NCBI GenBank assembly: GCA_028693235.1
Contig: JAQUVW010000003.1
Coordinates: 182,069 to 246,068, forward strand
Reading direction: 5' to 3'
Origin: Candidatus Gastranaerophilales bacterium
Lineage (GTDB): Bacteria; Cyanobacteriota; Vampirovibrionia; Gastranaerophilales; Gastranaerophilaceae
DNA: 64,000 bases
Shown: positions 1 to 64,000 of the stretch, one piece after another
Layout: each line of letters begins with the position of its first letter
How positions within the stretch are numbered: the stretch's first letter is position 1
Translations under genes and position numbers: made by a program
Notes under the pieces: model-generated
What the model saw: the letters and a program-made list of their open reading frames with translations, nothing else
Told to the model about the DNA's origin: nothing
The model's database searches: none

Positions 1-267
1 GTTGTTGAAGCTTCTATTTTAGACAAAAACAACCAACCTCAAAAAATTGATGTTAACAATCCAAACCCGAACAAAAAATACATCGCAATCTACGACGACT
101 ATGTTTGTAACGGCGGCGACAAATTTGATATGCTAAAGAAAATTGACACTCCAGCACTTCTTGAAAAGTACGATTATGACAAAGACAAAGTAGCTGTTGA
201 CTATATCAAAAAACTCAACGGTCAGCCTTTTGAAATCGTAAAAGACGGAAGAATTAAATTTTTATAA
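1..267 (+). CDS. 3' end of a gene entering from the left edge; C-terminal part resembles the 5'-nucleotidase/UshA C-terminal domain
   Basis: Frame 1 open from base 1 to TAA 265-267 (...YIAIYDDYVCNGGDKFDML...VDYIKKLNGQPFEIVKDGRIKFL*); absent from ORF track because there is no start in the window; hairpin plus T-run follows. Confidence 0.45.
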   Translation, partial: VVEASILDKNNQPQKIDVNNPNPNKKYIAIYDDYVCNGGDKFDMLKKIDTPALLEKYDYDKDKVAVDYIKKLNGQPFEIVKDGRIKFL

Positions 268-273
268 AACAAA

Positions 274-301
274 ATAGAGCTTTTAAAGCTCTATTTTTTT
301 T
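274..301. terminator. Rho-independent terminator usable in both directions between convergent genes
   Basis: Perfect palindrome atagagcttt/aaagctctat with A-run upstream and T-run downstream. Confidence 0.7.
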
Positions 302-605
302 AGTTAAAAGCTTTCAATGTAAGCCAAAAGAAAATAGACAAAAGCAATGCTATAATCATTGCGATTTTTTCTGCTTTAATCAAGCCGTTAAATCCAACAT
401 CATTTTTATTCAACAATTTGATTTTTTGCATGCAAAAAGAATTGGCACAAATTAACGTAGCAAAATAGATAACACAACCCACCATTTTTAGCCTGACTCC
501 CGGCTCTGCAAACGCTATAAAGCAAGCAACTACAAGATACCACAGAGAAAATAAGGCTATCAACGCAAAATAAAAATATGAAATTTTAAATAAAATTTTC
601 TGCAT
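300..605 (-). CDS. Small integral membrane protein, function unknown
   Basis: 101-aa ORF, three hydrophobic helices (e.g. YFYFALIALFSLWYLVVACFIAF); ends at the bidirectional terminator. Confidence 0.5.
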   Translation of the reverse strand: MQKILFKISYFYFALIALFSLWYLVVACFIAFAEPGVRLKMVGCVIYFATLICANSFCMQKIKLLNKNDVGFNGLIKAEKIAMIIALLLSIFFWLTLKAFN

Positions 606-736
606 AGAACTATTTTATCACATTTTTTTTAAGGACAGCAAATCCGATTTTAGAATTATTAAAATTCGCAAATTTTTTATAAATTCAAGCAATCTTAGCA
701 CCTAAAAATTTTTTATAAATATAGAAAAGGTACGCT

Positions 737-1276
737 ATGGTTTCGATTAAGCCAATAAAAAACAATCCTATAATTGAACTTATGGACAAAGTTTGGGTCA
801 ATAAGACACCATTTTATTGCCAACAAATTTCAGATTCATTCTATAGAGGCTCTGAACCTTCTGAAAAAGAAATGAAAATGCTTGCTGAAAAAGGGGTTAA
901 AAAAATCCTGAACTTAAAATCTGTAACAAAAAAAGAACTGGCTGCTCTAACTGAACAAGCGAAAAAAAACGGGCTGGAATACATTAATATTCCACTCAAT
1001 CCTTTCCATATAAAAAATACATTTCCATACATAATTGAAGCAATTGAATCAGCAACAAAGGAGAATCCTCTTTTTATACACTGCACATTCGGGCGGGACC
1101 GAACCGGATTTGTATCCGCTCTCGTAAAATACACAAAACAAGGACTCCCAATGCCTGACGCCATCAAAGATATGGAAGCCCATGGCTTTAGAAAAACACT
1201 ATTTTTCAATGTCGAAAACTTTTTAAAAAAATTCGACTCAGCGATGAAAGGCTGCAGCCGCACTGCTATGCAATAG
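737..1276 (+). CDS. Protein-tyrosine / dual-specificity phosphatase-like protein
   Basis: CX5R P-loop HCTFGRDRTG at the expected position of a ~180-aa PTP fold; aaagg RBS before the ATG. Confidence 0.7.
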   Translation: MVSIKPIKNNPIIELMDKVWVNKTPFYCQQISDSFYRGSEPSEKEMKMLAEKGVKKILNLKSVTKKELAALTEQAKKNGLEYINIPLNPFHIKNTFPYIIEAIESATKENPLFIHCTFGRDRTGFVSALVKYTKQGLPMPDAIKDMEAHGFRKTLFFNVENFLKKFDSAMKGCSRTAMQ

Positions 1277-1278
1277 CT

Positions 1279-1635
1279 TTAACCTTTAAAATCTGACGGA
1301 ATGTGTTTTTCCCAATCTGTATCCATATTTTTGATGAACTTATGTGCGTCTATCACATCATCATAACTAATCGGAGCCGGTCCTTCTAAAATCTCCAATT
1401 TCAAATCTGAATCTTTTATTTTTTCAGGTTTCAAATCAATAGACTCTAGTCCCAAAAACGCAAGCCCGAAAGCTTTTTTGCAATGCCTACAAACAATTTG
1501 CACAACATACAAATTATCTTCTTCACGCATGATTTTTATTGAATCTTCGTCAAAGTCGCTCTTACAATTTGAGCAACATAATCCTGAAAACAATCGTTTT
1601 ATCTTTAACTTATCCATAAAATTTACCATCCTCAT
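1279..1635 (-). CDS. Small zinc-ribbon protein, function unknown
   Basis: 118-aa ORF with two CxxC pairs (CSNC ... CRHC); tail-to-tail with the phosphatase gene. Confidence 0.45.
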   Translation of the reverse strand: MRMVNFMDKLKIKRLFSGLCCSNCKSDFDEDSIKIMREEDNLYVVQIVCRHCKKAFGLAFLGLESIDLKPEKIKDSDLKLEILEGPAPISYDDVIDAHKFIKNMDTDWEKHIPSDFKG

Positions 1636-1741
1636 TATACTTCATAAATACTATTTTTTTGCCCTTTTGCTCATTTCATGTTTAGAAATCACAAAGCTGG
1701 GAACTATATCTATGTGTAGATATTAGATAGGAAGTTTTGTT

Positions 1742-1837
1742 ATGGATGCATTTTATGTTGTTTTGTTCGGATTGGTTATGTACCTAGGTTTGATTGCTAT
1801 TCCTTCAATTTTGGAAAAGCACGCTCCTCAACATTAA
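1742..1837 (+). CDS. Candidate 31-aa hydrophobic micro-protein
   Basis: ATG 1742 preceded by aggaag RBS; MDAFYVVLFGLVMYLGLIAIPSILEKHAPQH*; followed by a strong terminator; below the ORF-track size cutoff. Confidence 0.3.
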   Translation: MDAFYVVLFGLVMYLGLIAIPSILEKHAPQH

Positions 1838-1854
1838 GCCGAATATCAAAAACT

Positions 1855-1890
1855 AAAAACATGCCTGCAGCTTTGTAGGCATGTTTTTTG
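1855..1890. terminator. Bidirectional Rho-independent terminator (cysS on the minus strand; micro-ORF on the plus strand)
   Basis: Stem aacatgcct/aggcatgtt, A-run upstream and T-run downstream. Confidence 0.7.
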
Positions 1891-1971
1891 TTCCTACCTC
1901 GTATTACACAAGGCTTTAGACATTAAAAAAGTATAATTGTTGCATCAATCATCAAAATGTAACGGATTATT

Positions 1972-3414
1972 TTATTTTTCTTGCCAGATAGTACCGTCTT
2001 TATTATCCTTTAGGATAATATTTATGCTATCTAAAAGGTTTCTGATTTTATCAGCAACGTCCCAATTTTTATTTGAACGAGCTTCATTTCTGACAGCTAT
2101 AACTCTTTCCATAAGAGCGTTTCCTGTTAATTTTTTATCTGTTTCAGGCAAAAAATCAAAGTCTGCGACAATATTATCCAATCTTTCTGAAAGCTCAGAT
2201 TCAGATAATTCATCTTTTTCGACTTTGAAGCCCATAACATTTGTCAATTTTACGAGTGCTGAGACAGCTTGTAAGGCACCTTGTTTATCATTTGCGTCTT
2301 TACACTTATTGGCAGCAGTTGCGAGGTCAAAAAGAACCGCTAACGCCTTTGAAGTGTTAAAGTCATTATCCATTGCTTCCTTGAATTGTTCAATTTCAGG
2401 GACATCAATATCTTCTAGCAAATTAGCTTCGCCGACATATTTCACCCCATCGTTGTAAGCTGTTTTTAATCGTTTAAATCCTGCTTGAGCACCGGCTAAC
2501 GCCATATCATTAAACTCAACCGGCATTCTATAATGATTTGTTAAAATGAAAAATCTGATTGTATTTGAATCATAGTTTTCAAGCAATGCGTCAATGCTGA
2601 CAAAATTCTTTAGCGACTTCGACATTTTTTCTTTATTAATAGTTACAAATCCGTTATGAAGCCAATATTTGACAAATCTGCACCCATTTGCACACTCTGA
2701 CTGTGCTATTTCATTTTCATGATGAGGGAAAATCAAATCCGCACCACCGGCATGAATATCAATTTCCTTAGCCAAATGCTTGCGAGCCATTGCACTACAC
2801 TCAATATGCCACCCCGGTCTGCCAAGTCCCCATGGACTCTTAAATCCGTCAATTTCATCTTTTTTCCACAACGCAAAGTCCAAAACATCTTCTTTTTTAG
2901 ATGACGCTTCAACTCTTGCACCTGCAACCAAGTCATCAATCGGTTGTTTGCTCAATTTGCCGTAATCTTTAAACTTCTTAACTCTGAAATAAACGTCTCC
3001 ATCAACCTCATAAGCAAAACCTTTATTTATAAGATCTTTCACGATTGCTATCATTTCACCGATAGTTTTTGTCGCAAAAGGTTCAATATCAGGCTTCAAT
3101 ATGTTTAATTTGTCCATACTGTCTGAAAAAATTTTATAATATTTTTGAGAAATTTCTTGTTGCGTAGAATTTTCAGCCTTTGCTTTAGCCAAAATTTTAT
3201 CATCTACATCCGTCACATTCCTACAATACCTGACGTCATAGCCTAAAAATTTCAAATATCGATAAACCATATCCCAAGTAATATAGCATCTGGCATGTCC
3301 TAAATGCGGATGGTCATAAACAGTAGGTCCACAGACATACATATTAACTTTGCCCTCTGTAATAGGACTAAATTCTTCTGTTTGGTTACTAAATGAGTTA
3401 TGTACTTTTAGCAT
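1972..3414 (-). CDS. cysS: Cysteine--tRNA ligase
   Basis: 480 aa; class I HIGH motif (HLGH) and KMSKS present; typical CysRS N-terminus and length. Confidence 0.95.
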   Translation of the reverse strand: MLKVHNSFSNQTEEFSPITEGKVNMYVCGPTVYDHPHLGHARCYITWDMVYRYLKFLGYDVRYCRNVTDVDDKILAKAKAENSTQQEISQKYYKIFSDSMDKLNILKPDIEPFATKTIGEMIAIVKDLINKGFAYEVDGDVYFRVKKFKDYGKLSKQPIDDLVAGARVEASSKKEDVLDFALWKKDEIDGFKSPWGLGRPGWHIECSAMARKHLAKEIDIHAGGADLIFPHHENEIAQSECANGCRFVKYWLHNGFVTINKEKMSKSLKNFVSIDALLENYDSNTIRFFILTNHYRMPVEFNDMALAGAQAGFKRLKTAYNDGVKYVGEANLLEDIDVPEIEQFKEAMDNDFNTSKALAVLFDLATAANKCKDANDKQGALQAVSALVKLTNVMGFKVEKDELSESELSERLDNIVADFDFLPETDKKLTGNALMERVIAVRNEARSNKNWDVADKIRNLLDSINIILKDNKDGTIWQEK

Positions 3415-3416
3415 AA

Positions 3417-3467
3417 TAAAATCCCTTCGCTCTACAAAAAATATTGTACTACAAAGGGATTTTTTTA
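3417..3467 (-). terminator. Hairpin plus T-run downstream of the GH13 gene; its 3' arm overlaps the cysS RBS
   Basis: Minus strand reads aatccctt...aagggatt followed by tttt; aaggga of the 3' arm lies ~10 nt before the cysS ATG. Confidence 0.4.
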
Positions 3468-3492
3468 TAAATTGTTCTATCGTTTAGTGAAT

Positions 3493-6400
3493 CTATTCAG
3501 CTTTATACAAAACTAATGAGTTGTAATCATCAGGTCTGATTGTGATTTTTCCGCCGTCTTCTGCTTTTAGAACATAGTGACCGCCTTCTTTTGCGACTAC
3601 AAATGTTCTGTCTTTATCAGCCAAATTTGTACTCTTAAAGATAGTGCCTTCTGTCAAGCCGCCTGCAAGTCCCTCTTTAGGAGCCCTATTCTTTGCAGTT
3701 TTGATTTGGTCTCCATCAGCATGGTTGTAATTTTCAGAACCGCCATCAAGTCTGATAGAATCAAGATTGACTTCTTCACGTTTTATCGAATCATGTGCAT
3801 TAACACTTAAACCCGCCAATGAATATGCAGTAATTACAGCCTGTCCTTTGTCATTGTATCTCAAGACAGAATACGTATCATTGTCCATTGGCAATGAAAC
3901 AGGAATTCCATCATTCAATGGTGCTAATTCGGGTTTGTTTCTATAATCCAAAATCGCATTCATTTTCTTTTCGTATTTTGCAACTTCTTCATTATAGTAT
4001 TTTTGATTTTTAGGGTCGGTTCTTTCCCAAACAAGCGTATTTCTATTTTGTTGATAATAGTTTTTAGCTTTGGTTTCGTAGCCTGTTGTTCCGATTTTAT
4101 CACCGCCAAAGTCCGTAACATCACCGGGGAGTGTAACCATCATCTTGTAAATACTGTAGTTCTTTTCAAATGCAGGTTTCATAACATTATTAAATACCGC
4201 ATCTTTTATAATTTTTTCATCTTTTTCGTTTATTTTTAATCCATTGGATTTTGCTTGCTCAAAAACATTATCAAGAGCTTTATCAACAGGTCTTGCACCA
4301 AAAGCATCAGGTTTAAATTTTTCACCTTTGAATTTTCCTGAAGCAATCTCAGCAATTGCTTTATCTAAAGAAGCTTTAATATCATCGTTAAGAGTATTTT
4401 TCAAAGATTTATCTGCTGCAGCTTGAGCCAATCCGTCTTTTAGAGCCTTGCCCATTGCAATTGCTGGTGATGAAACTTTATCATAATTGATAGAAATATC
4501 ATCTTTGCCCAATACTTCTGCCGCAATTTTTTGATCATTTGCATCAGTCATAGGAGAATAGAACAATCCCATATCTAAAGCCAATGAGTGCAAAATTCTC
4601 GGTTTATCATGGTTTCCTACAAATGTATATGAATGAAGAACACCTTCAAGCGGAGTTTGATAGAAAAAGCCAGGATTTTCACTCCAACCTTCAATCAAAT
4701 TTTTTCTTGTTTCTACAGGATTTCCATACTTACTATTGGTTTCACCAGTTTCAGCAGATTTGTTAAACAGCTCAGGTACAGAAGAGAAGAAATAAGTATA
4801 ATTGGCTGTTGTTGTAATGCCTGTATCACGAATAAATTTAGCCTCTGCATCCCAAGGTCCTGAGAATCTGCCATCAGGATTTTTGTTAAATAACTGCTCT
4901 AAATCAGTTATTTCAGCTGCTGTATAAGAATGAGGATTAACCTCTGTAACAGCTTTATTATATGCTTTCCAGAAATCTATAGCTTTGTCAAAAGTTTCAC
5001 CTGCTCCATCAGTGCCGTTTCTTACAGAATCAATGGGAGCTACATCTTTTGCAGCATCAATTCTCCAGTTCAAGCCTGTTTCTGTTCTATCAACCAATGC
5101 TTCTGCTAACAAATAAGAATTTACATCTGCACCTTTTAATCGTTTTTTTAAGGCTGCAGTTAATTCTTTTTTGTCTTCATCACTAATTTTAGCAAAATTT
5201 TCACTCATTTTATCGATTAAAGCGTCAGCATTTTCTTCAGGCGAATTCATATCTATACCCAAAGAGCCTAATGTAATATCCGCAGGGTTAATTTTAGACA
5301 AATCCAACTCGCCGTTTTTATCAAATTCAATAGGAGCATTAGGTGCTATAGATTTAATCAAAGCATATTGTGTCACATCATCCATTACATCTTTAATAAC
5401 AAACTTACCTAATGCATTTGGAGAACTGCCATCTGACAAATCCATTCCCAACCCTTTCAATATTTTAATTGAAAAGGAAGCTATATCATTAGCCAAGAAG
5501 CTATCTGCTTTATCATAAATTTGTTGATATTTCGGTTTTAAATTAGGATTTCCTTTTTGATACAAATCAAATCTTGAAACGCCGAGCTCATCTTTATTTG
5601 AAGCTCTTTTTGCAATATACGGAGATGTCAAAACTGCCAACAAATCATTATTTGCAGGAAGTGCTTCCAATGGATAATCCATTATTTTTTTGGCTAGAGT
5701 ATTTATTACAGTATCGTTTGACTCAAGTGTTTTGGATTCGTATCTCCCATTTATAATATTTCTTATAACAGGTGAAGTCATTGCCTCTATTGAAGATTTC
5801 GGCAAATTACCTGCTTTAACTTCGTCTTGAATTTTTTGCATATATGCTTTTGCTGACGGCTCCTTTACGCCTCTCAACAATGAAGCAGCATAAGAAGTCG
5901 TCGTATCTGCTGTCAATTGAGTCCAATATTTTCCTGATGACAATGCATAATCTTGAACAGCCCAAACGCCTTCTTCCATTGCTTCCATTGCCTCTTTACG
6001 TTCTTCTTTTGGTAAAGAATCAACGTATTTTTTGACATCTTCTGTACCATAAGAGAAATTCAATTTTGCAATATCGACATTTCCGTCCCAAGCAACAAAG
6101 CCACCCTCATTTTTTTGGTCGATTTTGAAATTATCAAATTGCATTATGTTTTTTACAGCGTCCATGCTTTGCAAACTGGCATCTTTACCGTTTAAAGCTA
6201 TATATTTATCTATATTTTGCTTTAATTGTTCAGGCTTAACTTCAAACGAATATGGATACACTGTATCGTCATGAGCTGTTATATCATAGTTATTATCTGT
6301 ATTATTTTTTGCGTACGTATTAATCAGATTATTGTCAGTCATTTGTTTTTTATCAGCCAATCTGGTATCAAAAAACTGAACGTATGTCGGTTTCTTCACG

Positions 6401-7431
6401 TCGTATTCTTTGTTTGCTTTTGAGGTATTACCCAACTCAAAAGGTGAATTCACAACCTTGTAGCCTAAGTAATCAGCTTGTTTTGGCAAAACACCCATTG
6501 CCATTACGCCATCATTTAGTCCATTTATTTTGAACCAATTATAAAATGGTGAATCTTTTCCCCATTTTAAAACATCTGTAAAATGGATACCTTCTAATCC
6601 TTCGTTGACCAAAGCAGCATCTGAAACCCAGTTTATTCCACGTTTAAACATTTCTTTTTGAAGGTCTTTATAGTCATTCATATCACCAAGTTGAGGTGCG
6701 AGTTGATATGCATTTTGTGTCCAATACAAGTGAGAGGAAACCGTATCTTTAGTAACAGGCATGCCTACAATTCTTGTATAGCCTTCTTTTTCAAGCTTAT
6801 CTAATTTTTGGATTAAACCAGCAAAATTTCCGCCAAGTTTATTGGTATGAGTTCTGGTAGAAGCCAAAGCATTTGCTCGCAAAGCCTCTGAATATGAAAT
6901 TTTACCGTCTTTTTCACGTGTATAACCGGGATTATATTGGTCTAACATAACAAGTTGCATTTTCCCCGGGCGATTTATAACAGCACCGTTGTTCAACACA
7001 ACATTTAATTTTGCCGCATCGTCAGAATGTTCAATCCTTTTGTCCTCTATTACATATCCGGGGTCAAAGGCAAATTTTTTATTGTTTTCATCATTTTTAT
7101 CAGTCAAAACGTATCTGTATGCAAAAGCTTCGGTTTTATCGCCAAACAACTTATCAGGTGCAACGTTTGGGGCTTCACCTTTTTCATTCAAGCTAAAAGC
7201 AATTGGCTCTTTTGACGCCAAGGAATAGTCGCCATTTTTATCTTTGGCAACTCTATATAATTCTAGCTTTGCACTATATTTATCAGTATCATAGGGCAGA
7301 AAGAACTTTTGTTGCACTGCTCCATAATTATCGACGAACTTCTTTTGTCCTCCGAAAGATACTTCATTTTTCTTGTTATGATTGAATGATGAACCATTAA
7401 CTATATTCACAAAAAACTCCTTGTCATGCAA
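3493..7431 (-). CDS. Very large (1312 aa) glycoside hydrolase family 13 (alpha-amylase superfamily) protein
   Basis: GH13 conserved regions readable: DAALVNEG (I), GLNWRIDAAKD (II, nucleophile Asp), AEITD (III), FVGNHDKPR (IV); no obvious N-terminal signal peptide. Confidence 0.75.
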   Translation of the reverse strand: MHDKEFFVNIVNGSSFNHNKKNEVSFGGQKKFVDNYGAVQQKFFLPYDTDKYSAKLELYRVAKDKNGDYSLASKEPIAFSLNEKGEAPNVAPDKLFGDKTEAFAYRYVLTDKNDENNKKFAFDPGYVIEDKRIEHSDDAAKLNVVLNNGAVINRPGKMQLVMLDQYNPGYTREKDGKISYSEALRANALASTRTHTNKLGGNFAGLIQKLDKLEKEGYTRIVGMPVTKDTVSSHLYWTQNAYQLAPQLGDMNDYKDLQKEMFKRGINWVSDAALVNEGLEGIHFTDVLKWGKDSPFYNWFKINGLNDGVMAMGVLPKQADYLGYKVVNSPFELGNTSKANKEYDVKKPTYVQFFDTRLADKKQMTDNNLINTYAKNNTDNNYDITAHDDTVYPYSFEVKPEQLKQNIDKYIALNGKDASLQSMDAVKNIMQFDNFKIDQKNEGGFVAWDGNVDIAKLNFSYGTEDVKKYVDSLPKEERKEAMEAMEEGVWAVQDYALSSGKYWTQLTADTTTSYAASLLRGVKEPSAKAYMQKIQDEVKAGNLPKSSIEAMTSPVIRNIINGRYESKTLESNDTVINTLAKKIMDYPLEALPANNDLLAVLTSPYIAKRASNKDELGVSRFDLYQKGNPNLKPKYQQIYDKADSFLANDIASFSIKILKGLGMDLSDGSSPNALGKFVIKDVMDDVTQYALIKSIAPNAPIEFDKNGELDLSKINPADITLGSLGIDMNSPEENADALIDKMSENFAKISDEDKKELTAALKKRLKGADVNSYLLAEALVDRTETGLNWRIDAAKDVAPIDSVRNGTDGAGETFDKAIDFWKAYNKAVTEVNPHSYTAAEITDLEQLFNKNPDGRFSGPWDAEAKFIRDTGITTTANYTYFFSSVPELFNKSAETGETNSKYGNPVETRKNLIEGWSENPGFFYQTPLEGVLHSYTFVGNHDKPRILHSLALDMGLFYSPMTDANDQKIAAEVLGKDDISINYDKVSSPAIAMGKALKDGLAQAAADKSLKNTLNDDIKASLDKAIAEIASGKFKGEKFKPDAFGARPVDKALDNVFEQAKSNGLKINEKDEKIIKDAVFNNVMKPAFEKNYSIYKMMVTLPGDVTDFGGDKIGTTGYETKAKNYYQQNRNTLVWERTDPKNQKYYNEEVAKYEKKMNAILDYRNKPELAPLNDGIPVSLPMDNDTYSVLRYNDKGQAVITAYSLAGLSVNAHDSIKREEVNLDSIRLDGGSENYNHADGDQIKTAKNRAPKEGLAGGLTEGTIFKSTNLADKDRTFVVAKEGGHYVLKAEDGGKITIRPDDYNSLVLYKAE

Positions 7432-7458
7432 AAGTCAGATATGTATATTAATTCCTGT

Positions 7459-7482
7459 AAACGCAATTTCTTGCGTTTTTTT
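7459..7482 (+). terminator. Terminator-like hairpin on the plus strand with no upstream plus-strand gene
   Basis: aacgcaa-tttc-ttgcgtt followed by ttttttt, in the divergent intergenic region. Confidence 0.3.
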
Positions 7483-7658
7483 AGGGGATTTGTTAAGAAA
7501 ATTTTACACTAATTTAATCAATAATATACTTCACTTTTATATTTTAGCATTATTATTAATTATTGTTAAGTTTTAAACAAAAAAAAAGTAAAAATAGTCA
7601 ATTTGAAATGTTTATTGCTATTTTATATATATGTTACTAATTTTTAGAGGTGGAAACA

Positions 7659-8543
7659 ATGAGTTTACCTGTTTCTAATTTGAATAATCAACCGGTTCAA
7701 CAATCAAACACCCAACCTGAACCGCCGAAAAATATTGCACCTCAAATTGCTGCACCAACTCCGGCAGACCCTGTTGCTGCAAAAAAAATCCAAGAAAATA
7801 CCGCTAAAGCAACCGAAGGAATGGCTCTTGCAAAACCTAATATCGGCAGTGTAGCTCCACCTGATGATATGTACCAATATTCTGTTAATCAAGATTTAAC
7901 CAACAAATATAATAAAGCAAAAGAAATCAGACAACAAAACCCCTTAGCTTCAAGCAGTTTGGCTGGCGGAAACCAAAAATCCGGAGGCGGTTTCTTTAAA
8001 AACCTTCTTCTACTTGCCGGTGCTGCAACTGGAATCGTGTTTGCCGCTAAAAAATTCAAACTTTCAAAAGTAGCGTCAGAAGGAATTACAGGTGCTAAAG
8101 GACTTAAAAACCATTTAGATGAAATTATAAATCAAACAAAATCAAGCTCTTTAAAAGCTTTCAATCTCAAAAAATCATCAATTAGAGTTACTGATGAAGC
8201 AGCTAAAGATGTCAAAGACATACTTGCAACTACGAGAAAAATCGCAACCGAAGCAAGAAATGTCGAAGGCAAAACGCCTAAAATTATCATTAAATTAAAA
8301 GAAGGTGCAGGCGATGCTCAAAAAGTAATCAAAGAAGCTATCTCAAAAAACAAAATCCACGGACTCCCTAATGACATTTTGAAAAAAATTGAATACATAG
8401 ATTTAGACTATGTAGCTTCTGATAAAAAATCAACCGACATTCTAATTGAAACGTTGACAAGCAAATTTACAGATACCGCTGCACCAATGGGTGAAGGGCT
8501 CGGGAAATTCGGAAAGTTTATCAAAGATTTCTTAAATGATTAG
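7659..8543 (+). CDS. Hypothetical protein with Pro/Gln-rich N-terminus and one transmembrane helix
   Basis: ATG 7659 with agagg RBS preferred over the track GTG 7650; TM segment LLLLAGAATGIVFAA; no recognisable catalytic motif. Confidence 0.5.
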   Translation: MSLPVSNLNNQPVQQSNTQPEPPKNIAPQIAAPTPADPVAAKKIQENTAKATEGMALAKPNIGSVAPPDDMYQYSVNQDLTNKYNKAKEIRQQNPLASSSLAGGNQKSGGGFFKNLLLLAGAATGIVFAAKKFKLSKVASEGITGAKGLKNHLDEIINQTKSSSLKAFNLKKSSIRVTDEAAKDVKDILATTRKIATEARNVEGKTPKIIIKLKEGAGDAQKVIKEAISKNKIHGLPNDILKKIEYIDLDYVASDKKSTDILIETLTSKFTDTAAPMGEGLGKFGKFIKDFLND

Positions 8544-8553
8544 CAAATCTTTT

Positions 8554-9138
8554 TTACAAAACGCCTTTTGTTGAAGGTATCACGTCTTTTTTTGCTACAT
8601 CAATTGTTGTCGCTACTTTTATTGCTCTTGCAAATGATTTGAATATAGCTTCAACCTTGTGATGAGGGTCAACACCGTCTAACACATTGATATGTATAGT
8701 TGAAAGGCTTGATTGTGCAAAGCTTTGAAAGAAATGAGGAACCAAAATAATCTCAAAATCTGATGTTTTTTCCTCTTTAAAGTCTGCATCTACTTTAGAA
8801 AAAATCCTACCCGATAAATCAATCACACATTGAGCTAAAGCCTCATCCATCGGAATAGTTTTTTCACCATAGCGATTGATTCCCCTTTTATCACCCAGAG
8901 CTTCAAGAAAAGCTGAACCTATTGTAATAGCAACATCTTCCACTATGTGATGGGGGTCAGAATCAAGTGACTGTACGTCAATTTTAATATCAAATCCCGA
9001 ATGTGCCGCAAGCTGCTCCAACATATGGTCAAAAAACCTAATCCCCGTCGAAATATTTTTTTCACCTTTTCCGTCAAGATTAATCTCGACTTTAACCCTT
9101 GTTTCTAAGGTATTACGCTCTTTAGCACTATATCTCAT
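8554..9138 (-). CDS. hisB: Imidazoleglycerol-phosphate dehydratase (monofunctional)
   Basis: 194 aa; duplicated DPHH...E metal motifs (DSDPHHIVEDV, VDPHHKVEAIFK). Confidence 0.9.
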   Translation of the reverse strand: MRYSAKERNTLETRVKVEINLDGKGEKNISTGIRFFDHMLEQLAAHSGFDIKIDVQSLDSDPHHIVEDVAITIGSAFLEALGDKRGINRYGEKTIPMDEALAQCVIDLSGRIFSKVDADFKEEKTSDFEIILVPHFFQSFAQSSLSTIHINVLDGVDPHHKVEAIFKSFARAIKVATTIDVAKKDVIPSTKGVL

Positions 9139-10852
9139 ATATTTTCTCCATTGCGTTAATTAGTTCATTAACATCGTGCAAAACAGTTTTTGCACCTTTT
9201 TTCATAAGGTCAGATTTCAACAAATCAGATTTATCTTGAGGAGGCAAAACCCCTACCCCATAGACATTTGCAGACTCTGCACAAATCATATCATCAACTG
9301 TATCGCCTATATAAAATATTTCATTGGCAAGTATTTTATTTTTTATAATCTCAACACCATTAGGTTTTGGCTTTTGACAATCGATAGGCAAGTCGTCCAT
9401 TGTCACAATCGGGAAAAACAAATTTTCCATTCCGTTTTTCTTTAGAGCAAAAAAAGCTTCTTGCCTCGGGCGACCTGTAAATACGGCAAAATTACACATT
9501 TCATTAAGTTTCGCCAAAACTGCTTTATCAATCAACAGTTCTTCGTTGTTTATAAACCCTTTACCTTCAGCCCAATAAAAATCTTGAAATTTTTCTATGA
9601 GTTTTGTTTTTTCAATATTTATAGCGTTTTTTTGAAGCAAATACTCAGTCAAATCCCAATCATTATTAAGACCGCCAAGATTTTTAGCTTGTTGAATTTC
9701 TTCAAATGATATTTCTTTTTCTGCAAAAAATTCAAATGTTTTTTTAACAGCCAATCGATAAGACTGACCAGCATCAATCAAAACGCCGTCCATATCAAAA
9801 ATCACAACTCGTTGTTTTTTTAATTTGTGAACAACTTTTTGAGCGAGTTCCGGTTGTGGAGCAGTCACCCTGAGTGCATTTTTCAAAAAGCCATTGGTCC
9901 AATGTTTAACTTTTATGCCGTCTTTTTCCAAATTTTTCGCAATATAATCAGCTTTTTCGCCACACTCTACATATATAAAATTGGCACTTGAAGGATAGAC
10001 TTTCATTCCGATAGAAGAAAAACCTTCCGCTAATATTTCTCTTGATTTTATAATTTCTTTTTTTACTTTTTCAAATCTGTCCAAATCACTTAAAGCAGCA
10101 CAGCCCGCTATTGTAGCAATATTATTGACACTATAAGGGCTAACAACTTTTTTTAAATCCGCTATGTTTTTCTCGTTTGAAATAATATAGCCAAGTCTTA
10201 ATCCAGCTAAGGCAAAATCTTTTGAAAAAGACTTAACAAGCAAAATATTGTCATAATTATGAACAAAATTCTTGTAACTTGTTTCGCAATAATTACCATA
10301 AGTTTCATCAATCAAAACGACTTTATCTTTAGATGCCTCAAGGATTTTTTCCATATCAGATTGACAAATCGCCTCTCCTGTCGGATTATTAGGCGTTGTC
10401 AAATAGACAATCCTTACATCATTAGTTGTCAATTCTTTCAAAAAATCATCTATCGGAAATTTCCATTTCTTTTTATAAGGAACTTCTATAAGCTTTCCGC
10501 CCAAGATATTTGAATAAATAATAGGCATTGCAAATGTTGGAGTAACTGTCAAAACTATATCATTTTTATCGAGATAAGTTTGAAAAACAGAATATATAGC
10601 CTCATCAGCACCGTTTGTAACTTTAATATTATCAATATTAAAACCTGTGTAATCAGCTATTTTTTGGGATATTTCGCCATAAAAAGGATAGAAACAAATA
10701 TCCTCCGGAGCAACATTCTTTATCGCTTCTAAAACCTTGGGCGAGGGTCCATATAAATTTTCATTTGAATCAATTTTAAGGTTCCACTCCTTAGTAAAGA
10801 GCGGAACCTCATAAGCTTGCATATTTTCAATTGATTTTTTCGGTTTAATCAT
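9128..10852 (-). CDS. hisC: Fusion protein: histidinol-phosphate aminotransferase (N) + HAD-superfamily phosphatase (C)
   Basis: N-half: KIDSNENLYGPSP and PLP-lysine motif SFSKDFALAGLRLGY; C-half: HAD motif I VVIFDMDGVLID and motif IV YIGDTVDDM; 11-nt overlap with hisB. Confidence 0.85.
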   Translation of the reverse strand: MIKPKKSIENMQAYEVPLFTKEWNLKIDSNENLYGPSPKVLEAIKNVAPEDICFYPFYGEISQKIADYTGFNIDNIKVTNGADEAIYSVFQTYLDKNDIVLTVTPTFAMPIIYSNILGGKLIEVPYKKKWKFPIDDFLKELTTNDVRIVYLTTPNNPTGEAICQSDMEKILEASKDKVVLIDETYGNYCETSYKNFVHNYDNILLVKSFSKDFALAGLRLGYIISNEKNIADLKKVVSPYSVNNIATIAGCAALSDLDRFEKVKKEIIKSREILAEGFSSIGMKVYPSSANFIYVECGEKADYIAKNLEKDGIKVKHWTNGFLKNALRVTAPQPELAQKVVHKLKKQRVVIFDMDGVLIDAGQSYRLAVKKTFEFFAEKEISFEEIQQAKNLGGLNNDWDLTEYLLQKNAINIEKTKLIEKFQDFYWAEGKGFINNEELLIDKAVLAKLNEMCNFAVFTGRPRQEAFFALKKNGMENLFFPIVTMDDLPIDCQKPKPNGVEIIKNKILANEIFYIGDTVDDMICAESANVYGVGVLPPQDKSDLLKSDLMKKGAKTVLHDVNELINAMEKIYEI

Positions 10853-10887
10853 AGTTGAATTATACTACAAATCACATTTTTCTGTAA

Positions 10888-11631
10888 TTAGTATTTTTCA
10901 GCAGTAAACTCAGCGTTTACGGCAGCTTTAACTTTAATCTTGCCTGCTTCAATCGGAGTATTTGTAACAGAAGCCATTTCGGCACCATTAGCTCTCAACA
11001 TTGAAGAAAAAGAAACATTGCTGGAATATTGAACACTTGAACTTGTTTGAGCACTTTTCAAGCCTGTTATTTTCATATTCATTGATTTTGCAACAGTATT
11101 TGCTTGTTCTTGAGCTTTTTTCATAACCTCCGGATACAAATCGTTACATAAATTTTGTTCATTTTCTAATCTAAAAGCCAAGCTATCCATACGGTTTGCA
11201 CCTTTTGCAACTGCCAAATCGATTAACTCACCTACTTTTTTAACCTCTTTTGTTTTTATTTTTACAGAATTCATAACTGTATATGAATTTACTGTACGTT
11301 TATCATCTTTTCCGTAGTTATAATTAGGTTGCACTGAAAATTGGCTGGTTGTAATAGTATCTCCGCCTTGAAGATTCAATTTTGCTTTCAAAGCATCTAC
11401 GACTTGAGATACTGCCACTTTATTTTTTGCTGTAGCATCTGCTACTGTTTTTGCAGTCGTTTCAACAGCAAAAGACATTTCAGCTGAATTTGGGTCAACA
11501 TCCTTCGTAGCAGAGCTGCTTACTGATATAACGCCAACATTCTTTACCGGAGGGCAATTAGCTGCGTCAGCATATTGATTTGCACAAAAGGCAAACAAGC
11601 ACAACATTGCTGTAGTCAATAATTTTTTCAT
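10888..11631 (-). CDS. Secreted SIMPL/DUF541-like protein
   Basis: Signal peptide MKKLLTTAMLCLFAFCANQYADA; ISVSSSATKDVDPNSAEMSFAVE pattern typical of the SIMPL family. Confidence 0.55.
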   Translation of the reverse strand: MKKLLTTAMLCLFAFCANQYADAANCPPVKNVGVISVSSSATKDVDPNSAEMSFAVETTAKTVADATAKNKVAVSQVVDALKAKLNLQGGDTITTSQFSVQPNYNYGKDDKRTVNSYTVMNSVKIKTKEVKKVGELIDLAVAKGANRMDSLAFRLENEQNLCNDLYPEVMKKAQEQANTVAKSMNMKITGLKSAQTSSSVQYSSNVSFSSMLRANGAEMASVTNTPIEAGKIKVKAAVNAEFTAEKY

Positions 11632-11637
11632 AGTTAC

Positions 11638-12048
11638 CTACTTTCTAATCTCGTCTAAGGAGTCTGATTTGTCGTTATTTTCTACTTTTTTTTCTTCATT
11701 TTTAATATTTTTAGGCATATTTACGGGATTAGGAGCATTAGCTTTTACTCGCTCCATAATATCTTTTATTTGCTCTTCATTTAATGCAGGGTGTGAAGAA
11801 ACACCGATTAAAGGATGGTTGTTATTTATAGCATAAACAGTCAGTGCAACTATTGCCCACAAAATAACGCCGTGGACTAAGTGCATAGAGGGCATTGTAT
11901 AAAAGAAAGAAGCACAATAATTCCACAAGTGCATAAACACCCACCCGGGAAAAATCAAAAAGCCTGCAACCAAACAACCTATAACAAATATCGCAGTCAA
12001 AACGCCTCTAAAGCCATTTATCTTTATAACTTTAAAATTCTTATTCAT
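11638..12048 (-). CDS. Small membrane protein, function unknown
   Basis: 136 aa, two to three hydrophobic helices, charged C-terminal tail. Confidence 0.45.
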   Translation of the reverse strand: MNKNFKVIKINGFRGVLTAIFVIGCLVAGFLIFPGWVFMHLWNYCASFFYTMPSMHLVHGVILWAIVALTVYAINNNHPLIGVSSHPALNEEQIKDIMERVKANAPNPVNMPKNIKNEEKKVENNDKSDSLDEIRK

Positions 12049-12054
12049 CTTACC

Positions 12055-14058
12055 TCAACCACTTACGAGCTCATTAAATTCTTGCTCATTTAATATTATA
12101 ATACCTAAAGCGGTAGCTTTGTCAAATTTCGACCCGGGATTTTCGCCGGCTACAACATACGAAGTCTTTTTACTTACACTGCTTGAGAGTTTTCCGCCTT
12201 GAGATTTTATAACTTCTTCGAAATCAGAACGAGGCTTTGAAAGAGTACCTGTTATGACAAAAGTTTTACCATTAAATTTGTCAGACAATTTTTGAACTGA
12301 TGTTCCCTCAGGTTTCACGCCATAGGCTTCAAGTTTTTGTAATATTTCTTGATTTCTATCATCAGAAAAATAATCGATTACACTTTTTGCAACTTTTTCG
12401 CCAACACCATCTATTGCTGTCAAATCAGTTAGAGAAGCTTTTTTAAGCAATTCCAACGTAGGAAATTCTTCAGCGATAAGATCTCCTGTTTCTTTGCCCA
12501 CCAGTTTTATACTCAAAGCAGTTAAAAACCTGCTTAAAGGTCTATGTTTACTATTTTCAATGGAGGCTAAAAGGTTGTTTGCTGATTTTTCTTTTATCAA
12601 ATCCAGAGAAATCAATTGTTCTTTTGTCAAAGTATAAATATCAGAAACATCTTTGACCAATCCTTTATCATAAAGCTGTTCAACAATAGATTCGCCCATT
12701 CCGTCAATATCCATACCGTCTTTTGACGCCCAATATTCGATTCTGCCTTTTACCTGAGCAGGGCAACCCCAATAATTTGAGCAATATATATTAACTTCGC
12801 CTTCAGGTTTTACCAAACTCGTTCCACAAATAGGACAAGTTTGTGGAATTGTGCACTCAGTTGCCTCACGATTGGAGTCACAAGCGACTATTTTCGGTAT
12901 AATTTCAGCTGCTTTTTTTACTAAAACCTTATCTCCGACATTCACCTTTAATCTGCAAACTTCATCAAAATTATGGATACTCGCACGTTTCACAGTGGTT
13001 CCGGCAAGTTGAACAGGCGTCAAATTAGCAACAGGAGTCACAACGCCTGTTTTCCCAACTGAGAACTCGATACTTTCAACAGTAGACCAAATTTCCTCAG
13101 GCGGAAACTTGAACGCAGTAGCCCACTTTGGAGCCCTTGCAGTGAACCCAAGTTCATTTTGTTTATGCAAATCATTGACTTTTACAACAACTCCATCCGT
13201 TGCGTAATCAAGCTTCTTTCGAGATTCGCCGATATCTTCACAATACTCTATAACAGGCTCAATCCCTTTTTGAGAAACCAAATTCAAATCATTCACACTA
13301 AATCCTAAATCTTTCAGCAATTGCAAAGTTTCGTAATGAGATTTTATTTCTGGCATATCTATCAAAACTGCCGCATAGCCCCAAAAATGTAAATCTCTCT
13401 GTTCTGTAATATTTGCGTCAAGTTGCCTCAAAGACCCGGCTGCAGCATTCCGAGGATTTGCAAATTCTTTTTTTCCTAAATTCCTCTGAATTTCATTTAT
13501 TCTATTAAAAGATGATACGGGCATATAGACTTCGCCCCTCACCTCTATATCAACAGGGCGTGTAAGCTTGTGGGGAATACCTTTTACCCTTTTTATATTT
13601 TCAGTAATATTCTCCCCTACAGCACCGTCACCTCGAGTCGCCCCAAGAACTAACTCGCCTTTTTCATAACTCAACGCAACTGCCAATCCATCAATCTTTA
13701 ACTCCGCAACCAATTCGGTATTGTTCTCTTGAGGATATTCTTTCTTGACTTTTTCATACCATTTAGAAAGCTCGTCATAACTGTTTGAATTGTCTAAGCT
13801 ATACAATCTATACTTATGTTTAACAGGCGGAAGTTTTTCAGAAATACCTCCACCGACTTTTTGTGTCGGACTGTCTTTTGTCAACAAATCAGGGAAAAGA
13901 CCCTCTAGCTTTTTCAACTCGCGAAACAAAGCATCATATTGTGCGTCAGTAATTTCCGGCGTATCCTTTTTATAATATGCCTCGTTGTGATATTTTATCT
14001 CTTTTTTTAATTCATCTATACGATTTTTAGCGTCAAGCTTGTCGTTTTCAGTTGTCAT
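12055..14058 (-). CDS. ligA: NAD-dependent DNA ligase
   Basis: 667 aa; adenylation motif ELKIDGLA, four-Cys zinc finger, HhH and C-terminal BRCT-like region. Confidence 0.95.
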   Translation of the reverse strand: MTTENDKLDAKNRIDELKKEIKYHNEAYYKKDTPEITDAQYDALFRELKKLEGLFPDLLTKDSPTQKVGGGISEKLPPVKHKYRLYSLDNSNSYDELSKWYEKVKKEYPQENNTELVAELKIDGLAVALSYEKGELVLGATRGDGAVGENITENIKRVKGIPHKLTRPVDIEVRGEVYMPVSSFNRINEIQRNLGKKEFANPRNAAAGSLRQLDANITEQRDLHFWGYAAVLIDMPEIKSHYETLQLLKDLGFSVNDLNLVSQKGIEPVIEYCEDIGESRKKLDYATDGVVVKVNDLHKQNELGFTARAPKWATAFKFPPEEIWSTVESIEFSVGKTGVVTPVANLTPVQLAGTTVKRASIHNFDEVCRLKVNVGDKVLVKKAAEIIPKIVACDSNREATECTIPQTCPICGTSLVKPEGEVNIYCSNYWGCPAQVKGRIEYWASKDGMDIDGMGESIVEQLYDKGLVKDVSDIYTLTKEQLISLDLIKEKSANNLLASIENSKHRPLSRFLTALSIKLVGKETGDLIAEEFPTLELLKKASLTDLTAIDGVGEKVAKSVIDYFSDDRNQEILQKLEAYGVKPEGTSVQKLSDKFNGKTFVITGTLSKPRSDFEEVIKSQGGKLSSSVSKKTSYVVAGENPGSKFDKATALGIIILNEQEFNELVSG

Positions 14059-14104
14059 GATTGTATAATTATTCTATGTATTACTATAAAAAAATATTAG
14101 GTCT

Positions 14105-15472
14105 ATGAGCATTATAAAATTAATTAAAAATTACGGCAAGAAAAAAAGGTTATTATTTACAACACCATCACATAACCAAGGAATTTTTATCCCCCCTAAA
14201 TGTAAAAATCTTTTGGGCGAAAAATATTTCAAATCCGACTACTCCGAAATTGAAGGCTTTGACAACCTCTCCGCCCCAACAGGAGCAATAAAAGAAGCAC
14301 AAAAAAAAGCTGCCCAAATATATGAAGCAGGTAACTCTTTTTTCTTAACAAACGGCTCAACATCAGGTATATTGGCTTCGATGATTGCCACTTTAGCACA
14401 AAATGATTCCGTTTTAATTGCAAGAAATTGTCACAAATCTATATACAGCGGGCTCGTTTTAACAGGTGCATACCCAATATGGCTCACGCCACAATTTGAC
14501 AAAGAATGGGGAATTTTCAAACCGATTAAATACACGGACGTTGAAAAAGCTCTAAACGAAAACCCGCAGATTAAAGTTTTTATAATGACAAATCCAAGCT
14601 ACGAGGGCGTTATATCTAACGTAAACAAAATCGCTGAAATTTGTAATGAAAAAAATGTAATCTTGATTGTCGACGAGGCCCACGGGGCTTTATGGAATTT
14701 TGACAAAACGATAGGAACTCCTGCTATTTATTCTAAAGCTGATATCACAATTCAATCTTTACATAAAACTGCAGGTGCAATCAATCCTGCGGCGATTATG
14801 CATTTGAGCTTTGACAGCAAGGTTCCATCTGAAAAAATCCAAAAAGCATTGAATTTGATTAACACAACATCACCCTCATATCCGCTCCTACTAGACATAG
14901 AATCTACTATAGACTTTCTTGGTTCGAAAGCAGGTAAAAAACAAATTGCAAAGTTAATCGACGAAATTGTAAAGTTCAAAAATGACTTGTCAAAACAGGA
15001 AAATCTGCACATCTACTACGACAACAACGATATAACTAAAATATTAGTCAAAATAGACGGGCTTTCAGGCTTTGAACTTTCTGACATCTTATTTAATAAA
15101 TACAAAATCGAAGATGAACTTGCAAATGACAAATCCGTTTTATTTTTGACCGGAATAGGAACAGACAAGAAAAAATTAACAAAATTAAAAAAAGCACTGG
15201 CTAAAATTAGCAAAAAAGCTCTTAAAGAAAATAAAATAATTGATGACAATTCAAATTATGTAAATATCGAGCCAAAGGTAGTTTTTGCCCCCGCAAATGT
15301 TTACAACCAAGACTCAATAGAATTTCAAAAAGAAGATGCTGTGGGAAAAATTGCAAACGAACTTATCGTAAATTATCCCCCAGGAATGCCGATTTTAATC
15401 CCGGGAGAATTGGTACAAGAAGCTCATCTTCCTTTTTTAAAAGATAAAGATACACTTAAAGTTTTGAACTAA
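14105..15472 (+). CDS. PLP-dependent Orn/Lys/Arg decarboxylase family protein
   Basis: 455 aa; PLP-lysine motif IQSLHKTAGA and DEAHGA motif typical of the fold-I basic amino-acid decarboxylases. Confidence 0.7.
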   Translation: MSIIKLIKNYGKKKRLLFTTPSHNQGIFIPPKCKNLLGEKYFKSDYSEIEGFDNLSAPTGAIKEAQKKAAQIYEAGNSFFLTNGSTSGILASMIATLAQNDSVLIARNCHKSIYSGLVLTGAYPIWLTPQFDKEWGIFKPIKYTDVEKALNENPQIKVFIMTNPSYEGVISNVNKIAEICNEKNVILIVDEAHGALWNFDKTIGTPAIYSKADITIQSLHKTAGAINPAAIMHLSFDSKVPSEKIQKALNLINTTSPSYPLLLDIESTIDFLGSKAGKKQIAKLIDEIVKFKNDLSKQENLHIYYDNNDITKILVKIDGLSGFELSDILFNKYKIEDELANDKSVLFLTGIGTDKKKLTKLKKALAKISKKALKENKIIDDNSNYVNIEPKVVFAPANVYNQDSIEFQKEDAVGKIANELIVNYPPGMPILIPGELVQEAHLPFLKDKDTLKVLN

Positions 15473-18400
15473 TCAGGAAGTTTATCTAAAAAGCTCGGAA
15501 CTTCACTATTCTCACGTCTGATAGAATGATATTGTTCAGGACTCGCCTCTGGTTTGAAAGTTTGAGGTTTAGGACGTGTTGAAGATTGAACCTCCGGCAA
15601 TTCACCATTTTTGCTCAACACTAACCATTTAAATGATTTAACTGATTTTACACTTTCAGCATTACCAATTATTTTAACAGTAAAATCTTTCGTCTTCAAC
15701 TGCGTTTTCGGCGTCAAATCAGGAATTTTTGCAATTGTCGATTGAGGAACAGCCAAATTATAATTGTTATAAAAAATATTTGGCAAAGAAACATTGTTTA
15801 ATTGAGGAATATTGCTTGCAATGTTAGCCAAAGACAACTGCCCCAATGGTCCCAAGACATTTGCAACTTCATGAGAAACCTTACCCAATATTTCAATATC
15901 AGCCCAATTATTAAGCATATTATATCGTCCTGACAGATACATGCTCATATTGGGACCCGATGAAACACATCTGTTTATTTTTGCATACCCGTCATAAAAC
16001 GATACATTCGCCTTTAAATATTTAACTCGTCCTGTATCTTTTGGAGCAACCGCCTGTGCTAGCAGATTAATCGTAGATTTCATAATACTTTGGGATATCA
16101 AATTTTGTGCATACAAGAAATGTTCAAACCGACCTAATGGGCCTAAATGAGCGTTATAAACTGCAATACTAGACGTTCCTGATAACGATTTAATCTTTTG
16201 TCTTTTATCAAGTCCGTACATATTAACATTTGAATAAAAATCCATTTTGCCTGAAATATCTGGCAATGATAAAAAAGCATTCCCCGCAGTTGCTGCATCT
16301 AAAGATTTTCCGCCCAGATTTAATTTCAAATTTGTACTTCTGAAATTATAATCAATATTTCCCCAAAAGCTTCCGCCATAAGCACTGCCTGTAACTTTTT
16401 GAAGCTTTAAATTATTATTATTCAAACTTAAATTCGTATTTATGTTTTGAGCCTTCACTCCATCTGCATGGAATTTCGAAATAACTGCACTTCCTGATTT
16501 TATTTGCAACGGAACATTCACCCTAGGGTATGCAACGTTATTAAACAGAGGTCCAAAAGTTTCCAAAATATCATCAATATCTAAATTGGGAGCATTGATT
16601 TTTACATTATTTACAACAATTTTCTTGCCTAAATGCGGCATTCCGTTTGCATTCAAGGAAACAAGCGTATTACCTATCTTTAAATAAGGAACTTTAACTA
16701 AAAAATTGTTATTATCAAATTCAGCTGTGCAATTTTGGACATTTATTTTTGACGCAGGCACATTAAAACGATAAACAAAAGCACTACCTTTGATTTTCGG
16801 ATTAAATAGAGAGCCATTCATTGCTACATCTGTTTTGAAAGAAATTTCAGACCCGGGAATACCAGCCACAGAAGCGGTTAAAGATTCGGGAACTACAACC
16901 TTTACACCATCTAAAACAGGATTTAAGAAATCAGACACCTTGCCTGAAACCATTACAATTCGCTTTGCTCCGGTCAAGTTTTTGGCAAAATCACTGCTCA
17001 ACTGAAAACTTTTGACATTATATAAAGAGCAGTCATTTATCGCTATTTTATTATGATTAATCTCTGCGTCAAGATTCAAAATCCCGGGCTTATTGAGCAT
17101 TTCCTTAATTACAAGAGCTGAAACGTAATTAGAAGAATCCGTTGCAAACTGCAATTTTACCCTTTGAGAATTAAAATTACCCTTCAATTCAGCTATAACA
17201 GGAAGTGTCCCCTTAATACCTGCCGGAAATTTTTTAACAGATGAAAGCGATTTATACAAATCAGTTGACTTGACTTTGCCATTAAGATTTAATTCAAACT
17301 TTGGCTCTTTGAAATTTTGTATTTCACCTTTAAAATTCGCCCCGGAATTTCCCCAAGTAAGCTCTGATGGGTTTATTACGGCTTTGTCCTTATCAAATTC
17401 AATCTCTGTTTTTCTCGATAAAATATTTGTTTTAAATTTACGAGAAAAAACAACAGAATTTGTTGTCTTGAGTGAGCCTGTTATTTTCTTCTTTTCATAT
17501 TTTACAACAGCATCACCTTGAGCAATTTTTATAGTAAAACCGTTCTTCAAATCTTCTATTTGCAATTTTTTTAATACAGAAGTTACATTAATATCAAACT
17601 GCGTCAACTTGCCTGATATTAAAGCATTAAAAGACAAACTGCCATTTTCTACTGAAAGTCCTTTGAGTTTGTATAAAAAAGCAAATTCGTTTAACAAATT
17701 TTTTATAGGTAAATTATTTGCCTTAACTAACATATTAACAACGGCATGAGAGTCTATATTTCCGGAAATATTTATTGGCGTGTTATTCAACAACGCCTTT
17801 GCTTGTTTGACATTAATTTCATTATTTTCAAAACTGATTCCCGCATTTGCCTGCGTAATTTTAAAAGGCGTATGCTTACTTAAAACCGAGCAGTTCAAAA
17901 TTTCGGCGTTACCACTTGATTCCATTCTTTTGAAATTACTTTTTATCCGAAAATCAAGATTAGCCAAACCGGAAATTTTATAATTTCTTAATTCGTTTTT
18001 AATATTAAAACTATCCAAAATTGCAATTGACAAATCTTCTAAATTTGCCAAATCCGCCCGCATTGCCTTGACGGTCAAATCAATATCCTTGTGTGAACCA
18101 AAGCTGATACTACCCTTTGCTAAAGCTTCATCAACCTGACTTGTCCTCAATAATGCATCTAATAAAACTTCTTTACCTGAAAATTTTAACTTAATTTTAT
18201 TACCGGAAAGTTTTCTCTCATCTATTTTAACCGCAAGATTGGTAAGTGCCATATCGCCGTCAATAAAAGGAATTTCTTTGTCCTCCCTTATTTTCAAATG
18301 AGCATAAACATCCGATTGAACCGCATATTTTTTTAAATTAAAAAAAGGACTGACTGTAAAAAAATGCCCCGATGGATTTTTCGTCAAAAAAGTGTCTATA

Positions 18401-19041
18401 TCCAAATCATAATTCAATATATTTGTGTCAGACTGTTTCAAAGTGCCTTTTGTCTTTAACTTAAGACTTTCATTTAATCTTAAATCGCTCAAAAATAAAG
18501 ACTCGCCTTGAAGCAAAAAAGGATGGAAAAAATTTACATCATTGATTTTTACCTTATATCTGCTCATCTTTATGTCAGGAATTGATTCATGCAAACTAAA
18601 AGCGAATTTTGTACCCGATTTTTTTTCTATAGGTTTAAAATATCTCTCAATAGAAGTCGAAGCGTCGGAATACATTGAAATTGAAGCTATAGGGCGAGTT
18701 AAAATAATTTTATTAATTTTAATTTTTCTTACAACCAACGGAATTACTTCGATTTTCGCATTTGCATCTTTGACTTTTAAAAAATTTGAACCGTTAGGAT
18801 AATCAACTTTTACATGATGCAAATATAAATTCAAATACGGACTGAACGCCATTTTTAAATCTATGTTTTCTGCACTGTAAGTAAAACCAGTAGTCTTATG
18901 AAGTTCATCAAAAATCACAGCCTTATACTTATTTACATCAAGAATTTGAGGTAAAACAATTAAAACAGCTGAATATACACCGACAAAAAAACAAATCGCT
19001 GAAGCAAACGCTGTAAATAAAAACTTTTTATTAATGTTCAT
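15469..19041 (-). CDS. AsmA/TamB-like large envelope-biogenesis protein
   Basis: ~1190 aa; single N-terminal TM anchor, then long beta-rich repetitive sequence; ATG 19041 preferred over the track TTG 19056; begins right after the atpG stop. Confidence 0.6.
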   Translation of the reverse strand: MNINKKFLFTAFASAICFFVGVYSAVLIVLPQILDVNKYKAVIFDELHKTTGFTYSAENIDLKMAFSPYLNLYLHHVKVDYPNGSNFLKVKDANAKIEVIPLVVRKIKINKIILTRPIASISMYSDASTSIERYFKPIEKKSGTKFAFSLHESIPDIKMSRYKVKINDVNFFHPFLLQGESLFLSDLRLNESLKLKTKGTLKQSDTNILNYDLDIDTFLTKNPSGHFFTVSPFFNLKKYAVQSDVYAHLKIREDKEIPFIDGDMALTNLAVKIDERKLSGNKIKLKFSGKEVLLDALLRTSQVDEALAKGSISFGSHKDIDLTVKAMRADLANLEDLSIAILDSFNIKNELRNYKISGLANLDFRIKSNFKRMESSGNAEILNCSVLSKHTPFKITQANAGISFENNEINVKQAKALLNNTPINISGNIDSHAVVNMLVKANNLPIKNLLNEFAFLYKLKGLSVENGSLSFNALISGKLTQFDINVTSVLKKLQIEDLKNGFTIKIAQGDAVVKYEKKKITGSLKTTNSVVFSRKFKTNILSRKTEIEFDKDKAVINPSELTWGNSGANFKGEIQNFKEPKFELNLNGKVKSTDLYKSLSSVKKFPAGIKGTLPVIAELKGNFNSQRVKLQFATDSSNYVSALVIKEMLNKPGILNLDAEINHNKIAINDCSLYNVKSFQLSSDFAKNLTGAKRIVMVSGKVSDFLNPVLDGVKVVVPESLTASVAGIPGSEISFKTDVAMNGSLFNPKIKGSAFVYRFNVPASKINVQNCTAEFDNNNFLVKVPYLKIGNTLVSLNANGMPHLGKKIVVNNVKINAPNLDIDDILETFGPLFNNVAYPRVNVPLQIKSGSAVISKFHADGVKAQNINTNLSLNNNNLKLQKVTGSAYGGSFWGNIDYNFRSTNLKLNLGGKSLDAATAGNAFLSLPDISGKMDFYSNVNMYGLDKRQKIKSLSGTSSIAVYNAHLGPLGRFEHFLYAQNLISQSIMKSTINLLAQAVAPKDTGRVKYLKANVSFYDGYAKINRCVSSGPNMSMYLSGRYNMLNNWADIEILGKVSHEVANVLGPLGQLSLANIASNIPQLNNVSLPNIFYNNYNLAVPQSTIAKIPDLTPKTQLKTKDFTVKIIGNAESVKSVKSFKWLVLSKNGELPEVQSSTRPKPQTFKPEASPEQYHSIRRENSEVPSFLDKLPD

Positions 19042-19056
19042 TGGCAAAACCCACAA

Positions 19057-19968
19057 CTACTTCAATGAATCAGCACCACTTACGACTTCTGTAATCTCTT
19101 GAGTAATTGCTGTTTGACGAGCTTTATTATAATCTACGGTCAATGTTCTAATCATTTCTTCCGCATTATTGCAAGCCGCAGACATCGCTGTCATTCTTGA
19201 CGCAAGCTCACTTGCAGTAGACTCTAACAAAGCTTGAAATATAGTATTTGCAACAAATAATGGTAAGGTTTTTTGCATAATTTGTGACAAACCTGGCTCA
19301 AAGTCCATTTCCAAATCAATATACCCTGCTTCCTTAGTCTTTTCAACTAAAGGCAAGATATGCCAATCTTCGACAGAATAAGACATCATATTTCTAAATC
19401 TGGTTGTGACAATATCGATAGAATCGATTTCTTTATCAATAAAAGACTTCGCAATGTCTTCCGCAATAACAGTAGCAGCAGCAGACGTAGGATCGGTGAA
19501 TTTTGTATAAGAAGTTAAAATTTCAAAATCCAAATCCTTCGGAGCATGTTTCAATGGTCCAAGCCCCTTTAATCCCACAACAAAAAGTTTGCACTTTTTA
19601 CCTTGCTCGTTATATTCCTTGATTTTTTTCAAAGTATGACGGACAACATTTGCATTAAAAGCACCTGCTAACCCTTTGTTGGAAGTAACAACTAAAAGCC
19701 CAACATTTTTTTGCTCTCTTTTTTCTAAAAGAGCGGGATAATTATCCAATGCGTTTTCGCCTGCATAATCCTTATCCATAAGGTAATTTAAAGAGCCTAA
19801 GAGCTTATATAGCATCTCGCCCAATTCTTTTGTAAAAGGACGGGATGCCTTAACTCTGTTTTCAGACTTTTTAACTTTTGCAGCAGCAACCATCTTCATT
19901 GCACGAGTAATCTTTTGAGTATTATTGATACTGCTTATTCTATCTCTTATGTTCTTTAAATTTGCCAT
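19057..19968 (-). CDS. atpG: F1 ATP synthase gamma subunit
   Basis: 303 aa; N-term MANLKNIRDRISSINNTQKITRAMKMVAAAK and C-term helix ITQEITEVVSGA are canonical. Confidence 0.95.
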   Translation of the reverse strand: MANLKNIRDRISSINNTQKITRAMKMVAAAKVKKSENRVKASRPFTKELGEMLYKLLGSLNYLMDKDYAGENALDNYPALLEKREQKNVGLLVVTSNKGLAGAFNANVVRHTLKKIKEYNEQGKKCKLFVVGLKGLGPLKHAPKDLDFEILTSYTKFTDPTSAAATVIAEDIAKSFIDKEIDSIDIVTTRFRNMMSYSVEDWHILPLVEKTKEAGYIDLEMDFEPGLSQIMQKTLPLFVANTIFQALLESTASELASRMTAMSAACNNAEEMIRTLTVDYNKARQTAITQEITEVVSGADSLK

Positions 19969-19982
19969 TTAATTATTACCTG

Positions 19983-21500
19983 TTAACTGAATAAGTTAGC
20001 TTTAAATTTGTCGATATGTTCTTTTAAATTAGCCTTGTCTTCATCACTCAAAGCAGCTCCATCATTTAATCTTACCGCTAAGTCTTGAAGATTTGCATCA
20101 AAGTATTCAAACCAATCTTTTTTGAATTTCACCATATTTTTATTATCGATATTATCCAAGAAGCCTTCGTTGACCGCAAACAATATGCTGACCTGTTGAG
20201 CAACACTCAATGGTGAATACTGCGGCTGTTTCAACACTTCAGTTAGTTTTTGACCTCTTAACAATTGGTCTTGAGTCGTTTTATCAAGGTCACTTGCAAA
20301 CTGAGCAAAAGCCTCAAGTTCTCTAAACTGAGCCAAGTCAAGCCTCAACTTACCTGCAACTTGCTTAATAGCTTTTGTTTGAGCGGCTCCGCCTACACGT
20401 GATACCGAGATACCTGCGTTAATAGCCGGTCTCATACCTGAGTTAAACAAACCTGTTTCCAAGAATATTTGCCCGTCTGTAATAGAAATTACATTGGTCG
20501 GAATATACGCTGAAACGTCACCTGCTTGAGTTTCGATGATTGGCAAAGCTGTGATACTTCCACCACCTAACTCATCATTCAATTTTACAGCTCTTTCAAG
20601 CAATCTTGAATGCAAGTAGAAAACATCACCTGGGTAAGCTTCACGACCTGGTGGTCTACGAAGAAGCAAACTCATTGCACGGTATGCCTGTGCGTGTTTG
20701 GTCAAATCATCATATATAATTAAAACAGCTTTACCCTGTTCCATAAATTCTTCTGCAATGGCAACACCTGCAAATGGAGCAATATATTGTAAAGGTGCAG
20801 ATTCGTTAGCGGTAGCTGAAACAATAATTGAATAATCCATTGCTCCGTATTTATCTAATGTTTTCGCTAATTGAGCAACCGTTGATGCCTTTTGACCTAT
20901 TGCAACATATATACAAATAACATCTTGCCCTTTTTGATTGATAATAGTATCAATAGCAATAGCAGTTTTGCCTGTTTGCCTATCGCCAATTATAAGTTCA
21001 CGTTGACCACGACCGATTGGAGTTAAGGCATCAATCGCTGTAAGCCCTGTTTGCAAAGGTTCGTGAACCGATTTTCTTGCAACTATACCTGGGGCTACTT
21101 TTTCGATTGGTCTTGTTTTGTCTGATGTGATATCACCTTTTCCATCTATTGCTTTTCCTGTAGGGTCAATTATTCTACCGATTAAAGCATCGCCAACCGG
21201 TACAGAAGCAATTCTGCCCGTTGTTTTTGCTATCATTCCTTCTTTAATTTGAGAATATTCTCCTAAGATTACAACACCTGCATTATCTTCTTCAAGGTTT
21301 AAAATAATCCCGAGAGTGCCTTTTCCGTCATCAAATTCAATAAGTTCACTCGCCATTGCATTTCGCAAACCGTAAATACGAGCGATTCCGTCACCTACCT
21401 CAAGCACTGTGCCAATGTTATTAACATCAACTGCACTTTGATAGTTTTGAATTTTGTTTCGGATAATAGATGTAATTTCATCCGGTCGAATTGTTGACAT
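19983..21500 (-). CDS. atpA: F1 ATP synthase alpha subunit
   Basis: 505 aa; Walker A GDRQTGKT; full-length alpha-type sequence. Confidence 0.97.
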
Positions 21501-21510
21501 AATGTATTCC

Positions 21511-22059
21511 TTATATTAATTGTTTTTGCAAACCTTTTAGTTTTGTTTTCAAACTTGAATCGATAATTTTTCCGTTAATATCTATCACCAAACCTGCAAT
21601 GATTTCGGGATTTATAAGGTAATCAGCTATAACTTTTTTTTGCGTTTTGTTTTCAATTTTGGAAATTAACTTATTTTTCAAATCACCATTCATTTCAACT
21701 GCAGATGTAACTTTGATTTTTAAAATATTATTCATTTCATCCAGCATCTCAATATAATTTGAAACAACAGACTCAAGGACGTCAAATCGTTTATTTTCAA
21801 GAAGCAATACAAAGAAATTGTAGACTATATTTGAAACATTTTCTTTAAAAATGGTATTTATTGCATCGATTTTGTCCTCTGTAGAAATTATTGGATTTTC
21901 CAAAAAATCCTTCAAATCAGGTGATTGTTTACAAGTATCAACGACAAATTTCAAATTTGATAAGACTTCATCCTGCATTGAAGAAGCCTTTGCTTCATCA
22001 AATAGAGCTTTTGCATACCTTTTTGCTATTCTATTTTGTTTTAAATTAATATTCGCCAT
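21511..22059 (-). CDS. atpH: F1 ATP synthase delta (OSCP) subunit
   Basis: 182 aa; position between b and alpha; OSCP-like N-terminus ([11 protein letters not shown]). Confidence 0.85.
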
Positions 22060-22562
22060 TATAAACCTGCTCCATCGAGTTCATCTATAGCTTCCATGAT
22101 GAATTTTGTATGCAAATCCATATCTTGAGCCAACATATTTTTCATATTTTTTGTAGCAAGCTCAATTGAAGCACCTGAAACTCCTTTGGTCAAAGCCGAA
22201 GTAATCTTGTTACGTTCTGAGTCTACAGCCTTTTCAACTCCATCTTCAATGTGTTTAATTTGTTGAGTTGCCTCATCTAGAATTTTTGATTCTAAAGATT
22301 TCAAGCTGTTTTTAGCAATATTTTCAATGTTTTCAAGCTCTTTAGGAAGGGCTTCTCTTTCAATTTCAGCTGATTTCAAATTTTTATGTGCAGACTTTTT
22401 CTTATTTTCAGATAACTTAATACCTGTTTCTATTTTTGTCCTCAAATTTTCTACTGCATCAGCAACATTAAGCTTTTTGAGAACATAAACAATTAAAGCA
22501 ACCAAGATTGCAAAATTAAGAGTATTTGAATGCACTATATTTGAAAAAGATAAATCAAGCAT
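22059..22562 (-). CDS. atpF: Fo ATP synthase subunit b
   Basis: 167 aa; N-terminal TM helix then long charged helix; second of two tandem b-type genes. Confidence 0.8.
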   Translation of the reverse strand: MLDLSFSNIVHSNTLNFAILVALIVYVLKKLNVADAVENLRTKIETGIKLSENKKKSAHKNLKSAEIEREALPKELENIENIAKNSLKSLESKILDEATQQIKHIEDGVEKAVDSERNKITSALTKGVSGASIELATKNMKNMLAQDMDLHTKFIMEAIDELDGAGL

Positions 22563-23028
22563 TTTTCATTGCCTCATTGACTAGATTTTCATCGTATTCA
22601 AAATTATCGACGTTTTTTCCCAAGATTTTTTCAGCAACATTTTTAGATAAGTCATAAACGCTGTTTTTTAATTCATTTGAGGCTTGTTCTTTTTCTGTTG
22701 ACAAGTTAGCTTTAGCCTCTTGAATCTTATCTTTAGAAGTTTTGGTTGCATTTTGAATAAGATTTTCTTTATTTTTCTTAGACTGCTCAACGCCATCAGA
22801 AACAAGCTTGCGAGAATTTTTTTGAGCACCAACAATCTTTTCATTTTTGTCATCTAAAAGGGCTTGAGTTTTTTCTTTAACAGAATTTGCCTCATTATAA
22901 TTATCATCAATATAAGCTTTTCTTTCGTCCATGATTTTTTTGACAGGCTTATAGAATATCCAATTCATTATCAAAGTGAATATTATAAAACTTACAGCTG
23001 AAATTATAAAAGTAGCATTAAATTCCAT
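22555..23028 (-). CDS. atpF2: Fo ATP synthase subunit b'
   Basis: 157 aa; same TM-plus-coiled-helix architecture; sits between c and b as in cyanobacterial atp1 operons. Confidence 0.75.
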   Translation of the reverse strand: MEFNATFIISAVSFIIFTLIMNWIFYKPVKKIMDERKAYIDDNYNEANSVKEKTQALLDDKNEKIVGAQKNSRKLVSDGVEQSKKNKENLIQNATKTSKDKIQEAKANLSTEKEQASNELKNSVYDLSKNVAEKILGKNVDNFEYDENLVNEAMKNA

Positions 23029-23034
23029 TTTTTA

Positions 23035-23280
23035 TTATCCAATCATACCTGACAATTTCAATGCGATAATCAATGCATAAATGGCACAAGCTTCTGCCAA
23101 AGCAGCACCTACCAAGAAGAAGCCGACTGCTTTGCCTGCGACTTCAGGTTGTCTTGCGATAGCGTCCATAAGACCTTTTGTTGCAATACCTATTCCAAGC
23201 CCTGCACCAATAGCACCAAAGCCGATTGCGACACCTGCTCCTAATTGAGCTAAATCTGAAATTGTTTGTACATCTGCCAT
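23035..23280 (-). CDS. atpE: Fo ATP synthase subunit c
   Basis: 81 aa hairpin proteolipid with ARQPE loop and conserved carboxylate helix (LAEACAIYAL). Confidence 0.95.
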   Translation of the reverse strand: MADVQTISDLAQLGAGVAIGFGAIGAGLGIGIATKGLMDAIARQPEVAGKAVGFFLVGAALAEACAIYALIIALKLSGMIG

Positions 23281-23300
23281 ATTTTTTCTCCTTTTACAAA

Positions 23301-23984
23301 TTAATGTTCATCTGAAACTGCTGACGAAACATAAACAAGCGTCAACATAGTAAATACAAGTGCTTGAACTGTAGCCACAAGCAACTCAAATATCATTATC
23401 GGCAATGGTAACAAATATGCAAATATACCGATTAATGCCGTAATAAGTATCTCGCCTGCCAAAACATTTCCAAATAACCGTAAAGCCAATGTCAACGGAC
23501 GAGTAATCATTTCTAACAAGTCAACCAAGGTCAATATTATTTTATCAAATCCAAAGCCGTGGAATATAAGTTTGAAACCTTTTTTGCGAATTCCCGCAAA
23601 AACATAATATATCAAAACAATTATAGCTAAGGCACCTGTCAAATTTATATCGTTAGTCGGGGAAGCAAACTCTCCAGCCTTTAAATGATAGAGTTTCCAA
23701 GGCAATTGCCCCATCAAATTTGAGACCAATATAAACAAAAACAACGAAGCAACCAAAGGAACATGTTTAGCACCCTCTTTTCCGCCAATCATCATATCCG
23801 TCAGCCCATAAAAAGCACCTAAAATGCCTTCTGCAAGAGCTTGGAGTTTGTTTGGGATTAATGCCAATTTCCTTGTTGCGAGCAAAGCAAACAAAATCAA
23901 TACAGCCATAGCTATCCACATAGTAGTAACAGTATCCATATTTACTGCCCATGAACCTATGTGCGTTACCCAATGCTCGCTCAT
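23301..23984 (-). CDS. atpB: Fo ATP synthase subunit a
   Basis: 227 aa polytopic protein with LALRLFGNVLAGE motif (essential Arg). Confidence 0.92.
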   Translation of the reverse strand: MSEHWVTHIGSWAVNMDTVTTMWIAMAVLILFALLATRKLALIPNKLQALAEGILGAFYGLTDMMIGGKEGAKHVPLVASLFLFILVSNLMGQLPWKLYHLKAGEFASPTNDINLTGALAIIVLIYYVFAGIRKKGFKLIFHGFGFDKIILTLVDLLEMITRPLTLALRLFGNVLAGEILITALIGIFAYLLPLPIMIFELLVATVQALVFTMLTLVYVSSAVSDEH

Positions 23985-24063
23985 ATATTTACCTCATAAG
24001 AGAGTGTATCTACCTATAAAAGATACTAACCTTTTATAACTTCGATTAGTTTACCACTATTAA

Positions 24064-24531
24064 TCACTTTTTGGCAATCTTTTTTTGTTCAATTTTTAAC
24101 AAATATTTTTTAACTTCTATCGCCAAAGAGAATCCACCGATTTTGCCTGTTGAAGAAATAACCCTATGGCAAGGAATGATGATAGGTACAGGATTTTTCC
24201 CTGTCGCATTGCCAACTGCTCTAGAAGCTTTTTCTACGCCGATTTTCTTTGCCAAATCAGCATAAGAGATTGTAGTTCCATAAGGAATTAGAGATATTTC
24301 CTGCCAAACTTTCTGCTGAAAAACAGTTCCAAAAGATATTTCTATTGGAATTTCAAAATTTTCACGTTTAACATTTAAATATTCTTCAATTTGTTTTATT
24401 ACAAAATTGTTAAACTCACAATTTACAAACTCGCTATATAAATTAATATTAGCGTCAATTTTAACAAGCTTTTCCGCTTTTGAAACGATAACAAATTTGC
24501 CTATTTCTGAATTAAATAATGTCGTTTTCAT
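24064..24531 (-). CDS. ogt: Methylated-DNA--protein-cysteine methyltransferase
   Basis: 155 aa; active-site PCHRV and upstream YGTTISYADLA HTH segment. Confidence 0.9.
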   Translation of the reverse strand: MKTTLFNSEIGKFVIVSKAEKLVKIDANINLYSEFVNCEFNNFVIKQIEEYLNVKRENFEIPIEISFGTVFQQKVWQEISLIPYGTTISYADLAKKIGVEKASRAVGNATGKNPVPIIIPCHRVISSTGKIGGFSLAIEVKKYLLKIEQKKIAKK

Positions 24532-24553
24532 AAAATTATTGTATCATTATTCC

Positions 24554-26926
24554 ATGGCTAAAACACATATTACAATAATATTTGTCCTGTATTATATTCT
24601 TGGAATTATAGCATTTTTCCAAGGACAAATACCTTTATTTACAACTGTTTTATTAATTTTGACATTATTTTTAATCTTTAAAAACATAATAAATGCAAAA
24701 TCTGGAGTTATTTTCGCAATATTATTTGCTTTTGGCGTTATAAACACTGATTTGCATATCAACGACACTGATGCCATTTACAATTACGCTCCAAGTACCG
24801 CAACAATAAAAGCGAGAATAGTCAGCATACCAACCTCTAACAGTAAATTTCGCTCAAAATTTTACGCAAAAATACAAGAAATAACCCCGCTGTTTGAAAA
24901 AGCACAAGCCACAAAGGCTAAAACTATTGTTACAATATACGATTCACCGCAAAAATTAAACACCCTCAAAATAGGCGATACAATTGAGGTTAAAGGTAAA
25001 TTAATAAAACCGCAACCGGCAGGAAATCCTTATCAATTTGATTACGCAAAATATTTGAAAAATGTAAATACTTATACCTTATTTATCGCTCAAGAAAACA
25101 GCTTCAAGACTATAAAAACTGCTGATACACCTTACTGGAAATTTTTACAAAATCTGAATGAAAAACGAAGCAAAATAATAACTATCCATAAAAATTACAT
25201 AAAAAGCCCAAACATTGAGCTCTTAGGCGGAATCGTTTTTGGCGATGATGCTGTAAATCCACCCGACAACTTAAAAGAATCTTTCCTTAACTCAGGCTTA
25301 CTACACATTTTGGCTGCATCAGGAATGAATGTGACTTTGATTTTCGGTATTTGGTTTTTCATCGCTCAAAAATTTAAAATACACTATAAATTATCAATTC
25401 TGACCGGCATTTTGCTTATAATCTTTTACACCTGTATGACAGGTTTTGGGCCTTCCATTATGAGAGCAACTCTAATGCTTATTTTCATATTACTCGGCAA
25501 ATTAATCAACAGAGACGCCGACACACTCTCCCTTTTGTTTTTTGTAGCTGGATTAATGCTTATCCTAGACCCTGCAATGATTAACAATATTGGTTTTCAG
25601 CTATCATTTGTGGTAACTTTCGGGCTTTTATTCACTTGCCCTGTAATATTTTCAAAAATAGAAAACAAGTTGTGGAACATAGTGGCAAGTGCAGTCCTTG
25701 TTCCTGTTATAGCTCAATTATACGCTGCTCCTATTCAGATGTACTACTTTAACACTTTTGCTTTATATTCCGTTTTGGCAAATATTGCCATTATTCCATT
25801 TTTGACATTAGTAAGTTTTGCCGGGTTCATAAGCTCAATAATTGCAATGATTCCAAGAGTCGGTATATTATTTTGTAGGCTTTCTGATTTTGTAATTAAT
25901 CCGTTCTTGACCTCAATTGTGAAAATTTCTGACTATTTTTCTCATTTGCCAAACGCATTAACTACAGTTATCCAACCATCATTTCTTCAATTATTCGTTT
26001 ATTATTCCGCTTTAATCTTAATAACTTCATATTTTATAAAAAAGTTTAACAAAAAAATTTTTATATTTATTTTAACAATAATACTCGTTCTTTTTTCTTT
26101 CTCAATATTTTCAAAACCGAATAACCACACAGAAGTAATCTTCTTCAACGTAGGTAACGCTGATGCTATTTTAATAAAAAGCCCGCACAACAAATATATA
26201 TTAATAGATACAGGCAAACAGCCGTACAAAATGGGCTCGTCATCTCAAGCTCAACAAATAATTTTAAAATACCTGAACTCAAAAGGAATAAAAAACCTCG
26301 ATACCCTTATCATCACTCACTACGACTCCGACCATGCCGGTGGTGCCATTCCTTTATTAAAAAATACAAATATAAAAAATATTTATGTAGCACAAAAAGC
26401 AAAAGAAACAAACCTCTCGGTAAAAATTAAGCAAGCTGCAAAAGACAAAAATATTTCGCTAAAAACAAATACTAACTGCACGATTTTGCAAGATAAAAAT
26501 TTTCTTATAGAAGATATTACTCCCATACAACACGGAACCTCAGACAATGAAGGCTCCAGAATAACCTTGCTTACTTCATACGGACAAAAAATATTATTTA
26601 TGGCTGATGCAAATGCTTTTACATTTAAGAAATTACCACAAGACAAAATTAAAAATATCAAAATAATCAAACTTGGTCACCACGGAGCAAAAAACACCGT
26701 AACAAGTGATATGCTTCAAAAGACAAGTGCTAAACAAATTGTAATTTCAACTGGTTACAACATATACGGTCACCCAAACAAAAACACCATAGAAACACTA
26801 AAAACAAACCAATCAGACATCTTAAGAACCGACCATTCAAATTGTATCAAAGCTGAAATAAACAAAAACGGCACAGAAATCTATGTATTTAATCAAACAC
26901 GAAAAAAATTCGAAAAACACGACTAA
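24554..26926 (+). CDS. comEC: DNA internalization competence protein ComEC/Rec2 with C-terminal metallo-beta-lactamase domain
   Basis: Polytopic competence domain plus MBL motif ITHYDSDHAGG; ATG 24554 (MAKTHITIIF) chosen because the track start 24407 overlaps ogt. Confidence 0.85.
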   Translation: MAKTHITIIFVLYYILGIIAFFQGQIPLFTTVLLILTLFLIFKNIINAKSGVIFAILFAFGVINTDLHINDTDAIYNYAPSTATIKARIVSIPTSNSKFRSKFYAKIQEITPLFEKAQATKAKTIVTIYDSPQKLNTLKIGDTIEVKGKLIKPQPAGNPYQFDYAKYLKNVNTYTLFIAQENSFKTIKTADTPYWKFLQNLNEKRSKIITIHKNYIKSPNIELLGGIVFGDDAVNPPDNLKESFLNSGLLHILAASGMNVTLIFGIWFFIAQKFKIHYKLSILTGILLIIFYTCMTGFGPSIMRATLMLIFILLGKLINRDADTLSLLFFVAGLMLILDPAMINNIGFQLSFVVTFGLLFTCPVIFSKIENKLWNIVASAVLVPVIAQLYAAPIQMYYFNTFALYSVLANIAIIPFLTLVSFAGFISSIIAMIPRVGILFCRLSDFVINPFLTSIVKISDYFSHLPNALTTVIQPSFLQLFVYYSALILITSYFIKKFNKKIFIFILTIILVLFSFSIFSKPNNHTEVIFFNVGNADAILIKSPHNKYILIDTGKQPYKMGSSSQAQQIILKYLNSKGIKNLDTLIITHYDSDHAGGAIPLLKNTNIKNIYVAQKAKETNLSVKIKQAAKDKNISLKTNTNCTILQDKNFLIEDITPIQHGTSDNEGSRITLLTSYGQKILFMADANAFTFKKLPQDKIKNIKIIKLGHHGAKNTVTSDMLQKTSAKQIVISTGYNIYGHPNKNTIETLKTNQSDILRTDHSNCIKAEINKNGTEIYVFNQTRKKFEKHD

Positions 26927-26928
26927 AA

Positions 26929-27741
26929 TCAGATATTATTGGATTTATTCAAATAAAATTTATTAGGAACATACCCGTCAACATTAAGTTTATAAAGCAA
27001 ATTGAGCCCTATCAAGGTCAAATCAGGATTTACATAATCAAATTGACGTACAAGATACTTACTGATAATAGAAGAATACCCACCGGTTGCAATAACTGTA
27101 GCTTTTTCGCCGAGTTCTTTTTCACATTGAGAAATCAAGCCATCCACCATAGCCGCATGTCCTCTGACGATACCTGAAAGCATTGCGTCTATAGTATTAT
27201 GCCCGATTGTATTTTCAGGAGCCTCGATATTAACTTTCGGCAATTTTGATGTAAATTCACTCAAAGCATCTGCTTGAATTTTCATACCTGCAGCAATTAT
27301 TCCACCGATAAACTCGTTATTTTTATTAACAATATCAAAAGAAGTAGCCGTCCCAAAATCAACAACTATAACAGGCGAACCATATAAAACAGAAGCAGCA
27401 AAACCATTCACAATTCTATCTGCACCTATTTCTTTAGGATTATCAATTTTTATACTTACACCCGTTTCAATTTTATGGCTAACAACAAGAGAATCAATAT
27501 TCAAATACTTTTTGACAGCAAATTGCAAACGGTCTGTCAACGGAAGCACAACACTCGAAATAATAGAAGTATCAATTTTGTCCAACAATCCCGAATCTTC
27601 CACAAGTTTCTTAATTATAATGCCATATTCGTCTTCAGAGCGTTTTTTATCAGAAGCAATTCTCCAAGATGTAACAAATTTGTCACCATCAAAGACACCT
27701 GCTGTTATCTGTGTATTTCCTATATCTAAAGCAAAAAGCAT
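26929..27741 (-). CDS. coaX: Type III pantothenate kinase
   Basis: 270 aa; ALDIGNTQIT phosphate-1 motif and ASKHA-fold pattern (VVDFGTATSFD). Confidence 0.9.
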   Translation of the reverse strand: MLFALDIGNTQITAGVFDGDKFVTSWRIASDKKRSEDEYGIIIKKLVEDSGLLDKIDTSIISSVVLPLTDRLQFAVKKYLNIDSLVVSHKIETGVSIKIDNPKEIGADRIVNGFAASVLYGSPVIVVDFGTATSFDIVNKNNEFIGGIIAAGMKIQADALSEFTSKLPKVNIEAPENTIGHNTIDAMLSGIVRGHAAMVDGLISQCEKELGEKATVIATGGYSSIISKYLVRQFDYVNPDLTLIGLNLLYKLNVDGYVPNKFYLNKSNNI

Positions 27742-27839
27742 TTTTTATTCCTCTGTTCTACTGCAAATATTTTATCAAAAAAACGATTTATGCTACAATA
27801 TTTGCGAAATATTTTTCGCAACTTAACAATAAGGCAAAT

Positions 27840-28136
27840 ATGAATATTCTTTTACAATCATTTCAAATACATTCTATGAGTATTTTTGAAGCGGCAATGC
27901 TTATCTGCTTCGGTGCAAGTTGGCCTTTTGCTGTTCGTAAAACCTTTTTAACCAAACAGGTTAAAGGTAAAAGCAAACTTTTTCTTAGCTTAATTATAAT
28001 AGGCTATATTTGCGGAATGATTCACAAAATACTTTACAGTATGGATATTGTATTTTGGCTGTATGTGATAAACTTATTATTAGTCGCCACAGACTTTGCA
28101 CTGGTTTTGAAATACAGAAAAGAGCAACAGGATTAA
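27840..28136 (+). CDS. Small three-helix membrane protein, function unknown
   Basis: ATG 27840 (MNILLQSFQ...) chosen; the upstream part of the track ORF overlaps coaX antisense. Confidence 0.45.
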   Translation: MNILLQSFQIHSMSIFEAAMLICFGASWPFAVRKTFLTKQVKGKSKLFLSLIIIGYICGMIHKILYSMDIVFWLYVINLLLVATDFALVLKYRKEQQD

Positions 28137-28138
28137 AT

Positions 28139-29089
28139 ATGAAAAAATCATTAATATTCAATTTACTATTTATAATAGCAATGGCAGGACTTTCACTCCC
28201 TGTTAATGCCGAAGAAACATCAACTTTAGCCCCGATTGATGACGTAACAATGGAAAGAATCAGTCGCATAGGTTTCGTCAAAATGTTTAATCAAGACCCA
28301 AAAGCTGAAATTGATGACTTTTTTCAAAAACACACAAAATATTCTACTAACAAAAAGCTTCAAAGACTTCAAGAAATGTATGCTGACAGCTTCGTAAACG
28401 CTGACGGCTTTGACAAAAAAACTTATTTCGATATGGTGGAAAAAACTTGGGAACTATATCCTGTTATGAACTACAGTTATTCAATCAAAGACATTATCCT
28501 TGACGGGGATTATGCAATAGTTCAACTCAAGGAAAATGCACAAGGTGAAGCGAAAGACAGCTTCGAAAATATAAACGAAAAAGGCATTGTCGAGTCCGAA
28601 TCTTACACTTTTTATTACTTACAAAAAATAAGCAAAGACTGGAAAATATTGTCCAGCACCATAATCAGCGAAACAACAGCTCTAAAATATGGCGACGCTA
28701 AAAATGCTAACGTAACAATTAGTGCCCCTCCGCAAGTTAAAGCAGGAGAATGCTATACAGCATCTTTAAACCTTGTTGCCCCTAAAGATACCATGGTTCT
28801 GGCCTCTATAAGCACAGAGCCCATTGTTTTCCCTCAAAAACAACCTCAAGATGTCTTTAGAAACGTAAAAAAAGATGGAATTTTAGAAAGAGTTTTCAAT
28901 GCAAATACTGACGGCTACAACGAATACGCAATAGCCTCCGTAGGAATTACTAAACCAACAATTAAACCGGGGAAAGATATCAAAATAGATATCTCTGGCA
29001 TGGCTTTTGTAATGTCAAGAATTAACGTTCTCAATGTAAAAGCACCAATAAGGAAAGCAAAAAATGAAACGCATTTCGCAATTAACTGA
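28139..29089 (+). CDS. Secreted protein, function unknown
   Basis: ATG 28139 gives a classical signal peptide MKKSLIFNLLFIIAMAGLSLPVNA-EE; no known motif. Confidence 0.5.
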   Translation: MKKSLIFNLLFIIAMAGLSLPVNAEETSTLAPIDDVTMERISRIGFVKMFNQDPKAEIDDFFQKHTKYSTNKKLQRLQEMYADSFVNADGFDKKTYFDMVEKTWELYPVMNYSYSIKDIILDGDYAIVQLKENAQGEAKDSFENINEKGIVESESYTFYYLQKISKDWKILSSTIISETTALKYGDAKNANVTISAPPQVKAGECYTASLNLVAPKDTMVLASISTEPIVFPQKQPQDVFRNVKKDGILERVFNANTDGYNEYAIASVGITKPTIKPGKDIKIDISGMAFVMSRINVLNVKAPIRKAKNETHFAIN

Positions 29090-29600
29090 TTATATTCTCA
29101 ATTTTTTCGCAAAATATGACAAAATTGACGTAAAAGCCCTAAAAATGATTGGCTTTTACATTGAAAAAACATTCTTGTTCATACTACTTGGCTTTACCGC
29201 CAAATATTACGCTTTGTATTGCACTGCACACAACATGTTCGTCGAGAACGAAAGAATGGAACTTACTGTTATGCAAAACACAGGAGCAGCTTTCAGTCTA
29301 TTTTCAAACGCTCCATGGCTTATCATTACGTTTTCAATATTCGTGCTTTTAGGAATTTTTTACTATATTATTAACGCCTACCAAACAAAAACTCCTTCAA
29401 AATTGTCAAGATTAAAATATAACGCCTTGGTACTTTTAACTGCAGGGATTTCAGGGAACTTGTTTGAACGAATATCTGACGGTTATGTAACCGATTATAT
29501 AAGATTAAAATATTTGAATTTCCCAATTTTCAATGCATTTGACATAATGATTACAATCGGAGCCATAATGTTGATTTGGGCAATTTATAAAGAGAAATAA
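29064..29600 (+). CDS. lspA: Lipoprotein signal peptidase (signal peptidase II)
   Basis: NTGAAFSLF and VTDYI...FNAFDIMITIG motifs containing the two catalytic Asp; the true start may be a later ATG. Confidence 0.8.
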   Translation: MKRISQLTDYILNFFAKYDKIDVKALKMIGFYIEKTFLFILLGFTAKYYALYCTAHNMFVENERMELTVMQNTGAAFSLFSNAPWLIITFSIFVLLGIFYYIINAYQTKTPSKLSRLKYNALVLLTAGISGNLFERISDGYVTDYIRLKYLNFPIFNAFDIMITIGAIMLIWAIYKEK

Positions 29601-29601
29601 A

Positions 29602-30525
29602 ATGCCTGAAATACTAACTTTTACCGCAACAGAAGATGAGGAAGGCAAAAGGCTCGACGCATTTTTGTCTGATGTAATTGAAAACAAATCTCGCTCTCAA
29701 ATTCAAGCATTAATCAAAAATTCACAAGTAAAGATTAATGGTTTAGACAAAAAGTCTGCGTATTTGCTCAAAGAAAACGATATAATTTTGCTCACATTAA
29801 GTGATGAAAAATCGATAATTATCGAACCGGAAAATATCCCTCTTGATATCCGCTACGAAGACGAAACAATGTTGGTGGTGAACAAGCCTAAAAATATGCT
29901 CACTCACCCGACCACTAAAGAAACAAGTGGGACATTAGTAAATGCTCTATTGTTCAAGTATAACTATGATGGGCTTTCCACCTTAAACGGCAAACTTCGC
30001 CCCGGGGTTATCCACCGCCTCGACAGAAACACTTCAGGACTTTTAATGATAGCGAAAACCGATTCTGCACACAATTTTTTAACAAAACAAATAAAAGAAA
30101 AAACTGCTATAAGAAAATATTTAGCAGTTATAAAAGGTAATTTAAAATCCCCTTCAGGCACTATAAAAACTGACATTGGACGTTCTAAAGCTCATCCTGA
30201 AAAAATGGCTGTTGTCGACACTGGGAAACCCTCAATAACACACTATAAAGAACTTGAACGCTTTAACGGTTACTCTTACATAGAGTTACAACTTGAAACA
30301 GGACGCACACACCAAATAAGAGTGCACATGAGCCATATTCATCACCCTATCGTTAATGATTCACTATACAACAATGCAAAAATAAAAGTGAAAACAACAG
30401 AACAAGTCCTTCAAGCCTATGACTTGACTTTTACCACACCTTTAAATAACACTGTAATTAATGTCAACATAGAACCTGACGAAGATATTAAAAAAGTATT
30501 GCGATTTTTAAGGAGTCAAAAATGA
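29602..30525 (+). CDS. rluD: RluA-family 23S rRNA pseudouridine synthase (RluD-like) with S4 domain
   Basis: HRLDRNTSGLL catalytic-Asp motif, TGRTHQIRVH motif, N-terminal S4-like RLD...S. Confidence 0.88.
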   Translation: MPEILTFTATEDEEGKRLDAFLSDVIENKSRSQIQALIKNSQVKINGLDKKSAYLLKENDIILLTLSDEKSIIIEPENIPLDIRYEDETMLVVNKPKNMLTHPTTKETSGTLVNALLFKYNYDGLSTLNGKLRPGVIHRLDRNTSGLLMIAKTDSAHNFLTKQIKEKTAIRKYLAVIKGNLKSPSGTIKTDIGRSKAHPEKMAVVDTGKPSITHYKELERFNGYSYIELQLETGRTHQIRVHMSHIHHPIVNDSLYNNAKIKVKTTEQVLQAYDLTFTTPLNNTVINVNIEPDEDIKKVLRFLRSQK

Positions 30526-30875
30526 AAAAAAATATATCAATTATTTTAGCTTTATTACTAATAGTCGGAATAAGCTATTTTTTAACACAAAATTTAGCCC
30601 CAACAATTACTCTATACTGCCCCTTTAAAAAAGGGGATTTCACTCTACCTTATTACCTTATAGCAACATCACACATAATAGAAGGCATTGTTTTGGGCAT
30701 ATTATTTTCAATAATATTTACAGCTAAAAATATCGACAATTTATCCGCCTACAAAAGAAAATGTGAAAAATTGTCCGTTCAATCTGATACCGATGACACT
30801 AAACTTAAAGCCTTGGAAACAAAAATTCAAACACTTGAAATAGCTCTCCAAAATGCATTGAAAAAAAATAATTGA
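30522..30875 (+). CDS. Small membrane protein with C-terminal coiled coil (LapA/DUF1049-like architecture)
   Basis: 117 aa, two TM helices then KLKALETKIQTLEIALQNALKK; ATGA overlap with rluD. Confidence 0.4.
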   Translation: MKKNISIILALLLIVGISYFLTQNLAPTITLYCPFKKGDFTLPYYLIATSHIIEGIVLGILFSIIFTAKNIDNLSAYKRKCEKLSVQSDTDDTKLKALETKIQTLEIALQNALKKNN

Positions 30876-31044
30876 AATATTACCAAACATTAAGGCTAAA
30901 AGTACCCCTAATCAATATAAATTGTTGACATTAGGCTTTGCTTATAGTTTTATATAGATAATTGGTTTAATGTCATGTTTAAGTTGTGCTGAACAAGAAA
31001 TATGATAAATAAGTGAAAAAACAACAATTACATAAGGAGAAATT

Positions 31045-31419
31045 ATGCCAACTATAGCTCAGTTAGTTCGTAAAGAACGCAAAAAGTTAACTGATAAAAC
31101 TAAATCACCAGCCTTGGTAAATTGCCCTCAAAGACGTGGCGTTTGCACAAGAGTTTATACAACTACTCCGAAAAAACCGAACTCAGCTTTGAGAAAGGTT
31201 GCCAGAGTTAGACTTACTAACGGATTTGAAGTTACATCTTATATCCCTGGTATCGGTCACAACCTACAAGAACACAGTGTTGTTCTTATTAGAGGTGGCA
31301 GAGTTAAAGACTTGCCGGGTGTTAGATACCACATAATTAGAGGTACATTAGATACTGCGGGCGTTGCCAACAGAAACAAAAGCAGATCTAAATATGGTGC
31401 TAAAAGAACTAAAAAATAA
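31045..31419 (+). CDS. rpsL: 30S ribosomal protein S12
   Basis: 124 aa; [13 protein letters not shown]..., [10 protein letters not shown] motif. Confidence 0.98.
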
Positions 31420-31438
31420 TTAGAAAGGTGATATAAAG

Positions 31439-31909
31439 ATGTCAAGACGTAGTAAACCCGAAAGAAGAGTTCCTGCCCCAGACGCAGTTTTTCATAATGT
31501 CGATATTGCTAAATTTATCAATAGATTGATGAGACGTGGCAAAAAATCTATCGCTGAAAAAATCTTCTATTCAACATTAGAAAATATTAAAGAAAAAACT
31601 AAAGAAGAACCTACTGAAATTTTCAAAAAAGCTTTAACTAACGCTACTCCTTTATTAGAAGTAAAAGCTAGAAGAATCGGTGGTTCAACATACCAAGTTC
31701 CTTTAGAAGTTAAAGCTGATAGAGGAATGGCTCTTGGTTCATCATGGTTGATTGAATCAGCTAAAAAACGTAACGGTAAATCTATGGTTGAAAAATTAAC
31801 CAGTGAATTGCTAGATGCTGCAAATGGCTCAGGTGCTGCTTGCAAAAAACGTGAAGATACTCACAAAATGGCTGAAGCTAACAAAGCTTTTGCTCACTAT
31901 AGATACTAA
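31439..31909 (+). CDS. rpsG: 30S ribosomal protein S7
   Basis: 156 aa; canonical S7 sequence ending KAFAHYRY. Confidence 0.98.
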   Translation: MSRRSKPERRVPAPDAVFHNVDIAKFINRLMRRGKKSIAEKIFYSTLENIKEKTKEEPTEIFKKALTNATPLLEVKARRIGGSTYQVPLEVKADRGMALGSSWLIESAKKRNGKSMVEKLTSELLDAANGSGAACKKREDTHKMAEANKAFAHYRY

Positions 31910-31933
31910 TACAATTAGTTACAAATATAAAAA

Positions 31934-31961
31934 CAGCTCCAATTCGTTGGGGCTGTTTTTT
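31934..31961. terminator. Bidirectional Rho-independent terminator between rpsG and ftsY
   Basis: Stem cagctcc/ggggctg (one G-U), A-run upstream, T-run downstream. Confidence 0.7.
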
Positions 31962-31980
31962 AATGTCTGACAATTTATAT

Positions 31981-32958
31981 TTATTTAAACAAAGCTTCGA
32001 TAAAATCTGTGGGAACAAAATCTTTAAGGTCTGTCATTTTTTCACCAACACCAACCAATTTTACAGGAAGATTAAGTTCTTTTGCAATTGAAATAATAAT
32101 ACCGCCTTTTGCACTTCCATCAAGCTTGGTCAAGGCTACGCTTGTTAAGTTTGCTACTTCTGCAAATATCTTCGCTTGAGCAAGTCCGTTTTGCCCTGTA
32201 TTTGCGTCAAGAACCAATATACTCTCTTTTAAAGACTCTGGGGCTAATTTATTAATCACAGCATAGACTTTTGATAATTCCTGCATAAGGTTATGCTTAT
32301 TTTGAAGCCTCCCTGCTGTATCAATCAACAAAACATCATAATTCTCATTTTGAGCTTTTTTTATGGCGTCATAGACTACGGCAGCAGAATCAATCCCATC
32401 TTTACGGTAAATATCTGCACCTGCTCTATCTGACCAAATATTCAACTGTTCTTCAGCAGCAGCTCTAAAAGTATCACCTGCAGCTACTAAAACTTTTTTA
32501 TTTAAATTTTTAAATCTATTTGCAAGTTTACCAATCAAGGTGGTTTTTCCTGCCCCATTTACACCAGTAATAAAATAGATATTTAATCCGTTATCAGAAA
32601 AATTAAGTTCTGAAGATTTATTATGGAGCAAAATGCTCTCAAATTCAGTCCTCAAAAATGATTTTACAGCAGAAGGTTTAATGGTATTTTGTTTTCGTAG
32701 CTTATCGACAATTTCAGAAGCTACACCGACGCCCAAATCTGCTTTTATCAACAATTCTTCCATATCGTCTAAGATAAATTCATCAAACTCTTCTTCATTT
32801 TGGACAGCGTCTACAACATTTCCAATCAAATTTTGAGTGGTATTCGAAATAGCTTTCTTCAATCCATCAAAAGAAATCCCGAAAAACGATGAACTATTTT
32901 TTTGTTCATCGTTTTCTTGTAATTCAGATTCGTTTTTCTTTTTAAAAAAATCAAACAT
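31981..32958 (-). CDS. ftsY: Signal recognition particle receptor FtsY
   Basis: 325 aa; GVNGAGKTT, DTAGR and TKLD GTPase motifs. Confidence 0.95.
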   Translation of the reverse strand: MFDFFKKKNESELQENDEQKNSSSFFGISFDGLKKAISNTTQNLIGNVVDAVQNEEEFDEFILDDMEELLIKADLGVGVASEIVDKLRKQNTIKPSAVKSFLRTEFESILLHNKSSELNFSDNGLNIYFITGVNGAGKTTLIGKLANRFKNLNKKVLVAAGDTFRAAAEEQLNIWSDRAGADIYRKDGIDSAAVVYDAIKKAQNENYDVLLIDTAGRLQNKHNLMQELSKVYAVINKLAPESLKESILVLDANTGQNGLAQAKIFAEVANLTSVALTKLDGSAKGGIIISIAKELNLPVKLVGVGEKMTDLKDFVPTDFIEALFK

Positions 32959-32970
32959 ATTAAACCTTAA

Positions 32971-33630
32971 TTATTTCAAATCGTTATCAATTACGACCTT
33001 GCCTAAAATGCCATTAACAAAAGAAGCACTGTCATCTGTAGAATATTTTTTAGCAAGTTCTACCGCTTCATCAATGATAACCTTCAAAGGAGCTTCTTTA
33101 ACAAAAAGCATTTCAGCTATTGCGATGCGGAGAATATCTTTATCAATTTTAACAAGTCTGTTAATATCCCAGCCGTGAGCAAACTTTTTGATTTGTTCAT
33201 CAATAGATTCGTGATTATCACGATAAGAATCAACAACCTTCAATATGTAATCTTTAACGTCTGAATTTTCTTGAAGAGCGGTCATTTCAGCGATTTCAAG
33301 AGCCATCATAGCTTTTTCTGAGACATTCATCAACTCATCAATTTTTCCTACCATATCAGAAGTCATGGGAAGAGCAACAGGTTTATCTGAAAGCCCTATA
33401 GGTCTTTCGAGATTAGTGGGGTCATTAGCCTCATATTCATCAATAAACTCCCTTATATCGAGGAGTGATTGACTTGCAATTTTCAAATCTTCAGTAGCAC
33501 TATTTGTAAGAGTCCTGACAGATTTTAAAATAATATCTTCAAATTCTTTTTCACTAAATGTGTCAAATTTTTTATTCAATTGAGAAAACAAAATCAAAGA
33601 TAGTTCTCTCGCTGCACGTCTGGCTTGCAT
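32971..33630 (-). CDS. nusB: NusB-family transcription antitermination protein, unusually long (219 aa)
   Basis: N-term ARRAARELSLILFSQL and C-term VIIDEAVELAKKYSTDDSASFVNGILGKV are NusB-like; an extra acidic segment lies in between. Confidence 0.7.
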   Translation of the reverse strand: MQARRAARELSLILFSQLNKKFDTFSEKEFEDIILKSVRTLTNSATEDLKIASQSLLDIREFIDEYEANDPTNLERPIGLSDKPVALPMTSDMVGKIDELMNVSEKAMMALEIAEMTALQENSDVKDYILKVVDSYRDNHESIDEQIKKFAHGWDINRLVKIDKDILRIAIAEMLFVKEAPLKVIIDEAVELAKKYSTDDSASFVNGILGKVVIDNDLK

Positions 33631-33718
33631 AACAATTGTCCTTATATATTTTTAATAATAACTTTAAATATATTAAGCCATAAAAACAGAATAAAGTATA
33701 GTTTTTTAATAAAAAACC

Positions 33719-33747
33719 TTGACTTTTGTGTTTGGACTTAATAATAT
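33719..33747 (+). promoter_or_regulatory. Sigma-70-type promoter for tRNA-Gln
   Basis: TTGACT (33719-33724), 17-nt spacer, TAATAT (33742-33747), ~15 nt before the tRNA 5' end. Confidence 0.6.
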
Positions 33748-33762
33748 AGATACATAAGCCAT

Positions 33763-33835
33763 TGGGGCGTCGCCAAGTGGTAAGGCACCTGGTTTTGGTC
33801 CAGGCATCTCGGAGGTTCGAATCCTTCCGCCCCAG
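33763..33835 (+). tRNA. tRNA-Gln (anticodon TTG); CCA not encoded
   Basis: Cloverleaf read by eye: acceptor tggggcg/cgcccca, anticodon arm cctgg-ttTTGgt-ccagg, T-loop ggttcgaat; very close to classical bacterial tRNA-Gln. Confidence 0.92.
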
Positions 33836-33846
33836 AATTTAAAAAA

Positions 33847-33871
33847 GACTTTCGATTGAAAGCCTTTTTTT
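33847..33871 (+). terminator. Short hairpin plus T-run after tRNA-Gln
   Basis: ctttc-gatt-gaaag then 7 T. Confidence 0.5.
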
Positions 33872-33954
33872 GTATATATAACCTTTCTAGGACATTTTGA
33901 TGAGAATTTGAGAGGCAAGAGTGCCACGTTTAGGCTAATTGAGCCTAGTTTTTA

Positions 33955-33987
33955 GTGTTGAGATTTAGCGTCAAAAAATGTCCGAAA
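33955..33987 (+). repeat. Left-end repeat copy 1 (gtgttgagatttagcgtcaaaaaatgtccgaaa)
   Basis: Shares GTGTTGAGAT..GTCAAAA with 34185-34209 and ~26/30 nt with 49284-49310, all in the same orientation. Confidence 0.7.
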
Positions 33988-34003
33988 CTTCCGTTTTCTT
34001 GCA

Positions 34004-34173
34004 CAGAATTGCACTAGAAATTTAAGATTTGTGATAATTCTTGGTTGCTCGCGTTAAACGTGTCTGCACGGCAAGGCTCAACGCCTTGACCGTTCCGCAC
34101 TCTGCTCGCAATCCGCTCCCCCACCCCGAGCGAGTCGTTTCTTGGACGAAATCATGTAAATAGTGCAATTCTG
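34004..34173. repeat. 13-bp perfect inverted repeat (cagaattgcacta 34004-34016 / tagtgcaattctg 34161-34173) enclosing GC-rich module A
   Basis: Arms read directly and are exact reverse complements; they bracket ~144 nt. Confidence 0.8.
34044..34146. repeat. GC-rich module A (non-coding, left end of island)
   Basis: Conspicuously G+C-rich block in AT-rich DNA; reverse strand contains GAGCGGATTGCGAGCAGAGTGCGGAACGG, related to modules B and C; internal hairpin caaggc-tcaac-gccttg. Confidence 0.6.
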
Positions 34174-34184
34174 CACTATCACTT

Positions 34185-34209
34185 GTGTTGAGATGTGTCA
34201 AAATATCTG
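34185..34209 (+). repeat. Left-end repeat copy 2 (gtgttgagatgtgtcaaaatatctg), followed by a third partial copy tgtgagatttgg
   Basis: Direct repeat of 33955-33987 on the other side of the IR-enclosed GC-rich module. Confidence 0.65.
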
Positions 34210-34286
34210 TGAGATTTGGATGAAAGACTTGATGTTTCTGCGAAACAGAGCAATTAATGTGTATGTAACCGAAAGGAGAAACACAC

Positions 34287-34484
34287 ATGGATATTGCTTA
34301 TGGAACCAAAATTCAAAACTTAAAAACTAATGAAATTGGTTTATTAATTAAAGTTTGGAAAAATAAATTTGCTGATGGCAAAATTGACTTCGCTACATGC
34401 GTGGATAAAAACGGAAAACGCTACAATATTGAATTAGATTTAATAACTCCAATTAAGGAGGTTGAAGATGATTCTAAAAAATAG
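34287..34484 (+). CDS. Small hypothetical protein (65 aa), first gene of the island
   Basis: ATG preceded by aaaggag RBS; no recognisable motif. Confidence 0.45.
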   Translation: MDIAYGTKIQNLKTNEIGLLIKVWKNKFADGKIDFATCVDKNGKRYNIELDLITPIKEVEDDSKK

Positions 34485-34701
34485 AAGAACCCGAGAAACA
34501 TTAGAAATTGAGTATGCTGAGTTTAGAAAAAAATTTGCTAAAGAGATTCAAATATCTTTTGAGAGCTACAAGCAAACACAGTTAAATAAATCATTTTACT
34601 GTTTCAAAGATGACAATTCAATGGAATTCAACTTTTACTTTCAAGTCCAATACAATTTCAACAGCTTTGGAAATTCAGCTTGGTATATAGAGAGGCTGTA
34701 A
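34468..34701 (+). CDS. Small hypothetical protein (77 aa)
   Basis: ATG 34468 preceded by aaggagg RBS (track start is TTG 34462); ends 1 nt before the transposase ATG. Confidence 0.45.
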   Translation: MILKNRRTRETLEIEYAEFRKKFAKEIQISFESYKQTQLNKSFYCFKDDNSMEFNFYFQVQYNFNSFGNSAWYIERL

Positions 34702-36540
34702 ATGGATATAAATTTTACACCAGAAAAGTCAAAACAAATTGCACTCGCAAGATTAGATTTAATTCACCAATGGCAAGAATTTAGAAGAAAATCTACAAAT
34801 AAATTATCTGCCGACTATGATTTTGTAAAATTACATAATTCTTCAAATTCATATTTATTTGAGATCTTAGGAAAAATATCGAGAGGAAGTTTGCATCGTT
34901 GGAATAATTTGTTAAATGGAAGTGAAGATTATACTTTACTTCTACCTCAGTATAAATATTCTTGTATTGTAGAATATCGAACAGTTTTAACCGACGAAGA
35001 AATCAGAATCTTTATGGGTTTGTTGCTACATCCGAACCGACTTTCAATCGGTAAAGCTACGGCATTGACAAAATACAAACTAAAACAACAAGGTCAAAAT
35101 TTTATCCCAGCCGATATAACATTCAGAAGATATGCAAAGTGGTTCAAAGACAACAATTATGACAAATGGATACTTGCCAGAGATGGTGAAAAAGCTCTGT
35201 CAGATAAAGTTGAACCATATATCAAACGTGATGCGAGTTTGCTTGAAGTCGGAGATATTTTAGTCGCCGACGGTCATAAATTAGCTTTTCAAGTGATAAA
35301 TCCATTCACAGGAAAACCCAAAATGGCGACATTAGTTGGATTTTTGGATTGGAAATCAACAGCTTTGGTTGGCTATGAAATTATGTTAGAGGAAAATACT
35401 CAATGTATAGCTTCCGCTCTCCGTAATTCAATAATAAATTTAGATATGATTCCCAAAGTTGTTTATCAAGATAACGGCAGAGCTTTTAGAGCAAAGTATT
35501 TTACAGACGATAAAGGGTTCTCGGAACTTGGTTTTAACGGATTGTACTCAAAACTCGGAATAGAAACAGTATTTGCAAGACCATATAATGCAAGGGCGAA
35601 AGTTATAGAACGATTTTTTAAAGAATTTCAAGAAGGTTTTGAAAAATTATTACCAAGTTATGTCGGCTCAGCAATTTCTGAAAAACCTGCGTACTTAAAA
35701 AGAAATGAAAGATTTCATGCAAATTTACATTCCGAATATGTACCGACAATTGAAGAAGCGGATTTTGGCAAGTGCGGAGTCGAACGAAGTGAACGAGCAC
35801 GTCCTGCGGCGGTGAACGGTGGAATGAAGCATTTTGCGAAGCAAAACTGCGGAATGAAATCCGAGTTCACCAAGCTGCCAACAATCCAAGACACAATAAA
35901 AATTATTGATATGTGGTTGAGTTTTAAAAATTCTCAACCTTGTCCAAATTCTCCTGACAAAATGATTGCAGAAGTTTTAGAAGATAGAAAGCGTCAAAAT
36001 ATAAACACTGATACATTGGACGATTTGATGTTAGCAACCGAAGTTAAGACAATTCAGAGAAATGGCATAAGATTTTTGAACTACGATTATTTTGATGAAC
36101 GACTTTATGGTTTCAAAAATAAAGTGCGGATAAAATACAACCTTTTTGATTTAACAAGTATCAAAGTTTTTACGATAAAAGGCGAATATCTTTGTAAGGC
36201 AGAGAGAGTAACCGAAACTCATCCGATGGCGAAGATTTTGGGTGACGTAAAAGATTTAGAAGATTACAAACAAAAAATTGAAAAACAACGGAAGTTAAGA
36301 AAGAAAACGATAAATTCAGTCAAGGAATTGTTATCTAATGATGAATGCAAATTTATTGAAACAAAAATTATAAAAAATGAAGAATTTTTAACACCCGTTA
36401 AAACGTCGTTTAAAAGCTCTTTAAATGGCGTTTATAAAAATAATTCTGAAAAATATGAATATCTTGTGAAAAATAATCCTCAAGATAAGTGGATTGAAGA
36501 ATTTAAACAAACAAAGGAGTACAAATTATTGTATGATTAG
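34702..36540 (+). CDS. DDE (rve-type) transposase of the MuA/TnsB/TniA class, carrying an in-frame GC-rich insertion
   Basis: Candidate catalytic D/D/E in VADGHKL, VYQDNGRAFRA, ARPYNARAKVIERFFKEF; Mu-transposase C-terminal barrel pattern GIRFLNYDYFDERLYGFKNKVRIKYNLFDLTSIKVF. Confidence 0.85.
   Translation: MDINFTPEKSKQIALARLDLIHQWQEFRRKSTNKLSADYDFVKLHNSSNSYLFEILGKISRGSLHRWNNLLNGSEDYTLLLPQYKYSCIVEYRTVLTDEEIRIFMGLLLHPNRLSIGKATALTKYKLKQQGQNFIPADITFRRYAKWFKDNNYDKWILARDGEKALSDKVEPYIKRDASLLEVGDILVADGHKLAFQVINPFTGKPKMATLVGFLDWKSTALVGYEIMLEENTQCIASALRNSIINLDMIPKVVYQDNGRAFRAKYFTDDKGFSELGFNGLYSKLGIETVFARPYNARAKVIERFFKEFQEGFEKLLPSYVGSAISEKPAYLKRNERFHANLHSEYVPTIEEADFGKCGVERSERARPAAVNGGMKHFAKQNCGMKSEFTKLPTIQDTIKIIDMWLSFKNSQPCPNSPDKMIAEVLEDRKRQNINTDTLDDLMLATEVKTIQRNGIRFLNYDYFDERLYGFKNKVRIKYNLFDLTSIKVFTIKGEYLCKAERVTETHPMAKILGDVKDLEDYKQKIEKQRKLRKKTINSVKELLSNDECKFIETKIIKNEEFLTPVKTSFKSSLNGVYKNNSEKYEYLVKNNPQDKWIEEFKQTKEYKLLYD
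35757..35880. repeat. GC-rich module B, in frame inside the transposase ORF
   Basis: gcggattttggcaagtgcggagtcgaacgaagtgaacgagc...ctgcggaatgaaatccgagttcacc; terminal inverted cggattt/aaatccg, internal hairpin ttttgc-gaa-gcaaaa; encodes an Ala/Arg/Gly-rich segment unlike the rest of the protein. Confidence 0.65.
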
Positions 36541-37213
36541 AAAATTTGTCAGAACGCAAAATGTTAAAAACTTTATAGGGCTTGTTGAAAATTTAATCAA
36601 TAAACCAAAGAACGTACCAAAAATGGCATTGGTTTATGGCGAACCCGGACTTGGTAAATCTCAAACTGCATTATGGCTAAGTTGCAAATATGATGCTATA
36701 TATTTGAGAGCAACAAATCTTATGACTGGTCGATGGTTACTTTAAGAACTGGTTAAAGAAATTGATGAAATACCGAGATTTTTGACTGCGGACAACTTCA
36801 ATTTACTTTGTAAAAAACTAAAACAGAAGCCAAAGCTGATTATCATTGATGAAATTGATTATTTGATGAATAATTCAAAAACAATAGAAACTTTGCGTGA
36901 TATTCATGATGAAACAGATTGCCCGATAATCTTTGTTGGGATGGGTTTAGCACATAGAAAACTTGAACGATACAAACATTTATATGATAGATTTTTAGAA
37001 ATTCTGCAATTCGAAACTTTTGAAGTAGCGGATTTAAAACAGATTTTTGATGAATTATCAGAAGTTACAGTAACTGCTGATGCAATTGAATATATCTATA
37101 AAAAATATAATCGTTTCAGGCAAATTATTCAGTTGATAAATCAGTTGGAAACTATTGCTAAAGAGAATAATTTTACTGAAATTACCGAAGAAACAGTGAG
37201 GCAGATAATATGA
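36533..37213 (+). pseudogene. TniB/TnsC/MuB-like AAA+ transposition ATPase interrupted by one in-frame TAA (36743-36745)
   Basis: Walker A GEPGLGKS before the stop and Walker B LIIIDEID after it, both in the same frame; the ATG overlaps the transposase stop. Confidence 0.75.
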
Positions 37214-37296
37214 AACGGATTTTCGGTAGGGCACCGTGTGAGCGAGAGCGAACCCAGCCCGTATGATGGAGCGGGACGTTACTCCCGCGACAACTC
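37214..37296. repeat. GC-rich module C (intergenic, after the ATPase)
   Basis: acggattttcggtagggcaccgtgtgagcgagagcgaaccc...ggagcgggacgttactcccgcg; aligns with module B from the CGGATTTT start; hairpin cggga-cgttac-tcccg. Confidence 0.6.
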
Positions 37297-37322
37297 GAAT
37301 AATTCAAGATGGAAAGGAAACT

Positions 37323-37880
37323 ATGGATATACTTAAATTAGCAAAACACCTAAAAGAATTTACGCTTGATGAAATTGAAATGATAGCTGAATGTGATTGT
37401 AAAACCGAACTTGAAAAGTTGTTAAGTGAACATAAAATAGCGTTTAAAAATAAAAAATACGAATACATTGAAAAACAAAATGAGGAATATTCAATATTTA
37501 TAAATAAAAAATCTAAAAATATAAATTATGAATTTACGGACGCCGTACACGATTTTTTAGAAAATTATGCAAAAAAATATTGTAAATCTGGTACTTGTAA
37601 AAACTACAGAACCATTTTTAATTATGGAATTTTACCATTTTTCAAAAATAAACATATTGGGGATATTCAAATTAATGATGTAAAAATTTTTTATAAAAAA
37701 TGTCAGGAATTAAATTTCAAATCAAGACGGATAAAAAACACTTTAGCTCTTTTAAATCAATTATTAAAATATTTTCAGGAGCAAGGATTTATAAAAAGTA
37801 GATGTATTTTTCAAGTAAAACGACTGACAGCCAAAAACGAATTTAATAAAAATAGGTTAATTTTTAAGGAGAATTTATGA
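37323..37880 (+). CDS. Stand-alone tyrosine-recombinase core-binding (phage integrase N-terminal SAM-like) domain protein; no catalytic domain
   Basis: FTDAVHDFLENYAKKYCKSGTCKNYRTIFNYGILPFFKNKHIGDIQINDVKIFYKK...IKNTLALLNQLLKYFQEQGFI fits the four-helix core-binding pattern; the ORF ends ~25 aa later; ATG 37323 with ggaaagga RBS. Confidence 0.55.
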   Translation: MDILKLAKHLKEFTLDEIEMIAECDCKTELEKLLSEHKIAFKNKKYEYIEKQNEEYSIFINKKSKNINYEFTDAVHDFLENYAKKYCKSGTCKNYRTIFNYGILPFFKNKHIGDIQINDVKIFYKKCQELNFKSRRIKNTLALLNQLLKYFQEQGFIKSRCIFQVKRLTAKNEFNKNRLIFKENL

Positions 37881-38296
37881 GTAAAAAACGACATTACAAC
37901 GAAGCAGAACGACTTTTTATATGTGATGGATTGTCAGCAGATGAAATAGCAAGAAAATTTGAGATTTCACGCAGAACAATTTTTTATTGGAAGAAGGAAT
38001 ATAATTGGGATAAGAAGCGAGCGGATTATTTGTTCAACAATACCAGAATGAGCTTTGAAATCAATGATTTTACAAGAAAGTTGATGGATAAAATTATGAC
38101 GGATATTGATAACAATAGACAAGTTAGCCAGTCAGAAATTTATACGGTTTTAAACTTAATAAAACGCATGCTAGAAATCAAAAATTACGAAGACGAAATC
38201 GTCAAAGCTAAAAAAGAAGAAAAACCGAAAGAACTGACGCCTGAATTGATTATGCAAATAAACAAAGATATTCTTGGTTGGGACGGAACTTATTAA
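37877..38296 (+). CDS. HTH DNA-binding protein (small-terminase-like / DUF1804-like N-terminus)
   Basis: AERLFICDGLSADEIARKFEISRRTIFYWKKEYNWDKKR is a helix-turn-helix followed by a W-rich motif; ATGA overlap with the upstream gene. Confidence 0.45.
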   Translation: MSKKRHYNEAERLFICDGLSADEIARKFEISRRTIFYWKKEYNWDKKRADYLFNNTRMSFEINDFTRKLMDKIMTDIDNNRQVSQSEIYTVLNLIKRMLEIKNYEDEIVKAKKEEKPKELTPELIMQINKDILGWDGTY

Positions 38297-38361
38297 TTAT
38301 ATTGAATCTACAAATTCTATTTAATATTTATGCTATTATTGATTATGGAATTAGTGTTCAA

Positions 38362-39354
38362 ATGAGGTTTTTAGTGAATAGTAACGGCCAAAACGAAATC
38401 ATAATTTATCAAGCTAAAAACGGCAAAACTCAAATTGATGTAAAACTTCAAGATGAGACAGTTTGGCTTACGCAAAAACAAATGGCTGAATTGTTTGATA
38501 AAAATGTAAGAACCGTAAACGAACACATTAATAATATTTTTAAAGAAGGTGAATTGAATAAAATTGCAGTTATCCGGAATTTCCGGATAACTGCAATTGA
38601 CGGCAAACAGTACGATACAAACTTCTATAATCTTGATGTGATTATTTCTGTCGGCTATAGAGTAAAGTCTTTGAGAGGTACGCAATTCCGTATTTGGGCG
38701 AACAGTATTTTGAAAGATTATTTAGTTAAAGGCTACGCTGTTAATGAAAAAGTTTTACAAACTCAAAGAGAAAAAATTACGGCTTTGCAAACTTCGATAA
38801 ATTTGCTTTCAAGAAGTTTGACTAATCAAATTGAAACAGTTGATGCGGCTCAACAGGTTGCAATTATTTTGGATAAATTTGCAAAAGGGCTTGATTTGCT
38901 TGATAATTTTGACCACAAAACACTTGATACTAAAGGCGAAACAAAACGTGAAGCAATTAGAATTTCAACAAAAGAATTTTTGTCTGTTGTAAATAAAATG
39001 AAATCAGAATTTGCGTCTGATGTTTTTGCAAACCCTAAAGACGATAGTTTTGATAGTTCTGTTAATCAGATTTACCAAACTTTTGACGGCACAGAACTTT
39101 ATCCGACTTTGGAAGAAAAAGCTTCTATGTTGTTGTATTTGATAACAAAAAATCATTCATTTTCTGACGGCAACAAACGTATCGCTGCAAGTTGTTTCTT
39201 GTATTTTTTGGATAAAAATGACATTCTGTATAAAAATAATTTGCCAACGATTGATAATGCAACCCTATTTGCATTGACGATTTTAATTGCCGAAAGTAAT
39301 CCTACAGAAATGGAAACAATGAAACAAATTGTTGTTAGTGTGTTGAATGGATAA
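38362..39354 (+). CDS. RhuM-family N-terminal domain fused to a Fic/Doc-type domain
   Basis: N-term IIIYQAKNGKTQIDVKLQDETVWLTQKQMAELFDKNVRTVNEHINNIF (RhuM pattern); C-term HSFSDGNKRIAA matches the Doc-type motif HxFx(D/N)(A/G)NKR. Confidence 0.7.
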   Translation: MRFLVNSNGQNEIIIYQAKNGKTQIDVKLQDETVWLTQKQMAELFDKNVRTVNEHINNIFKEGELNKIAVIRNFRITAIDGKQYDTNFYNLDVIISVGYRVKSLRGTQFRIWANSILKDYLVKGYAVNEKVLQTQREKITALQTSINLLSRSLTNQIETVDAAQQVAIILDKFAKGLDLLDNFDHKTLDTKGETKREAIRISTKEFLSVVNKMKSEFASDVFANPKDDSFDSSVNQIYQTFDGTELYPTLEEKASMLLYLITKNHSFSDGNKRIAASCFLYFLDKNDILYKNNLPTIDNATLFALTILIAESNPTEMETMKQIVVSVLNG

Positions 39355-39362
39355 AGATAAAC

Positions 39363-39611
39363 TTATTTATAAGTTTCTAATTTTTTACCTGTTTTTGAAT
39401 ACTTTGTAACAGTTCCATTCGAAGATTTTTTATAGACGAATTCAGTTTGTCCTTTTTTATTGTACTGAACAGTTTTTCCATTTGAATAAGTTTTTGTATA
39501 ACCGGTTGTTTGACCTTTTGAATTCTTGATATATTTTTTTGTTGTCGTACTTGCAAAAGCTGTTGATACAAATATTGTACAAATTAATGTTAATAGCAAA
39601 ATCTTTTTCAT
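39363..39611 (-). CDS. Small secreted Lys/Thr/Gly-repeat protein (82 aa)
   Basis: ATG 39611 with aaagga RBS; signal peptide MKKILLLTLICTIFVSTAFA; repeated K-x-G-x-T units. Confidence 0.45.
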   Translation of the reverse strand: MKKILLLTLICTIFVSTAFASTTTKKYIKNSKGQTTGYTKTYSNGKTVQYNKKGQTEFVYKKSSNGTVTKYSKTGKKLETYK

Positions 39612-39624
39612 AATGTTTATTCCT

Positions 39625-40137
39625 TTATTCAATGCAAATATTTTTTACATAATTATAAAATGTGTCAACAATTTCTTTTAAAATTAGCTCTGAAGATATT
39701 TCTTCGGATAATACAAATTCTTCGTTATAGCCTGATGTATTTAAAAATAATACGGATACCCCCATAGTATCATTCAATGTATTTATAGAATATTGAAATA
39801 AAATTTCATGAATTTCACATTTTTCATCAATATTATTAAGAGTAAGTAAAATTGTAATTGTGTTATTTCCAATATCATTTTCTTGTTGTTCTATGTTTAA
39901 TTTAATATTTTCAGGTAGTTCAATTTCTTCTTTCCATTTTTTCAATTTTAGAAAGGCATTTTTAATTGATGTTTTAAATAATTCAATATTAGTACTCTTT
40001 TTGGATAAGTTTTCAAATTCACTATGAGTCTTTTTATAATTAAAAAATATATCAGAAATTTTATTATGCCCATTTAATGATTTTAAATCTTTAAATGTAT
40101 TAATCATTTTTTCTTTTAGTTCATTCGTTTTTATCAT
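39625..40137 (-). CDS. Hypothetical cytoplasmic protein (170 aa)
   Basis: Clean ORF immediately upstream of the small secreted protein gene; no recognisable motif. Confidence 0.45.
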   Translation of the reverse strand: MIKTNELKEKMINTFKDLKSLNGHNKISDIFFNYKKTHSEFENLSKKSTNIELFKTSIKNAFLKLKKWKEEIELPENIKLNIEQQENDIGNNTITILLTLNNIDEKCEIHEILFQYSINTLNDTMGVSVLFLNTSGYNEEFVLSEEISSELILKEIVDTFYNYVKNICIE

Positions 40138-40213
40138 TTTTATTTTCCTTTTTCTTTTATTTACAAGTAATTATTATATGAAAGATTTTTCTAGTTAGGT
40201 ATTAGATAGGTGG

Positions 40214-40984
40214 TTAGTTAATTTCTAAACCTAAAATTTCAGTTATATATTTATTGATATAATATTTTGGGGTATTAGGTTTAATACTACGAAGATAATC
40301 TTTTACAATTATCATTTTATAATCATTTATCGACAATTTATAATCAATATTCAACTGTTCAAAAAAAGGCTCATAATCTTCTTCTGTAATCAGTTTTTTC
40401 TTTATAGCACTAAGTAAATCGTTCACGATTAATTTCTTTGTACATTTATACATCTTTTCAGAAATTTGAATCAAATTTTTTGAAATTAAACATATAAAAT
40501 CCTCAAACGAGTCTGCATTAATTACTTGATAATTTAAGTGTGCAGATAAATTTCTTTTATCAAATATTGCTTGATTATTTTTACATAGTGTAGAAGTTTT
40601 ATCAAAGCCAAGTATATGAAAAAAGCAATTTATAGCTGATTTTTCTTTGTTTTTAAATGTATAAATATCAATTTTCTCATCTCTTTTGATTTCGATTTTT
40701 TGACCATCACTAGAATTCAAACAGGATTCCGTTAATTGTAAATAATTTAATAGTTCTAAATGTTTTGAATCACAATTATACAATCTAACAAGAAAATAAT
40801 GTAAAACATAATTGTAAAAATGTGCTAAATTAATTACTGCATCATTATAAAAATCGGCTTCTTTTACAACTAATAGATTAGTAAACATTCTGAGAAAAAA
40901 GTCGTTTGACATTATTATTGGTAAATAATCTTTTAACTCATACAGTTCTTCTTCCAAATCAATTATTGTTTTCACAGGTATCAC
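40214..40984 (-). CDS. HEPN-like (Rx4H; Abi_2/DUF4145-like) protein coupled to the R-M operon
   Basis: Motif KRNLSAH (R-x4-H) mid-protein in a helical context; the start overlaps the end of the hsdM-S gene by 26 nt. Confidence 0.45.
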   Translation of the reverse strand: MIPVKTIIDLEEELYELKDYLPIIMSNDFFLRMFTNLLVVKEADFYNDAVINLAHFYNYVLHYFLVRLYNCDSKHLELLNYLQLTESCLNSSDGQKIEIKRDEKIDIYTFKNKEKSAINCFFHILGFDKTSTLCKNNQAIFDKRNLSAHLNYQVINADSFEDFICLISKNLIQISEKMYKCTKKLIVNDLLSAIKKKLITEEDYEPFFEQLNIDYKLSINDYKMIIVKDYLRSIKPNTPKYYINKYITEILGLEIN

Positions 40985-43418
40985 CCCAGATGGATTGGAT
41001 TTTGGTGTTGATTTTGGCTTGATGAAGTTTGATTAATTTTTTACATTCTTCAACAGCTGTTTCTTCTTCTTCGATTTTGGCTACGATTTCTTGTTGTTCT
41101 TCGAGAGCAATTAACGGAATTTCCAAATCGGAAATATAGCCTTTATTTAAATTTTGCTGTCTTGCCCCAGCTCTATGTAGCATATAATCTTCACGTTTTG
41201 ATGAAAAATAAAGATACAAAAAATACATATTGATTTTCGTATTAGGTTTTACTCCTGAAATTGCCTGATTAAAAGCCCCATCCCTGTCTAATATTGACAT
41301 TTTGAATGCCGCTGTATCATACATTCCAATTAATAAAGAACCTTTAGGGAAAAGCTTTGCATTTGAGTCTTTTAATCCCAAATTAGTTATCTTATCAACA
41401 GAATCCGTAGTGTAAGAATTGTTTAACTCTCCAGATGAATACCAAGGAATACTTCCATTATACCAGTATTCATTATTGCTTCTCGAAGGTGTACCACCTG
41501 ATTGGATATCACATATATCGCCAAGTTTAACTTTTCTCCAATTTGGATTAATTGGAAGAGTTGGTTTCCAATTATCGACTACTTTTTGAGCTCCGTCGAT
41601 TACGGCTTGATATCCGTCCAATTCCTTAACTATTTCTTCTTGAACCTCTAATGGTGGAAGTGGAATTTGAATGAGTGCGACTTCCTTGTTCATTAATTTC
41701 GGATTTCCTAATTTTACAACATAATTTTTTGCAACAACATTTAACACTCTTGCTACATAAGTCATATTTAAATTTTTAGGATTTATCGCTTTTAATGTTC
41801 CACATACATTTGTACAATTGAATTTCCCACTACGACTAAATACAGTTCCTGCATTAGCTCCATCCGTTGTCCATGTCGCATAATCACCTTCAAAATCAAA
41901 AGTGTTAATATATCCGAGCACTCCATTATCTGCTGTTTGAGAGGAATATACAGGATAAGTTCCTTTATTGTTTTCAATATCTTTTTTGCTAATTACTCTT
42001 CCTCTTCCCAATAAGCATATTTTATCTATTCTTACCATATCCCATTTACAATTTGAGTAGTCTTTTGTTTCTTTATAGCGGGAGGCAGTTAGATTATATT
42101 CACCATTTTCTGACAGCTTTGATTTTTCTACGATTGTTGCTAAAGGGTTCTTGTTTATTGATTGGATTGCTTCGCTATCGCTCGCAATGGCACTATTTTG
42201 CCATTGTTGGATTAATTCTGTTGCTTTAGGTAAGTCGTTTTTGTCGATTTCTCTGCGTTGAGCACCTAAATCATATCCGTCATTTTTAATTTCTACAAAT
42301 AAAATTTTATCCGTCTTTTTAGCAAGTTGTCTATCTAGTAGCAAAATTGATGTTTTAACACCTGAATACGGTTGAAAAATACCACTTGGCAAACTTACAA
42401 CGGCATACAAATAATTTTCATCAACAAGTTTTTTTCTTAAATTTTTGTAGGCATTTGCTGATTGAAAAACTATTCCTTCTGGCACAATTATTCCTGCTCG
42501 ACCTGTAGAATTAAGATGTTCCATAATATAATCGACAAACAAAACTTCCGAACGGTTTGCTTTTATTCCAAATTTATTGTGTGGCTTAATCCCTCCTTTT
42601 GGAGTCATAAATGGAGGGTTTGCGAAAATCACATCAAAATAATTATCCCATTTTGTTTGGTTTGTCAAAGTATCGTATTCATAAATTTTAGGTTGTTTGA
42701 ATTTATGCAAATACATATTTACAAGTGCAAGTTTTACCATATCAGGAGAAATATCATAACCTTGAATATTTTCTGTCAAAGTTTTTAGTTCTGTTGGATT
42801 CAAAGGTATATTTGTATTTTCTGAAGTTTTTAAAATATGCTTATACGCTGAAATCAAGAATCCTGATGTACCACAAGCCGGATCTAAAATTGTATCATCT
42901 TTTGTTGGATTAACCACATCTACTATAAAATCAATGATATGTCTTGGAGTTCTAAACTGCCCCGCATCACCTTGAGAGCCCATTATCGAAAGTAAATATT
43001 CAAATCCGTTACCCAAATTTTCGCTATTATTATAATCCAAATCATTGATTTCTTTTAAAAACAAAGTAAGAGTTTGACCGTCACGAAAAGGCAAGTATGC
43101 ACCTTTGAAAATGTTTCTGAAAAGTTCGGGGATTTGTTTTGCAAGTGGCAATTTTTCAAGTGCTTCTGTGTATAAATTCATTCGTGCTTCATTGCCTAGC
43201 TGTTTTGACATAAGTTTTGACCAAGCATATTCATTCAAGTCGTCAGTAAAAAATTCACGTTCGCCACCAAATTCAACCGTTTCTAAGTCCATATCGTCCA
43301 TGAACTTATAAATCATTGCAATCGTAATTTGCTCAATCTGAGCTTGTGGATTAGGGATTTTTCCAACCAAAACATCTCTTGCGTTATCTATCGTTCTTTT
43401 TATATCTTTTGTTAACAT
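40959..43418 (-). CDS. Type I R-M methyltransferase fused to a complete two-TRD specificity subunit (HsdM-HsdS fusion)
   Basis: N-half: DPACGTSGFL (SAM motif I), FANPPF (motif IV); C-half: two target-recognition-like halves, each followed by a conserved helix (LPPLEVQEEIVKELD..., IPLIALEEQQEIVAKIEEEE...) in one uninterrupted 819-aa ORF. Confidence 0.8.
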   Translation of the reverse strand: MLTKDIKRTIDNARDVLVGKIPNPQAQIEQITIAMIYKFMDDMDLETVEFGGEREFFTDDLNEYAWSKLMSKQLGNEARMNLYTEALEKLPLAKQIPELFRNIFKGAYLPFRDGQTLTLFLKEINDLDYNNSENLGNGFEYLLSIMGSQGDAGQFRTPRHIIDFIVDVVNPTKDDTILDPACGTSGFLISAYKHILKTSENTNIPLNPTELKTLTENIQGYDISPDMVKLALVNMYLHKFKQPKIYEYDTLTNQTKWDNYFDVIFANPPFMTPKGGIKPHNKFGIKANRSEVLFVDYIMEHLNSTGRAGIIVPEGIVFQSANAYKNLRKKLVDENYLYAVVSLPSGIFQPYSGVKTSILLLDRQLAKKTDKILFVEIKNDGYDLGAQRREIDKNDLPKATELIQQWQNSAIASDSEAIQSINKNPLATIVEKSKLSENGEYNLTASRYKETKDYSNCKWDMVRIDKICLLGRGRVISKKDIENNKGTYPVYSSQTADNGVLGYINTFDFEGDYATWTTDGANAGTVFSRSGKFNCTNVCGTLKAINPKNLNMTYVARVLNVVAKNYVVKLGNPKLMNKEVALIQIPLPPLEVQEEIVKELDGYQAVIDGAQKVVDNWKPTLPINPNWRKVKLGDICDIQSGGTPSRSNNEYWYNGSIPWYSSGELNNSYTTDSVDKITNLGLKDSNAKLFPKGSLLIGMYDTAAFKMSILDRDGAFNQAISGVKPNTKINMYFLYLYFSSKREDYMLHRAGARQQNLNKGYISDLEIPLIALEEQQEIVAKIEEEETAVEECKKLIKLHQAKINTKIQSIWGDTCENNN

Positions 43419-43451
43419 ATTCAGTTATTCCTTTCGCCTCTAGTGATGAGG

Positions 43452-45932
43452 TTACATATATTTATTTAGAACGATATTATCTTTAATGTATTCAGGCAAA
43501 GTCGCTCTAAAACCGTTCAAATGTTTATAATCTTCCATCGTGAAGCCTGCGTAAAAATTCAACTCTTGAAACTTTTTGCATTCAATAATATTTCTAAATT
43601 GTCCGTCAGTTGCGTACGCTTTTATAAAATTTTTGATATAGGGAACATATTCAGACTCAGGTTTGTAAATAGAAATGTACTTGTCACATTCATCTTCAAG
43701 CAATTCATCTTGGTTCTTAAATTTATTAATAAGTCCAAAAGCACGTTGCAAAACTTCTATCCAAGAAAGTCGTCTGTCAAGATTCTCTGATTTTCTCAAC
43801 TTATCCAAAGTAACAAATAAATTTGGTTTGTTTTCGTATTTTTCTTTTACAATATGTTCTGCTTGTTGCCAATCTTCATTATTTACAGCCGTTTTAATAT
43901 CCTCATCTTGTGTAAATGTTTCTTTTGCTTGTTGGAATAATTCTCTATCAATTTTCATTCCATCAAGTCCGATAGATATTTCCTTTAATTCTTTTAATTT
44001 ATCTGGGTCAAATATTTCAAGAGTTTCTAATGGAGGTTTTCCACCACCTGTTCCACCTTCGCCACTTCTTTCTCTTGGAAGTTTTAATTCTTCATCATAA
44101 TTGAATTCGTGTTCAAAATATTCACAATTTGCGAAGAAATCAAAGAGTTTAAAATATTCTTTTTCTTTGTATTCAGTCGGTTTTGTTGTAGGGTATTTAA
44201 AAGTGTTTTTTCTTGTACCACGACCTTTTATCTGAACAAAATCGGTAGGTGAGAAAATTGGACGCATTAATGCTAAGTTTAAAATATTTTGGCAATCATA
44301 GCCTGTTGTCATCATTCCGACAGTTACACAAATTCTTGTTTTTGAGGATTTATAATCATCTAAAAATCTTGAGTTTCCGTTTAAATTATCATTAGAAAAA
44401 TATGTTGTCATATCTTGAGCTGTAGGCACACAAGATGTAACTTGAACTGCAAAATCAGAGTTATACTTACCTTCCCAGATTTTGTGCGCCATTTGATTTA
44501 ATATTTGTGTAATTTTTGCACAATGGTCTTGGCTTACGCAAAATACAATCGTTTTACCAAATTCACCGGAAATAGGGTCTTTTAATCCATTTTCTAATAA
44601 TGTTTTACAGAATTGAATATTTGTATTTTCTGAGAAAAATTTCTTTTCAAAATCTCTTGCAAATACTTGTTGTTCTTCCTCGTCCCCGTCATCAGTAATC
44701 TGTACAACCGAATAACCTTTTTCTGAAAGAATTTCTGTTGTAATTTCAGTTCTGGCGTCAACAACTTTTGGATTGATTAAAAATTTATCTCTAACACCAT
44801 CAAGCAAGCTATATCTAAAAGTTGGTTCACCACTTTCGCAGCCAAAAGTTTTATATGTATCAAGTAAAATTCTTCTTTCCAACGCCTTAGGGTCTTCAAA
44901 TTTTAGTTTTTTAGTATCAACATTTCTTATATAATCTTTTGGTGTTGCAGTTAATCCTAATTTATAGCCGATGAAATATTCAAATACTGCCCTTGAATTT
45001 CCTCCAATGCAACGATGGCTTTCATCAGAAATTACAAGGTCAAAATCGGTTGGAGAAAATATTCTTTTGTACCTATCATCAACTAAAAGGCTTTGAATAG
45101 TAGTAATTACGACTTCTGCTTTTCGCCAATCGTTTCTGACTTCTTTATAAATTACACAAGTATAATCTTTTAAATAATCATCAAAATTCTTTTTAACCTG
45201 TTTTTCAAGTTCGATTCTATCAACCAAAAATAAGACTCTTTTGGCGTTCCCTGTTTTTAAAAATAATTTAATAATACCTGCAGAAGTTAATGTTTTACCG
45301 GTACCTGTTGCCATTTCAAATAGAAATCTGTTATTATCCTCTTTTGCTGATTGCTGTAATGCTTTTATTGCATTGATTTGGTAATCTCTTAAAAGTCTAT
45401 AACCATTATCAAAACAGAATTTCTTGCGTTTTGATTCATCAATATAATCAGGTTCTTTTAGCAAATTCGGATTTTGCATAAGTGCAACATATTCTTTTGT
45501 AATATTTTCAAAATACAAAGTCTTAGTATTGGGCTTGAAACCTGTTCTTTGCTCTAAGGATTCTTGCGTAGGCATTGATGTTATAATTTCAGGATTACCG
45601 ATTTCGATATCCCAAAGATAATGAATATTTCCGTTTGAAAGAATTACAAACCTAATATTTTGACTCATTGCATAAGCTCGTGCTTGGTCTTTTGCAAAAA
45701 GCGGATTTATATCTTCACGTTTTGCTTCTAAAACACAAAGTGGGAAACCTTTAGAATCAAACAATAAATAATCTAAAAGTCCGGTTTTAAACTTATCATC
45801 TCTTTTTATTTTGGTTGAATATTCTAAATCGACATTAGCTCTGCCTTTTTCATCATCAATCAAACGCCACTCAGCATCTTCAAGTAATTTATTAATTTTT
45901 ATTCTTGCTTTAGCCTCAGATTCTGTTTTCAT
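43452..45932 (-). CDS. hsdR: Type I restriction enzyme R subunit
   Basis: N-terminal PD-(D/E)xK (DYLLFDS...VLEAKRE), helicase motif I MATGTGKT, motif II DESH, EcoEI-R-like C-terminal domain; ATG 45932 with aggtg RBS preferred over the track GTG. Confidence 0.88.
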   Translation of the reverse strand: MKTESEAKARIKINKLLEDAEWRLIDDEKGRANVDLEYSTKIKRDDKFKTGLLDYLLFDSKGFPLCVLEAKREDINPLFAKDQARAYAMSQNIRFVILSNGNIHYLWDIEIGNPEIITSMPTQESLEQRTGFKPNTKTLYFENITKEYVALMQNPNLLKEPDYIDESKRKKFCFDNGYRLLRDYQINAIKALQQSAKEDNNRFLFEMATGTGKTLTSAGIIKLFLKTGNAKRVLFLVDRIELEKQVKKNFDDYLKDYTCVIYKEVRNDWRKAEVVITTIQSLLVDDRYKRIFSPTDFDLVISDESHRCIGGNSRAVFEYFIGYKLGLTATPKDYIRNVDTKKLKFEDPKALERRILLDTYKTFGCESGEPTFRYSLLDGVRDKFLINPKVVDARTEITTEILSEKGYSVVQITDDGDEEEQQVFARDFEKKFFSENTNIQFCKTLLENGLKDPISGEFGKTIVFCVSQDHCAKITQILNQMAHKIWEGKYNSDFAVQVTSCVPTAQDMTTYFSNDNLNGNSRFLDDYKSSKTRICVTVGMMTTGYDCQNILNLALMRPIFSPTDFVQIKGRGTRKNTFKYPTTKPTEYKEKEYFKLFDFFANCEYFEHEFNYDEELKLPRERSGEGGTGGGKPPLETLEIFDPDKLKELKEISIGLDGMKIDRELFQQAKETFTQDEDIKTAVNNEDWQQAEHIVKEKYENKPNLFVTLDKLRKSENLDRRLSWIEVLQRAFGLINKFKNQDELLEDECDKYISIYKPESEYVPYIKNFIKAYATDGQFRNIIECKKFQELNFYAGFTMEDYKHLNGFRATLPEYIKDNIVLNKYM

Positions 45933-46017
45933 AAACACCTATTTAGGATTAAGTATAGTTATATGAATATCACAAAAACTAATATTTTAATACCTAATTT
46001 AAAATATGTAAATATTT

Positions 46018-46054
46018 TTGTTTTCAAATTGTTTCGCAACTAAATTGAAAACAA
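46018..46054. promoter_or_regulatory. Palindromic candidate operator between divergent hsdR and merR-family genes
   Basis: ttgttttcaaatt (46018-46030) and aaattgaaaacaa (46042-46054) are 12/13 complementary, 11-nt spacer. Confidence 0.5.
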
Positions 46055-46091
46055 TTTCTGTAGCAAATAACATGCTAGAAAGTGAGGTGAA

Positions 46092-46451
46092 ATGTTAGAT
46101 TTAAATAAACCAATATTAAAAGTAAGCCAAGTTGCAAAAGAAATAAACCTATCTGCTGATAGATTAAGAACTTATGATGAAGAAAAATTGGTTATTCCAT
46201 ATCGTGAAAATAATAATACACGATTATATAGTTATAATGATGTGTATTGGCTAACAAGTTTGAGAAAATTAATAGGGAAAAATAATCTTTCAATATTAGG
46301 TTTTAAAGAAATTTTACGTCTAACATATTCAATATCCGATTCTGATTTTGAAAAATTTGTAAAAAGACAGAAAAAAGATTCTATTTGGCACATTATTGCC
46401 GACATGCGCCAAAATCCTAATTATTTGAAATTGAAAGAGTTTTATAGTTAA
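46092..46451 (+). CDS. MerR-family transcriptional regulator
   Basis: N-terminal winged HTH VSQVAKEINLSADRLRTYDEEKLVIPYRENNNTRLYSYNDVYWL. Confidence 0.75.
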   Translation: MLDLNKPILKVSQVAKEINLSADRLRTYDEEKLVIPYRENNNTRLYSYNDVYWLTSLRKLIGKNNLSILGFKEILRLTYSISDSDFEKFVKRQKKDSIWHIIADMRQNPNYLKLKEFYS

Positions 46452-46617
46452 ATTTTTACTTAAAAACATTTATGAAGCTAAAATAAAAAAACAGGAAAAT
46501 CAAAGGGGCATTAGGGTTTATAAATTATACGATTTAACCTCTGCTGAAGTCAAAATAATCGACAATAACACTAAAATATTCAAAAAATATTTTAATTATG
46601 AAATAGATGAAAAATAA
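46435..46617 (+). pseudogene. Possible 3' remnant of an R-M/BREX-type methyltransferase or specificity gene
   Basis: Start-less open frame ending ...RGIRVYKLYDLTSAEVKIIDNN...*; the (V)Y.LY.LT..E...I motif is a common C-terminus of type IIG/BREX methyltransferase proteins. Confidence 0.3.
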
Positions 46618-46739
46618 AATGATATTTTTTATTAAGAATAACATTATAATAATATCAATATTATTTCTATTACTATTGTACATTTAAAGAAAAATTATTA
46701 TACTAATAATTTATAAAATATTTGTTGTAGAATTTTACT

Positions 46740-47756
46740 ATGGTTAATGTAAAAAAGACAAAAAAGAAAACAAGAAATGCCTCAGCTTCGATTTTTGGTT
46801 GGGATTTTCAAACAAATGCTGCAATTTTACTAATGCTTGAAAATATAAAACGTGCAGATAGTGTAAAAGTAGAGAGCCAAACTGAAGATATAGAAATAAA
46901 ATTAACAGACGGAAACATTATATATTCCCAAGCAAAATCAATACTAAATGCAGATGATACTGCAAATTTATCAAAAAAGTTAAAAGATGCAATAAAAACT
47001 TTAAATGATGCGAGCAAAAATGATAACGTTGAAAAATTAATATATATAACTAACCATTCTAATCCGTTAAGTGATCAATCTACAGTTGGCTATTTTAGTA
47101 CAACATCCCAAATTCCTTATATAGATTTACCGAAAAAATGCAGAAACAAAATTGATAAAATTATTAAAGATGGTAAATATGATATAGATACAAATAAAAT
47201 ATATATTGCAGTTTTACCTTTTATCGGGAGTGAAGAAAATAATCGGTACAAAGAAATAAAAAGGGCCGTTTTTGAATTTATAGGTCAACTTAATATGATA
47301 ACTAATATAGATAGTAAGAAAATATTAGATACATGGCAAAAAGAATATTTTTTTAATTCTACTGTTCCTGATGACACAATTACAATAACAAAGAAAAAGA
47401 TGATGTGGACATTGATTGTTCAAATGTGCGAAATGGATATAGGGGATGAAATTCTTGAAGATTGCGATTCTGCTCAAATACAAGAAATAAAAAACAATTA
47501 CAATAGCATTATCAACATAATGTCTGATGACTTCTCATTGGTTTCCAAAGTTCTTGGAAAGTATTCTGATTATAAAATTAAAGGAGAAGGGAATTTACAG
47601 TCTTTTATTAGGACAAAATACAAAGATTTTGAAAATGAATTTATAGATAATTATTTATCTACGGAAGATAGAAAATGTTTAATTCAAATCATATTAAAAA
47701 AAATTATTTTAAAAAGATTTCATATAGAAAAAATAAAGGAGGCTGCTAATTTATGA
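46740..47756 (+). CDS. Cap4/DUF4297-like PD-(D/E)xK nuclease (LmuA-like effector)
   Basis: N-terminal FGWDFQTNAAILLMLENIK...VKVESQTEDIEIKLTDGNIIYSQAKS matches the G(F/W)xFQ...E..D(I/V)...Q(A/V)K pattern of DUF4297. Confidence 0.6.
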   Translation: MVNVKKTKKKTRNASASIFGWDFQTNAAILLMLENIKRADSVKVESQTEDIEIKLTDGNIIYSQAKSILNADDTANLSKKLKDAIKTLNDASKNDNVEKLIYITNHSNPLSDQSTVGYFSTTSQIPYIDLPKKCRNKIDKIIKDGKYDIDTNKIYIAVLPFIGSEENNRYKEIKRAVFEFIGQLNMITNIDSKKILDTWQKEYFFNSTVPDDTITITKKKMMWTLIVQMCEMDIGDEILEDCDSAQIQEIKNNYNSIINIMSDDFSLVSKVLGKYSDYKIKGEGNLQSFIRTKYKDFENEFIDNYLSTEDRKCLIQIILKKIILKRFHIEKIKEAANL

Positions 47757-49216
47757 ATATAGAGTCTCTTAAAATCCAAAAAGGATTATTTCATTGGTTT
47801 TTTAATTTTAATTCTATTGTTACACTGATAAATAGTGAAAATAATAGTACGGGCAAAACGACTCTTTTACGGTTTTTACTTTATGCAATGGGTTTTTCTA
47901 TACCGAGTACAAAAGGTTTAAAAATGGAAGAATATACTTGTTATTTGAAGGTAACAAGCGATTCAAATGAGCATTTTGATATTACAAGAACACAAAATTA
48001 TTGTTCTTTAAAAATGATTGATAATAAAATTGAATATTATTCGTTGCCGGCAGATAAAGATATTTTATTATCAAAAATTTTTGGTATAGAAAATTTAAAT
48101 ATAATTAATAATATACTCGGAATAATGTATGTTGACCAAGAAAAAGGTTGGACTTTACTTAATAGGGGCGTTGTTATTGGTAGTAATCATTTTAACATTC
48201 ATAATTTTGTACAAGGTCTTGGTAATATAGATTGCAGTGAACTTTATAATAATTTAAATTATTTAACTTATCAGTTAAATAAATATAAGAGTATGTTTGA
48301 TGTTGCAAATTATCAACTACAAATCCAAGACATAACCCAAAGTAAAAAATACGACTCCTTAGATGATGAAATTAATAAAAAAATCGTAACACTTCAAATA
48401 CAAAAAAAGCCACTCGTTTTGGAATTAGAAGAATTAAAAAAGGTTTTAAACAAAAATAAAAATTTCAAAAATTATATTTCAAAGATGCAATTATCTGTTC
48501 AAAATAAAGATGGTATTAAAATCCCAGTTAATGCTAAAACAATTATTGGTTATACCGACAATAATGAATATATTTCAACAAAAGTTAATATATTAAAAAC
48601 TCAAATCGTAAAAATTGATAATAAAATAAAATTCTTAATTAATGAAAAAAAACAAGTAATGCCGTTAATGTCTGTAAAAACTCTAATCGAGCAATTTGAT
48701 AATGATATTTCAAAAATCAATATAAATTATAATGCTGTAAAAAATATGATAAATAAAATTAATATAGAGAAAAGAAATATAGAAACAGAAATAGACATTA
48801 AAACTAAATCCGAAACTGAAATAGTTAATATGCTAAACAATATTATAAGAAAATATACGGAAGAATTAGGCGTAAACTCTTCATACCTTAGTCCGAGAAA
48901 GGACTATATTTTTACATCTGATTTGAAAAGTTTAAGTGGTGCAGTTTTTCATAAAATAGTGTTTGCTTTTAAATTAGCTTATGTATTTTGCTTAGAACAA
49001 TATGCACATATAAATATTCCTATAATTTTAGATTCTCCTCGAGGAAAAGAAATAGATGATTGCAACATTGAAGAAATGATTAAGATTTTAAAACGTGATT
49101 TTAGCAATCATCAAATTATTATTGCTTCTATTTATAAATACAATTTTAGTAAAATTAATTTTATTAACCTGAATAATGGTTTATTAGAACTAAATAGTCA
49201 ATATTTTATGAAATAG
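47753..49216 (+). CDS. SMC/ABC-type ATPase with central coiled coil (LmuB/DUF3732-like, short)
   Basis: N-terminal Walker A NNSTGKTTLLRFLLYAMGF, long K/N/I-rich coiled-coil middle, C-terminal signature-like SLSGA and Walker B IPIILDSP; ATGA overlap with the nuclease gene. Confidence 0.6.
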   Translation: MNIESLKIQKGLFHWFFNFNSIVTLINSENNSTGKTTLLRFLLYAMGFSIPSTKGLKMEEYTCYLKVTSDSNEHFDITRTQNYCSLKMIDNKIEYYSLPADKDILLSKIFGIENLNIINNILGIMYVDQEKGWTLLNRGVVIGSNHFNIHNFVQGLGNIDCSELYNNLNYLTYQLNKYKSMFDVANYQLQIQDITQSKKYDSLDDEINKKIVTLQIQKKPLVLELEELKKVLNKNKNFKNYISKMQLSVQNKDGIKIPVNAKTIIGYTDNNEYISTKVNILKTQIVKIDNKIKFLINEKKQVMPLMSVKTLIEQFDNDISKININYNAVKNMINKINIEKRNIETEIDIKTKSETEIVNMLNNIIRKYTEELGVNSSYLSPRKDYIFTSDLKSLSGAVFHKIVFAFKLAYVFCLEQYAHINIPIILDSPRGKEIDDCNIEEMIKILKRDFSNHQIIIASIYKYNFSKINFINLNNGLLELNSQYFMK

Positions 49217-49228
49217 AGTTTAAAACAA

Positions 49229-49264
49229 CATATATCTTCATCTCAAAGTTAATTTTATATCAAT
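49229..49264. repeat. Right-end repeat copy R1 (catatatcttcatctcaaagttaattttatatcaat)
   Basis: ~27/35 identical to 49377-49410; its reverse complement contains ACTTTGAGAT, resembling the left-end TTGAGAT motifs. Confidence 0.6.
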
Positions 49265-49283
49265 AAGACTGATTAATTAAATT

Positions 49284-49310
49284 AAGATTTAGCGTCCAAA
49301 AAGTTCCGAA
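49284..49310 (+). repeat. Copy of the left-end repeat at the right side (aagatttagcgtccaaaaagttccgaa), same orientation as 33955-33987
   Basis: Direct comparison: agatttagcgtc(c)aaaaa(a)(t)gt(t)ccgaa. Confidence 0.65.
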
Positions 49311-49376
49311 TATAAAATACCGGCTATCTTACAAATGAAAATTTGAATAATTTACGCCTGTTATTATTTTAAGCTA

Positions 49377-49410
49377 CATATCTCTATCTCAAAGTCAATC
49401 TAATATCATT
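49377..49410. repeat. Right-end repeat copy R2 (catatctctatctcaaagtcaatctaatatcatt)
   Basis: Second copy, ~148 bp after R1; followed by ...tattACA at 49425-49427. Confidence 0.6.
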
Positions 49411-49508
49411 ACAACTTGTTTATTACAGTAGCCAATCTATGTGAACAAATATGGTTGCAGCATTCCAGTTTTTTCATTACACAACTCTTTTATTAATTCT
49501 AAATCTTT

Positions 49509-50516
49509 TTACATATTTTTGATTTTGCTTATCTCTAGAGATAATTTTTTATTTTTTCCAATAGGCAATTTAAAGTTTACGATTTTTTTGATTTTTATCT
49601 TTGATGATTCAGGCTTTTGTTTTTGTAGCCAATCATTTAAAAATGGTGTTTTTACTAAAACCTTAAAGAATTCATCTGCACGAGTGCAATCGGGATTTTT
49701 CCATGGTTTTATTTGTGTCGCATAATGCAGTTAAATTGGATGTTGCATAGCGTCTTTAATATCTTGTGCTGTATGAATTAGGTCATTTTCAAAATCTTCA
49801 TCCGTTTTATATAAATCATAAACATAAGTGCAAACAACACTGTTAAGCGGCATTAATTTTATTTTAGGATAACAACATAAGTTAATAACATCTTGCTCCG
49901 GCTGCATAATTCTATATGCGTTTTTTGTGGCACAATCTATAAAATTTTCCCCCATATTATCTCTACGCATTTTACTTAAATTAAAAATATAATATCCCGC
50001 ACTAACCAAAATTTGGCTTTGTTCTTCTTCTGAAAAATTTTTTTCATAATTGCTCTTTACACATTGATAAACCCAGCTATTTTTTTTAAGTGCTCCTTTG
50101 CACCCTGCAAAATAAAAATCCTCATTTACATCAAAATCAATATAGGTTTTTGAAATATCGCCAAGCCAAACAACATCGACATCTGTGATAATAATTTTTT
50201 CATATTGCGGAAAAATACTTGCTGGTAAAAATTTGTAAAACATTTCTTTTGAATAATGTCCTTTAATGTTTAAGTTTTTCCACAAGTTATCAAATTTGTT
50301 TTCCATATTAATAAATTCTAATGTTGCGTTTAAAAAAGGGGCGATTGTTTCTTGTAATTTTTTTTGATTTTCTTGTGTAATATCTGTATGCAAAACATAT
50401 AATTTATAATTATAATTTTTATCAGCATTATCAAGCATTGAATAAAAAGACACACTGGCAGGCAGTGCATAATTGTCATCAAAACAGTGCATTACTGGAA
50501 TTATTTTATTGTTCAT
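49509..50516 (-). pseudogene. Family 8 glycosyltransferase (LPS glycosyltransferase-like) interrupted by one in-frame TAA (49731-49733)
   Basis: N-part: IPVMHCFDDNYALPASVSFYS, DxD in IIITDVDVV; after the stop the same frame continues LHYATQIKPWKNPDC...FFKVLVKTPF for 73 codons, which is the conserved GT8 HY..x.KPW region. Confidence 0.7.
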
Positions 50517-50806
50517 TTCGTTTTTTCCTCCAATTATTTGTATAGGTGGATATTTGATTGTAGAGCTTTATTTCATCATCTTTTTTAAACCAATAAATTA
50601 AAATATGATTAGTTAAGTATAATCTAAATAGCATCTTACATCTTTTACTATGTTCTCGGCAAGTTTTTGATAGCGTTCATAAACTGTCGGGAATTCTAAG
50701 AAACCTCTAAAAATAGTCTTGACAAAGAGCACACTATAGTAGTGATAAATTTCCGAGCTCCCCAGATAAAACTTTGTTTAACGGATAGGTTCAATTTGAT
50801 TTATAT

Positions 50807-50832
50807 AGAAAAAAGAGCCCGAAAGCTCTTTC
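50807..50832 (-). terminator. Terminator downstream of tRNA-Pro
   Basis: Stem aagagc/gctctt with a T-run on the minus strand. Confidence 0.6.
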
Positions 50833-50836
50833 TTAA

Positions 50837-50913
50837 TGGTCGGGATGACACGATTTGAACGTGCGACCCCCTCGTCCCAAACGAGGTGCGCTACCAAGCT
50901 GCGCCACATCCCG
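50837..50913 (-). tRNA. tRNA-Pro (anticodon TGG), CCA encoded
   Basis: Reverse complement folds as acceptor cgggatg/catcccg, anticodon arm cctcg-ttTGGga-cgagg, T-arm gcacg-ttcaaat-cgtgt, then ACCA. Confidence 0.92.
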
Positions 50914-51061
50914 TAACAGTTATACTCATTTTAGCAATAACATATAATTGCGTCAAGCACATTTTTAGATTTATATTCTATGGTAAGCTTTTATTATTAT
51001 CAATAATTTGGTATAATCACAAACGTATGATTAAAAAGAGAGAGCTCAAGAGGTTTTTATT

Positions 51062-51742
51062 TTGACAAACGAATTACGATACATCGGACACAGTGCATTT
51101 TACATAAAAACAGAAAATAGCGGCATATTAATTGACCCCTTCATCTCCCAAAATCCATACGCAAAATTCGATTTAAACCACAACAAAATTACACATATTA
51201 TACTAACCCATGGGCATGGTGACCATTTGGGCGATGCCATCCCAATTGCAAAAAAAACAGGTGCGACAATAATTGCAATTTTCGAACTCGCAAATTATTG
51301 TGCCCAACGTGGGGCAAAAGCAATGCCTGTCGGAATGGGAGCTGAATTAAGTTTTGAATGGGGAAAAATGATTTTCGTACCGGCTTTTCATTCAAGCTCA
51401 ACTCCAGACGGTCAATACGCAGGAATGCCGACAGGTGTAATTTTTGAAATTGATGGTGTAAAAATCTATCACGCTGGCGATACAGCTTTAAATACAGAAA
51501 TGAAACTTATAGGCGAACTATATGAACCATATTATTCATTACTCCCTATTGGCGGACTTTTCACTATGGGGATAAACGAAGCCGCTATGGCTGCAAGAAT
51601 GCTAAGAACAAAGGAAGTTATCCCTATGCACTACAACACCTTTGAGGCAATAAAAGCAAATCCGACAGAACTTGAGGTTTTACTTGAAAGACAAGGACAA
51701 AAAGCTACAATTTTAAAACCAAACGAGGCTGTTGAATTATAA
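51062..51742 (+). CDS. Metallo-beta-lactamase-fold hydrolase (UPF0173-like)
   Basis: LRYIGHSAFYIKT...LTHGHGDHLGD...YHAGDT motifs; TTG start with agagg RBS. Confidence 0.75.
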   Translation: MTNELRYIGHSAFYIKTENSGILIDPFISQNPYAKFDLNHNKITHIILTHGHGDHLGDAIPIAKKTGATIIAIFELANYCAQRGAKAMPVGMGAELSFEWGKMIFVPAFHSSSTPDGQYAGMPTGVIFEIDGVKIYHAGDTALNTEMKLIGELYEPYYSLLPIGGLFTMGINEAAMAARMLRTKEVIPMHYNTFEAIKANPTELEVLLERQGQKATILKPNEAVEL

Positions 51743-52740
51743 TGCCATACAAAAAATATAAAAATAAATTATCATTATTTATTGTACCAACCGGAATTGG
51801 GGCAAGTATAGGAGGATATGCAGGTGATGCCAGTCCATACGCCCAAAAAATCGCTAAAACATTCCCGCTAATTGTAAACCCCAATGTTGTAAACGCTGCC
51901 TGTTTTTCAGGAATACGTGAAAACATGTTTTATGTAGAAGGTTGGTCAATTGGTCAGTTTATGAAAGGTAATTTATCACTAAAACCATCTACTAACAACT
52001 CAATTGGCATAATCTTTGATAAAGCAATTTCAAATGGAATTTTAAACATCCATTTAAACACCATTGGTGCCGTAAAAACCGTTTATTCCTGCAATATAAT
52101 GGGGTACGAAATCACAGAAGAAGAATGCGGAATTGAATATTTCATGACGCCGGCCGGAGTTTCATCGGGGAGAGTGCAAAACAATGAAACAATGCTCAAG
52201 GCTGCAAAAAAATTAATTGAGAGAGGAGCTCAAACGATTGCAGTGGTTTGCAAGTTCGAAGAACCACCTGAAGACAATTACAAATTCGGCAATTCTCCTG
52301 ATATAGTAGGAGGAATTGAGGCGATAATATCACATTATCTGACAAAAGAATTGATGATACCCGTAGTACACGCACCTGCATTTGAAGAAATTGATATAAC
52401 GACTGATCTTGTAGACGCAAGAGCTTCAGCTGAATACATAACTCCTACTTTTTTGCCGTGCTTATTGCTTGGACTCCAAAATGCACCTCTTATTTTCAAT
52501 GGTTACAATGATTCTTTATTAAATTGCAATGATATCCGCTCAATTATAGTTCCTCACACGGCTATTGGCTCATCAGTTGTCCTCGACGCTATTGCTAAAA
52601 ACATTCCGATACTTGCTGTCAAAGAAAATTCTACCGTACTTGATATAAACGATTGTGCTTTAGACCTTCAAAATGCTATAATAGGAGTTGATAGATATAA
52701 AGATTGCTATAATTTTTTAAGAGAGGTTATTCCGACATGA
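51742..52740 (+). CDS. Conserved hypothetical protein (recalls the cyanobacterial/plastid DUF3326 family)
   Basis: N-terminal VPTGIGASIGGYAGDA glycine-rich motif; 1-nt overlap with the upstream gene and ATGA overlap with the downstream gene; family label is from memory only. Confidence 0.4.
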   Translation: MPYKKYKNKLSLFIVPTGIGASIGGYAGDASPYAQKIAKTFPLIVNPNVVNAACFSGIRENMFYVEGWSIGQFMKGNLSLKPSTNNSIGIIFDKAISNGILNIHLNTIGAVKTVYSCNIMGYEITEEECGIEYFMTPAGVSSGRVQNNETMLKAAKKLIERGAQTIAVVCKFEEPPEDNYKFGNSPDIVGGIEAIISHYLTKELMIPVVHAPAFEEIDITTDLVDARASAEYITPTFLPCLLLGLQNAPLIFNGYNDSLLNCNDIRSIIVPHTAIGSSVVLDAIAKNIPILAVKENSTVLDINDCALDLQNAIIGVDRYKDCYNFLREVIPT

Positions 52741-53534
52741 TGAACAATAAAAAAGCCGTTTCTTTAAGCGAACTTCTTATAATGATTTCAATTCTAATTA
52801 TAGTTTCAACCATTGTTGTTATTTGGGTAAACCCATTCGTTCCTGACTATCAAGCAAACTATTATCAAACCTTTGGCAACTTAAAAAAAGTTGTTTCAGA
52901 AATGATTTCATTATCACCTGATAAAAAAATGAAAAAATCCGATAAAGAACTTTGCTCCAATATTTTAAATGCAATTGACACAGAAGGCTCAGCTGACACG
53001 TGTGAAGCATTGTACCCTGCAAATATTAAAGAACCGTTCCTATCACTTAATGCTGAAAATATTGTTGACCCTACATTTACTCTTGCTAACGGACAACGCT
53101 ACTATTTGTCCCCGATTGTCGAAACAGAGGATTATTATTATAGAATTTTGGCGATAGATTTGAATGGAGCTAAGGCACCAAATAAACCGGATATCGATAT
53201 TGTTTCTTTCGTTATTTTTGAAAACGGAGAAATTCTACCACTTGGCGACGCTGCGGAAAATCAAGATTACATAAAAGTAAAAGTAAAAGTTTTTAACATT
53301 AAAAACGATAAAAATCCTGTTTATGTACTTAAAGATACAAATAAAAAAACAGCTCTAACTTATAGACAAGGATATTGTGCGGCTGATACACCTTCAATAT
53401 ACGGCGATTATTGTAAATCTAATGTGTCTTATAAGATAAAAAGAGACATAAATAATGATTGTTTACGAACAAACAATACTAAAACATTTTGTCAGGTAAA
53501 TTATGTCAAACCGTTGTATAACTTACGAAAATAG
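52737..53534 (+). CDS. Pilin/pseudopilin-like protein with degenerate N-terminal methylation motif
   Basis: N-term KKAVSLSELLIMISILIIVSTIVV (Glu at +5 retained); shares AIDLNGAKAPNKPD and C-terminal T(K/T)TFC(Q/R)V motifs with the next gene. Confidence 0.55.
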   Translation: MMNNKKAVSLSELLIMISILIIVSTIVVIWVNPFVPDYQANYYQTFGNLKKVVSEMISLSPDKKMKKSDKELCSNILNAIDTEGSADTCEALYPANIKEPFLSLNAENIVDPTFTLANGQRYYLSPIVETEDYYYRILAIDLNGAKAPNKPDIDIVSFVIFENGEILPLGDAAENQDYIKVKVKVFNIKNDKNPVYVLKDTNKKTALTYRQGYCAADTPSIYGDYCKSNVSYKIKRDINNDCLRTNNTKTFCQVNYVKPLYNLRK

Positions 53535-53548
53535 GGTACTATATTAAT

Positions 53549-54418
53549 ATGCAGATTTGTAAGTTTTTAAAGAATAAATGTGCTTTTACTTTGGCTGAAG
53601 TTTTAGTAATGCTTCTACTAGTTGGCGTATTAGTTTCTTTAGGGACTCAAGTCGTTGTACAAAGGCAAAATAACTATAAACACCTATATATAGCTGCTTA
53701 CAAAAACCTTAAAGACATTGCAGGCGAAATGGTTGCAACAAGTCCAACAAAAAAGATTTCTTATGGGTACACAGAAACAGGAACAACTGTAAATTTTTGC
53801 CAAAAAATGGCAGATATATTCAGTACAGAAGCAGGTACAACACCTTGTTCAAATACTTATAACAATGTGACCAGTCTTACTACACCTGATAAGCCCTCAA
53901 TCGTTTTAATTAACGGCATGAGATTATATATACCTACTGCGTTCGTTACACCGGGTACAACTAATTATTTTAATGAGCAAGTTGCTTATATTGCAGTTGA
54001 TTTAAACGGTGAAAAAGGACCAAACCAGATTGATTCCCAATCTTACACAGGAAAAAGGACTCCCGATATCGTCTTTTTTGCAATAACAGATGGCGGAGTT
54101 GTAATGCCGATGTCCCCCTTAGCTGATGACCCCAACCACTTCTTAGCCAATGTCCAATTATGCACATACGAAAACGGATGTAGCACGGATTTAACTAAAG
54201 ATTTAAAATATACTTATCTCCCAATAAGAGAAGCAATAAGTAGAGCTGCCGAGTTTCCATCTCCTATAAGTGGTACAAAGGCTTACAATAACGATACGTC
54301 AACCTTCTTTAAAAAAAGTTATACAGTTGATACAGACTGTGAAAAAACAAACACCACAACATTTTGTAGAGTTTTACCAATATTACCGTTCTTTAGCGAA
54401 CTGGATTTGGCTATATAA
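53549..54418 (+). CDS. Type IV pilin/pseudopilin-like protein (prepilin-type N-terminal cleavage/methylation domain)
   Basis: KCAFTLAEVLVMLLLVGVLVSL; paralogue of the preceding gene (AVDLNGEKGPNQID, TTTFCRV). Confidence 0.65.
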   Translation: MQICKFLKNKCAFTLAEVLVMLLLVGVLVSLGTQVVVQRQNNYKHLYIAAYKNLKDIAGEMVATSPTKKISYGYTETGTTVNFCQKMADIFSTEAGTTPCSNTYNNVTSLTTPDKPSIVLINGMRLYIPTAFVTPGTTNYFNEQVAYIAVDLNGEKGPNQIDSQSYTGKRTPDIVFFAITDGGVVMPMSPLADDPNHFLANVQLCTYENGCSTDLTKDLKYTYLPIREAISRAAEFPSPISGTKAYNNDTSTFFKKSYTVDTDCEKTNTTTFCRVLPILPFFSELDLAI

Positions 54419-54431
54419 AACATAAAAACTT

Positions 54432-56906
54432 TTATAATATATCAATCGGGTCAATATCAACTACGAGCTTTATGTCCTGCGGAAGCTTAATTTTTTGCAA
54501 GAATGAAGATATAAAAAAGTGACCTTTTTTATCCATTTTATTTTTTATAAGTATTTGAAAACGGTATTCATTGTTTATTCGCTCCAAAATACAACTTGAA
54601 GGTCCTAAGACAATAAGCCTTTCTGAAATACCGTGTTTATCAATAATTGTATTGAGTCTTAAAACTATCTCTTGGGCAGATTTTTCAGCTCTAAAATTAT
54701 TTTCTGAGCTTATTACTATTTTCAAAATTTGACTAAAAGGAGGATAGTCAAATGCACTCCGAGAGTCTATTTCTTCACTGTAGAAAGAAGAATAATCTTG
54801 TTCTTTAGCAGTTTCAATAGCATAAAAATCGGGGTTATATGTTTGAAAAAAGACTTTTCCTGAAAACTCACCCCTACCGGCTCTGCCTGCAACTTGGGTA
54901 AGGAGCTGAAATCCACGTTCTGAGGACCTATAATCAGGAAGATTAAAACTTGAATCAGAATTAATAACCCCAACCAATGTAACATTTGGATTGTCCAAGC
55001 CTTTTGCAATCATTTGAGTACCAATTAAAATATCAATTTCACCGTTAGAAAACTTATCCAAAATGTCAATATGCCCACTTTTAGTAGTCAAGACATCAGA
55101 ATCAAGACGGTCAATTCTAGCATCTGGAAACAATTTTTGAACGATAGATTCTACTCTTTGTGTACCTATACCATAGCCACGAATTGCGTCTGAACCGCAT
55201 TTAGGGCAAACTGCGGGCATTGGACCTTGATGGTTACACCAGTGGCATTTTAATATTTTTTCAGCTTCATGCCATATCATCGGGATTGAACAATTAGGAC
55301 ATTCAATAATTTCACCACAATTTTTACATAATATTTGCGTAGAAAAGCCGCGTCTATTCATTAAAAGCATTGTTTGTTTATTTTCTGATAAATTATCATC
55401 AATTGCTCGAATTAAAGTTCTCGAAAAAATACTTTTATTTTGCTTGATAAACTCATCTCGCATGTCAATGATTGAAACCTTTGCCATTGGTGCATCATTA
55501 AACCGCTTTGTTAAAGTAACTAAATTGTTTGTATTCTTTGCAAAATAATATGTTTGCACATCAGGTGTAGCACTACCGAGAATTAAAGCAGAATTATAGA
55601 ATTCAGCAAGTTTTGAAGCAACAGTTTTTGCATTATATCTTGGAGCAGGCGAAGTTTGTTTATAAGAAGCCTCGTGCTCCTCGTCAATTATTATCAATCC
55701 GATATTTTGGAGGGGAGCAAATACAGCTGAACGTGCACCTGCTAATATTTTTATCTCATTGTTTCGAAGCTTTTGCCAAACATCATATCTCTCGCCATCT
55801 GAAATACTGCTATGCCAAATAGCAACATCATTAATTCCAAACCTTTTTGCCAAACGTCTTGTTAATTGTGAAGCCAATGCAATCTCTGGTGCTAAAAACA
55901 ATACATTTTTTCCTTGTTTTAAGACTTTATCGATTAATTTGAAATAAACTTCAGTTTTTCCTGAAGCAGTAACACCATATAACAAAATCGGAGACGTTTC
56001 GTGATTATCAATTTTTGACTCAATAAAAGAAAAAGCAGAATTTTGTTCCTCATTTAACTCGGGAGCTATCTCTTTATTTGATATTTTCAAAATATTTAAC
56101 GGGTTTCTGTAAACTTCTACATCAAAAAACTCTGCAAAACCTTTTTCTACAAGTTTTTTGGTAGTAACACGAGAGGTACCAAAATCTTTTTCAAAGTCAA
56201 TAAGTTTAACTTGTTTTTCTTTTTCCAATCCATCCAAAAGCCTTAATTGGGGCTTGGTTGCCCCGTCTTTATGTATAAATTTTATGTACTTTTCGTATTG
56301 AGTTTTTTGAGTATTCTCATCTAAAATGTTTTCAATTTTTATAAGATTAAATTTTTCAAGTTTTCTTACAGCTCTATAAAACTTTGAATAAGGGATTTTA
56401 ACATGTTTTTGGACATAAGAAGCAGAATTTGGCGTATCTAACTTCAAAAAATTAAATATCGTTTCTTCCTCCTTAGAAAGTTTTATAGTTGCGTCATATT
56501 CAATTTTGGTGATATTTCTTTTATTTTGCTTAAAGAATTTCATAGGAACGGCAAGTGCAAGAACCGCTGCCAAATCACAACAATAATAGTTGGCGACCCA
56601 TTCTAAAAGTTTTAAATATTCAAGTGAAAAAACAGGTCTTTTATCAAGAATTTCAACTATAGACTTTGCTTTAATATTGGAATCAAGATAATTAGAAAAC
56701 CCAACAACAAAAGCATTTACAAGCCCCTTAGTGCCAAATGGAACCAAAACAGGAAGCCCGATTTTCATATCTTGTTGTAACTCATCAGGTATTAGGTAAC
56801 TAAAAGTTCTCGTGCCTAAACCAGCTATATCAACAAGAGTTAGGGCATATTTATATAATATGCCCGTATTTATATTATCAACATGTGTTTCAGGATTATT
56901 CAGCAT
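54432..56906 (-). CDS. priA: Primosomal protein N' (replication restart helicase)
   Basis: 824 aa; Walker A GVTASGKTE, DEEHE box, Cys-rich zinc region CKNCGEIIECPNC...CHWCNH...CPKCGS. Confidence 0.93.
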   Translation of the reverse strand: MLNNPETHVDNINTGILYKYALTLVDIAGLGTRTFSYLIPDELQQDMKIGLPVLVPFGTKGLVNAFVVGFSNYLDSNIKAKSIVEILDKRPVFSLEYLKLLEWVANYYCCDLAAVLALAVPMKFFKQNKRNITKIEYDATIKLSKEEETIFNFLKLDTPNSASYVQKHVKIPYSKFYRAVRKLEKFNLIKIENILDENTQKTQYEKYIKFIHKDGATKPQLRLLDGLEKEKQVKLIDFEKDFGTSRVTTKKLVEKGFAEFFDVEVYRNPLNILKISNKEIAPELNEEQNSAFSFIESKIDNHETSPILLYGVTASGKTEVYFKLIDKVLKQGKNVLFLAPEIALASQLTRRLAKRFGINDVAIWHSSISDGERYDVWQKLRNNEIKILAGARSAVFAPLQNIGLIIIDEEHEASYKQTSPAPRYNAKTVASKLAEFYNSALILGSATPDVQTYYFAKNTNNLVTLTKRFNDAPMAKVSIIDMRDEFIKQNKSIFSRTLIRAIDDNLSENKQTMLLMNRRGFSTQILCKNCGEIIECPNCSIPMIWHEAEKILKCHWCNHQGPMPAVCPKCGSDAIRGYGIGTQRVESIVQKLFPDARIDRLDSDVLTTKSGHIDILDKFSNGEIDILIGTQMIAKGLDNPNVTLVGVINSDSSFNLPDYRSSERGFQLLTQVAGRAGRGEFSGKVFFQTYNPDFYAIETAKEQDYSSFYSEEIDSRSAFDYPPFSQILKIVISSENNFRAEKSAQEIVLRLNTIIDKHGISERLIVLGPSSCILERINNEYRFQILIKNKMDKKGHFFISSFLQKIKLPQDIKLVVDIDPIDIL

Positions 56907-57147
56907 TTTCTTCTGACATTAACTCTTTTTTTGCTTCTTCAATAGCATCTTTTAGTAAATCAAGATTGTCAGGAGATACGGTAACACCTTTTTTTGTAGG
57001 ATTCCAAGTTGCACCATCGTCGGTAGTATAATAAATTCTCATATCAAGGTAGCTTTTTCCTTTATATGAATTTATACCGATTTGTAGTTGTTCCGTAGCA
57101 TTTCTCGGAATAGTTGCCAACAATTTTGGTTCAGTCGCAGTAGTCAT
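56896..57147 (-). CDS. PC4/YdbC-like single-stranded DNA-binding protein
   Basis: 83 aa; LQIGINSYKGKSYLDMRIYYTTDDGATWNPTKKGVTVS fits the PC4-fold pattern; overlaps the priA start by 11 nt. Confidence 0.5.
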   Translation of the reverse strand: MTTATEPKLLATIPRNATEQLQIGINSYKGKSYLDMRIYYTTDDGATWNPTKKGVTVSPDNLDLLKDAIEEAKKELMSEENAE

Positions 57148-57159
57148 ATTTCCTTCTTT

Positions 57160-59427
57160 CTATAAACCCAAAGTTTTTTTGTAATCAGGGATTTTAAATA
57201 TTGTGTTATTTGCATCTTTGTCTGTAAACTTTTGATATTCTTCCATTGAAATATCTTTTGCGTTGTCGTATAAATTTTTATCCATCAAATTATTATATTT
57301 TTCAGTCAAATCACCTGAATAATTTCCAAGTTTTTGAGCATATTTTTTAATGTCTTCTTTGTTTTTACCAGCCCCGTATGCCTTTGTTTTTGCGTCAGTA
57401 CCAGATGGGCGAATTTCGATAAATTTGTCGTCGAACTCAAGATATGTTCCATCACCAACGAATTTTATATCAATTAAGTTTTCAAATTTCAAATCTTTAA
57501 AAGTGTCGGATAAAATAACTTTCACATCATCAACACCAATATTTCCACGATTTTTCGCAATAGCCATAGCCAAATAGAACAAATCATTTTTAGTTCTTTT
57601 AGCTTCTCCAATAACTTTTGATTCGGTTAATTTTTGAATATCAGGTTCAGATTCGTTGTAATAAGCGATATCTTCACGAACGTCATATCTACCTATTATT
57701 TCATTTTCATCAAATAAATTAGATAAAGCTTGAGAGAACGTTTCATTTTGTTTTTCAAGTTTAGCAGCTAACGCAGAAGCCACAATTATTGCCTCTGTCG
57801 CACTTTTTTCTCTCATTGCAATAGCAACTCTGCCAGCTTTTGATTTGATTAATTCTTCTGCACCGATAATCATTCCGCCTGATTCTTCGCCTGCAAAAAT
57901 CACTCTCGGATTTTTTCCAAGATTAGCATCATTGCCGAATACATCTGTAATAACTACATCTTCATTTGGGAAATCGGTAATTTGTTTTTCGACTTTTTTC
58001 ATAATGTTAGCAATTTCTTTGAACCCTACAGGGACATTGATAACTTTAACATCATTGGCTTTAGCCCACTCATCCCAAGATTTTGCAGAAGCAGTAGTTT
58101 TTATTATAAATCTTGGATGGTTATTCCATTGACCTGATTCTTTAAGCTGTTTTGCCCAAAAGTCCATTATTAACAAGAATGATTGATTTGCAGTCAATAT
58201 TGAAAGAACTCTGCCTTCATCCAATTTAACATAATCAATTCCGGCTTTTTTAATTTTATCTATATTTTTTTCATTTTCAATTTGAGCAACTGTTAATCTG
58301 TCATGGTCCGGGTCTGTAATAAATACAGGCGTTGAAACAGAAAAATCTTTTAGTTTTTCATCATATTTAAGCGTTTTAATAACAGGGAAATAAGGATTTC
58401 CTTCTTTATCTTTAGATAAAACCGTCGCATCAACCGAATAATCATAGAAGCACTTATTGCCCTTCGGATCTTCATCATATTTGCCTATCCCGTGGAAAAA
58501 AGCATCTTCTTCAATATTCATCCAAACATATTTGTCTGAAATACCCAATTTTTCAAGCAATTTACTCAATGTTCGATAAGCACTTCCTCCGACATTTTCA
58601 ATCACAATTTTTTCTTTTAGTTTTTTTATGAGGTCTATATTTTCAATGTTCGCAACTCCGTTTTGTAAATATTCTTTGTATAAATCAATACCGTCATTTA
58701 TAGATTTCATAAAGGAATCATTAATATTTTTATCATCATTTGCAGCAATTTTTATTTCGTAAGAGCCATCTTTTTCGACTTTTTCAAAAATTTCTTTAAT
58801 TTTATCAACAAATCTCATTGATTCTTCAGGCAAATATTGACTACCTTGAGAGTTCAAGTCTTTAGTTGCATTTTTCACACTGATACCGTGACTGGAAGTA
58901 ATATACTCGCCACCCATAAGGTCCAATTTAAATGCGAGAAAAGAAGCCATCCAAATAGGCATTGTTTTACGTTCAAAAGTTGTTAAGGTTTCGATGTCTT
59001 GAGCGGCTTGAATTCTGGCAATCAAGTCAAGAAATTTTTCCGAATTATATCGAACTTCTCTGCCGACCAATTTTAACATTTTTTTGCCGTTATATCTATC
59101 TCTTGCCACTAATGCCTTTGCATAAGTCGCAAGCATAACACCTATTAAGTTAATAGGGAAACGAGAATCATGAGGATACAAAATATTTTGAGGTCCTCTG
59201 ATTCCTGCAGTTGAAACTGCCGCTTCTTTGGCATAATTTTTAAACCAACTATTTAAATTCAAGCCCTCTGGATTTTTATCCTTATCATAAGGTTCCAAGT
59301 GCTCTTTTTTTAGAGTAAAGACAAATTCATCAGGATTTGAAATGTCTAATATATTGTTATTTTTTATATAATCAGGTGTATTTTTTTCAACTGATTCAAA
59401 TAATTTTTTTTCAAGTTCGTTTTGCAT
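57160..59427 (-). CDS. Large (755 aa) alpha-D-phosphohexomutase-superfamily protein
   Basis: Metal loop FITDPDHDRL, sugar loop GEESGG, phosphate loop IRPSGTDAKTKAY; catalytic loop is ITSSHG rather than T(A/G)SHNP. Confidence 0.65.
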   Translation of the reverse strand: MQNELEKKLFESVEKNTPDYIKNNNILDISNPDEFVFTLKKEHLEPYDKDKNPEGLNLNSWFKNYAKEAAVSTAGIRGPQNILYPHDSRFPINLIGVMLATYAKALVARDRYNGKKMLKLVGREVRYNSEKFLDLIARIQAAQDIETLTTFERKTMPIWMASFLAFKLDLMGGEYITSSHGISVKNATKDLNSQGSQYLPEESMRFVDKIKEIFEKVEKDGSYEIKIAANDDKNINDSFMKSINDGIDLYKEYLQNGVANIENIDLIKKLKEKIVIENVGGSAYRTLSKLLEKLGISDKYVWMNIEEDAFFHGIGKYDEDPKGNKCFYDYSVDATVLSKDKEGNPYFPVIKTLKYDEKLKDFSVSTPVFITDPDHDRLTVAQIENEKNIDKIKKAGIDYVKLDEGRVLSILTANQSFLLIMDFWAKQLKESGQWNNHPRFIIKTTASAKSWDEWAKANDVKVINVPVGFKEIANIMKKVEKQITDFPNEDVVITDVFGNDANLGKNPRVIFAGEESGGMIIGAEELIKSKAGRVAIAMREKSATEAIIVASALAAKLEKQNETFSQALSNLFDENEIIGRYDVREDIAYYNESEPDIQKLTESKVIGEAKRTKNDLFYLAMAIAKNRGNIGVDDVKVILSDTFKDLKFENLIDIKFVGDGTYLEFDDKFIEIRPSGTDAKTKAYGAGKNKEDIKKYAQKLGNYSGDLTEKYNNLMDKNLYDNAKDISMEEYQKFTDKDANNTIFKIPDYKKTLGL

Positions 59428-59511
59428 AGAATATCCTTGTGTTTATTATCTTTCGCAAACACAATGATATCATAAAACAACTCAAAAAACTAAATATACC
59501 TTAAATACTAA

Positions 59512-59817
59512 TTAACAATATATAGCTTTTTGAATATCTGATTTATTTTCGGAATTAAAGATTGAACCACCTAAATTTATACTGTTATCTTGAGGCTTAA
59601 CTCCATTCGCTTCCAAATATTTATTATATGCGGCTTTTGCTTTTTTAGCATTTGTCATATTTATATCCATATCCGTCATGCCTGAGTTTATACCTTCTTT
59701 TTTACAAAATTCATTAAAAGTCATAACTCCTTCCGGAAGTTTTTGACCTGACAACATTTTTTTAGAAAGCTCTTTGTCTTTCCCAAGCATACCGATAGAA
59801 TTTTGTGTATTGAGCAT
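59512..59817 (-). CDS. Hypothetical protein (101 aa)
   Basis: ATG 59817 with aaggggg RBS preferred over the track start 59856; no motif recognised. Confidence 0.4.
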   Translation of the reverse strand: MLNTQNSIGMLGKDKELSKKMLSGQKLPEGVMTFNEFCKKEGINSGMTDMDINMTNAKKAKAAYNKYLEANGVKPQDNSINLGGSIFNSENKSDIQKAIYC

Positions 59818-59873
59818 ATAGTCCCCCTTAAAATTAAATAATCCCCTATATATCAATTAAGGTTATTTTGCAT

Positions 59874-59912
59874 AAAAAATTTACAAGATTTTCCAATCTT
59901 GTAAATTTTTAT
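59874..59912 (-). terminator. Strong Rho-independent terminator after ileS
   Basis: 13-bp stem aatttacaagatt/aatcttgtaaatt, loop ttcc, T-run on the minus strand. Confidence 0.8.
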
Positions 59913-59934
59913 TAATATAAATAAATAGAATAGA

Positions 59935-62775
59935 TTAAACTTGATAACTTATAGCATCATAGCAATCTTGACATATTGTAGGATGTCCCTCGACCGTACC
60001 AAGTTCTCTATATTTCCAGCAACGTTCGCATTTTTCGCCAAGTGCTTTTGTAACATAGATTTTATATCCGTCTTCTTCAAGCTCATTCATTGTTCCATCA
60101 GGTTTTTTATCCGCCAAAATTGCTTGAGAGGTAATAAATATGTTGCATAATTCATTTTCATATTTTTGAATTAAATCTTTTTTGTCTGTTTCAATCCAAA
60201 CTGCAACCTCTAAAGAACTTCCGATTTTTTTATCCGCTCTTAAAGGTTCAATAGCTTTAGTTGCGATTTCACGAAGTTTTAAGATTTCATTAAACTCAGC
60301 ATCTAAATCATTATTTTCCCATTCAGGCTTGAATTCTGGCCAATTTGTAAGAAGCACACTTTCTAAACCGCCTTTTTGAGAATCTGGAACGCTTGTCCAG
60401 ATATCTTCTGCTTGATGAGGCATTACCGGCACTAATATTTTAGTAATAGCTTGTGACATTTCATACAATACTGTTTGACAAGCTCTTCTTGAAAGGGATT
60501 TTTTACCTTGAGTGTATAATCTGTCTTTTACAATATCAAGATAGAATGAGCTCAAGTCAATAGCTGCAAAGTTTTGCAAATGTTGGAAATATTTATAAAA
60601 TTCATAACTTTCAAAAGCTTCGGTAACATTTTTAATCAAAACATTTAGCTTATGAAGTGCAAATTTATCAATATTTTTAAGTTCATCATAATTCACATAA
60701 TCAACTGACGGGTCAAAATCGAACAAATTACCCAATAAAAATCTTGCAGTATTTCTGGTTTTTTTGAAGATTTCAACAAGCTGTTTGATAATATTGTCAC
60801 CAATTTTGATGTCATTTCGATAGTCGACAGAAGCTGCCCACAACCTCAAAATATCAGCACCATAGTTTTTGATTATATCATCAGGTCTGATGTAATTTCC
60901 AAGAGATTTGGACATTTTGCGTCCGTCTTCGCCGAAAACGAACCCGTGAGTCAAAACTTGTTTATACGGAGCTTTTTCTTGAGTTGCGATTGATGTCAAT
61001 AATGATGACTGGAACCAACCTCTGTGTTGGTCAGAGCCTTCAAGGTACATATCAACCGGAGTATGTCCAAGCTCAGCGTTTCTCTTTTCAACAACTGCTT
61101 TCCAAGAAACACCGGAATCGAACCAAACATCCATAATATCTTTTTCTTTAGTAAAATGAACGCCACCACACTTAGGACACTTAAAGCCTTGTGGCATAAG
61201 TTCTTTTTCAGAATATTTAACCCAAGCGTCAGAGCTTTCTTTGTCAAACATATCTGCTACATGATTAATGGTTTCATCAGTAACAATAACCTCACCACAA
61301 TCATCACAATAGAACACAGGAATAGGAACGCCCCAAGCTCTTTGCCTTGATATGCACCAGTCTGTACGACCTTCTACCATGTTAGAAATTCTACTTTCTC
61401 CTGAAGCCGGTATCCATTTAACGTCTTTTATAGCTTTCAAAGTTTGATTTCTAAATTTGTCCATTTTCACAAACCATTGATCTGTGGCTCTGTAAATGAC
61501 AGGGTTTTTACATCTCCAACAGTGCGGATAGCTGTGAGTAATATCTTGTTTAAAAACCAAAGCACTTGTAGACTCAAGCTTATCCATTATAATATTGTGA
61601 CCTTTATAATAAGGTACACCAAGCAAATCATTGTCATTAAAGTCTTTAGACTCAACCCAGATACCTTTAGAGTTTAACGGTGAGAATGTTTCAATTCCAT
61701 ATCGTTGGCAAGCTTCCCAGTCTTCAAGACCGTGTCCAGGAGCTGTATGAACGCAGCCGGTACCTGCTTCTAAAGTAACGTGGTCGCCTAATATAATCGG
61801 ACTTTTTATATTTGAATATAACGGGTGGGTAGTTTTTAGATGTTCAAAATCAGCACCTTTACCGCCGCCAATTGACTTAACTTCATTTTTGTCCCATTCA
61901 ACGGCTGAAACAAACGTATCTAGCAAATCGGTTGCGACTAAGTAATTTGCCCCCTTATACTCAAAGATTGTATATTCTAATCTTGAATTTAGACAAATCG
62001 CTCTATTTGATGGGATTGTCCAAGGAGTTGTTGTCCAAATAATCGCATATAAATCATTGTTTGAATTTACATTTGCAACTTGGTAGGCTTTAGCTTTCTC
62101 TTCTTCATCAAATTTGAATCTTACATAAATTGAAGTTGATGTAATGTCAGCATATTCGACTTCTGCTTCTGCAAGTGCCGTTTCACAAGAAGCACACCAA
62201 TATACAGGTTTTTTACCTTTTTCGATGTAGCCTTTTTTGAACATTTCGCCAAAAACTCTTATTTGTTCAGCTTCATATTCAGCTGCAATAGTCAAATAAG
62301 GATGTTCCCAATCACCCCAAACGCCTAATCGTTTGAATTCTGATTCTTGTCCTTTTAGATTTTTAAGAGCAAACTCTCTGCATTTAGTTCTAAGTTCAGC
62401 CGGAGTTAAAGCTTCACGTCCACCTTTAATTTTTTTAACAACTGCATTTTCAATAGGAAGTCCATGTCCGTCATAACCGGGTACATAAGGAGCATAATAA
62501 CCTCTTTGGGATTTATATTTAATCAAAATATCTTTTAAAATTTTATTGAGAGCAGTACCAACGTGGATTTTTTCAGAGCTCAAATACGGAGGACCGTCAT
62601 GCAAAATAAAACTTTTTGTTTTATCTCTTTGAGCAAGGTTTTTTTCGTAAATATTATTTTCTTCCCAAAATTTTTGAGTTTGAAGTTCTTTTTGAGTAGC
62701 ATTTGCACGCATTTGTAGTGAAGTTTGCGGCAAATTTATTGTATCTTTGTATTCCACTTTTGTACTTTCAGCCAT
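59935..62775 (-). CDS. ileS: Isoleucine--tRNA ligase
   Basis: 946 aa; KMSKS present, class I HIGH-region variant (KIHVGTALNK), editing domain, C-terminal Cys zinc cluster (CERCWKY...CQDC). Confidence 0.96.
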   Translation of the reverse strand: MAESTKVEYKDTINLPQTSLQMRANATQKELQTQKFWEENNIYEKNLAQRDKTKSFILHDGPPYLSSEKIHVGTALNKILKDILIKYKSQRGYYAPYVPGYDGHGLPIENAVVKKIKGGREALTPAELRTKCREFALKNLKGQESEFKRLGVWGDWEHPYLTIAAEYEAEQIRVFGEMFKKGYIEKGKKPVYWCASCETALAEAEVEYADITSTSIYVRFKFDEEEKAKAYQVANVNSNNDLYAIIWTTTPWTIPSNRAICLNSRLEYTIFEYKGANYLVATDLLDTFVSAVEWDKNEVKSIGGGKGADFEHLKTTHPLYSNIKSPIILGDHVTLEAGTGCVHTAPGHGLEDWEACQRYGIETFSPLNSKGIWVESKDFNDNDLLGVPYYKGHNIIMDKLESTSALVFKQDITHSYPHCWRCKNPVIYRATDQWFVKMDKFRNQTLKAIKDVKWIPASGESRISNMVEGRTDWCISRQRAWGVPIPVFYCDDCGEVIVTDETINHVADMFDKESSDAWVKYSEKELMPQGFKCPKCGGVHFTKEKDIMDVWFDSGVSWKAVVEKRNAELGHTPVDMYLEGSDQHRGWFQSSLLTSIATQEKAPYKQVLTHGFVFGEDGRKMSKSLGNYIRPDDIIKNYGADILRLWAASVDYRNDIKIGDNIIKQLVEIFKKTRNTARFLLGNLFDFDPSVDYVNYDELKNIDKFALHKLNVLIKNVTEAFESYEFYKYFQHLQNFAAIDLSSFYLDIVKDRLYTQGKKSLSRRACQTVLYEMSQAITKILVPVMPHQAEDIWTSVPDSQKGGLESVLLTNWPEFKPEWENNDLDAEFNEILKLREIATKAIEPLRADKKIGSSLEVAVWIETDKKDLIQKYENELCNIFITSQAILADKKPDGTMNELEEDGYKIYVTKALGEKCERCWKYRELGTVEGHPTICQDCYDAISYQV

Positions 62776-62845
62776 AATTCCCTCTTTATATCATTTCACT
62801 ATGTCTAATATTTTATTACAAAAACTGTTAATTAGACAATTTTAT

Positions 62846-62854
62846 TGATATAAT
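62846..62854 (+). promoter_or_regulatory. Candidate extended -10 element (TGaTATAAT) for dapB
   Basis: tgatataat ~40 nt upstream of the dapB ATG; -35 is weak. Confidence 0.35.
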
Positions 62855-62893
62855 CATTGCGAGATATTTAAAAAAGTTACAAGAGGTAAAATT

Positions 62894-63688
62894 ATGATAA
62901 AAGTAGGCGTAGTTGGTTCACTGGGAAAAATGGGACGAGAAGTTGTAAAAGCTGTCACCGAAGCAACTGATATGGAGATTGTCTTGGCTATTGACGTAGT
63001 AGGTGAAGGCATCGATATCGGAGCGGCTGTTCTCGGCAAAGAAAACGGCGTAAAAGTCACTTCTGAATTAATTAACGCTATAAAAACAATTCAACCTGAT
63101 GTCATTGTTGATTTTACGCAACCTGCCACTATTTTTGAACACGTAAGCCTTTATTTGGCTAACCATACAAAATGTGTAATCGGAACTACGGGACTAAACG
63201 AAGACCAAATAGAAAAACTTAAAAAAATGTCAGAAGGCTTTGAAACTTCTTGTTTTATTGCACCTAATTTCACAACAGGTGCTGTCTTGATGATGATGTT
63301 TGCAAAGCAAGCCGCTAAGTATTTTAATAATGCTGAAATTATTGAACTTCATCACAATCAAAAGAAAGATGCTCCCTCTGGAACAGCTGTAAAAACAGCA
63401 CAAATAATGGCTGAAATAAACGAAAATTTTGCAACAGGAAACTGTCCTGAAAAAGAAACAATTGAAGGTGCAAGGGGTGCAAATGCAGCTAATAACATAC
63501 ATATTCACTCTGTGAGAATGCCGGGATACATAGCATCTCAAGAAGTCATCTTCGGAGCTTCAGGACAAATATTGACAATTCGCCACGATTCTATGGACAG
63601 AACTTGCTACATGGCAGGCGTTTTAATGGCAATCAGATACACAATGGATAAAACTGAATTCGTCTATGGTTTAGACAACGTAATGTAA
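62894..63688 (+). CDS. dapB: 4-hydroxy-tetrahydrodipicolinate reductase
   Basis: 264 aa; N-terminal GSLGKMGREV Rossmann motif and ELHHNQKKDAPSGTA signature. Confidence 0.93.
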   Translation: MIKVGVVGSLGKMGREVVKAVTEATDMEIVLAIDVVGEGIDIGAAVLGKENGVKVTSELINAIKTIQPDVIVDFTQPATIFEHVSLYLANHTKCVIGTTGLNEDQIEKLKKMSEGFETSCFIAPNFTTGAVLMMMFAKQAAKYFNNAEIIELHHNQKKDAPSGTAVKTAQIMAEINENFATGNCPEKETIEGARGANAANNIHIHSVRMPGYIASQEVIFGASGQILTIRHDSMDRTCYMAGVLMAIRYTMDKTEFVYGLDNVM

Positions 63689-63782
63689 CGCAAAATTCCT
63701 TAAAATAATATATAATAAACTTGTTTTTAGACAAAATTTAAGGCATAATCGTTCTTGTACGATTTTATAAAAAGGAAACGTT

Positions 63783-64000
63783 ATGAAAAAACCCGTAATT
63801 GCCGTATTAGGTGCAACAGGTGTTGTCGGCAGAGAGATTCTTAGTATTTTAGAAGAAAACAATGTTGAGTTCATCGACATAAAATTCCTCGCAAGCTCTA
63901 AAAGTGCGGGTAAAAAAATAACGTTTAAAAATAAAGAATATACCATTATTGAAGCTACTCCGGATGCTTTTGAAGGCGTTAATATCGTTTTGGCGTCAGC
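63783..64000 (+). CDS. asd: Aspartate-semialdehyde dehydrogenase, 5' part (runs off the right edge)
   Basis: MKKPVIAVLGATGVVGREILSILEE... NAD-binding N-terminus typical of Asd; open to the window end. Confidence 0.8.
   Translation, partial: MKKPVIAVLGATGVVGREILSILEENNVEFIDIKFLASSKSAGKKITFKNKEYTIIEATPDAFEGVNIVLAS

Follow-up and report, generated by a model that had tools for sequence, protein, structure and literature searches.

The 64,000-nucleotide stretch of Gastranaerophilales DNA analysed here (hereafter the window) carries, beyond a tRNA-Gln gene and its terminator, an island of ~15.5 kb that, judging from its sequence, is likely a defective member of a widespread transposon family, Mu-type and tRNA-homing, with an integrase-derived target selector (Table 1). 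About 90 related loci share a compact, TniQ-less core of four genes, encoding a transposase, a short ATPase, a ~184-aa winged-helix and core-binding (CB) domain protein, and an HTH protein. The family is a very common gut-bacterial transposon that has apparently gone undescribed, and we found no published description of it in the literature.

Table 1 Features of the island and its surroundings, in window coordinates.
Feature	Position	Strand	Details
tRNA-Gln(ttg)	33762-33836	+	presumed target; T-arm GGAGG-TTCGAAT-CCTTC
tRNA-Gln terminator	33841-33871	+	intrinsic-terminator-like hairpin and T-run, read from sequence
GTATA	33872-33876		5 bp abutting left end; expected left copy of target duplication
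Left end	33877-34030	+	tip TATAACCTTTCTAGGACA
GC-rich insert	34030-34174		up to 66% GC; ~110-140 bp; 13-16 bp inverted repeat at its borders
Small ORF, 65 aa	34287-34484	+	conserved in family subset
Small ORF, 77 aa	34468-34701	+	matches phrog_34337; conserved in subset of relatives
MuA-like DDE transposase, 612 aa	34702-36540	+	Mu-transpos_C (E 2.8e-14), rve-like core
Minimal MuB/TniB-like AAA+ ATPase, 226 codons	36533-37213	+	AAA_22 and TniB matches
GC-rich spacer	37214-37322		61% GC; ATPase-to-selector gap
Candidate target selector (CB protein), 185 aa	37323-37880	+	Phage_int_SAM_3; N-terminal winged helix and integrase CB domain
HTH protein, 139 aa	37877-38296	+	DUF1804/Terminase_5-like; phrog_756
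RhuM-Fic/Doc protein	38278-39354	+	PADLOC PDC-S23, E 3.9e-126
Two ORFs, 170 and 256 aa	39625-40137, 40214-40984	-	no significant family match
Type I restriction-modification, fused HsdM-HsdS, 819 aa	40959-43418	-	
Type I restriction-modification, HsdR	43452-45938	-	
MerR-family regulator	46092-46451	+	
PDC-M46A	46740-47756	+	candidate two-gene defence system; PADLOC E 1.9e-104
PDC-M46B	47753-49216	+	LmuB/SMC-like ATPase; PADLOC E 1.3e-164
Right-end copy 1	49239-49281	+	CATCTCAAAGTTAAT + 28 nt; tip ATTAAA
Left-end-like fragment	49282-49310	+	86% identical to left-end internal site 33958-33986, same orientation
Right-end copy 2, outermost	49385-49427	+	motif and 28-nt spacing as copy 1; ends ...TTATTACA
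GT8 gene	49731-50516		
tRNA-Pro(tgg)	50837-50913	-	

All the surroundings named in a preliminary description of this DNA (tRNA-Gln, terminator, GT8 gene, and tRNA-Pro) were confirmed, as was a mobile block past tRNA-Gln. Its proposed start at 33871 was revised to 33877, 40 bp beyond the tRNA, where homology with the closest relative (L091) begins exactly. The tRNA-Gln gene itself is intact, and the order of tRNA, terminator, and left end recurs in relatives. That the block might instead be conserved core is contradicted by the NusB loci of 80 related Gastranaerophilales genomes, none of which (0/80) has any island gene on the tRNA-Gln side of NusB within the flank covered, up to 10 kb per locus, while the NusB-tRNA-Gln junction is conserved in 13 of the 14 island-free loci scanned for tRNAs.

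The transposition module reads as first described, ORFs and Pfam matches confirming two small ORFs followed by genes for a transposase, an AAA+ ATPase, a core-binding protein, and an HTH protein. An origin of the first two enzymes outside the families proposed for them does not hold either, as the transposase falls in the MuA/TnsB/TniA superfamily (Mu-transpos_C and rve-like core) and the ATPase in the MuB/TniB/TnsC superfamily (AAA_22 and TniB). The HTH protein, fourth conserved core gene of the family, may act in regulation or as an accessory that binds the ends. In the window copy the ATPase gene is a pseudogene, interrupted after Walker A and before Walker B by an in-frame TAA (36743-36745) where relatives encode Glu, and the transposase has a unique in-frame, GC-rich insertion of 45 aa (35758-35892) that is absent in 5 relatives. 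Right-end copy 1 has a tip that differs from the family consensus ATTA(C/T)A. Owing to the nonsense codon, the transposase insertion, and this degenerate right tip, the copy is very probably unable to move on its own. Unlike in the window, with its GC-rich spacer, the ATPase and selector genes abut in most relatives, and the GC-rich insert next to the left end, for which there was no Rfam match, stands where other family members have an HTH gene at the left end.

Cargo is variable across the family and often consists of anti-phage systems. Pfam and PADLOC matches in the window bear out the RhuM-Fic/Doc, type I restriction-modification, MerR, and SMC-like ATPase assignments, whereas two earlier labels found no support: "HEPN-like", since neither of the two ORFs concerned has a significant match, and "Cap4-like nuclease", since PDC-M46A has no Pfam match.

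The left end contains putative transposase-binding sites at ~33889-33908 and 33958-33986, in opposite orientations, and a tip consensus, TATA(A/G)...GGACA, that is present in more than 40 relatives. At the other side, the repeats reported at 49229-49427 are real and leave the right end ambiguous, two copies placing it at 49281 or 49427. We read the left-end-like fragment between them as a putative stub of an older, displaced copy, and in L110 and L126 a right end is joined to a truncated left end in an analogous way. Across the family, incoming copies insert between the tRNA and the resident copy and leave end stubs behind, as at 49282-49427 in the window copy. As already remarked in the preliminary description, no clean 5-bp duplication surrounds the window copy, GTATA on the left and GTAGC past right-end copy 2 matching at 3/5 positions.

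Family elements do generate 5-bp target duplications, as seen around copies of one 12.6 kb relative (TAAAG, GTAAT, and GTCAT), which are 99.6-99.98% identical and lie in three unrelated contexts. An upstream tRNA or tmRNA gene was found in 58 of the 90 family loci, on the transposase strand in all 58 and ≤2.7 kb from the transposase gene start in 57, and the transposase-proximal left end always lies toward the tRNA 3' end, so that the proposed tRNA homing with this orientation is upheld. The neighbouring genes represent at least 13 tRNA kinds; around 8 loci with sufficient upstream sequence have no tRNA. Insertions range from 25 to 100 bp downstream of the tRNA or tmRNA gene, mostly 39-63 bp (28 of the 49 distances measured; minimum 25, median 61), and are much less precise than the insertions of TnsD-type systems, at 29 +/- 1 bp (PMC9881144). 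The suggestion of an uncharacterised targeting mode operating without CRISPR-Cas also gained support: guide-like matches between element and tRNA 3' end do not exceed those of controls in length, and the data point to the CB protein.

Neither Pfam nor an AlphaFold2 model (pLDDT 82.6) places a catalytic domain in this 185-aa protein, and residues 71-153 of the model superpose on integrase CB domains in Foldseek, with target-normalised TM-scores of 0.66-0.80. Homologues of 325-365 aa contain a Phage_integrase domain. One of these (P0252) sits in the same gene slot, behind a 53%-identical transposase and an ATPase, and has Lys for the first catalytic Arg and LGD for the LGH motif; a full-length, recombinase-like homologue in the CB gene slot is seen in L201. 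The full-length recombinase of this sister lineage is probably inactivated, and we infer that the CB protein derives from a recombinase that lost first catalysis and then its catalytic domain, leaving what is probably the DNA-binding half of a phage integrase.

Comparison with reference element L085 revealed transposases and ATPases that are 77-94% identical, against 39-68% for the CB protein in most loci. Across 36 non-redundant loci, CB identity was correlated with T-arm Hamming distance (Mantel r=-0.42, p=0.0002; partial r=-0.44 with the transposase controlled), and the transposase (r=-0.03) and ATPase (r=-0.06) were not. Since CB divergence tracks the neighbouring T-arm and transposase divergence does not, the CB protein is our candidate selector, one that probably reads the T-arm of the tRNA gene. 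CB clusters have common T-stems across differing tRNA identities, namely GTGGG..CCCAC at Ser, His, and tmRNA, GCGAG..CTCG at Asp and Gly, and AGGGG..CCCCT at Glu and tmRNA, and the association is restricted to the tRNA body, with none in the flank. L096 and L097 have transposases that are 99% identical, CB proteins that are 44% identical, and different T-stems. Outside the sample, P0184 and P0212, whose CB proteins are nearest the GCGAG group, both follow a tRNA-Gly with a GCGAG T-arm, and P0125, which among long-contig homologues is nearest to the window CB protein, follows a tRNA-Gln with an identical T-arm. Specificity can be loose, CB cluster 4 spanning five tRNA kinds, all with G-N-G-G-G stems.

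It is possible, though we think it unlikely, that tRNA homing is real and depends on another selector. The HTH protein or the N-terminal domain of the transposase could play this part, or the cue could come from the host, for example from complexes of tRNA transcription, termination, or processing, and the CB protein would then act as a regulator or end-binding accessory. In favour of this view, insertions usually lie behind a terminator at variable distance, and the CB/T-arm rule has exceptions: the CB proteins of L161 and L167 are 96% identical, yet their stems are GGTGG and GGGGG, and L191, from a CB lineage outside cluster 1, is likewise at a GTGGG T-arm. The HTH protein is also variable, with a weak, borderline T-arm association (r=-0.13, p=0.054), but pairs sharing a T-arm combine high CB identity with HTH identity down to 0.34-0.38, and among core components only the CB protein covaries with the T-arm. 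Purely host-driven targeting would not yield T-stem classes that cross tRNA identity, and an end-binding role for the CB protein is argued against by one CB cluster covering several left-end types.

The label of Mu/Tn7-type transposon stood for its Mu-like half: with TnsA and TniQ absent, the family is Mu-like rather than a member of Tn7. We consider a genuine Tn7-like element very improbable, and equally one derived by decay from a type V-K CRISPR-associated transposon through loss of TniQ, Cas12k, and the array, despite the Mu-transpos_C transposase and TniB/AAA_22 ATPase, the tRNA adjoining a proximal left end, a weak profile match to V-K TnsB (E 0.14), and defence cargo such as many Tn7-like elements bear (PMC8649781). 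No ORF of the window matches TnsA, TniQ, or cas, nor do the Pfam lists of relatives' called genes include any of them; the island has no CRISPR-like array; and the TniQ-less core is not a decay product, as it is conserved in ~90 loci. Matches to transposable-phage families are far better (phrog_310 for P0026, an intact relative of the transposase, E 2.5e-84; phrog_296 for the ATPase, E 2.5e-37).

A remnant Mu-like transposable prophage or phage satellite stripped of structural genes could be suggested by the closest annotated A-like and B-like relatives, in the transposable phages BalMu-1 and phiRTG5 (26-28% identity), and by the resemblance of the HTH proteins to DUF1804 and small-terminase-like DNA-binding proteins. 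We give this reading equally little credence, as Mu-style replicative spread is incompatible with site-specific insertion and ~90 loci share one compact core. In agreement with the preliminary description, genes for capsid, tail, portal, or lysis proteins are absent from the window, and they are absent too from the Pfam-listed genes of the ~25 relative loci with gene tables; 2.9 million viral contigs yielded a single close match. Close to its A gene, phiRTG5 also encodes a protein with a SAM-like domain, but this protein has no detectable homology to the CB protein. A classical tyrosine-integrase island at tRNA-Gln, suggested by the adjoining tRNA and the integrase-like SAM/CB domain, can practically be dismissed given a CB protein devoid of catalytic domain, an intact tRNA-Gln with the element beginning beyond it, island flanks without a direct repeat of the tRNA 3' end, and family duplications typical of DDE transposition.

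Under the favoured reading, a transposon with an integrase-derived selector, the CB protein would bind the T-arm of the tRNA gene as double-stranded DNA, and this arm, a 5-7-5 palindrome, would present the geometry of an integrase core site. Once bound, the protein may nucleate or cap the AAA+ ATPase on downstream DNA, and the ATPase would recruit the transposase-end complex, so that insertion would be oriented and its distance somewhat variable. Such a selector would be analogous to TnsF and TnsD, and swapping or divergence of the CB gene would retarget the element to tRNAs with another T-stem.

The island downstream of the tRNA-Gln gene is best classed as a Mu-type transposon equipped with a candidate selector for tRNA T-arms, an integrase core-binding-domain protein. 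Its host, Candidatus Gastranaerophilales, is a non-photosynthetic relative of cyanobacteria, and the window has a GC content of ~33%. The transposition module comprises a transposase, an AAA+ ATPase, a candidate selector with a winged helix and a tyrosine-integrase core-binding domain (hereafter CB protein), and a helix-turn-helix (HTH) protein, and is followed by defence-related cargo (see the table of features below). For PDC-S23, PDC-M46, and type I restriction-modification, PADLOC matched the system HMMs with all component genes adjacent. The gene content given in the preliminary description held, except for two cargo labels: "HEPN-like" found no backing, as neither unassigned cargo ORF had a significant match, and the "Cap4-like" nuclease, now PDC-M46A, had no Pfam match. 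The reported lack of CRISPR-Cas and phage genes was also confirmed, with no CRISPR array, cas, TnsA, TniQ, resolvase, or virion gene among the window ORFs and sequence, and the HMM check proposed for the module returned Mu-transpos_C, an rve-like core, AAA_22, and TniB, with no TniQ. The type I methyltransferase and specificity subunit form a single protein with an N6_Mtase domain and two target-recognition domains, adjoined by a separate HsdR.

Features of the window locus, from the upstream housekeeping genes to the right end of the island
Feature	Position	Size	Matches and remarks
FtsY and NusB housekeeping genes	before tRNA-Gln; NusB 32971-33630, minus strand	NusB 219 aa	
tRNA-Gln(ttg)	33762-33836		
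Terminator-like hairpin and T-run	33841-33871		
Left tip	33877		TATAACCTTTCTAGGACA...
Internal left-end site	33958-33986		
GC-rich inserts	34030-34174, 35739-35892, 37194-37317	~110-140 bp	57-66% GC
Two small ORFs	34287-34484, 34468-34701		
DDE transposase	34702-36540	612 aa	Mu-transpos_C domain and rve-like core
In-frame GC-rich insertion in transposase	35758-35892	45 aa	
AAA+ ATPase	36533-37213		AAA_22 and TniB matches
TAA codon in ATPase frame	36743-36745		between Walker A and Walker B
CB protein	37323-37880	185 aa	sole domain match: SAM-like core-binding domain of phage integrases
HTH protein	37877-38296	139 aa	
Cargo: RhuM-Fic protein			PADLOC PDC-S23, 3.9e-126
Cargo: two ORFs			no significant match
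Cargo: type I restriction-modification, HsdR and fused HsdM-S	HsdM-S 40959-43418, minus strand	HsdM-S 819 aa	MTase_I, Specificity_I, and REase_I matches
Cargo: MerR regulator			
Cargo: PDC-M46, two-gene candidate defence system			M46A 1.9e-104, M46B 1.3e-164; B subunit LmuB/SMC-like
Right-end motif, copy 1	49239-49281		tip ATTAAA
Left-end fragment	49282-49310		86% identical to internal left-end site
Right-end motif, copy 2	49385-49427		tip ATTACA

Evidence of mobility comes from a 12,565-bp element of the same family (transposase P0026), copies of which, 99.6-99.98% identical, occupy three unrelated gene contexts (loci L085, L086, and L087). Identity breaks at the same bases in each copy, with the left end starting 5'-TATAAATTAAGTGCAAG and the right end finishing GTTAAATTATA-3', and each copy has its own 5-bp duplication (TAAAG, GTAAT, and GTCAT). 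A near-identical element with fixed breakpoints and separate 5-bp duplications therefore bears the signature of Mu/Tn7-type DDE transposition. In the window, the left tip lies where homology starts to the closest relative (L091, located downstream of a tmRNA gene; 83% transposase identity), and fits the family left-tip consensus TATA(A/G)...GGACA. The right-end motif of relatives, CATCTCA(A/T)AGT(T/C)AAT followed by 28 nt finishing ...ATTA(C/T)A, occurs in two copies separated by a sequence that includes a left-end fragment. Comparable composite junctions were found elsewhere in the family: a right end abuts a 5'-truncated left end in two loci (L110:3891-3960 and L126:9632-9700), a right end lies 55 bp ahead of a left end in another (L112:9556-9655), and left-end stubs precede the full left end in two more (L107:2471-2600 and L146:9610-9660). 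We read these junctions as repeated insertion at one tRNA, each new element having entered between the tRNA and the copy already in place; the stubs and abutting ends thus point to repeated insertion with displacement of the resident and no strong target immunity. The window would then probably contain one element (33877-49281) and a 146-bp remnant of an older one. The sequence bordering its left end is GTATA and that bordering its right end TTAAG or GTAGC, with no intact duplication, consistent with the earlier failure to find a clean 5-bp repeat. The right end could not be located by looking for the left tip in inverted form, since the two ends have only short motifs in common, and a search for "TA + duplication" succeeded for the L085-L087 element alone. 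Short-word BLAST of the window right boundary against the family gave nothing useful, and no clean target duplication was recovered for the short element of locus L173.

We compared the NusB locus across 80 related genomes, whose NusB proteins are 58-73% identical to the window's. Island genes were found near NusB in none of the 80 (up to 10 kb of NusB flank per locus), and tRNA-Gln adjoins NusB in 13 of the 14 loci scanned. The island is therefore accessory, and the empty site sought in the preliminary description was seen on its NusB-tRNA-Gln side, not as a tRNA-Gln/GT8 junction. For the right-flank genes (GT8 and genes at 51062-53534), no synteny with the NusB region was seen in the 80 genomes, so that the right boundary could not be fixed in this way, and the exact window NusB was found elsewhere on one 1.9 kb contig only, which yielded no same-species empty site. 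The tRNA gene belongs to the host rather than to the element, since it lies outside the identity breakpoints in L085-L087 and the window junction is conserved in element-free genomes. Within NusB itself, the NusB domain is confined to residues 104-212, and the ~100-aa N-terminal extension is kept in 80 Gastranaerophilales relatives (matches span residues 1-213/219).

A search of gut metagenomes returned >5000 transposase homologues; among the matches listed, the 119 besides the window's own were all 75-83% identical. The family core consists of the transposase (typically ~585 aa), ATPase (226 aa), CB protein (~184 aa), and HTH protein (~137 aa), with the small ORFs and a second left-end HTH gene present in a subset only. 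Cargo is wholly different between members (L082:13436-20188, L085:13411-20958, L173:7984-10945, L191:6957-12564, and L197:7233-12555), and includes a MarR/ACP-synthase III/ATP-grasp/epimerase cluster, DpnII restriction-modification with Nmad3, DUF6994, and DUF4917, an SMC_N/AAA_21 pair, a PLD-SNF2 protein with an MmeI-like methylase, and TIR proteins. This diversity marks the family as a general vehicle for defence and accessory genes.

Among 90 family loci assembled for analysis of homing, 58 had an upstream tRNA or tmRNA gene, on the transposase strand in 58 of 58 cases and within 2.7 kb of the transposase gene start in 57. By a rough estimate, only a few percent of randomly chosen points would have a same-strand tRNA ending in the 2.7 kb upstream of them. 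These counts support the proposal, made for the window alone, of homing beside tRNA genes with the transposase-proximal end facing the tRNA and without CRISPR-Cas. The targeted genes are those for Leu, Ser, Gly, Ile, Asp, Tyr, Thr, Glu, Lys, Arg, and His tRNAs and tmRNA, and Gln in the window. The left tip usually lies directly past the tRNA terminator, 25-369 bp beyond the tRNA 3' end in the 49 placeable loci (median 61; 28 of 49 at 39-63 bp), and the longer distances often hold stubs or GC-rich inserts. Approximately eight loci with sufficient upstream sequence lacked a tRNA; among them, one retains a tRNA 3' fragment whose T-arm is intact, and another has the right end of a different element. 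At L085:8520-8600, the 12,565-bp element follows a tRNA 3' fragment retaining the T-arm and acceptor strand, adjoined by an integrase-bearing island, and the same element follows intact tRNA-Gly genes in L086 and L087. Judging by the L085 insertion, the 3' half of the gene may suffice as target.

Covariation across the family points to the CB protein as the component that would select these sites. Relative to the L085 element, the transposase and ATPase are 77-94% identical, vs. 39-68% in most loci for the CB protein, and clusters of CB proteins sort loci by the T-arm sequence of the neighbouring gene, not by its amino-acid identity.

CB protein clusters, neighbouring genes, and the T-arm sequences they have in common
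CB clusters	Neighbouring genes	T-arm
1 and 3	four tRNA-Ser (different variable arms), one tRNA-His, one tmRNA	GTGGG-TTCRAWT-CCCAC
6, 7, 8	three tRNA-Asp, three tRNA-Gly	GCGAG-TTCGAGY-CTCG
2	one tRNA-Glu, one tmRNA	AGGGG...CCCCT
9 and 10	five tRNA-Ile (plus two tRNA-Leu, GGGGG stem)	GGTGG...CCAC

In Mantel tests against T-arm Hamming distance (36 non-redundant loci), the CB protein gave r=-0.42 (p=0.0002), or r=-0.44 (p=0.0002) with the transposase controlled, compared to r=-0.03 (p=0.70) for the transposase, r=-0.06 (p=0.45) for the ATPase, and r=-0.13 (p=0.054) for the HTH protein. Individual pairs follow the same pattern: L096 and L097 have transposases 99% identical, CB proteins 44% identical, and different T-stems, while L096 and L100 have transposases 83% identical, CB proteins 87% identical, and a T-stem in common. 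By position, the association peaks in the T-stem and T-loop and at some more 5' gene positions, and vanishes in the DNA past the tRNA end. Two independently retrieved CB proteins (P0184 and P0212) fall nearest the GCGAG group, and both lie after a tRNA-Gly with a GCGAG T-arm; similarly, the closest long-contig homologue of the window CB protein (P0125) lies 55 bp past a tRNA-Gln with a T-arm identical to the window's. There are exceptions: CB cluster 4 tolerates G-N-G-G-G stems, the CB proteins of L161 and L167 are 96% identical with stems one pair apart, and L191 has a non-cluster-1 CB protein at a GTGGG T-arm. Look-ups of identical CB proteins, meant to reveal one protein at several sites, mostly gave the same insertion in many samples. 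Guide-RNA targeting was tried by comparing the 3' 40 nt of each tRNA to the first 6 kb of its element, and the longest exact matches averaged 7.2 nt, vs. 7.1 nt for mismatched partners. The uncharacterised tRNA-site targeting mode raised in the preliminary description thus gained a candidate protein selector, with no support for a guide RNA; we infer this role of the CB protein from its covariation with the T-arm.

The predicted structure and the relatives of the CB protein support its descent from a tyrosine recombinase. An AlphaFold2 model (52-sequence alignment, mean pLDDT 82.6) predicts a conserved winged-helix-like domain (residues 1-48), a disordered variable linker, and a four-helix bundle (residues 71-153). 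By Foldseek, the predicted bundle superposes on core-binding domains of the lambda, pi2, and other phage integrases and of the Tn1549 integrase (target-normalised TM-scores 0.66-0.80; rmsd 1.6-2.2 Å for the nearest matches), and no catalytic domain was found by Pfam or in the model. A profile search of 1.84 billion representative proteins recovered 109 relatives at E<=1e-10, several of which, at 325-365 aa, align to the whole profile and also carry a Phage_integrase domain. One of these, P0252, occupies the third gene slot of a sister-lineage element (L201:707-4467; GCA_028694425.1, JAQVKX010000044.1), after a transposase 53% identical to P0026 and a 228-aa ATPase. This recombinase-like protein of 357 aa carries SAM_3 and Phage_integrase domains; its identity to the window CB protein is 38% over residues 3-171. 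P0252 and two other full-length relatives (P0254 and P0318) have Lys in place of the first catalytic Arg and LGD in place of LGH, while the Tyr is kept; the Lys aligns with R225 of the Tn1549 integrase, and the change is identical to an inactive mutant used for crystallography. The full-length protein of L201 has probably been inactivated, and we infer a series leading from an active recombinase through an inactivated full-length selector to a CB-only selector. The L201 element continues with AbiEii-type cargo, and its contig starts too near the element to show the insertion site. The T-arm 5-7-5 palindrome has the geometry of an integrase core site, which makes recognition by a CB dimer plausible by analogy with tyrosine recombinases in general.

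The transposase and ATPase place the element among Mu-type systems. The transposase matched PF09299 (Mu-transpos_C, E 2.8e-14) with an rve-like core, while its match to the solved TnsB profile was weak (E 0.14) and a sequence search of solved structures gave nothing significant; the ATPase matched AAA_22 (1.1e-12) and TniB (2.5e-7), and solved TnsC only marginally (E 0.075-0.12). The best family matches were phrog_310 for the transposase (E 2.5e-84) and the MuB-like phrog_296 for the ATPase (E 2.5e-37), and identity to the A proteins of BalMu-1 and phiRTG5 is 26-28%. The Mu side of the Tn7/Mu-type assignment in the preliminary description therefore stands, and Tn7 membership does not, since both TniQ and TnsA proved missing when tested for (none in the window ORFs or in the Pfam lists of relatives' called genes). 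TnsA is also absent from V-K CRISPR-associated transposons and Tn5053. The element is not a CRISPR-associated transposon, a Tn5053/Tn552 member, a prophage, or an integrase island. We found no published description of the family in the searchable literature, which is incomplete and leaves out many subscription papers, so that a prior description is possible.

Several known systems share part of this architecture. One of the closest is TnsF of Tn6022-like Tn7 transposons (Faure et al. 2023, PMC10293859), a tyrosine-recombinase derivative that has lost catalysis and serves as target selector; the candidate selector here is likewise encoded beside a TnsB/TnsC-type module, with insertion directed to a fixed chromosomal gene. 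However, TnsF has N-terminal zinc fingers, keeps the catalytic-domain fold, works with TniQ and TnsA, and targets comM, whereas the CB protein has a winged helix and core-binding domain only (~184 aa), no TniQ or TnsA, and tRNA/tmRNA targets. Judged as a TnsF-type selector, its recombinase derivation and loss of catalysis are supported, and covariation suggests that it determines the site.

Homing to tRNA genes is known for TnsD-type I-B2 and I-D and crRNA-guided V-K elements (PMC9881144, PMC10293859), which resemble the present family in inserting in one orientation downstream of a tRNA, in combining a DDE transposase, an AAA+ adaptor, and a dedicated selector, and in their 5-bp duplication and defence-rich cargo. 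Those elements, however, use a TniQ-domain protein or Cas12k with a guide, recognize one tRNA site per lineage, and insert precisely (29 +/- 1 bp or 30-33 bp past the tRNA), whereas this family uses many tRNA kinds grouped by T-stem at looser distances (25-100 bp), with no TniQ, Cas, or guide. No large Cas-like ORF, array, or Rfam hit indicative of Cas12k, tracrRNA, or a CRISPR array was detected, and element-tRNA matches were not above control.

Mu and Mu-like phages likewise place A before B close to the left end, make a 5-bp duplication, and lack TnsA, but this family is devoid of virion genes and its target choice is site-directed, unlike the near-random choice of Mu. Virion, lysis, and late-gene modules were found neither in the window nor among the Pfam-listed genes of its relatives, and IMG/VR viral contigs gave one close match only. 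The family ATPase also lacks the N-terminal DNA-binding (HTH) domain of the phiRTG5 B protein, and the tips are TATA.../...TTA(C/T)A rather than the TG...CA of Mu-like phages. Fusobacterium phage phiRTG5 (OR492272.1; L172:3221-4000) encodes, ~600 bp upstream of its A and B genes, a 259-aa protein with a SAM-like integrase N-terminal domain and a sub-threshold catalytic-domain match. Considered as a link to Mu-like phages, this protein was rejected for want of detectable homology to the window CB protein; Mu-type modules may nevertheless have been paired with small integrase-like proteins more than once. Tn5053/Tn402 (TniABQR) and Tn552 also combine a Mu-transpos_C transposase with a TniB-like ATPase and no TnsA, and Tn552-like plasmid genes gave weak tblastn matches (~26% identity), yet these elements depend on TniQ, on a serine resolvase and its res site, or on both, and insert at res or plasmid sites, and no resolvase or TniQ matched in the window or its relatives. 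Finally, tRNA-targeting tyrosine integrases share the CB fold, which reads core-type attB sites, and full-length integrase-like homologues exist, but they recombine inside the tRNA gene and regenerate its 3' end, unlike DDE transposition outside the gene, and no direct repeat of the tRNA 3' end was found at the far boundary.

The window copy itself is, as judged from its sequence, defective, a fossil. The TAA in the ATPase frame stands where relatives encode Glu (GAG or GAA), the GC-rich in-frame insertion in the transposase is unique to this copy and missing from five relatives, and the first right-end copy lacks the terminal CA. The nonsense codon could be explained by an assembly error, but the transposase insertion and the loss of the right tip could not. 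All three GC-rich inserts of the window lie within the transposition module, one of them in frame inside the transposase, and the only other GC-rich patches in the 64 kb are two tRNAs and one intragenic patch at 61707. An insert copy with the same termini (GCGGATTTTGGCAAG...AATCCAAGAC) occurs upstream of the L173 transposase (L173:4530-4610), and GC-rich inserts lie between the tRNA and the left end in L121, L144, L146, L149, and L156. The first window insert was considered as a structured or guide RNA and rejected, with no Rfam match and no complementarity to the tRNA. It folds better than shuffled sequences on both strands, largely because of its flanking inverted repeat, and we therefore read it as a MITE-like insertion. 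As a group, the inserts resemble a MITE-like parasite of these transposons and recall in-frame palindromic elements.

In the mechanism we propose, the CB protein would bind T-arm DNA, and the short AAA+ ATPase would assemble on downstream DNA starting at this mark. The transposase-end complex would then be captured at the far side of the ATPase, giving left-end-proximal insertion at a distance varying by a few helical turns, with strand transfer probably Mu-like or replicative given the absence of TnsA. Selector, AAA+ adaptor, and DDE transposase would together act much as in Tn7-type homing. We see about an even chance that the full proposal is correct, i.e., compact, Cas-free and TniQ-free, protein-guided transposition by transposase, ATPase, and selector, with or without the HTH protein, in which an integrase CB selector reads the tRNA/tmRNA T-arm palindrome and is exchanged between backbones, resulting in retargeting. 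If true, this would represent a new class of target selector, and a second, independent case of a recombinase-derived selector after TnsF. A small system that needs no guide RNA could, in addition, attract interest as a tool for site-specific insertion. In genome annotation, an "integrase SAM-like domain" beside a "Mu transposase C-terminal domain" would indicate a transposon rather than a prophage or integrase island.

tRNA genes are classic hot spots of genomic islands, usually attributed to tyrosine integrases. In the present family, it seems that no more than the DNA-reading half of such an enzyme was taken over by a DDE transposon, apparently to steer a Mu-type machine to tRNA sites while leaving the tRNA untouched. 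If confirmed, this would show how selector swapping leads to retargeting among tRNAs with a common T-stem, reveal a large unrecognised family that builds defence islands at tRNA loci of gut bacteria, and account for very abundant defence-carrying islands in gut metagenomes.

Follow-up and report, generated by a model that had tools for sequence, protein, structure and literature searches.

The question raised by this locus is what three short GC-rich blocks are doing in the transposition module of an otherwise AT-rich stretch of DNA, and whether they are parts of the transposon that carries them or colonists of it. The window analysed (the whole stretch, 64 kb in length) has a mean GC content of 32.8%; a scan with 80-nt windows reaches values of 55% or more only at two tRNAs and at the three blocks (modules A, B and C), with a marginal case at position 61707, and confirms the impression, given in the preliminary description, of three conspicuous GC-rich blocks, all of them within the 3.3-kb transposition module. 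Their limits had to be revised: module A, first placed at 34044-34146, spans 34039-34117 on the minus strand, represents family I at full length and belongs to the non-coding DNA at the left end of the transposon; module B, first given as 35757-35880, is a full-length family IIb repeat on the plus strand at 35758-35892, its 135 nt corresponding to 45 codons of the transposase ORF; module C, formerly 37214-37296, is a full-length family IIa repeat at 37215-37310 (plus strand), between the ATPase gene and the next gene. What was left of the original block A (34118-34146, with no strand assigned) is GC-rich transposon backbone lying outside the repeat, and its string CCCCACGCCGAGCTAGTCGTTTTAGGACG is also found in L004, a locus without a module at that place. 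The three blocks probably represent two related families, and not one kind of repeat as previously supposed, of non-autonomous, GC-rich, structured mobile elements of Gastranaerophilales/Melainabacteria; the best reading is that both families are new and of the RPE/REP/BOX kind.

The kinship of the three modules is visible only through these families. Direct pairwise alignment is weak, the B-C score being equalled by 25 of 500 shuffles and that of the reverse complement of A with B by 7 of 500; the claim that the blocks are related thus holds by way of the family models and of their shared ends, and not by direct comparison against shuffled controls. The search models were built solely from other genomes, with the window excluded. 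The covariance model R1, derived from 113 family I copies, matches A over its entire length (66.1 bits, E=4.2e-16, model positions 1-74 of 74), and with filters off it gives no other strong match in the 64 kb; the IIb profile HMM, from four other loci, matches 35758-35891 (E=1.4e-12, HMM positions 1-131), while the IIa profile HMM, from nine other loci, matches 37216-37309 (E=1.8e-11, HMM positions 2-90). No copy beyond A, B and C was found in the 64 kb by the covariance model with filters off or by the two profile HMMs run with --max, in agreement with what had been noticed by inspection. Families I and II share their ends, 5' (A)GCGGATT and 3' CCAAG(N); B and C carry the family II 5' end (A/G)CGGATTTT and 3' end AAT(C/T)CAAGA, and the reverse complement of A bears the family I 5' end AGCGGATTG and 3' end CAACCAAG. 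Accordingly, the minus strand of A reads AGCGGATTGCGAGCAGAG-TGC…GCA-CGTTTAACGCGAGCAACCAAGA, B begins and ends as GCGGATTTTGGCAAG…GCTGCCAACAATCCAAGAC, and C is laid out as ACGGATTTTCGGTAGGGC…GCCCGTATGATG-GAGCGGGACGTTACTCCCGC-GACAACTCGAATAATTCAAGAT.

Module B is hosted by a gene (34702-36540, plus strand) for a Mu-like DDE transposase of 612 aa (Pfam Mu-transpos_C, E=2.8e-14), which is 76-83% identical to its homologues. It lies in frame and free of stop codons between PTIEE and TIK, and is present in none of the 22 homologous transposases aligned; this absence, together with its length of exactly 45 codons, bears out its earlier interpretation as an in-frame insertion. The similar codon strings PTIEEA and PTIQDT, which had been thought to bracket B, are ruled out as a target duplication, since CTGCCAACAATCCAAGAC is the 3' terminus of the element itself (family consensus GCCAATAATCCAAGAC). 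Coverage by 80 related transposons dips at B and at C, and the copies nearest to B are those of L157 (107/135) and L190 (101/135). Modules have repeatedly entered the protein linker RNE(K/R)FH…PTIEE|TIKMIDMW: a stretch of 27 codons has received no fewer than four of them independently, in the window, L001, L003/L186 and L206. None of the other transposon copies examined has a module where A or B lies, so that both are taken as gains in the lineage of the window copy.

The elements, of about 55-135 nt overall (about 55-80 nt in family I), have complementary ends (GGATT…AATCC, GGATTG…CAACC), and the minimum-energy folds of A, B and C are each closed by a terminal stem, to which family I adds a second stem and a variable apical hairpin and family II a three-way junction; CAGAG and CGTTTAAY are conserved, unpaired junction motifs. 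The hairpins ttttgc/gcaaaa of B and cggga/tcccg of C, already noticed by eye, are real and represent apical stems. Folding and covariation, proposed at the outset as a check, support the terminal stem: in 113 distinct family I copies 89% of the cells are paired, against 77.6% in shuffles, and the covariation score is 0.251, against 0.076 (neither value being reached by any of 500 shuffles, and slid controls giving at most 0.128), with 7 of 14 pairs altered on both sides. In IIa, 99% are paired and three pairs are altered on both sides, and here, too, none of 500 shuffles attains the covariation observed; the IIb variants GAC/GTC and GGC/GCC extend the compensatory changes, and in the transposon junction copies the bulged A of the terminal stem (GGATTG/CAACC) gives way to a C-G pair (GGCTTG/CAAGCC). 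The forward strand folds better than the reverse in 94 of the 113 copies (Wilcoxon p=2e-14), and GNRA-like loops are seen in the folds. A search of Rfam 15 over 33700-37500, on both strands and with E up to 5, returned just the tRNA and two noise-level snoRNA matches; at the gathering threshold, five related loci gave tRNA and tmRNA alone.

Outside the window, the family I pattern occurs, among the matches listed, in at least 120 stretches of GTDB genomes, of which about two look like chance, and the named records among these matches are nearly all Gastranaerophilales or Melainabacteria; nine IMG/VR viral contigs also bear it. Both families recur in hundreds of independent assemblies, and each genome seems to contain a low to moderate number of copies. 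Of 126 copies, 23 (about 20%) fall within ORFs of 150 codons or more, and 20 of these 23 belong to a length class giving a multiple of three; the in-frame copies are found in unrelated genes (transposase, Dam, Dcm, Mu F, virion-morphogenesis protein, TetR), and the length constraint implies that copies inside genes are translated. Such dispersal, with variable positions and in-frame insertion in unrelated genes, supports one of the two readings offered in the preliminary description, that of a miniature, RPE-like palindromic mobile repeat that colonised the transposon. It also leaves next to no credence for the view that the blocks are artefacts or products of chance, namely assembly chimeras, foreign high-GC fragments or GC-rich ordinary protein sequence: although the window comes from a metagenome-assembled genome and A, B and C resemble one another so weakly, conserved ends and compensatory stem changes across hundreds of independent assemblies, the absence of B from the aligned homologues and model E-values of 1e-11 to 4e-16 all oppose it, and we consider it refuted by dispersal, covariation and model matches.

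The element hosting the modules is a tRNA-targeting Mu/Tn7-like transposon: it lies immediately downstream of, and in the same orientation as, a tRNA-Gln gene (33762-33836, plus strand; ARAGORN and Rfam), and 43 of 52 related transposon copies likewise follow a tRNA or tmRNA gene that has the same orientation. In a sample of 80 unselected transposon copies, 26 modules were counted in 285 kb of transposon core and three in 294 kb of flanks, a nine-fold difference in density (p=6e-6), in which the counts are not independent events, the junction copies being homologues of one another. Modules occur in 25 of these 80 copies, at five kinds of position, and the other 55 are devoid of any; their presence is patchy on the transposon tree, the recurrent sites are two gene junctions and the one transposase linker, and homologues hold other copies at other sites, in either orientation. 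The suggestion that the modules are confined to the transposition module is therefore true of this window and, genome-wide, survives as an enrichment only, for at 89 of 120 sampled module loci (about 74%) no Mu-like gene was recognised within 8 kb, and Mu-like transposon or prophage genes are found at the other 31.

These data invite the explanation that the machinery of Mu-like transposons or prophages, or another factor encoded by them, moves the modules and prefers nearby DNA. The density in the transposon core relative to adjacent DNA and the 31 loci with Mu-like genes would fit, as would two complete chromosomes (L019 and L024), each with one sampled match to the strict pattern, in both cases in or beside a Mu-like element. 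Mu-type transposition generates 5-bp duplications, and a 5-nt repeat, ATGAA, flanks the junction insertions. The explanation is nevertheless most improbable, given that the modules end in GCGG…CCAAG and not in TG…CA and are unlike the transposon end region, that a target duplication is not seen genome-wide, that DDE enzymes are not characterised by exact head-to-tail tandems or strand-asymmetric hairpins, and that most copies are distant from any Mu-like gene.

The gene junctions deserve separate consideration. The AAA/TniB-like ATPase gene (36533-37213, plus strand; Pfam AAA_22, TniB) is interrupted by an in-frame TAA at 36743-36745, where its homologues have Glu in 66 of 68 cases (GAA in 64), and the transposon copy of the window, with a nonsense codon in this gene, is probably decaying. 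Module C starts 2 nt past the ATPase stop codon (37211-37213), and its 3' edge abuts the ribosome-binding site GGAAAGGA (37311-37318, plus strand) of the next gene (37311-37880, plus strand, ATG at 37323), which carries the SAM-like N-terminal domain of phage integrases (Pfam Phage_int_SAM_3). Compared by eye, C is much like the same-junction copies of L175 and L206; a IIa copy occupies the ATPase/next-gene junction in 8 of the 80 unselected loci, and a family I copy the tnp/ATPase junction in 12, all of them in sense orientation and followed by AAAGGA, 5-8 nt and ATG. From this we infer that C was inherited along with its transposon sublineage. In distant transposon lineages (46-50% identical), too, these two junctions are occupied by copies of family I and IIb. 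The junction copies, homologous as they are, could be old transposon parts lost repeatedly, rather than repeated gains. In module-free copies the ATPase stop overlaps the start of the next gene as ATGA, whereas module-bearing copies have at this place the module, AAAGGA, 5-8 nt and ATG; at both junctions the filled state shows ATGAA on each side of the module plus ribosome-binding site, and simple insertion, if it makes no target duplication, fails to account for this.

The modules might, then, be functional cis-acting RNA parts of the transposon, intercistronic and provided with a ribosome-binding site, that tune or uncouple the translation of the ATPase and of the next gene or stabilise the mRNA, the copies elsewhere in the genome being a secondary spread of the same cassette. 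This agrees with the uniform junction copies and their occurrence in distant lineages, with the sense orientation of 27 of the 29 transposon-borne copies, with strand-specific folding and GNRA-like loops, and with the position of 17 of 114 genome copies no more than 60 nt ahead of an ORF start, compared with three on the reverse side; the general orientation bias (38 sense to 16 antisense) would likewise fit a function at the RNA level. We consider it quite unlikely all the same, as more than two thirds of the transposon copies are module-free and the rest patchily distributed, A is antisense and in the transposon end region, B and the modules of L001, L003 and L206 are inserted within the transposase ORF, whichever way they point, most sampled genome copies have no recognised Mu-like gene nearby, and the in-gene copies obey the length constraint of translated sequence. 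The earlier suggestion of a structured RNA belonging to the transposon keeps a weak validity at most, through the inheritance of C-type junction copies in sublineages, and is opposed by the patchy occurrence in a minority of copies. A further reading, unlikely in our judgement, is that of a mobile intercistronic RNA cassette, with the ribosome-binding site at its 3' edge, that rewires translational coupling in operons; if true, the cassette would come and go in one piece at gene starts, ATGAA on both sides being suggestive of this, the TnsB/TnsC-like operon of the tRNA-targeting transposon would be among those rewired, and structural selection on the sense strand would reflect RNA function beyond DNA mobility alone.

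To return to non-autonomous mobile repeats, the copies themselves bear a consistent signature: the GCG and AG that border the search pattern never vary; tandem copies abut exactly, head-to-tail; 32% of copies have AAA as their left flank, compared with 5% in the background; and flank repeats in 108 copies reveal no target duplication beyond the swapped-flank control. A mobilising enzyme acting in trans, encoded outside the elements, would recognise the folded single strand and paste it without target duplication, preferably 3' of A-rich (RAA) sequence, the nearest mechanistic model being the peel-and-paste of HUH/Y1 transposases (IS200/IS605, REP-RAYT); that this mechanism in particular is at work is a tentative proposal, rather less likely than not. 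No Y1/HUH transposase appears among the recurrent gene families of 120 loci of up to 8 kb, nor among the 25 commonest of 105 Pfam families in 150 neighbouring ORFs, a listing in which a single such gene could be hidden; in the loci examined no IS with module-like ends was seen, and the end region of the Mu-like transposon is unrelated. Selection would then spare only harmless copies, that is, intergenic ones in which the element abuts a ribosome-binding site and in-gene ones with a length multiple of three and no stop codons, in tolerant protein linkers. The transposon, being dispensable, multicopy and horizontally mobile, may gather modules and pass them onward.

Among known systems, RPEs are short palindromic repeats of about 150 bp and several families, often in frame in unrelated genes of an AT-rich host, with no known transposase (PMC10969869). 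The modules share with them the palindromic character, the related families, an apparently low to moderate number of copies in each genome, the in-frame positions and the AT-rich host, but are harboured by Melainabacteria, are shorter (at least in family I) and markedly GC-rich, have conserved unpaired motifs, lie in ORFs in only about a fifth of cases and show a strong concentration in Mu-like transposons and prophages; it is very unlikely, the phylum being different, that they belong to the described RPE families, and RPEs serve as an analogue, compared by described properties. REP/RAYT and IS200/IS605 elements have structure-defined ends, strand-specific hairpins and clustered copies, without target duplication, and REPs are strictly extragenic, with a conserved 5' GTAG motif. 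The modules resemble REP/REPIN-RAYT and IS200/IS605 in the first four respects and in their short preferred flank, tandem arrangement, intergenic positions within operons and compensatory stems; unlike REPs, they start with GCGG, have no GTAG-type motif and occur in long ORFs (23/126), their copy number per genome appears far lower, and no RAYT/Y1 gene was seen near the copies examined. With BOX (boxA-boxB-boxC of Streptococcus pneumoniae) and ERIC/Correia-type MITEs, whose properties are in part taken from PMC10969869, they have in common conserved terminal modules with variable internal hairpins (short and long family I, IIa, IIb), co-transcription with neighbouring genes and stable folds; they differ in having no sequence similarity to them, no TA or other target duplication (the duplication characteristic of MITEs being absent from the 108 copies, as judged against swapped flanks), no long IS terminal inverted repeats and frequent in-frame ORF insertion. 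Relatives of the host transposon in Cyanobacteria include RNA-guided forms (PMC11837452), and the modules recall CAST crRNA/tracrRNA, omega RNA and IS110 bridge RNA as structured elements within a transposon; with no fixed position, a location mostly outside transposons, no variable guide-like segment and no Rfam match, they differ from all of these, and a guide RNA of the transposon was rejected on the grounds of variable position, presence in only 25/80 copies and 89/120 loci without a Mu-like gene.

It is a long-standing puzzle by what means small palindromic repeats devoid of their own transposase (RPEs, BOX, many REP-like elements) are moved, and why some lie in frame within proteins; the two families offer unusually tractable data on it: sharp ends, a fold backed by covariation, hundreds of sites with insertion polymorphism in the plentiful gut metagenomes of humans and animals, and a multicopy transposon with many matched empty and filled sites. 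RPE-like colonisation of proteins is thereby extended to the sister lineage of Cyanobacteria, and the modules account for the uneven lengths of annotated Melainabacteria proteins and for the odd Ala/Arg/Gly-rich segments found in them. As several contigs break off within a module copy, the modules may also contribute to contig breaks in Melainabacteria metagenome assemblies.

The GC content of the window is 32.8%, and with an 80-nt sliding window the stretches reaching at least 55% GC are two tRNA genes, three blocks (A, B and C, at about 34035-34170, 35739-35855 and 37194-37318, respectively) and, marginally, a stretch at 61707. The three GC-rich blocks all fall in the 3.3-kb stretch directly 3' of tRNA-Gln (33762-33836), which also holds two small ORFs, a Mu-like DDE transposase (34702-36540; Pfam Mu-transpos_C), an AAA/TniB-like ATPase (36533-37213), a protein whose sole domain is the SAM-like N-terminal domain of phage integrases, and a DUF1804/Terminase_5-like helix-turn-helix protein. 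The blocks are full-length members of two related, structured and dispersed repeat families, here named I (block A) and II (blocks B and C), a single copy of which is called a module.

Block B was described in the preliminary description as an insertion in the transposase (35757-35880). Alignment with 22 homologues (76-83% identity by BLASTP) bears this out: residues 353-397 (ADFGKCG…KLPTIQD, 45 aa), located between the conserved PTIEE and TIKMIDMW, are found only in the window's protein, block B being an in-frame insertion without counterpart in the aligned homologues. The similar codon strings bracketing it (PTIEE/PTIQD) are rejected as a target duplication: CTGCCAACAATCCAAGAC, taken in the preliminary description for a duplicate of the flanking PTIEE codons, is the regular 3' terminus of family members. 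Other homologues carry different extra segments elsewhere in the transposase, and the DNA encoding them is GC-rich as well; in the loci L003 and L004 these segments start with AGCGRATTGCGAGCAGAG and finish with CGTTTA..GCGAGCAACCAAG, corresponding to the reverse complement of block A, while that of locus L001 is a family I element in the opposite orientation, with complementary changes in both arms of its terminal stem (TTGGCGGC/GCCGCCAA). At least four independent insertions have entered a transposase linker of 27 codons: in the window after EE, in L001 in reverse orientation after HND, and in L003/L186 and in L206 each after a CATAA. An AlphaFold2 model of the transposase, intended for placing the insertion on the fold, was unusable (mean pLDDT 39), and a profile search of PDB sequences returned no meaningful match.

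A family I pattern derived from four copies (A, L001, L003 and L004) and scanned over one genome per GTDB species retrieved at least 120 stretches, nearly all of them from records named as Gastranaerophilales/Melainabacteria or from MAGs of gut and rumen; our own estimate puts the expected number of chance matches at about two, and two of the hits look like chance. The pattern also occurs in nine IMG/VR viral contigs. Alignment of the 113 distinct copies yields (A)GCGGATTG-NNNN-CAGAG-[stem 2]-variable hairpin-[stem 2']-CGTTTAAYG-N'N'N'N'-CAACCAAG(N); the bases adjoining the search pattern, GCG to its left and AG to its right, are invariant, conservation falling beyond them. When pairs were counted for one structure named by the analyst, with column shuffles and slid structures as controls, 89.2% of the cells were paired versus 77.6% in the shuffles (0/500 reaching the observed value), and the covariation score was 0.251 versus 0.076 (0/500), the slid controls not exceeding 0.128; seven of the 14 pairs are changed on both sides. 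In its most frequent variant CGAG faces CGAG, which on this strand would produce tandem G·A/A·G mismatches and on the opposite strand mismatched pyrimidines; the apical loops are often GNRA-like, and the forward strand is more stable than its reverse complement in 94/113 copies (mean -27.7 vs -24.8 kcal/mol; Wilcoxon p=2e-14). No target-site duplication was detected in family I copies beyond the flank-swapped control; tandem copies abut exactly (the units of locus L057 measure 75 nt), and the triplet preceding the element on its left is AAA in 32% of cases, against a background of 5%.

With filters switched off, the family I covariance model recovers from the entire window a single significant match, namely A (34039-34117, minus strand; 66.1 bits, E=4e-16), together with two weak partial matches on B and none on C. 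Blocks B and C have relatives of their own among the fetched loci, which define family II with its two subtypes: IIa, to which C belongs, reads GCGGATTTT[CGG]-TAGGGC…GCCCGTAAGG-hairpin-CC[CCG]AATAATCCAAGAC over 77-97 nt, while IIb, that of B, is longer (121-135 nt) and has a GAC/GTC or GGC/GCC terminal stem. IIa is 99% paired in the two tested stems, with three pairs changed on both sides. Profile HMMs of family II, built without the window sequences, locate C at 37216-37309 (E=1.8e-11) and B at 35758-35891 (E=1.4e-12), with no other match in the 64 kb; as the preliminary description had noted, the window thus contains no further copy detectable by the family I covariance model or the IIa/IIb HMMs. 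Its impression that the three blocks are related was right as regards architecture and ends, since families I and II have in common the ends GCGGATT…CCAAG and the motif (C/T)AG(A)GGGC…GCCCGT, family II possessing one hairpin more; pairwise alignments of A, B and C scored against shuffles reveal only weak similarity. Taken alone, those scores would suggest that the blocks are unrelated, a conclusion which proved wrong once the family-level models had resolved the relation.

The genomic location of family I was analysed on 126 copies in 120 loci. Open frames of at least 150 codons enclose 23 copies, the host genes including those for a transposase, Dam and Dcm methylases, Mu F, a virion-morphogenesis protein and a TetR regulator, and the length is a multiple of three in 20 of these 23 versus 52/103 of the rest; the element is read mainly in two frames (ADCEQRAE…PFNASNQ or RIASRGR…RLMRATK). 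Copies inside ORFs are oriented 25 with the gene and 12 opposite, those between co-directional genes 13 to 4. An ORF starts no more than 60 nt downstream of the 3' end in 17/114 copies, at 10-24 nt in 12 of them, most with a ribosome-binding site in between; on the other side only three copies are so placed. In behaviour the modules most resemble the palindromic elements of Rickettsia, known to enter unrelated genes without disturbing the reading frame (PMC10969869). Genes of a Mu-like transposon or Mu-like prophage/methylase genes are present in 31/120 loci, ordinary host genes in the rest, and clustering of the ORFs of the 120 loci identified Mu-like transposon genes as the only recurrent neighbours; neither a Y1/HUH transposase nor another recurrent candidate enzyme was seen among these clusters or among the 25 commonest of the 105 Pfam families represented in 150 neighbouring ORFs.

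How closely the modules are tied to the transposon was assessed on 80 metagenomic loci (L128-L207), picked solely by transposase similarity to an insertion-free homologue and scanned for all three families. They contain 29 modules, distributed over 25 loci and in sense orientation in 27 cases; 26 lie in the 285 kb of transposon core and three in the 294 kb of flanks (9.1 vs 1.0 per 100 kb; binomial p=6e-6), a nine-fold figure which, the events not being independent, measures enrichment of occupancy and not of insertion rate. A rough tree built from transposase plus ATPase shows loci with and without modules intermixed at protein distances of 3-10%, implying repeated gain, loss or exchange. The families are not confined to the transposon, nor do all its copies contain them. 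Twelve family I copies occupy the transposase/ATPase junction, eight IIa copies the ATPase/next-gene junction at the exact site of C, three IIb copies the region just upstream of the transposase start, and two copies the transposase linker. Block C is common to a subset of related transposon copies and is close, by eye, to those of L175 and L206.

Junction copies were compared in L149, L174, L175, L186, L187, L203, L205 and L206, at the transposase/ATPase junctions of 12 loci and in the window at 37208-37327. Where no module is present the neighbouring genes overlap (ATGA); filled junctions read ATGAA(Y) – module – AAAGGA – 5-8 nt – ATGAA…, and in another filled class the beginning of the downstream gene is imperfectly duplicated over 15 nt. 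ATGAA(Y) thus flanks both sides of the module plus ribosome-binding site, in contrast with the genome-wide lack of target duplication: possibly an ancestral spacer was later deleted between short repeats, or the moving or recombining unit may include the ribosome-binding site and the start codon. A role of the junction copies at the RNA level is conceivable but rather improbable. Searches of Rfam at gathering and E-value thresholds found no family matching the modules, and in the tests for a transposon-encoded guide RNA they did not behave as one.

We infer that the members of both families are mobile but not autonomous, depending on a putative factor that would recognise the folded single strand and move them in trans. 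Among known mechanisms the best fit, tentatively favoured and still rather doubtful, is peel-and-paste of the HUH/Y1 type, in view of the exact ends, the absence of duplication, the head-to-tail tandems, the preferred left flank and the strand asymmetry. The closest parallels are REP/REPIN and IS200/IS605-type elements in mobility signature and BOX elements in modular build; the modules differ from MITEs in the lack of target duplication, and from REPs in not being confined to extragenic DNA and in lacking the GTAG motif. Tolerance together with hitch-hiking is the best explanation for the abundance of modules in the transposon, since transposon DNA, being dispensable, multicopy and horizontally spreading, would tolerate modules and carry them along. 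Derivation from the transposon's own ends was rejected, the left-end TGAGAT and TGCAC-type repeats being unlike the module ends. The literature searched on repeats and transposons of Melainabacteria/Gastranaerophilales contained nothing relevant and no description of these repeats, whose moderate interest lies in the many matched empty and filled sites that they offer for studying how such elements move.

The host element (33762-38296) is a member of a transposon family of very high abundance in the gut, which encodes a Mu-like DDE transposase, a 226-aa AAA/TniB-like ATPase, a 169-184-aa protein with a SAM-like domain only and an HTH protein; in 43/52 copies examined it lies 0.4-1.6 kb downstream of a co-oriented tRNA (of many identities) or tmRNA. 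Tn7-like elements targeting tRNA genes by means of TnsD are known in Cyanobacteria (PMC11837452); no Pfam match to TniQ/TnsD was seen in this transposon, which may therefore be a variant of such elements with a different target selector. For the window's transposase the top database match is a protein of identical sequence encoded in a Candidatus Gastranaerophilales MAG. The ATPase gene contains an in-frame TAA (36743-36745) where 66/68 homologues have Glu, encoded by GAA in 64, a change fitting either a nonsense mutation in a defective, decaying copy or a consensus/assembly error of the MAG. A mechanical ORF (37263-37880) begins at an ATG inside C; comparison with relatives indicates that the SAM-like gene really starts at the ATG at 37323, preceded by GGAAAGGA. 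The site of A is bracketed by the inverted repeat TGCACAGAATTGCACTA / TAGTGCAATTCTGCACTA (33996-34016 and 34160-34180), conserved in L004 together with repeated GTTGAGAT/TGTGAGAT motifs; these are probably left-end binding sites for the transposase or a repressor. DNA similarity of the 80 related transposons to the window extends from about 34150 to 38100, with sharp dips at B and C, so that the genes found 3' of the conserved transposition genes (38278-45938), namely a RhuM/Fic protein and, on the opposite strand, two ORFs of 819 and 828 aa, may be cargo or flanking DNA; judged by eye, the 819-aa ORF resembles a type I restriction-modification HsdM/HsdS fusion.

Other GC-rich insertions were encountered in the homologous loci. 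A third type, of about 140 nt (AATGCGTCAGCCGGTGTGAAGTCC…GACGAAACACTACGATGCCGC…CCCGCAGATTTGACAG), occurs in promoter-like regions 5' of the HTH gene and of small ORFs (L001 1105-1265; L007 3777-3829 and 4362-4520), is missing at the equivalent places of L003 and has no Rfam match at the gathering threshold; a hammerhead or other ribozyme, considered by eye for the 'GACGAAAC' blocks of L001 and L007, was dropped for want of Rfam support. A fourth, in-frame insert is present in a homologous transposase (L006 6608-6687; CCCTCACCCCACCCCTCTCCCCAAAGGGGCGAGGGAGC, translated as SPSPHPSPQRGEGA), and is common to P0114 and P0119.

Follow-up and report, generated by a model that had tools for sequence, protein, structure and literature searches.

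A TTGCAC/GTGCAA site array and a GC-rich structured repeat in the tRNA-proximal end of a Mu/Tn7-like transposon of Gastranaerophilaceae: a probable composite rather than one clamped RNA

In Mu, the operator/enhancer (IAS, O1-O2) consists of clusters of short repeated sites with a bendable spacer, and is located in the gene-proximal end, upstream of the operon of the MuA-type transposase. In Tn7 and the type V-K CAST elements, the TnsB sites run in one direction at each end and are present at both ends. Among small dispersed repeats, the Rickettsia palindromic elements (RPE), ERIC and Correia-type repeats and the REP/RAYT systems are the described classes closest to the GC-rich sequence considered here. 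The locus analyzed in this study, a 170-bp unit at positions 34004-34173 of a 64,000-nt stretch of Candidatus Gastranaerophilales bacterium DNA (the window), resembles the Mu operator/enhancer in having short repeated sites clustered about a spacer, upstream of the operon of a MuA-type transposase and in the gene-proximal end of the element, with protein binding to these sites being putative. The unit is probably a composite, made of the surviving sites of a transposon-end protein-binding array and of an independent passenger structured repeat, and not one RNA clamped by its arms.

The unit is flanked by the tRNA-Gln gene and its terminator on one side and by the first ORF (34287) on the other. 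The features of the locus are as follows.

33762-33836, plus strand: tRNA-Gln(UUG), the attachment landmark of the element (ARAGORN; Rfam tRNA, 57 bits)
33841-33870, plus strand: terminator hairpin of the tRNA, AAAAAAGACTTTC / GAAAGCCTTTTTT (inverted repeat I2)
33877-33968, plus strand: conserved terminal block of the transposon end (TATAACCTTTCTAGGACATTTTGATG ... GTGTTGAGATTTAG), which also opens 15 related ends
33955-33964, plus strand: first GTGTTGAGAT direct repeat, containing TTGAGAT (repeat D4), kept in relatives without the GC-rich insert
33999-34004, plus strand: TTGCAC site L2, from the array search; site L1 is lost in the window subtype
34004-34016, plus strand: left arm of the 13-bp exact inverted repeat, containing site L3 (34009-34014)
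34040-34116, minus strand: GC-rich dispersed structured repeat, 77 nt, the core of 'module A' (covariance model R1, 80.4 bits, E 2.8e-20)
34117-34152, strand not assigned: residual GC-rich spacer segment TCCCCCACCCCGAGCGAGTCGTTTCTTGGACG, outside the repeat and common to the element-free relative L031 (pairwise alignment)
34160-34179, plus strand: local palindrome ATAGTGCA-ATTC-TGCACTAT, overlapping site R3, flagged by a terminator-like scan
34161-34173, plus strand: right arm, containing GTGCAA site R3 (34163-34168), at a distance of exactly 63 nt from the downstream anchor (34226)
34185-34251, plus strand: conserved leader block, with the second GTGTTGAGAT, then GTGTCAAAATATCTGTGAGATTTGG, then the anchor GACTTGATGTTTCTGCGAAACAGAGC (34226-34251), from the sequences of relatives
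34258-34289, plus strand: hairpin holding the RBS (TGTGT..AAAGGAG..ACACA) and the ATG of the first ORF, read from the sequence
34702-36540, plus strand: MuA/TnsB-like DDE transposase, 612 aa (Pfam Mu-transpos_C)

The host element is a Mu/Tn7-like transposon of Gastranaerophilaceae (gut Melainabacteria), and the unit is located in its tRNA-proximal, gene-proximal end. Pfam and NCBIfam scans of the neighboring ORFs detected only genes for a Mu/TnsB-type transposase, an AAA+ ATPase, a core-binding-domain protein and an HTH protein, and agreed with the original remark that no reverse transcriptase, TnpB or IS110-type gene is present. The closest solved relative of the transposase is TnsB of type V-K CAST (7svw, 8rdu; E 6e-4), to which it aligns at a nearly equal N-terminal offset. 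The TniB/MuB-like AAA+ ATPase gene located downstream contains an in-frame TAA at 36743, which suggests an immobilized copy. Further downstream genes encode a protein with an integrase core-binding domain alone (Phage_int_SAM_3) and a DUF1804/terminase-small-like HTH protein (37877-38296), and a Phage_int_SAM_3-only gene and a DUF1804/Terminase_5-like HTH gene are present in every core module.

A scan of species-representative genomes identified relatives encoded at 356 loci in Gastranaerophilales/Melainabacteria. Of 38 related loci, 31 have a co-oriented tRNA or tmRNA gene a short distance before the element end, with many different tRNAs represented. The genome from which the window derives carries two further copies of the terminal block, 90-91% identical, on its contigs C1 (9894-9985) and C3 (1292-1383). 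The C3 copy (1104-1383) has the end block beside another tRNA gene (by eye tRNA-Leu), together with the left arm and a decayed copy of the GC-rich repeat, and its homology to the window ends just before the right arm. On the other side of the unit, the block at 34188-34268 has a match immediately before the transposase gene at most of 80 related loci. Relatives also carry an equivalent RBS hairpin (GTGTATG..AAGGAAA..CATACAC-ATG), and the hairpin at 34258-34289 may have a regulatory role. A consensus scan found no sigma-70-like promoter between the array and the first ORF, and when the window and genome were searched for the right end, as an inverted match to the terminal 20-100 nt, nothing convincing was found.

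The sequence TTGAGAT, contained in the first GTGTTGAGAT repeat, occurs twice on the plus strand at the tRNA-side end and twice on the minus strand at the far side of the island (49240 and 49386), although this 7-mer is not rare overall. Terminal TnsB or MuA sites are expected as a motif that is inverted at both ends, a pattern that TTGAGAT fits and TTGCAC does not. The TTGAGAT repeats are thus candidate terminal transposase-binding sites, and better candidates than the TTGCAC sites. Direct repeats flanking the unit had been described as extending over about 30 nt; the 10-bp GTGTTGAGAT is exact in both places (33955-33964 and 34185-34194), whereas its continuation is just 71% alike (33970-33990 versus 34197-34217). 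The flanking GTGTTGAGAT repeats, retained in related ends that have no GC-rich core, are conserved parts of the transposon end and not target-site duplications.

The two arms, CAGAATTGCACTA (34004-34016) and TAGTGCAATTCTG (34161-34173), are exact reverse complements separated by 144 nt, just as originally reported. Six perfect 13-bp inverted repeats with a gap of up to 200 nt occur in the window, versus about 0.9 expected under a first-order Markov model, so that a perfect 13-bp inverted repeat of such a gap is not rare at the scale of the window and is not itself beyond chance. The repeat is real as a feature because it is conserved in relatives, not because of its length. The sequence that it encloses stands out in composition, with a G+C maximum of 0.62 over 34050-34149 in surroundings of about 0.33. 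The minus-strand ORF at 34022-34288, which had been thought simply to ride on the GC-rich block, indeed has no family match and is read through stop-free frames of the GC-rich element.

One reading of these observations is that the unit is a single structured non-coding RNA, similar to a retron, bridge, guide or antitoxin RNA, in which the 13-bp arms close the GC-rich core. The perfect complementarity of the arms is what such an RNA would have; both strands of 34000-34180 fold better than shuffled sequences (z -3.5 and -3.8), with the arms paired in the predicted fold of either strand, and the inner core is truly structured. An RNA helix under selection would be expected to show compensatory changes, and none were found across the arms. 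In a gap-free alignment of 39 distinct arrays from related ends, with site L1 paired with R3 and sites L2-L3 (with linkers) paired with R1-R2, the covariation was 0.019 versus a mean of 0.029 in shuffles, and 499 of 500 shuffles equaled or exceeded the observed value. The site cores never vary in this alignment, and linker positions pair in roughly half of the sequences or fewer.

Individual relatives also argue against a closed RNA. The arms of G011 match at 12 of 13 positions and the change is uncompensated; the local palindrome at 34160-34179 is destroyed in the same relative (..TTCTCCACT). Both arms are present in L031/G111, again with a 12 of 13 match (longest exact run 10 bp) and an uncompensated change, and no GC-rich element lies between them. 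Only an 8-bp repeat (AATTGCAC/GTGCAATT) is found in G099, in which a different GC-rich insert occupies the same spacer. A search of Rfam 15, both at the gathering threshold and with E values up to 10, identified only the tRNA in the window, Rfam searches of 12 related loci likewise returned tRNAs only, and relatives of the core gave no match. With no Rfam match, no reverse transcriptase, TnpB or IS110-type gene in the neighborhood, arms that are members of triplicated invariant hexamers in a 10-bp register, and a core that is elsewhere a dispersed repeat of ORFs and intergenic DNA, a single non-coding RNA is highly improbable, and the comparative test has already largely refuted it. A chance RNA or cruciform structure may form in the window copy, the 13-bp match being longer than the 6-8 bp that the sites need. 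Two readings of the unit had been offered at the outset, an RNA closed by the 13-bp stem and a protein-bound end complex; the former found no support in covariation, and the latter fits the data. The hexamers do not vary and keep a 10-bp register, and both the length of the spacer and the distance to the leader are fixed, all of which is expected of protein-bound DNA sites and not of an RNA helix.

Comparison of related transposon ends indicates that the 13-bp arms are sites L3 and R3, with matching flanks, of a family-wide array of six sites. In 51 distinct related ends the pattern TTGCAC-N14-TTGCAC-N4-TTGCAC, a spacer of N62..64, and GTGCAA-N4-GTGCAA-N4-GTGCAA was found. The hexamers are invariant, and their spacings of 20/10 and 10/10 correspond to a 10-bp register. 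The spacer was 63 nt long in 26 of these instances, 64 nt in 17 and 62 nt in eight, and the spacer sequences belong to several unrelated types, so that length is kept and sequence is not. The order of elements in these ends is also constant: a terminal block (TATAACC..CAGGAC..GTGATGGGAG..GTGTAGAGATTT) is followed by the TTGCAC triplet, the spacer and the GTGCAA triplet, and, 63 nt further on, by the leader block GACTTGATGTTTCTGCGAAACAGAGC, the RBS-holding hairpin and the start codon. The distance of 63 nt between the last array site and the leader anchor is kept in nearly all loci, including the window, and the array is unchanged whichever tRNA or tmRNA gene adjoins it. As expected of a protein-binding array, a short motif recurs in helical register, its position relative to the end and to the transposase gene is constant across the family, and what is conserved is sequence and not pairing.

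The subtype found in the window keeps three of the six sites (L2, L3 and R3), whereas sites L1, R1 and R2 have decayed. A metagenome scan for TTGCACAGAATTGCAC, aimed at more ends of the window type, returned chance matches; two of 120 passed the context filter and neither was a relative. No other TTGCAC/GTGCAA cluster was found within the island, its far side included, and the sole cluster is at the tRNA-side end. Since the cluster is present at one end only, its members are not ordinary terminal transposase sites. The consensus of the DnaA box is TTWTNCACA, to which TTTTGCACT conforms at eight of nine positions; a DnaA-box reading was rejected because the 'free' position is G in every case and no A occurs at the last position.

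The GC-rich core enclosed by the arms is a member of a dispersed repeat family. In a BLAST search of 60 related genomes, 34039-34119 had matches scattered over many places, several at the ends of contigs. Copies are read on the minus strand in the orientation of the window and have GCGGATTGCGAGCAGAG ... CGTTTAACGCGAGCAACCAAG in common, while the hairpin between these is free in sequence and length; the sense strand of the window copy accordingly reads GCGGATTGCGAGCAGAG-[P2, P3 hairpin]-CGTTTAACGCGAGCAACCAAG. RNAalifold analysis of 17 copies predicted three helices. The outer helix, GG(A)UUGC-GA-GC / GC-GA-GCAACC, contains a tandem G.A that is replaced by Watson-Crick pairs in some copies. The short second helix covaries (GGG/CCC, GGC/GCC, GUG/CAC and GAGC/GCUC), and the third is the apical hairpin, whose window version is the hairpin caaggc-tcaac-gccttg that had been noticed inside the unit. 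Paired cells made up 94.4% of the total, double-sided changes were found in 10 of 19 pairs, and the covariation was 0.393 versus 0.132 in shuffles, with none of 500 shuffles reaching as high a value.

The covariance model (R1, not to be confused with the array site of the same name) detected this repeat in 121 of 151 Gastranaerophilaceae genomes and in 55 of 60 genera, with between one and more than 31 copies per genome, these copy numbers being lower bounds. All 67 positive genomes of a phylum-wide sample were within Gastranaerophilaceae, and weaker matches were found by BLAST elsewhere in the order. The copies are located in intergenic DNA, directly upstream of RBSs, in tandem, and in frame inside long ORFs; among 53 copies, seven are located well within frames that run for 150 aa or more without a stop. 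Neither terminal inverted repeats nor target duplications were seen at the junctions, whose upstream flank is rich in A. The sense strand gives the more stable fold of the two strands in 40 of 42 copies, as strands rich in G and U do generally, and this asymmetry suggests that the repeat may pass through a single-stranded DNA or RNA intermediate. Rfam contains no family corresponding to the repeat, and our search of the literature on repeats in Gastranaerophilales or Melainabacteria found nothing relevant. Modules B and C were rejected as members of the family: module B gave a weak match to the model (13.8 bits, E 0.017) and module C did not match (3.6 bits, E 8.7), so that modules A, B and C are at best distant relatives.

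Comparison of homologous ends indicates that the GC-rich core is a passenger, which would have landed in a tolerant spacer independently of the arms. The distance from site L3 to site R3 is 85 nt in L031, which has no such element, versus 154 nt in the window and in G011. In L031/G111 the arms and the flanking GC-rich remnant are as in the window and the repeat is absent. Independent in-frame copies also occur in transposase genes of the family, after codon 9 in L031 and about 15 nt from the site of module B in L056 and L074. Module B itself (35757-35880) is an in-frame insert in the transposase gene of the window, and alignment to L072 showed that it makes the encoded protein about 50 aa longer than its relatives. 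Presence and absence at homologous sites show that the insertions were independent. The repeat copies in G011 and in C3 have uncompensated changes in their helices, as is expected for a passenger under neutral decay.

The same comparisons bear on the possibility that the whole 170-bp unit is a MITE, with the arms as terminal inverted repeats and GTGTTGAGAT as the insertion duplication. Its inverted termini, its length of roughly 170 bp and the direct repeats on either side suggest such an element, and the whole block between GAGATTTAG and GAGATTTGG is absent from the C1 copy of the transposon end. However, no transposase gene follows the C1 copy, which is best read as a solo remnant formed by deletion between direct repeats. 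The unit is, furthermore, not dispersed: BLAST matches were confined to paralogous and orthologous transposon ends, no 170-bp unit with arms was found by BLAST at unrelated genomic sites, and the arms and direct repeats are conserved in ends that have no GC-rich core. A MITE is thus extremely improbable.

A relationship of the core to RAYT was also considered, as Y1 (RAYT-like) genes were found in six of 10 genomes with high copy numbers versus one of 10 with low copy numbers, the latter a fragment. This link was rejected. The hairpins that flank the Y1 genes are of a different, GTAG-headed REP type belonging to these genes, and no significant match to the repeat model was found within about 2 kb of them (one weak partial match, E 0.2); the core is therefore not their cognate REP.

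It is proposed that a sequence-specific DNA-binding protein would occupy both triplets of the array and loop or wrap the 63-nt spacer. With the terminal TTGAGAT-type repeats on one side of it and the transposase leader on the other, the resulting complex might repress or time transposase expression, take part in assembling the end complex, or do both, as the operator/enhancer of Mu does. The candidate binders encoded by the element are the DUF1804-like HTH protein, the core-binding-domain protein and the N-terminus of the transposase. Because the array is identical at different tRNA targets, the binder should be a constant component. The similar N-terminal offset of the transposase and TnsB leaves little room for an additional enhancer-binding domain, which points to one of the two small proteins. 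The retention of three of six sites, the stretched spacing and the stop codon in the ATPase gene indicate that the window copy is probably no longer active, and its array may be non-functional.

Phased repeats on either side of a bent spacer are the binding sites of small terminases, such as lambda gpNu1 at the R sites of cosB and SPP1 G1P at pacL/pacR, and the pac site of Mu is located in its left end. The array could by analogy be a pac/cosB-type site for packaging or assembly, with the terminase-small-like HTH protein (37877-38296) binding the triplets and bending the spacer. The conservation of the DUF1804/Terminase_5-like gene in every core module, the inverted triplets and the fixed spacer length are in keeping with this role. 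The elements examined, however, showed neither a large terminase gene nor structural genes, and the position of the array immediately upstream of the transposase leader favors a regulatory or transpososome role. We consider it unlikely that the array is such a site, as a relic or working device of Mu-phage ancestry serving for example in packaging by a helper phage, instead of an operator/enhancer.

The P and P' arm sites of lambda attP are likewise inverted clusters of short sites around a spacer. Given this likeness, and the Phage_int_SAM_3-only protein in every core module, the array might instead consist of arm-type or core-type sites of the stand-alone core-binding-domain protein, which would form an attP-like intasome for target capture at tRNA genes. 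An array that is invariant across many tRNA and tmRNA genes cannot carry target specificity, no catalytic recombinase domain is present, and no similarity between the array and tRNA sequences was noted. An attP-like role is accordingly quite improbable, and an array of operator/enhancer type remains the preferred reading.

These results remove a false lead, in that no gene resembling a retron, bridge or guide RNA is located at the unit. The tRNA-homing Mu/Tn7-like transposons of gut Melainabacteria gain a defined cis-acting module, consisting of six phased TTGCAC sites and a length-locked spacer, which matters because this transposon family lacks the usual target selectors. In addition, a GC-rich structured repeat found throughout Gastranaerophilaceae, with clear covariation and missing from Rfam, is now documented. 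The repeat inflates and interrupts ORFs in uncultured genomes and is therefore relevant to annotation and to the spread of small repeats in AT-rich genomes.

A more far-reaching possibility, which we put forward tentatively and regard as doubtful, is that the GC-rich core represents an undescribed class of mobile element of gut Melainabacteria defined by structure and that, separately, the array is a docking platform of the orphan HTH or core-binding-domain proteins. If so, the array would be a first handle on the assembly of a TniQ-less, tRNA-homing transposon family, and the repeat would be able to settle in frame in genes, even in the transposase gene of its carrier transposon, with insertion after A-rich sequence.

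In comparison with known systems, the array differs from the Mu operator/enhancer in that no repressor gene adjoins it and in that its six hexamers, arranged strictly as two inverted sets (3+3), are only about 120 nt away from the terminus; the sequences are unrelated. An additional domain of the Mu I-alpha type in the transposase is unlikely, judging from its TnsB-like N-terminal offset. The element shares with Tn7 and type V-K CAST a TnsB-like transposase, a location downstream of tRNA genes with the gene-proximal end facing the tRNA, and repeated end sites. In contrast to TnsB sites, the TTGCAC sites are half inverted and restricted to one end, and the TTGAGAT repeats fit the TnsB pattern better. 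Unlike type V-K CAST, the element has no Cas12k, TniQ or guide RNA.

The GC-rich core, like REP, is a hairpin-forming dispersed repeat with a strand-asymmetric fold, but it has no GTAG head and is about twice as long. It differs from RPE-type repeats in lacking MITE-type terminal inverted repeats and target duplications and in being very GC-rich in an AT-rich genome. Its sequence and host phylum are unrelated to those of RPE, and its conserved tandem G.A stem and freely varying apical hairpin also set it apart. In behavior, however, the core is most like RPE, and also resembles ERIC and Correia-type small repeats: as with RPE, the copies are short (57-95 nt), multi-copy and lineage-restricted, with a conserved hairpin fold, and are found both between genes and in frame within intact ORFs.

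Besides R1, the GC-rich dispersed structured repeat, a second small palindromic repeat was found with the sequence GTCA(Y)(S)CTGAACTTGTTTCAG(S)(R)TC, the stem of which displays a compensatory G-C/C-G switch. In many elements, including those at loci L038, L047, L058 and L095, this repeat occupies the array spacer, the stretch between the TTGCAC and GTGCAA repeats, with spacer length unchanged, and it also adjoins R1 copies elsewhere in the same genomes, with further loci at L111, L114 and L117. GC-rich inserts unrelated to R1, GACGGGTGCA..GCGAGCTTGCGAGC.., sit in the same array spacer at L131 (G099) and L132 (G165), and another such insert separates the TTGAGAT repeat from the leader at L031 (3346-3410). 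Several families of small GC-rich modules are gathered by these transposon ends.

The transposase genes of the same transposon family also carry GC-rich insertions, which are in frame and independent of each other:

Window 35757-35880, in-frame GC-rich insertion in the transposase gene
L056/L074 about 5022-5082, in-frame GC-rich insertion in the transposase gene
L031 4028-4100, in-frame GC-rich insertion in the transposase gene, after codon 9

The insertion sites in the window and in L056/L074 are only about 15 nt apart, and the loop holding both is presumably tolerant. The 5' flank of the insertions is A-rich, and no target duplication was found at the junctions of any of the three.

R1 copies are also found in larger settings. 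At L111-L117 (G026) and L123-L125 (G129, G166), R1 often has stretches of tandem heptamer-like repeats (GTGAAAR, GTGATTAA, GTGAGGA) on its 5' side and CAGGTTCTTATCGG.. on its 3' side, together forming bigger composite repeat modules, many of which lie at contig ends, indicating that they break assemblies. A 73-nt R1 copy, identical in L126 (G162), L127 (G103) and L012 (G050), makes up the C-terminal extension in a C5-type DNA methyltransferase gene that adjoins a Mu-F-like head gene; the flanks have diverged among the three genomes, and the locus is probably a shared prophage.

Further features belong to the window's element and to remnants of the same transposon end:

Window 36533-37213, TniB/MuB-like ATPase gene
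Own genome C1:9864-9985, remnant, a solo end
Own genome C3:1104-1383, remnant adjoining another tRNA

The ATPase gene contains one in-frame TAA (36743-36745) with Walker A and Walker B regions on either side, and the window's copy of the transposon is probably immobile. The array of the C1 remnant was probably deleted between the GAGATTT repeats. The C3 remnant, beside a tRNA-Leu (read by eye), is truncated just short of the right arm. On the far side of the island, AGATTTAGCGTCCAAAAAGTTCCGAA (49286-49310) is a direct repeat of a segment of the end block (33961-33989) and may be a trace of a second element end, nested or tandem.

Single-copy Y1 (RAYT-like) genes encoding 171-185 aa were identified at L261 (G015:C3), L262 (G004:C18) and L263 (G085:C1), with GTAG-headed hairpins, such as GTAGGATGTGGTAAATCTTTGATTTACCGCATC and GTAGGGTGCAATTTATTGCACC, on both sides of each gene. 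All three are REP/RAYT units of the classical type, here in Gastranaerophilaceae.
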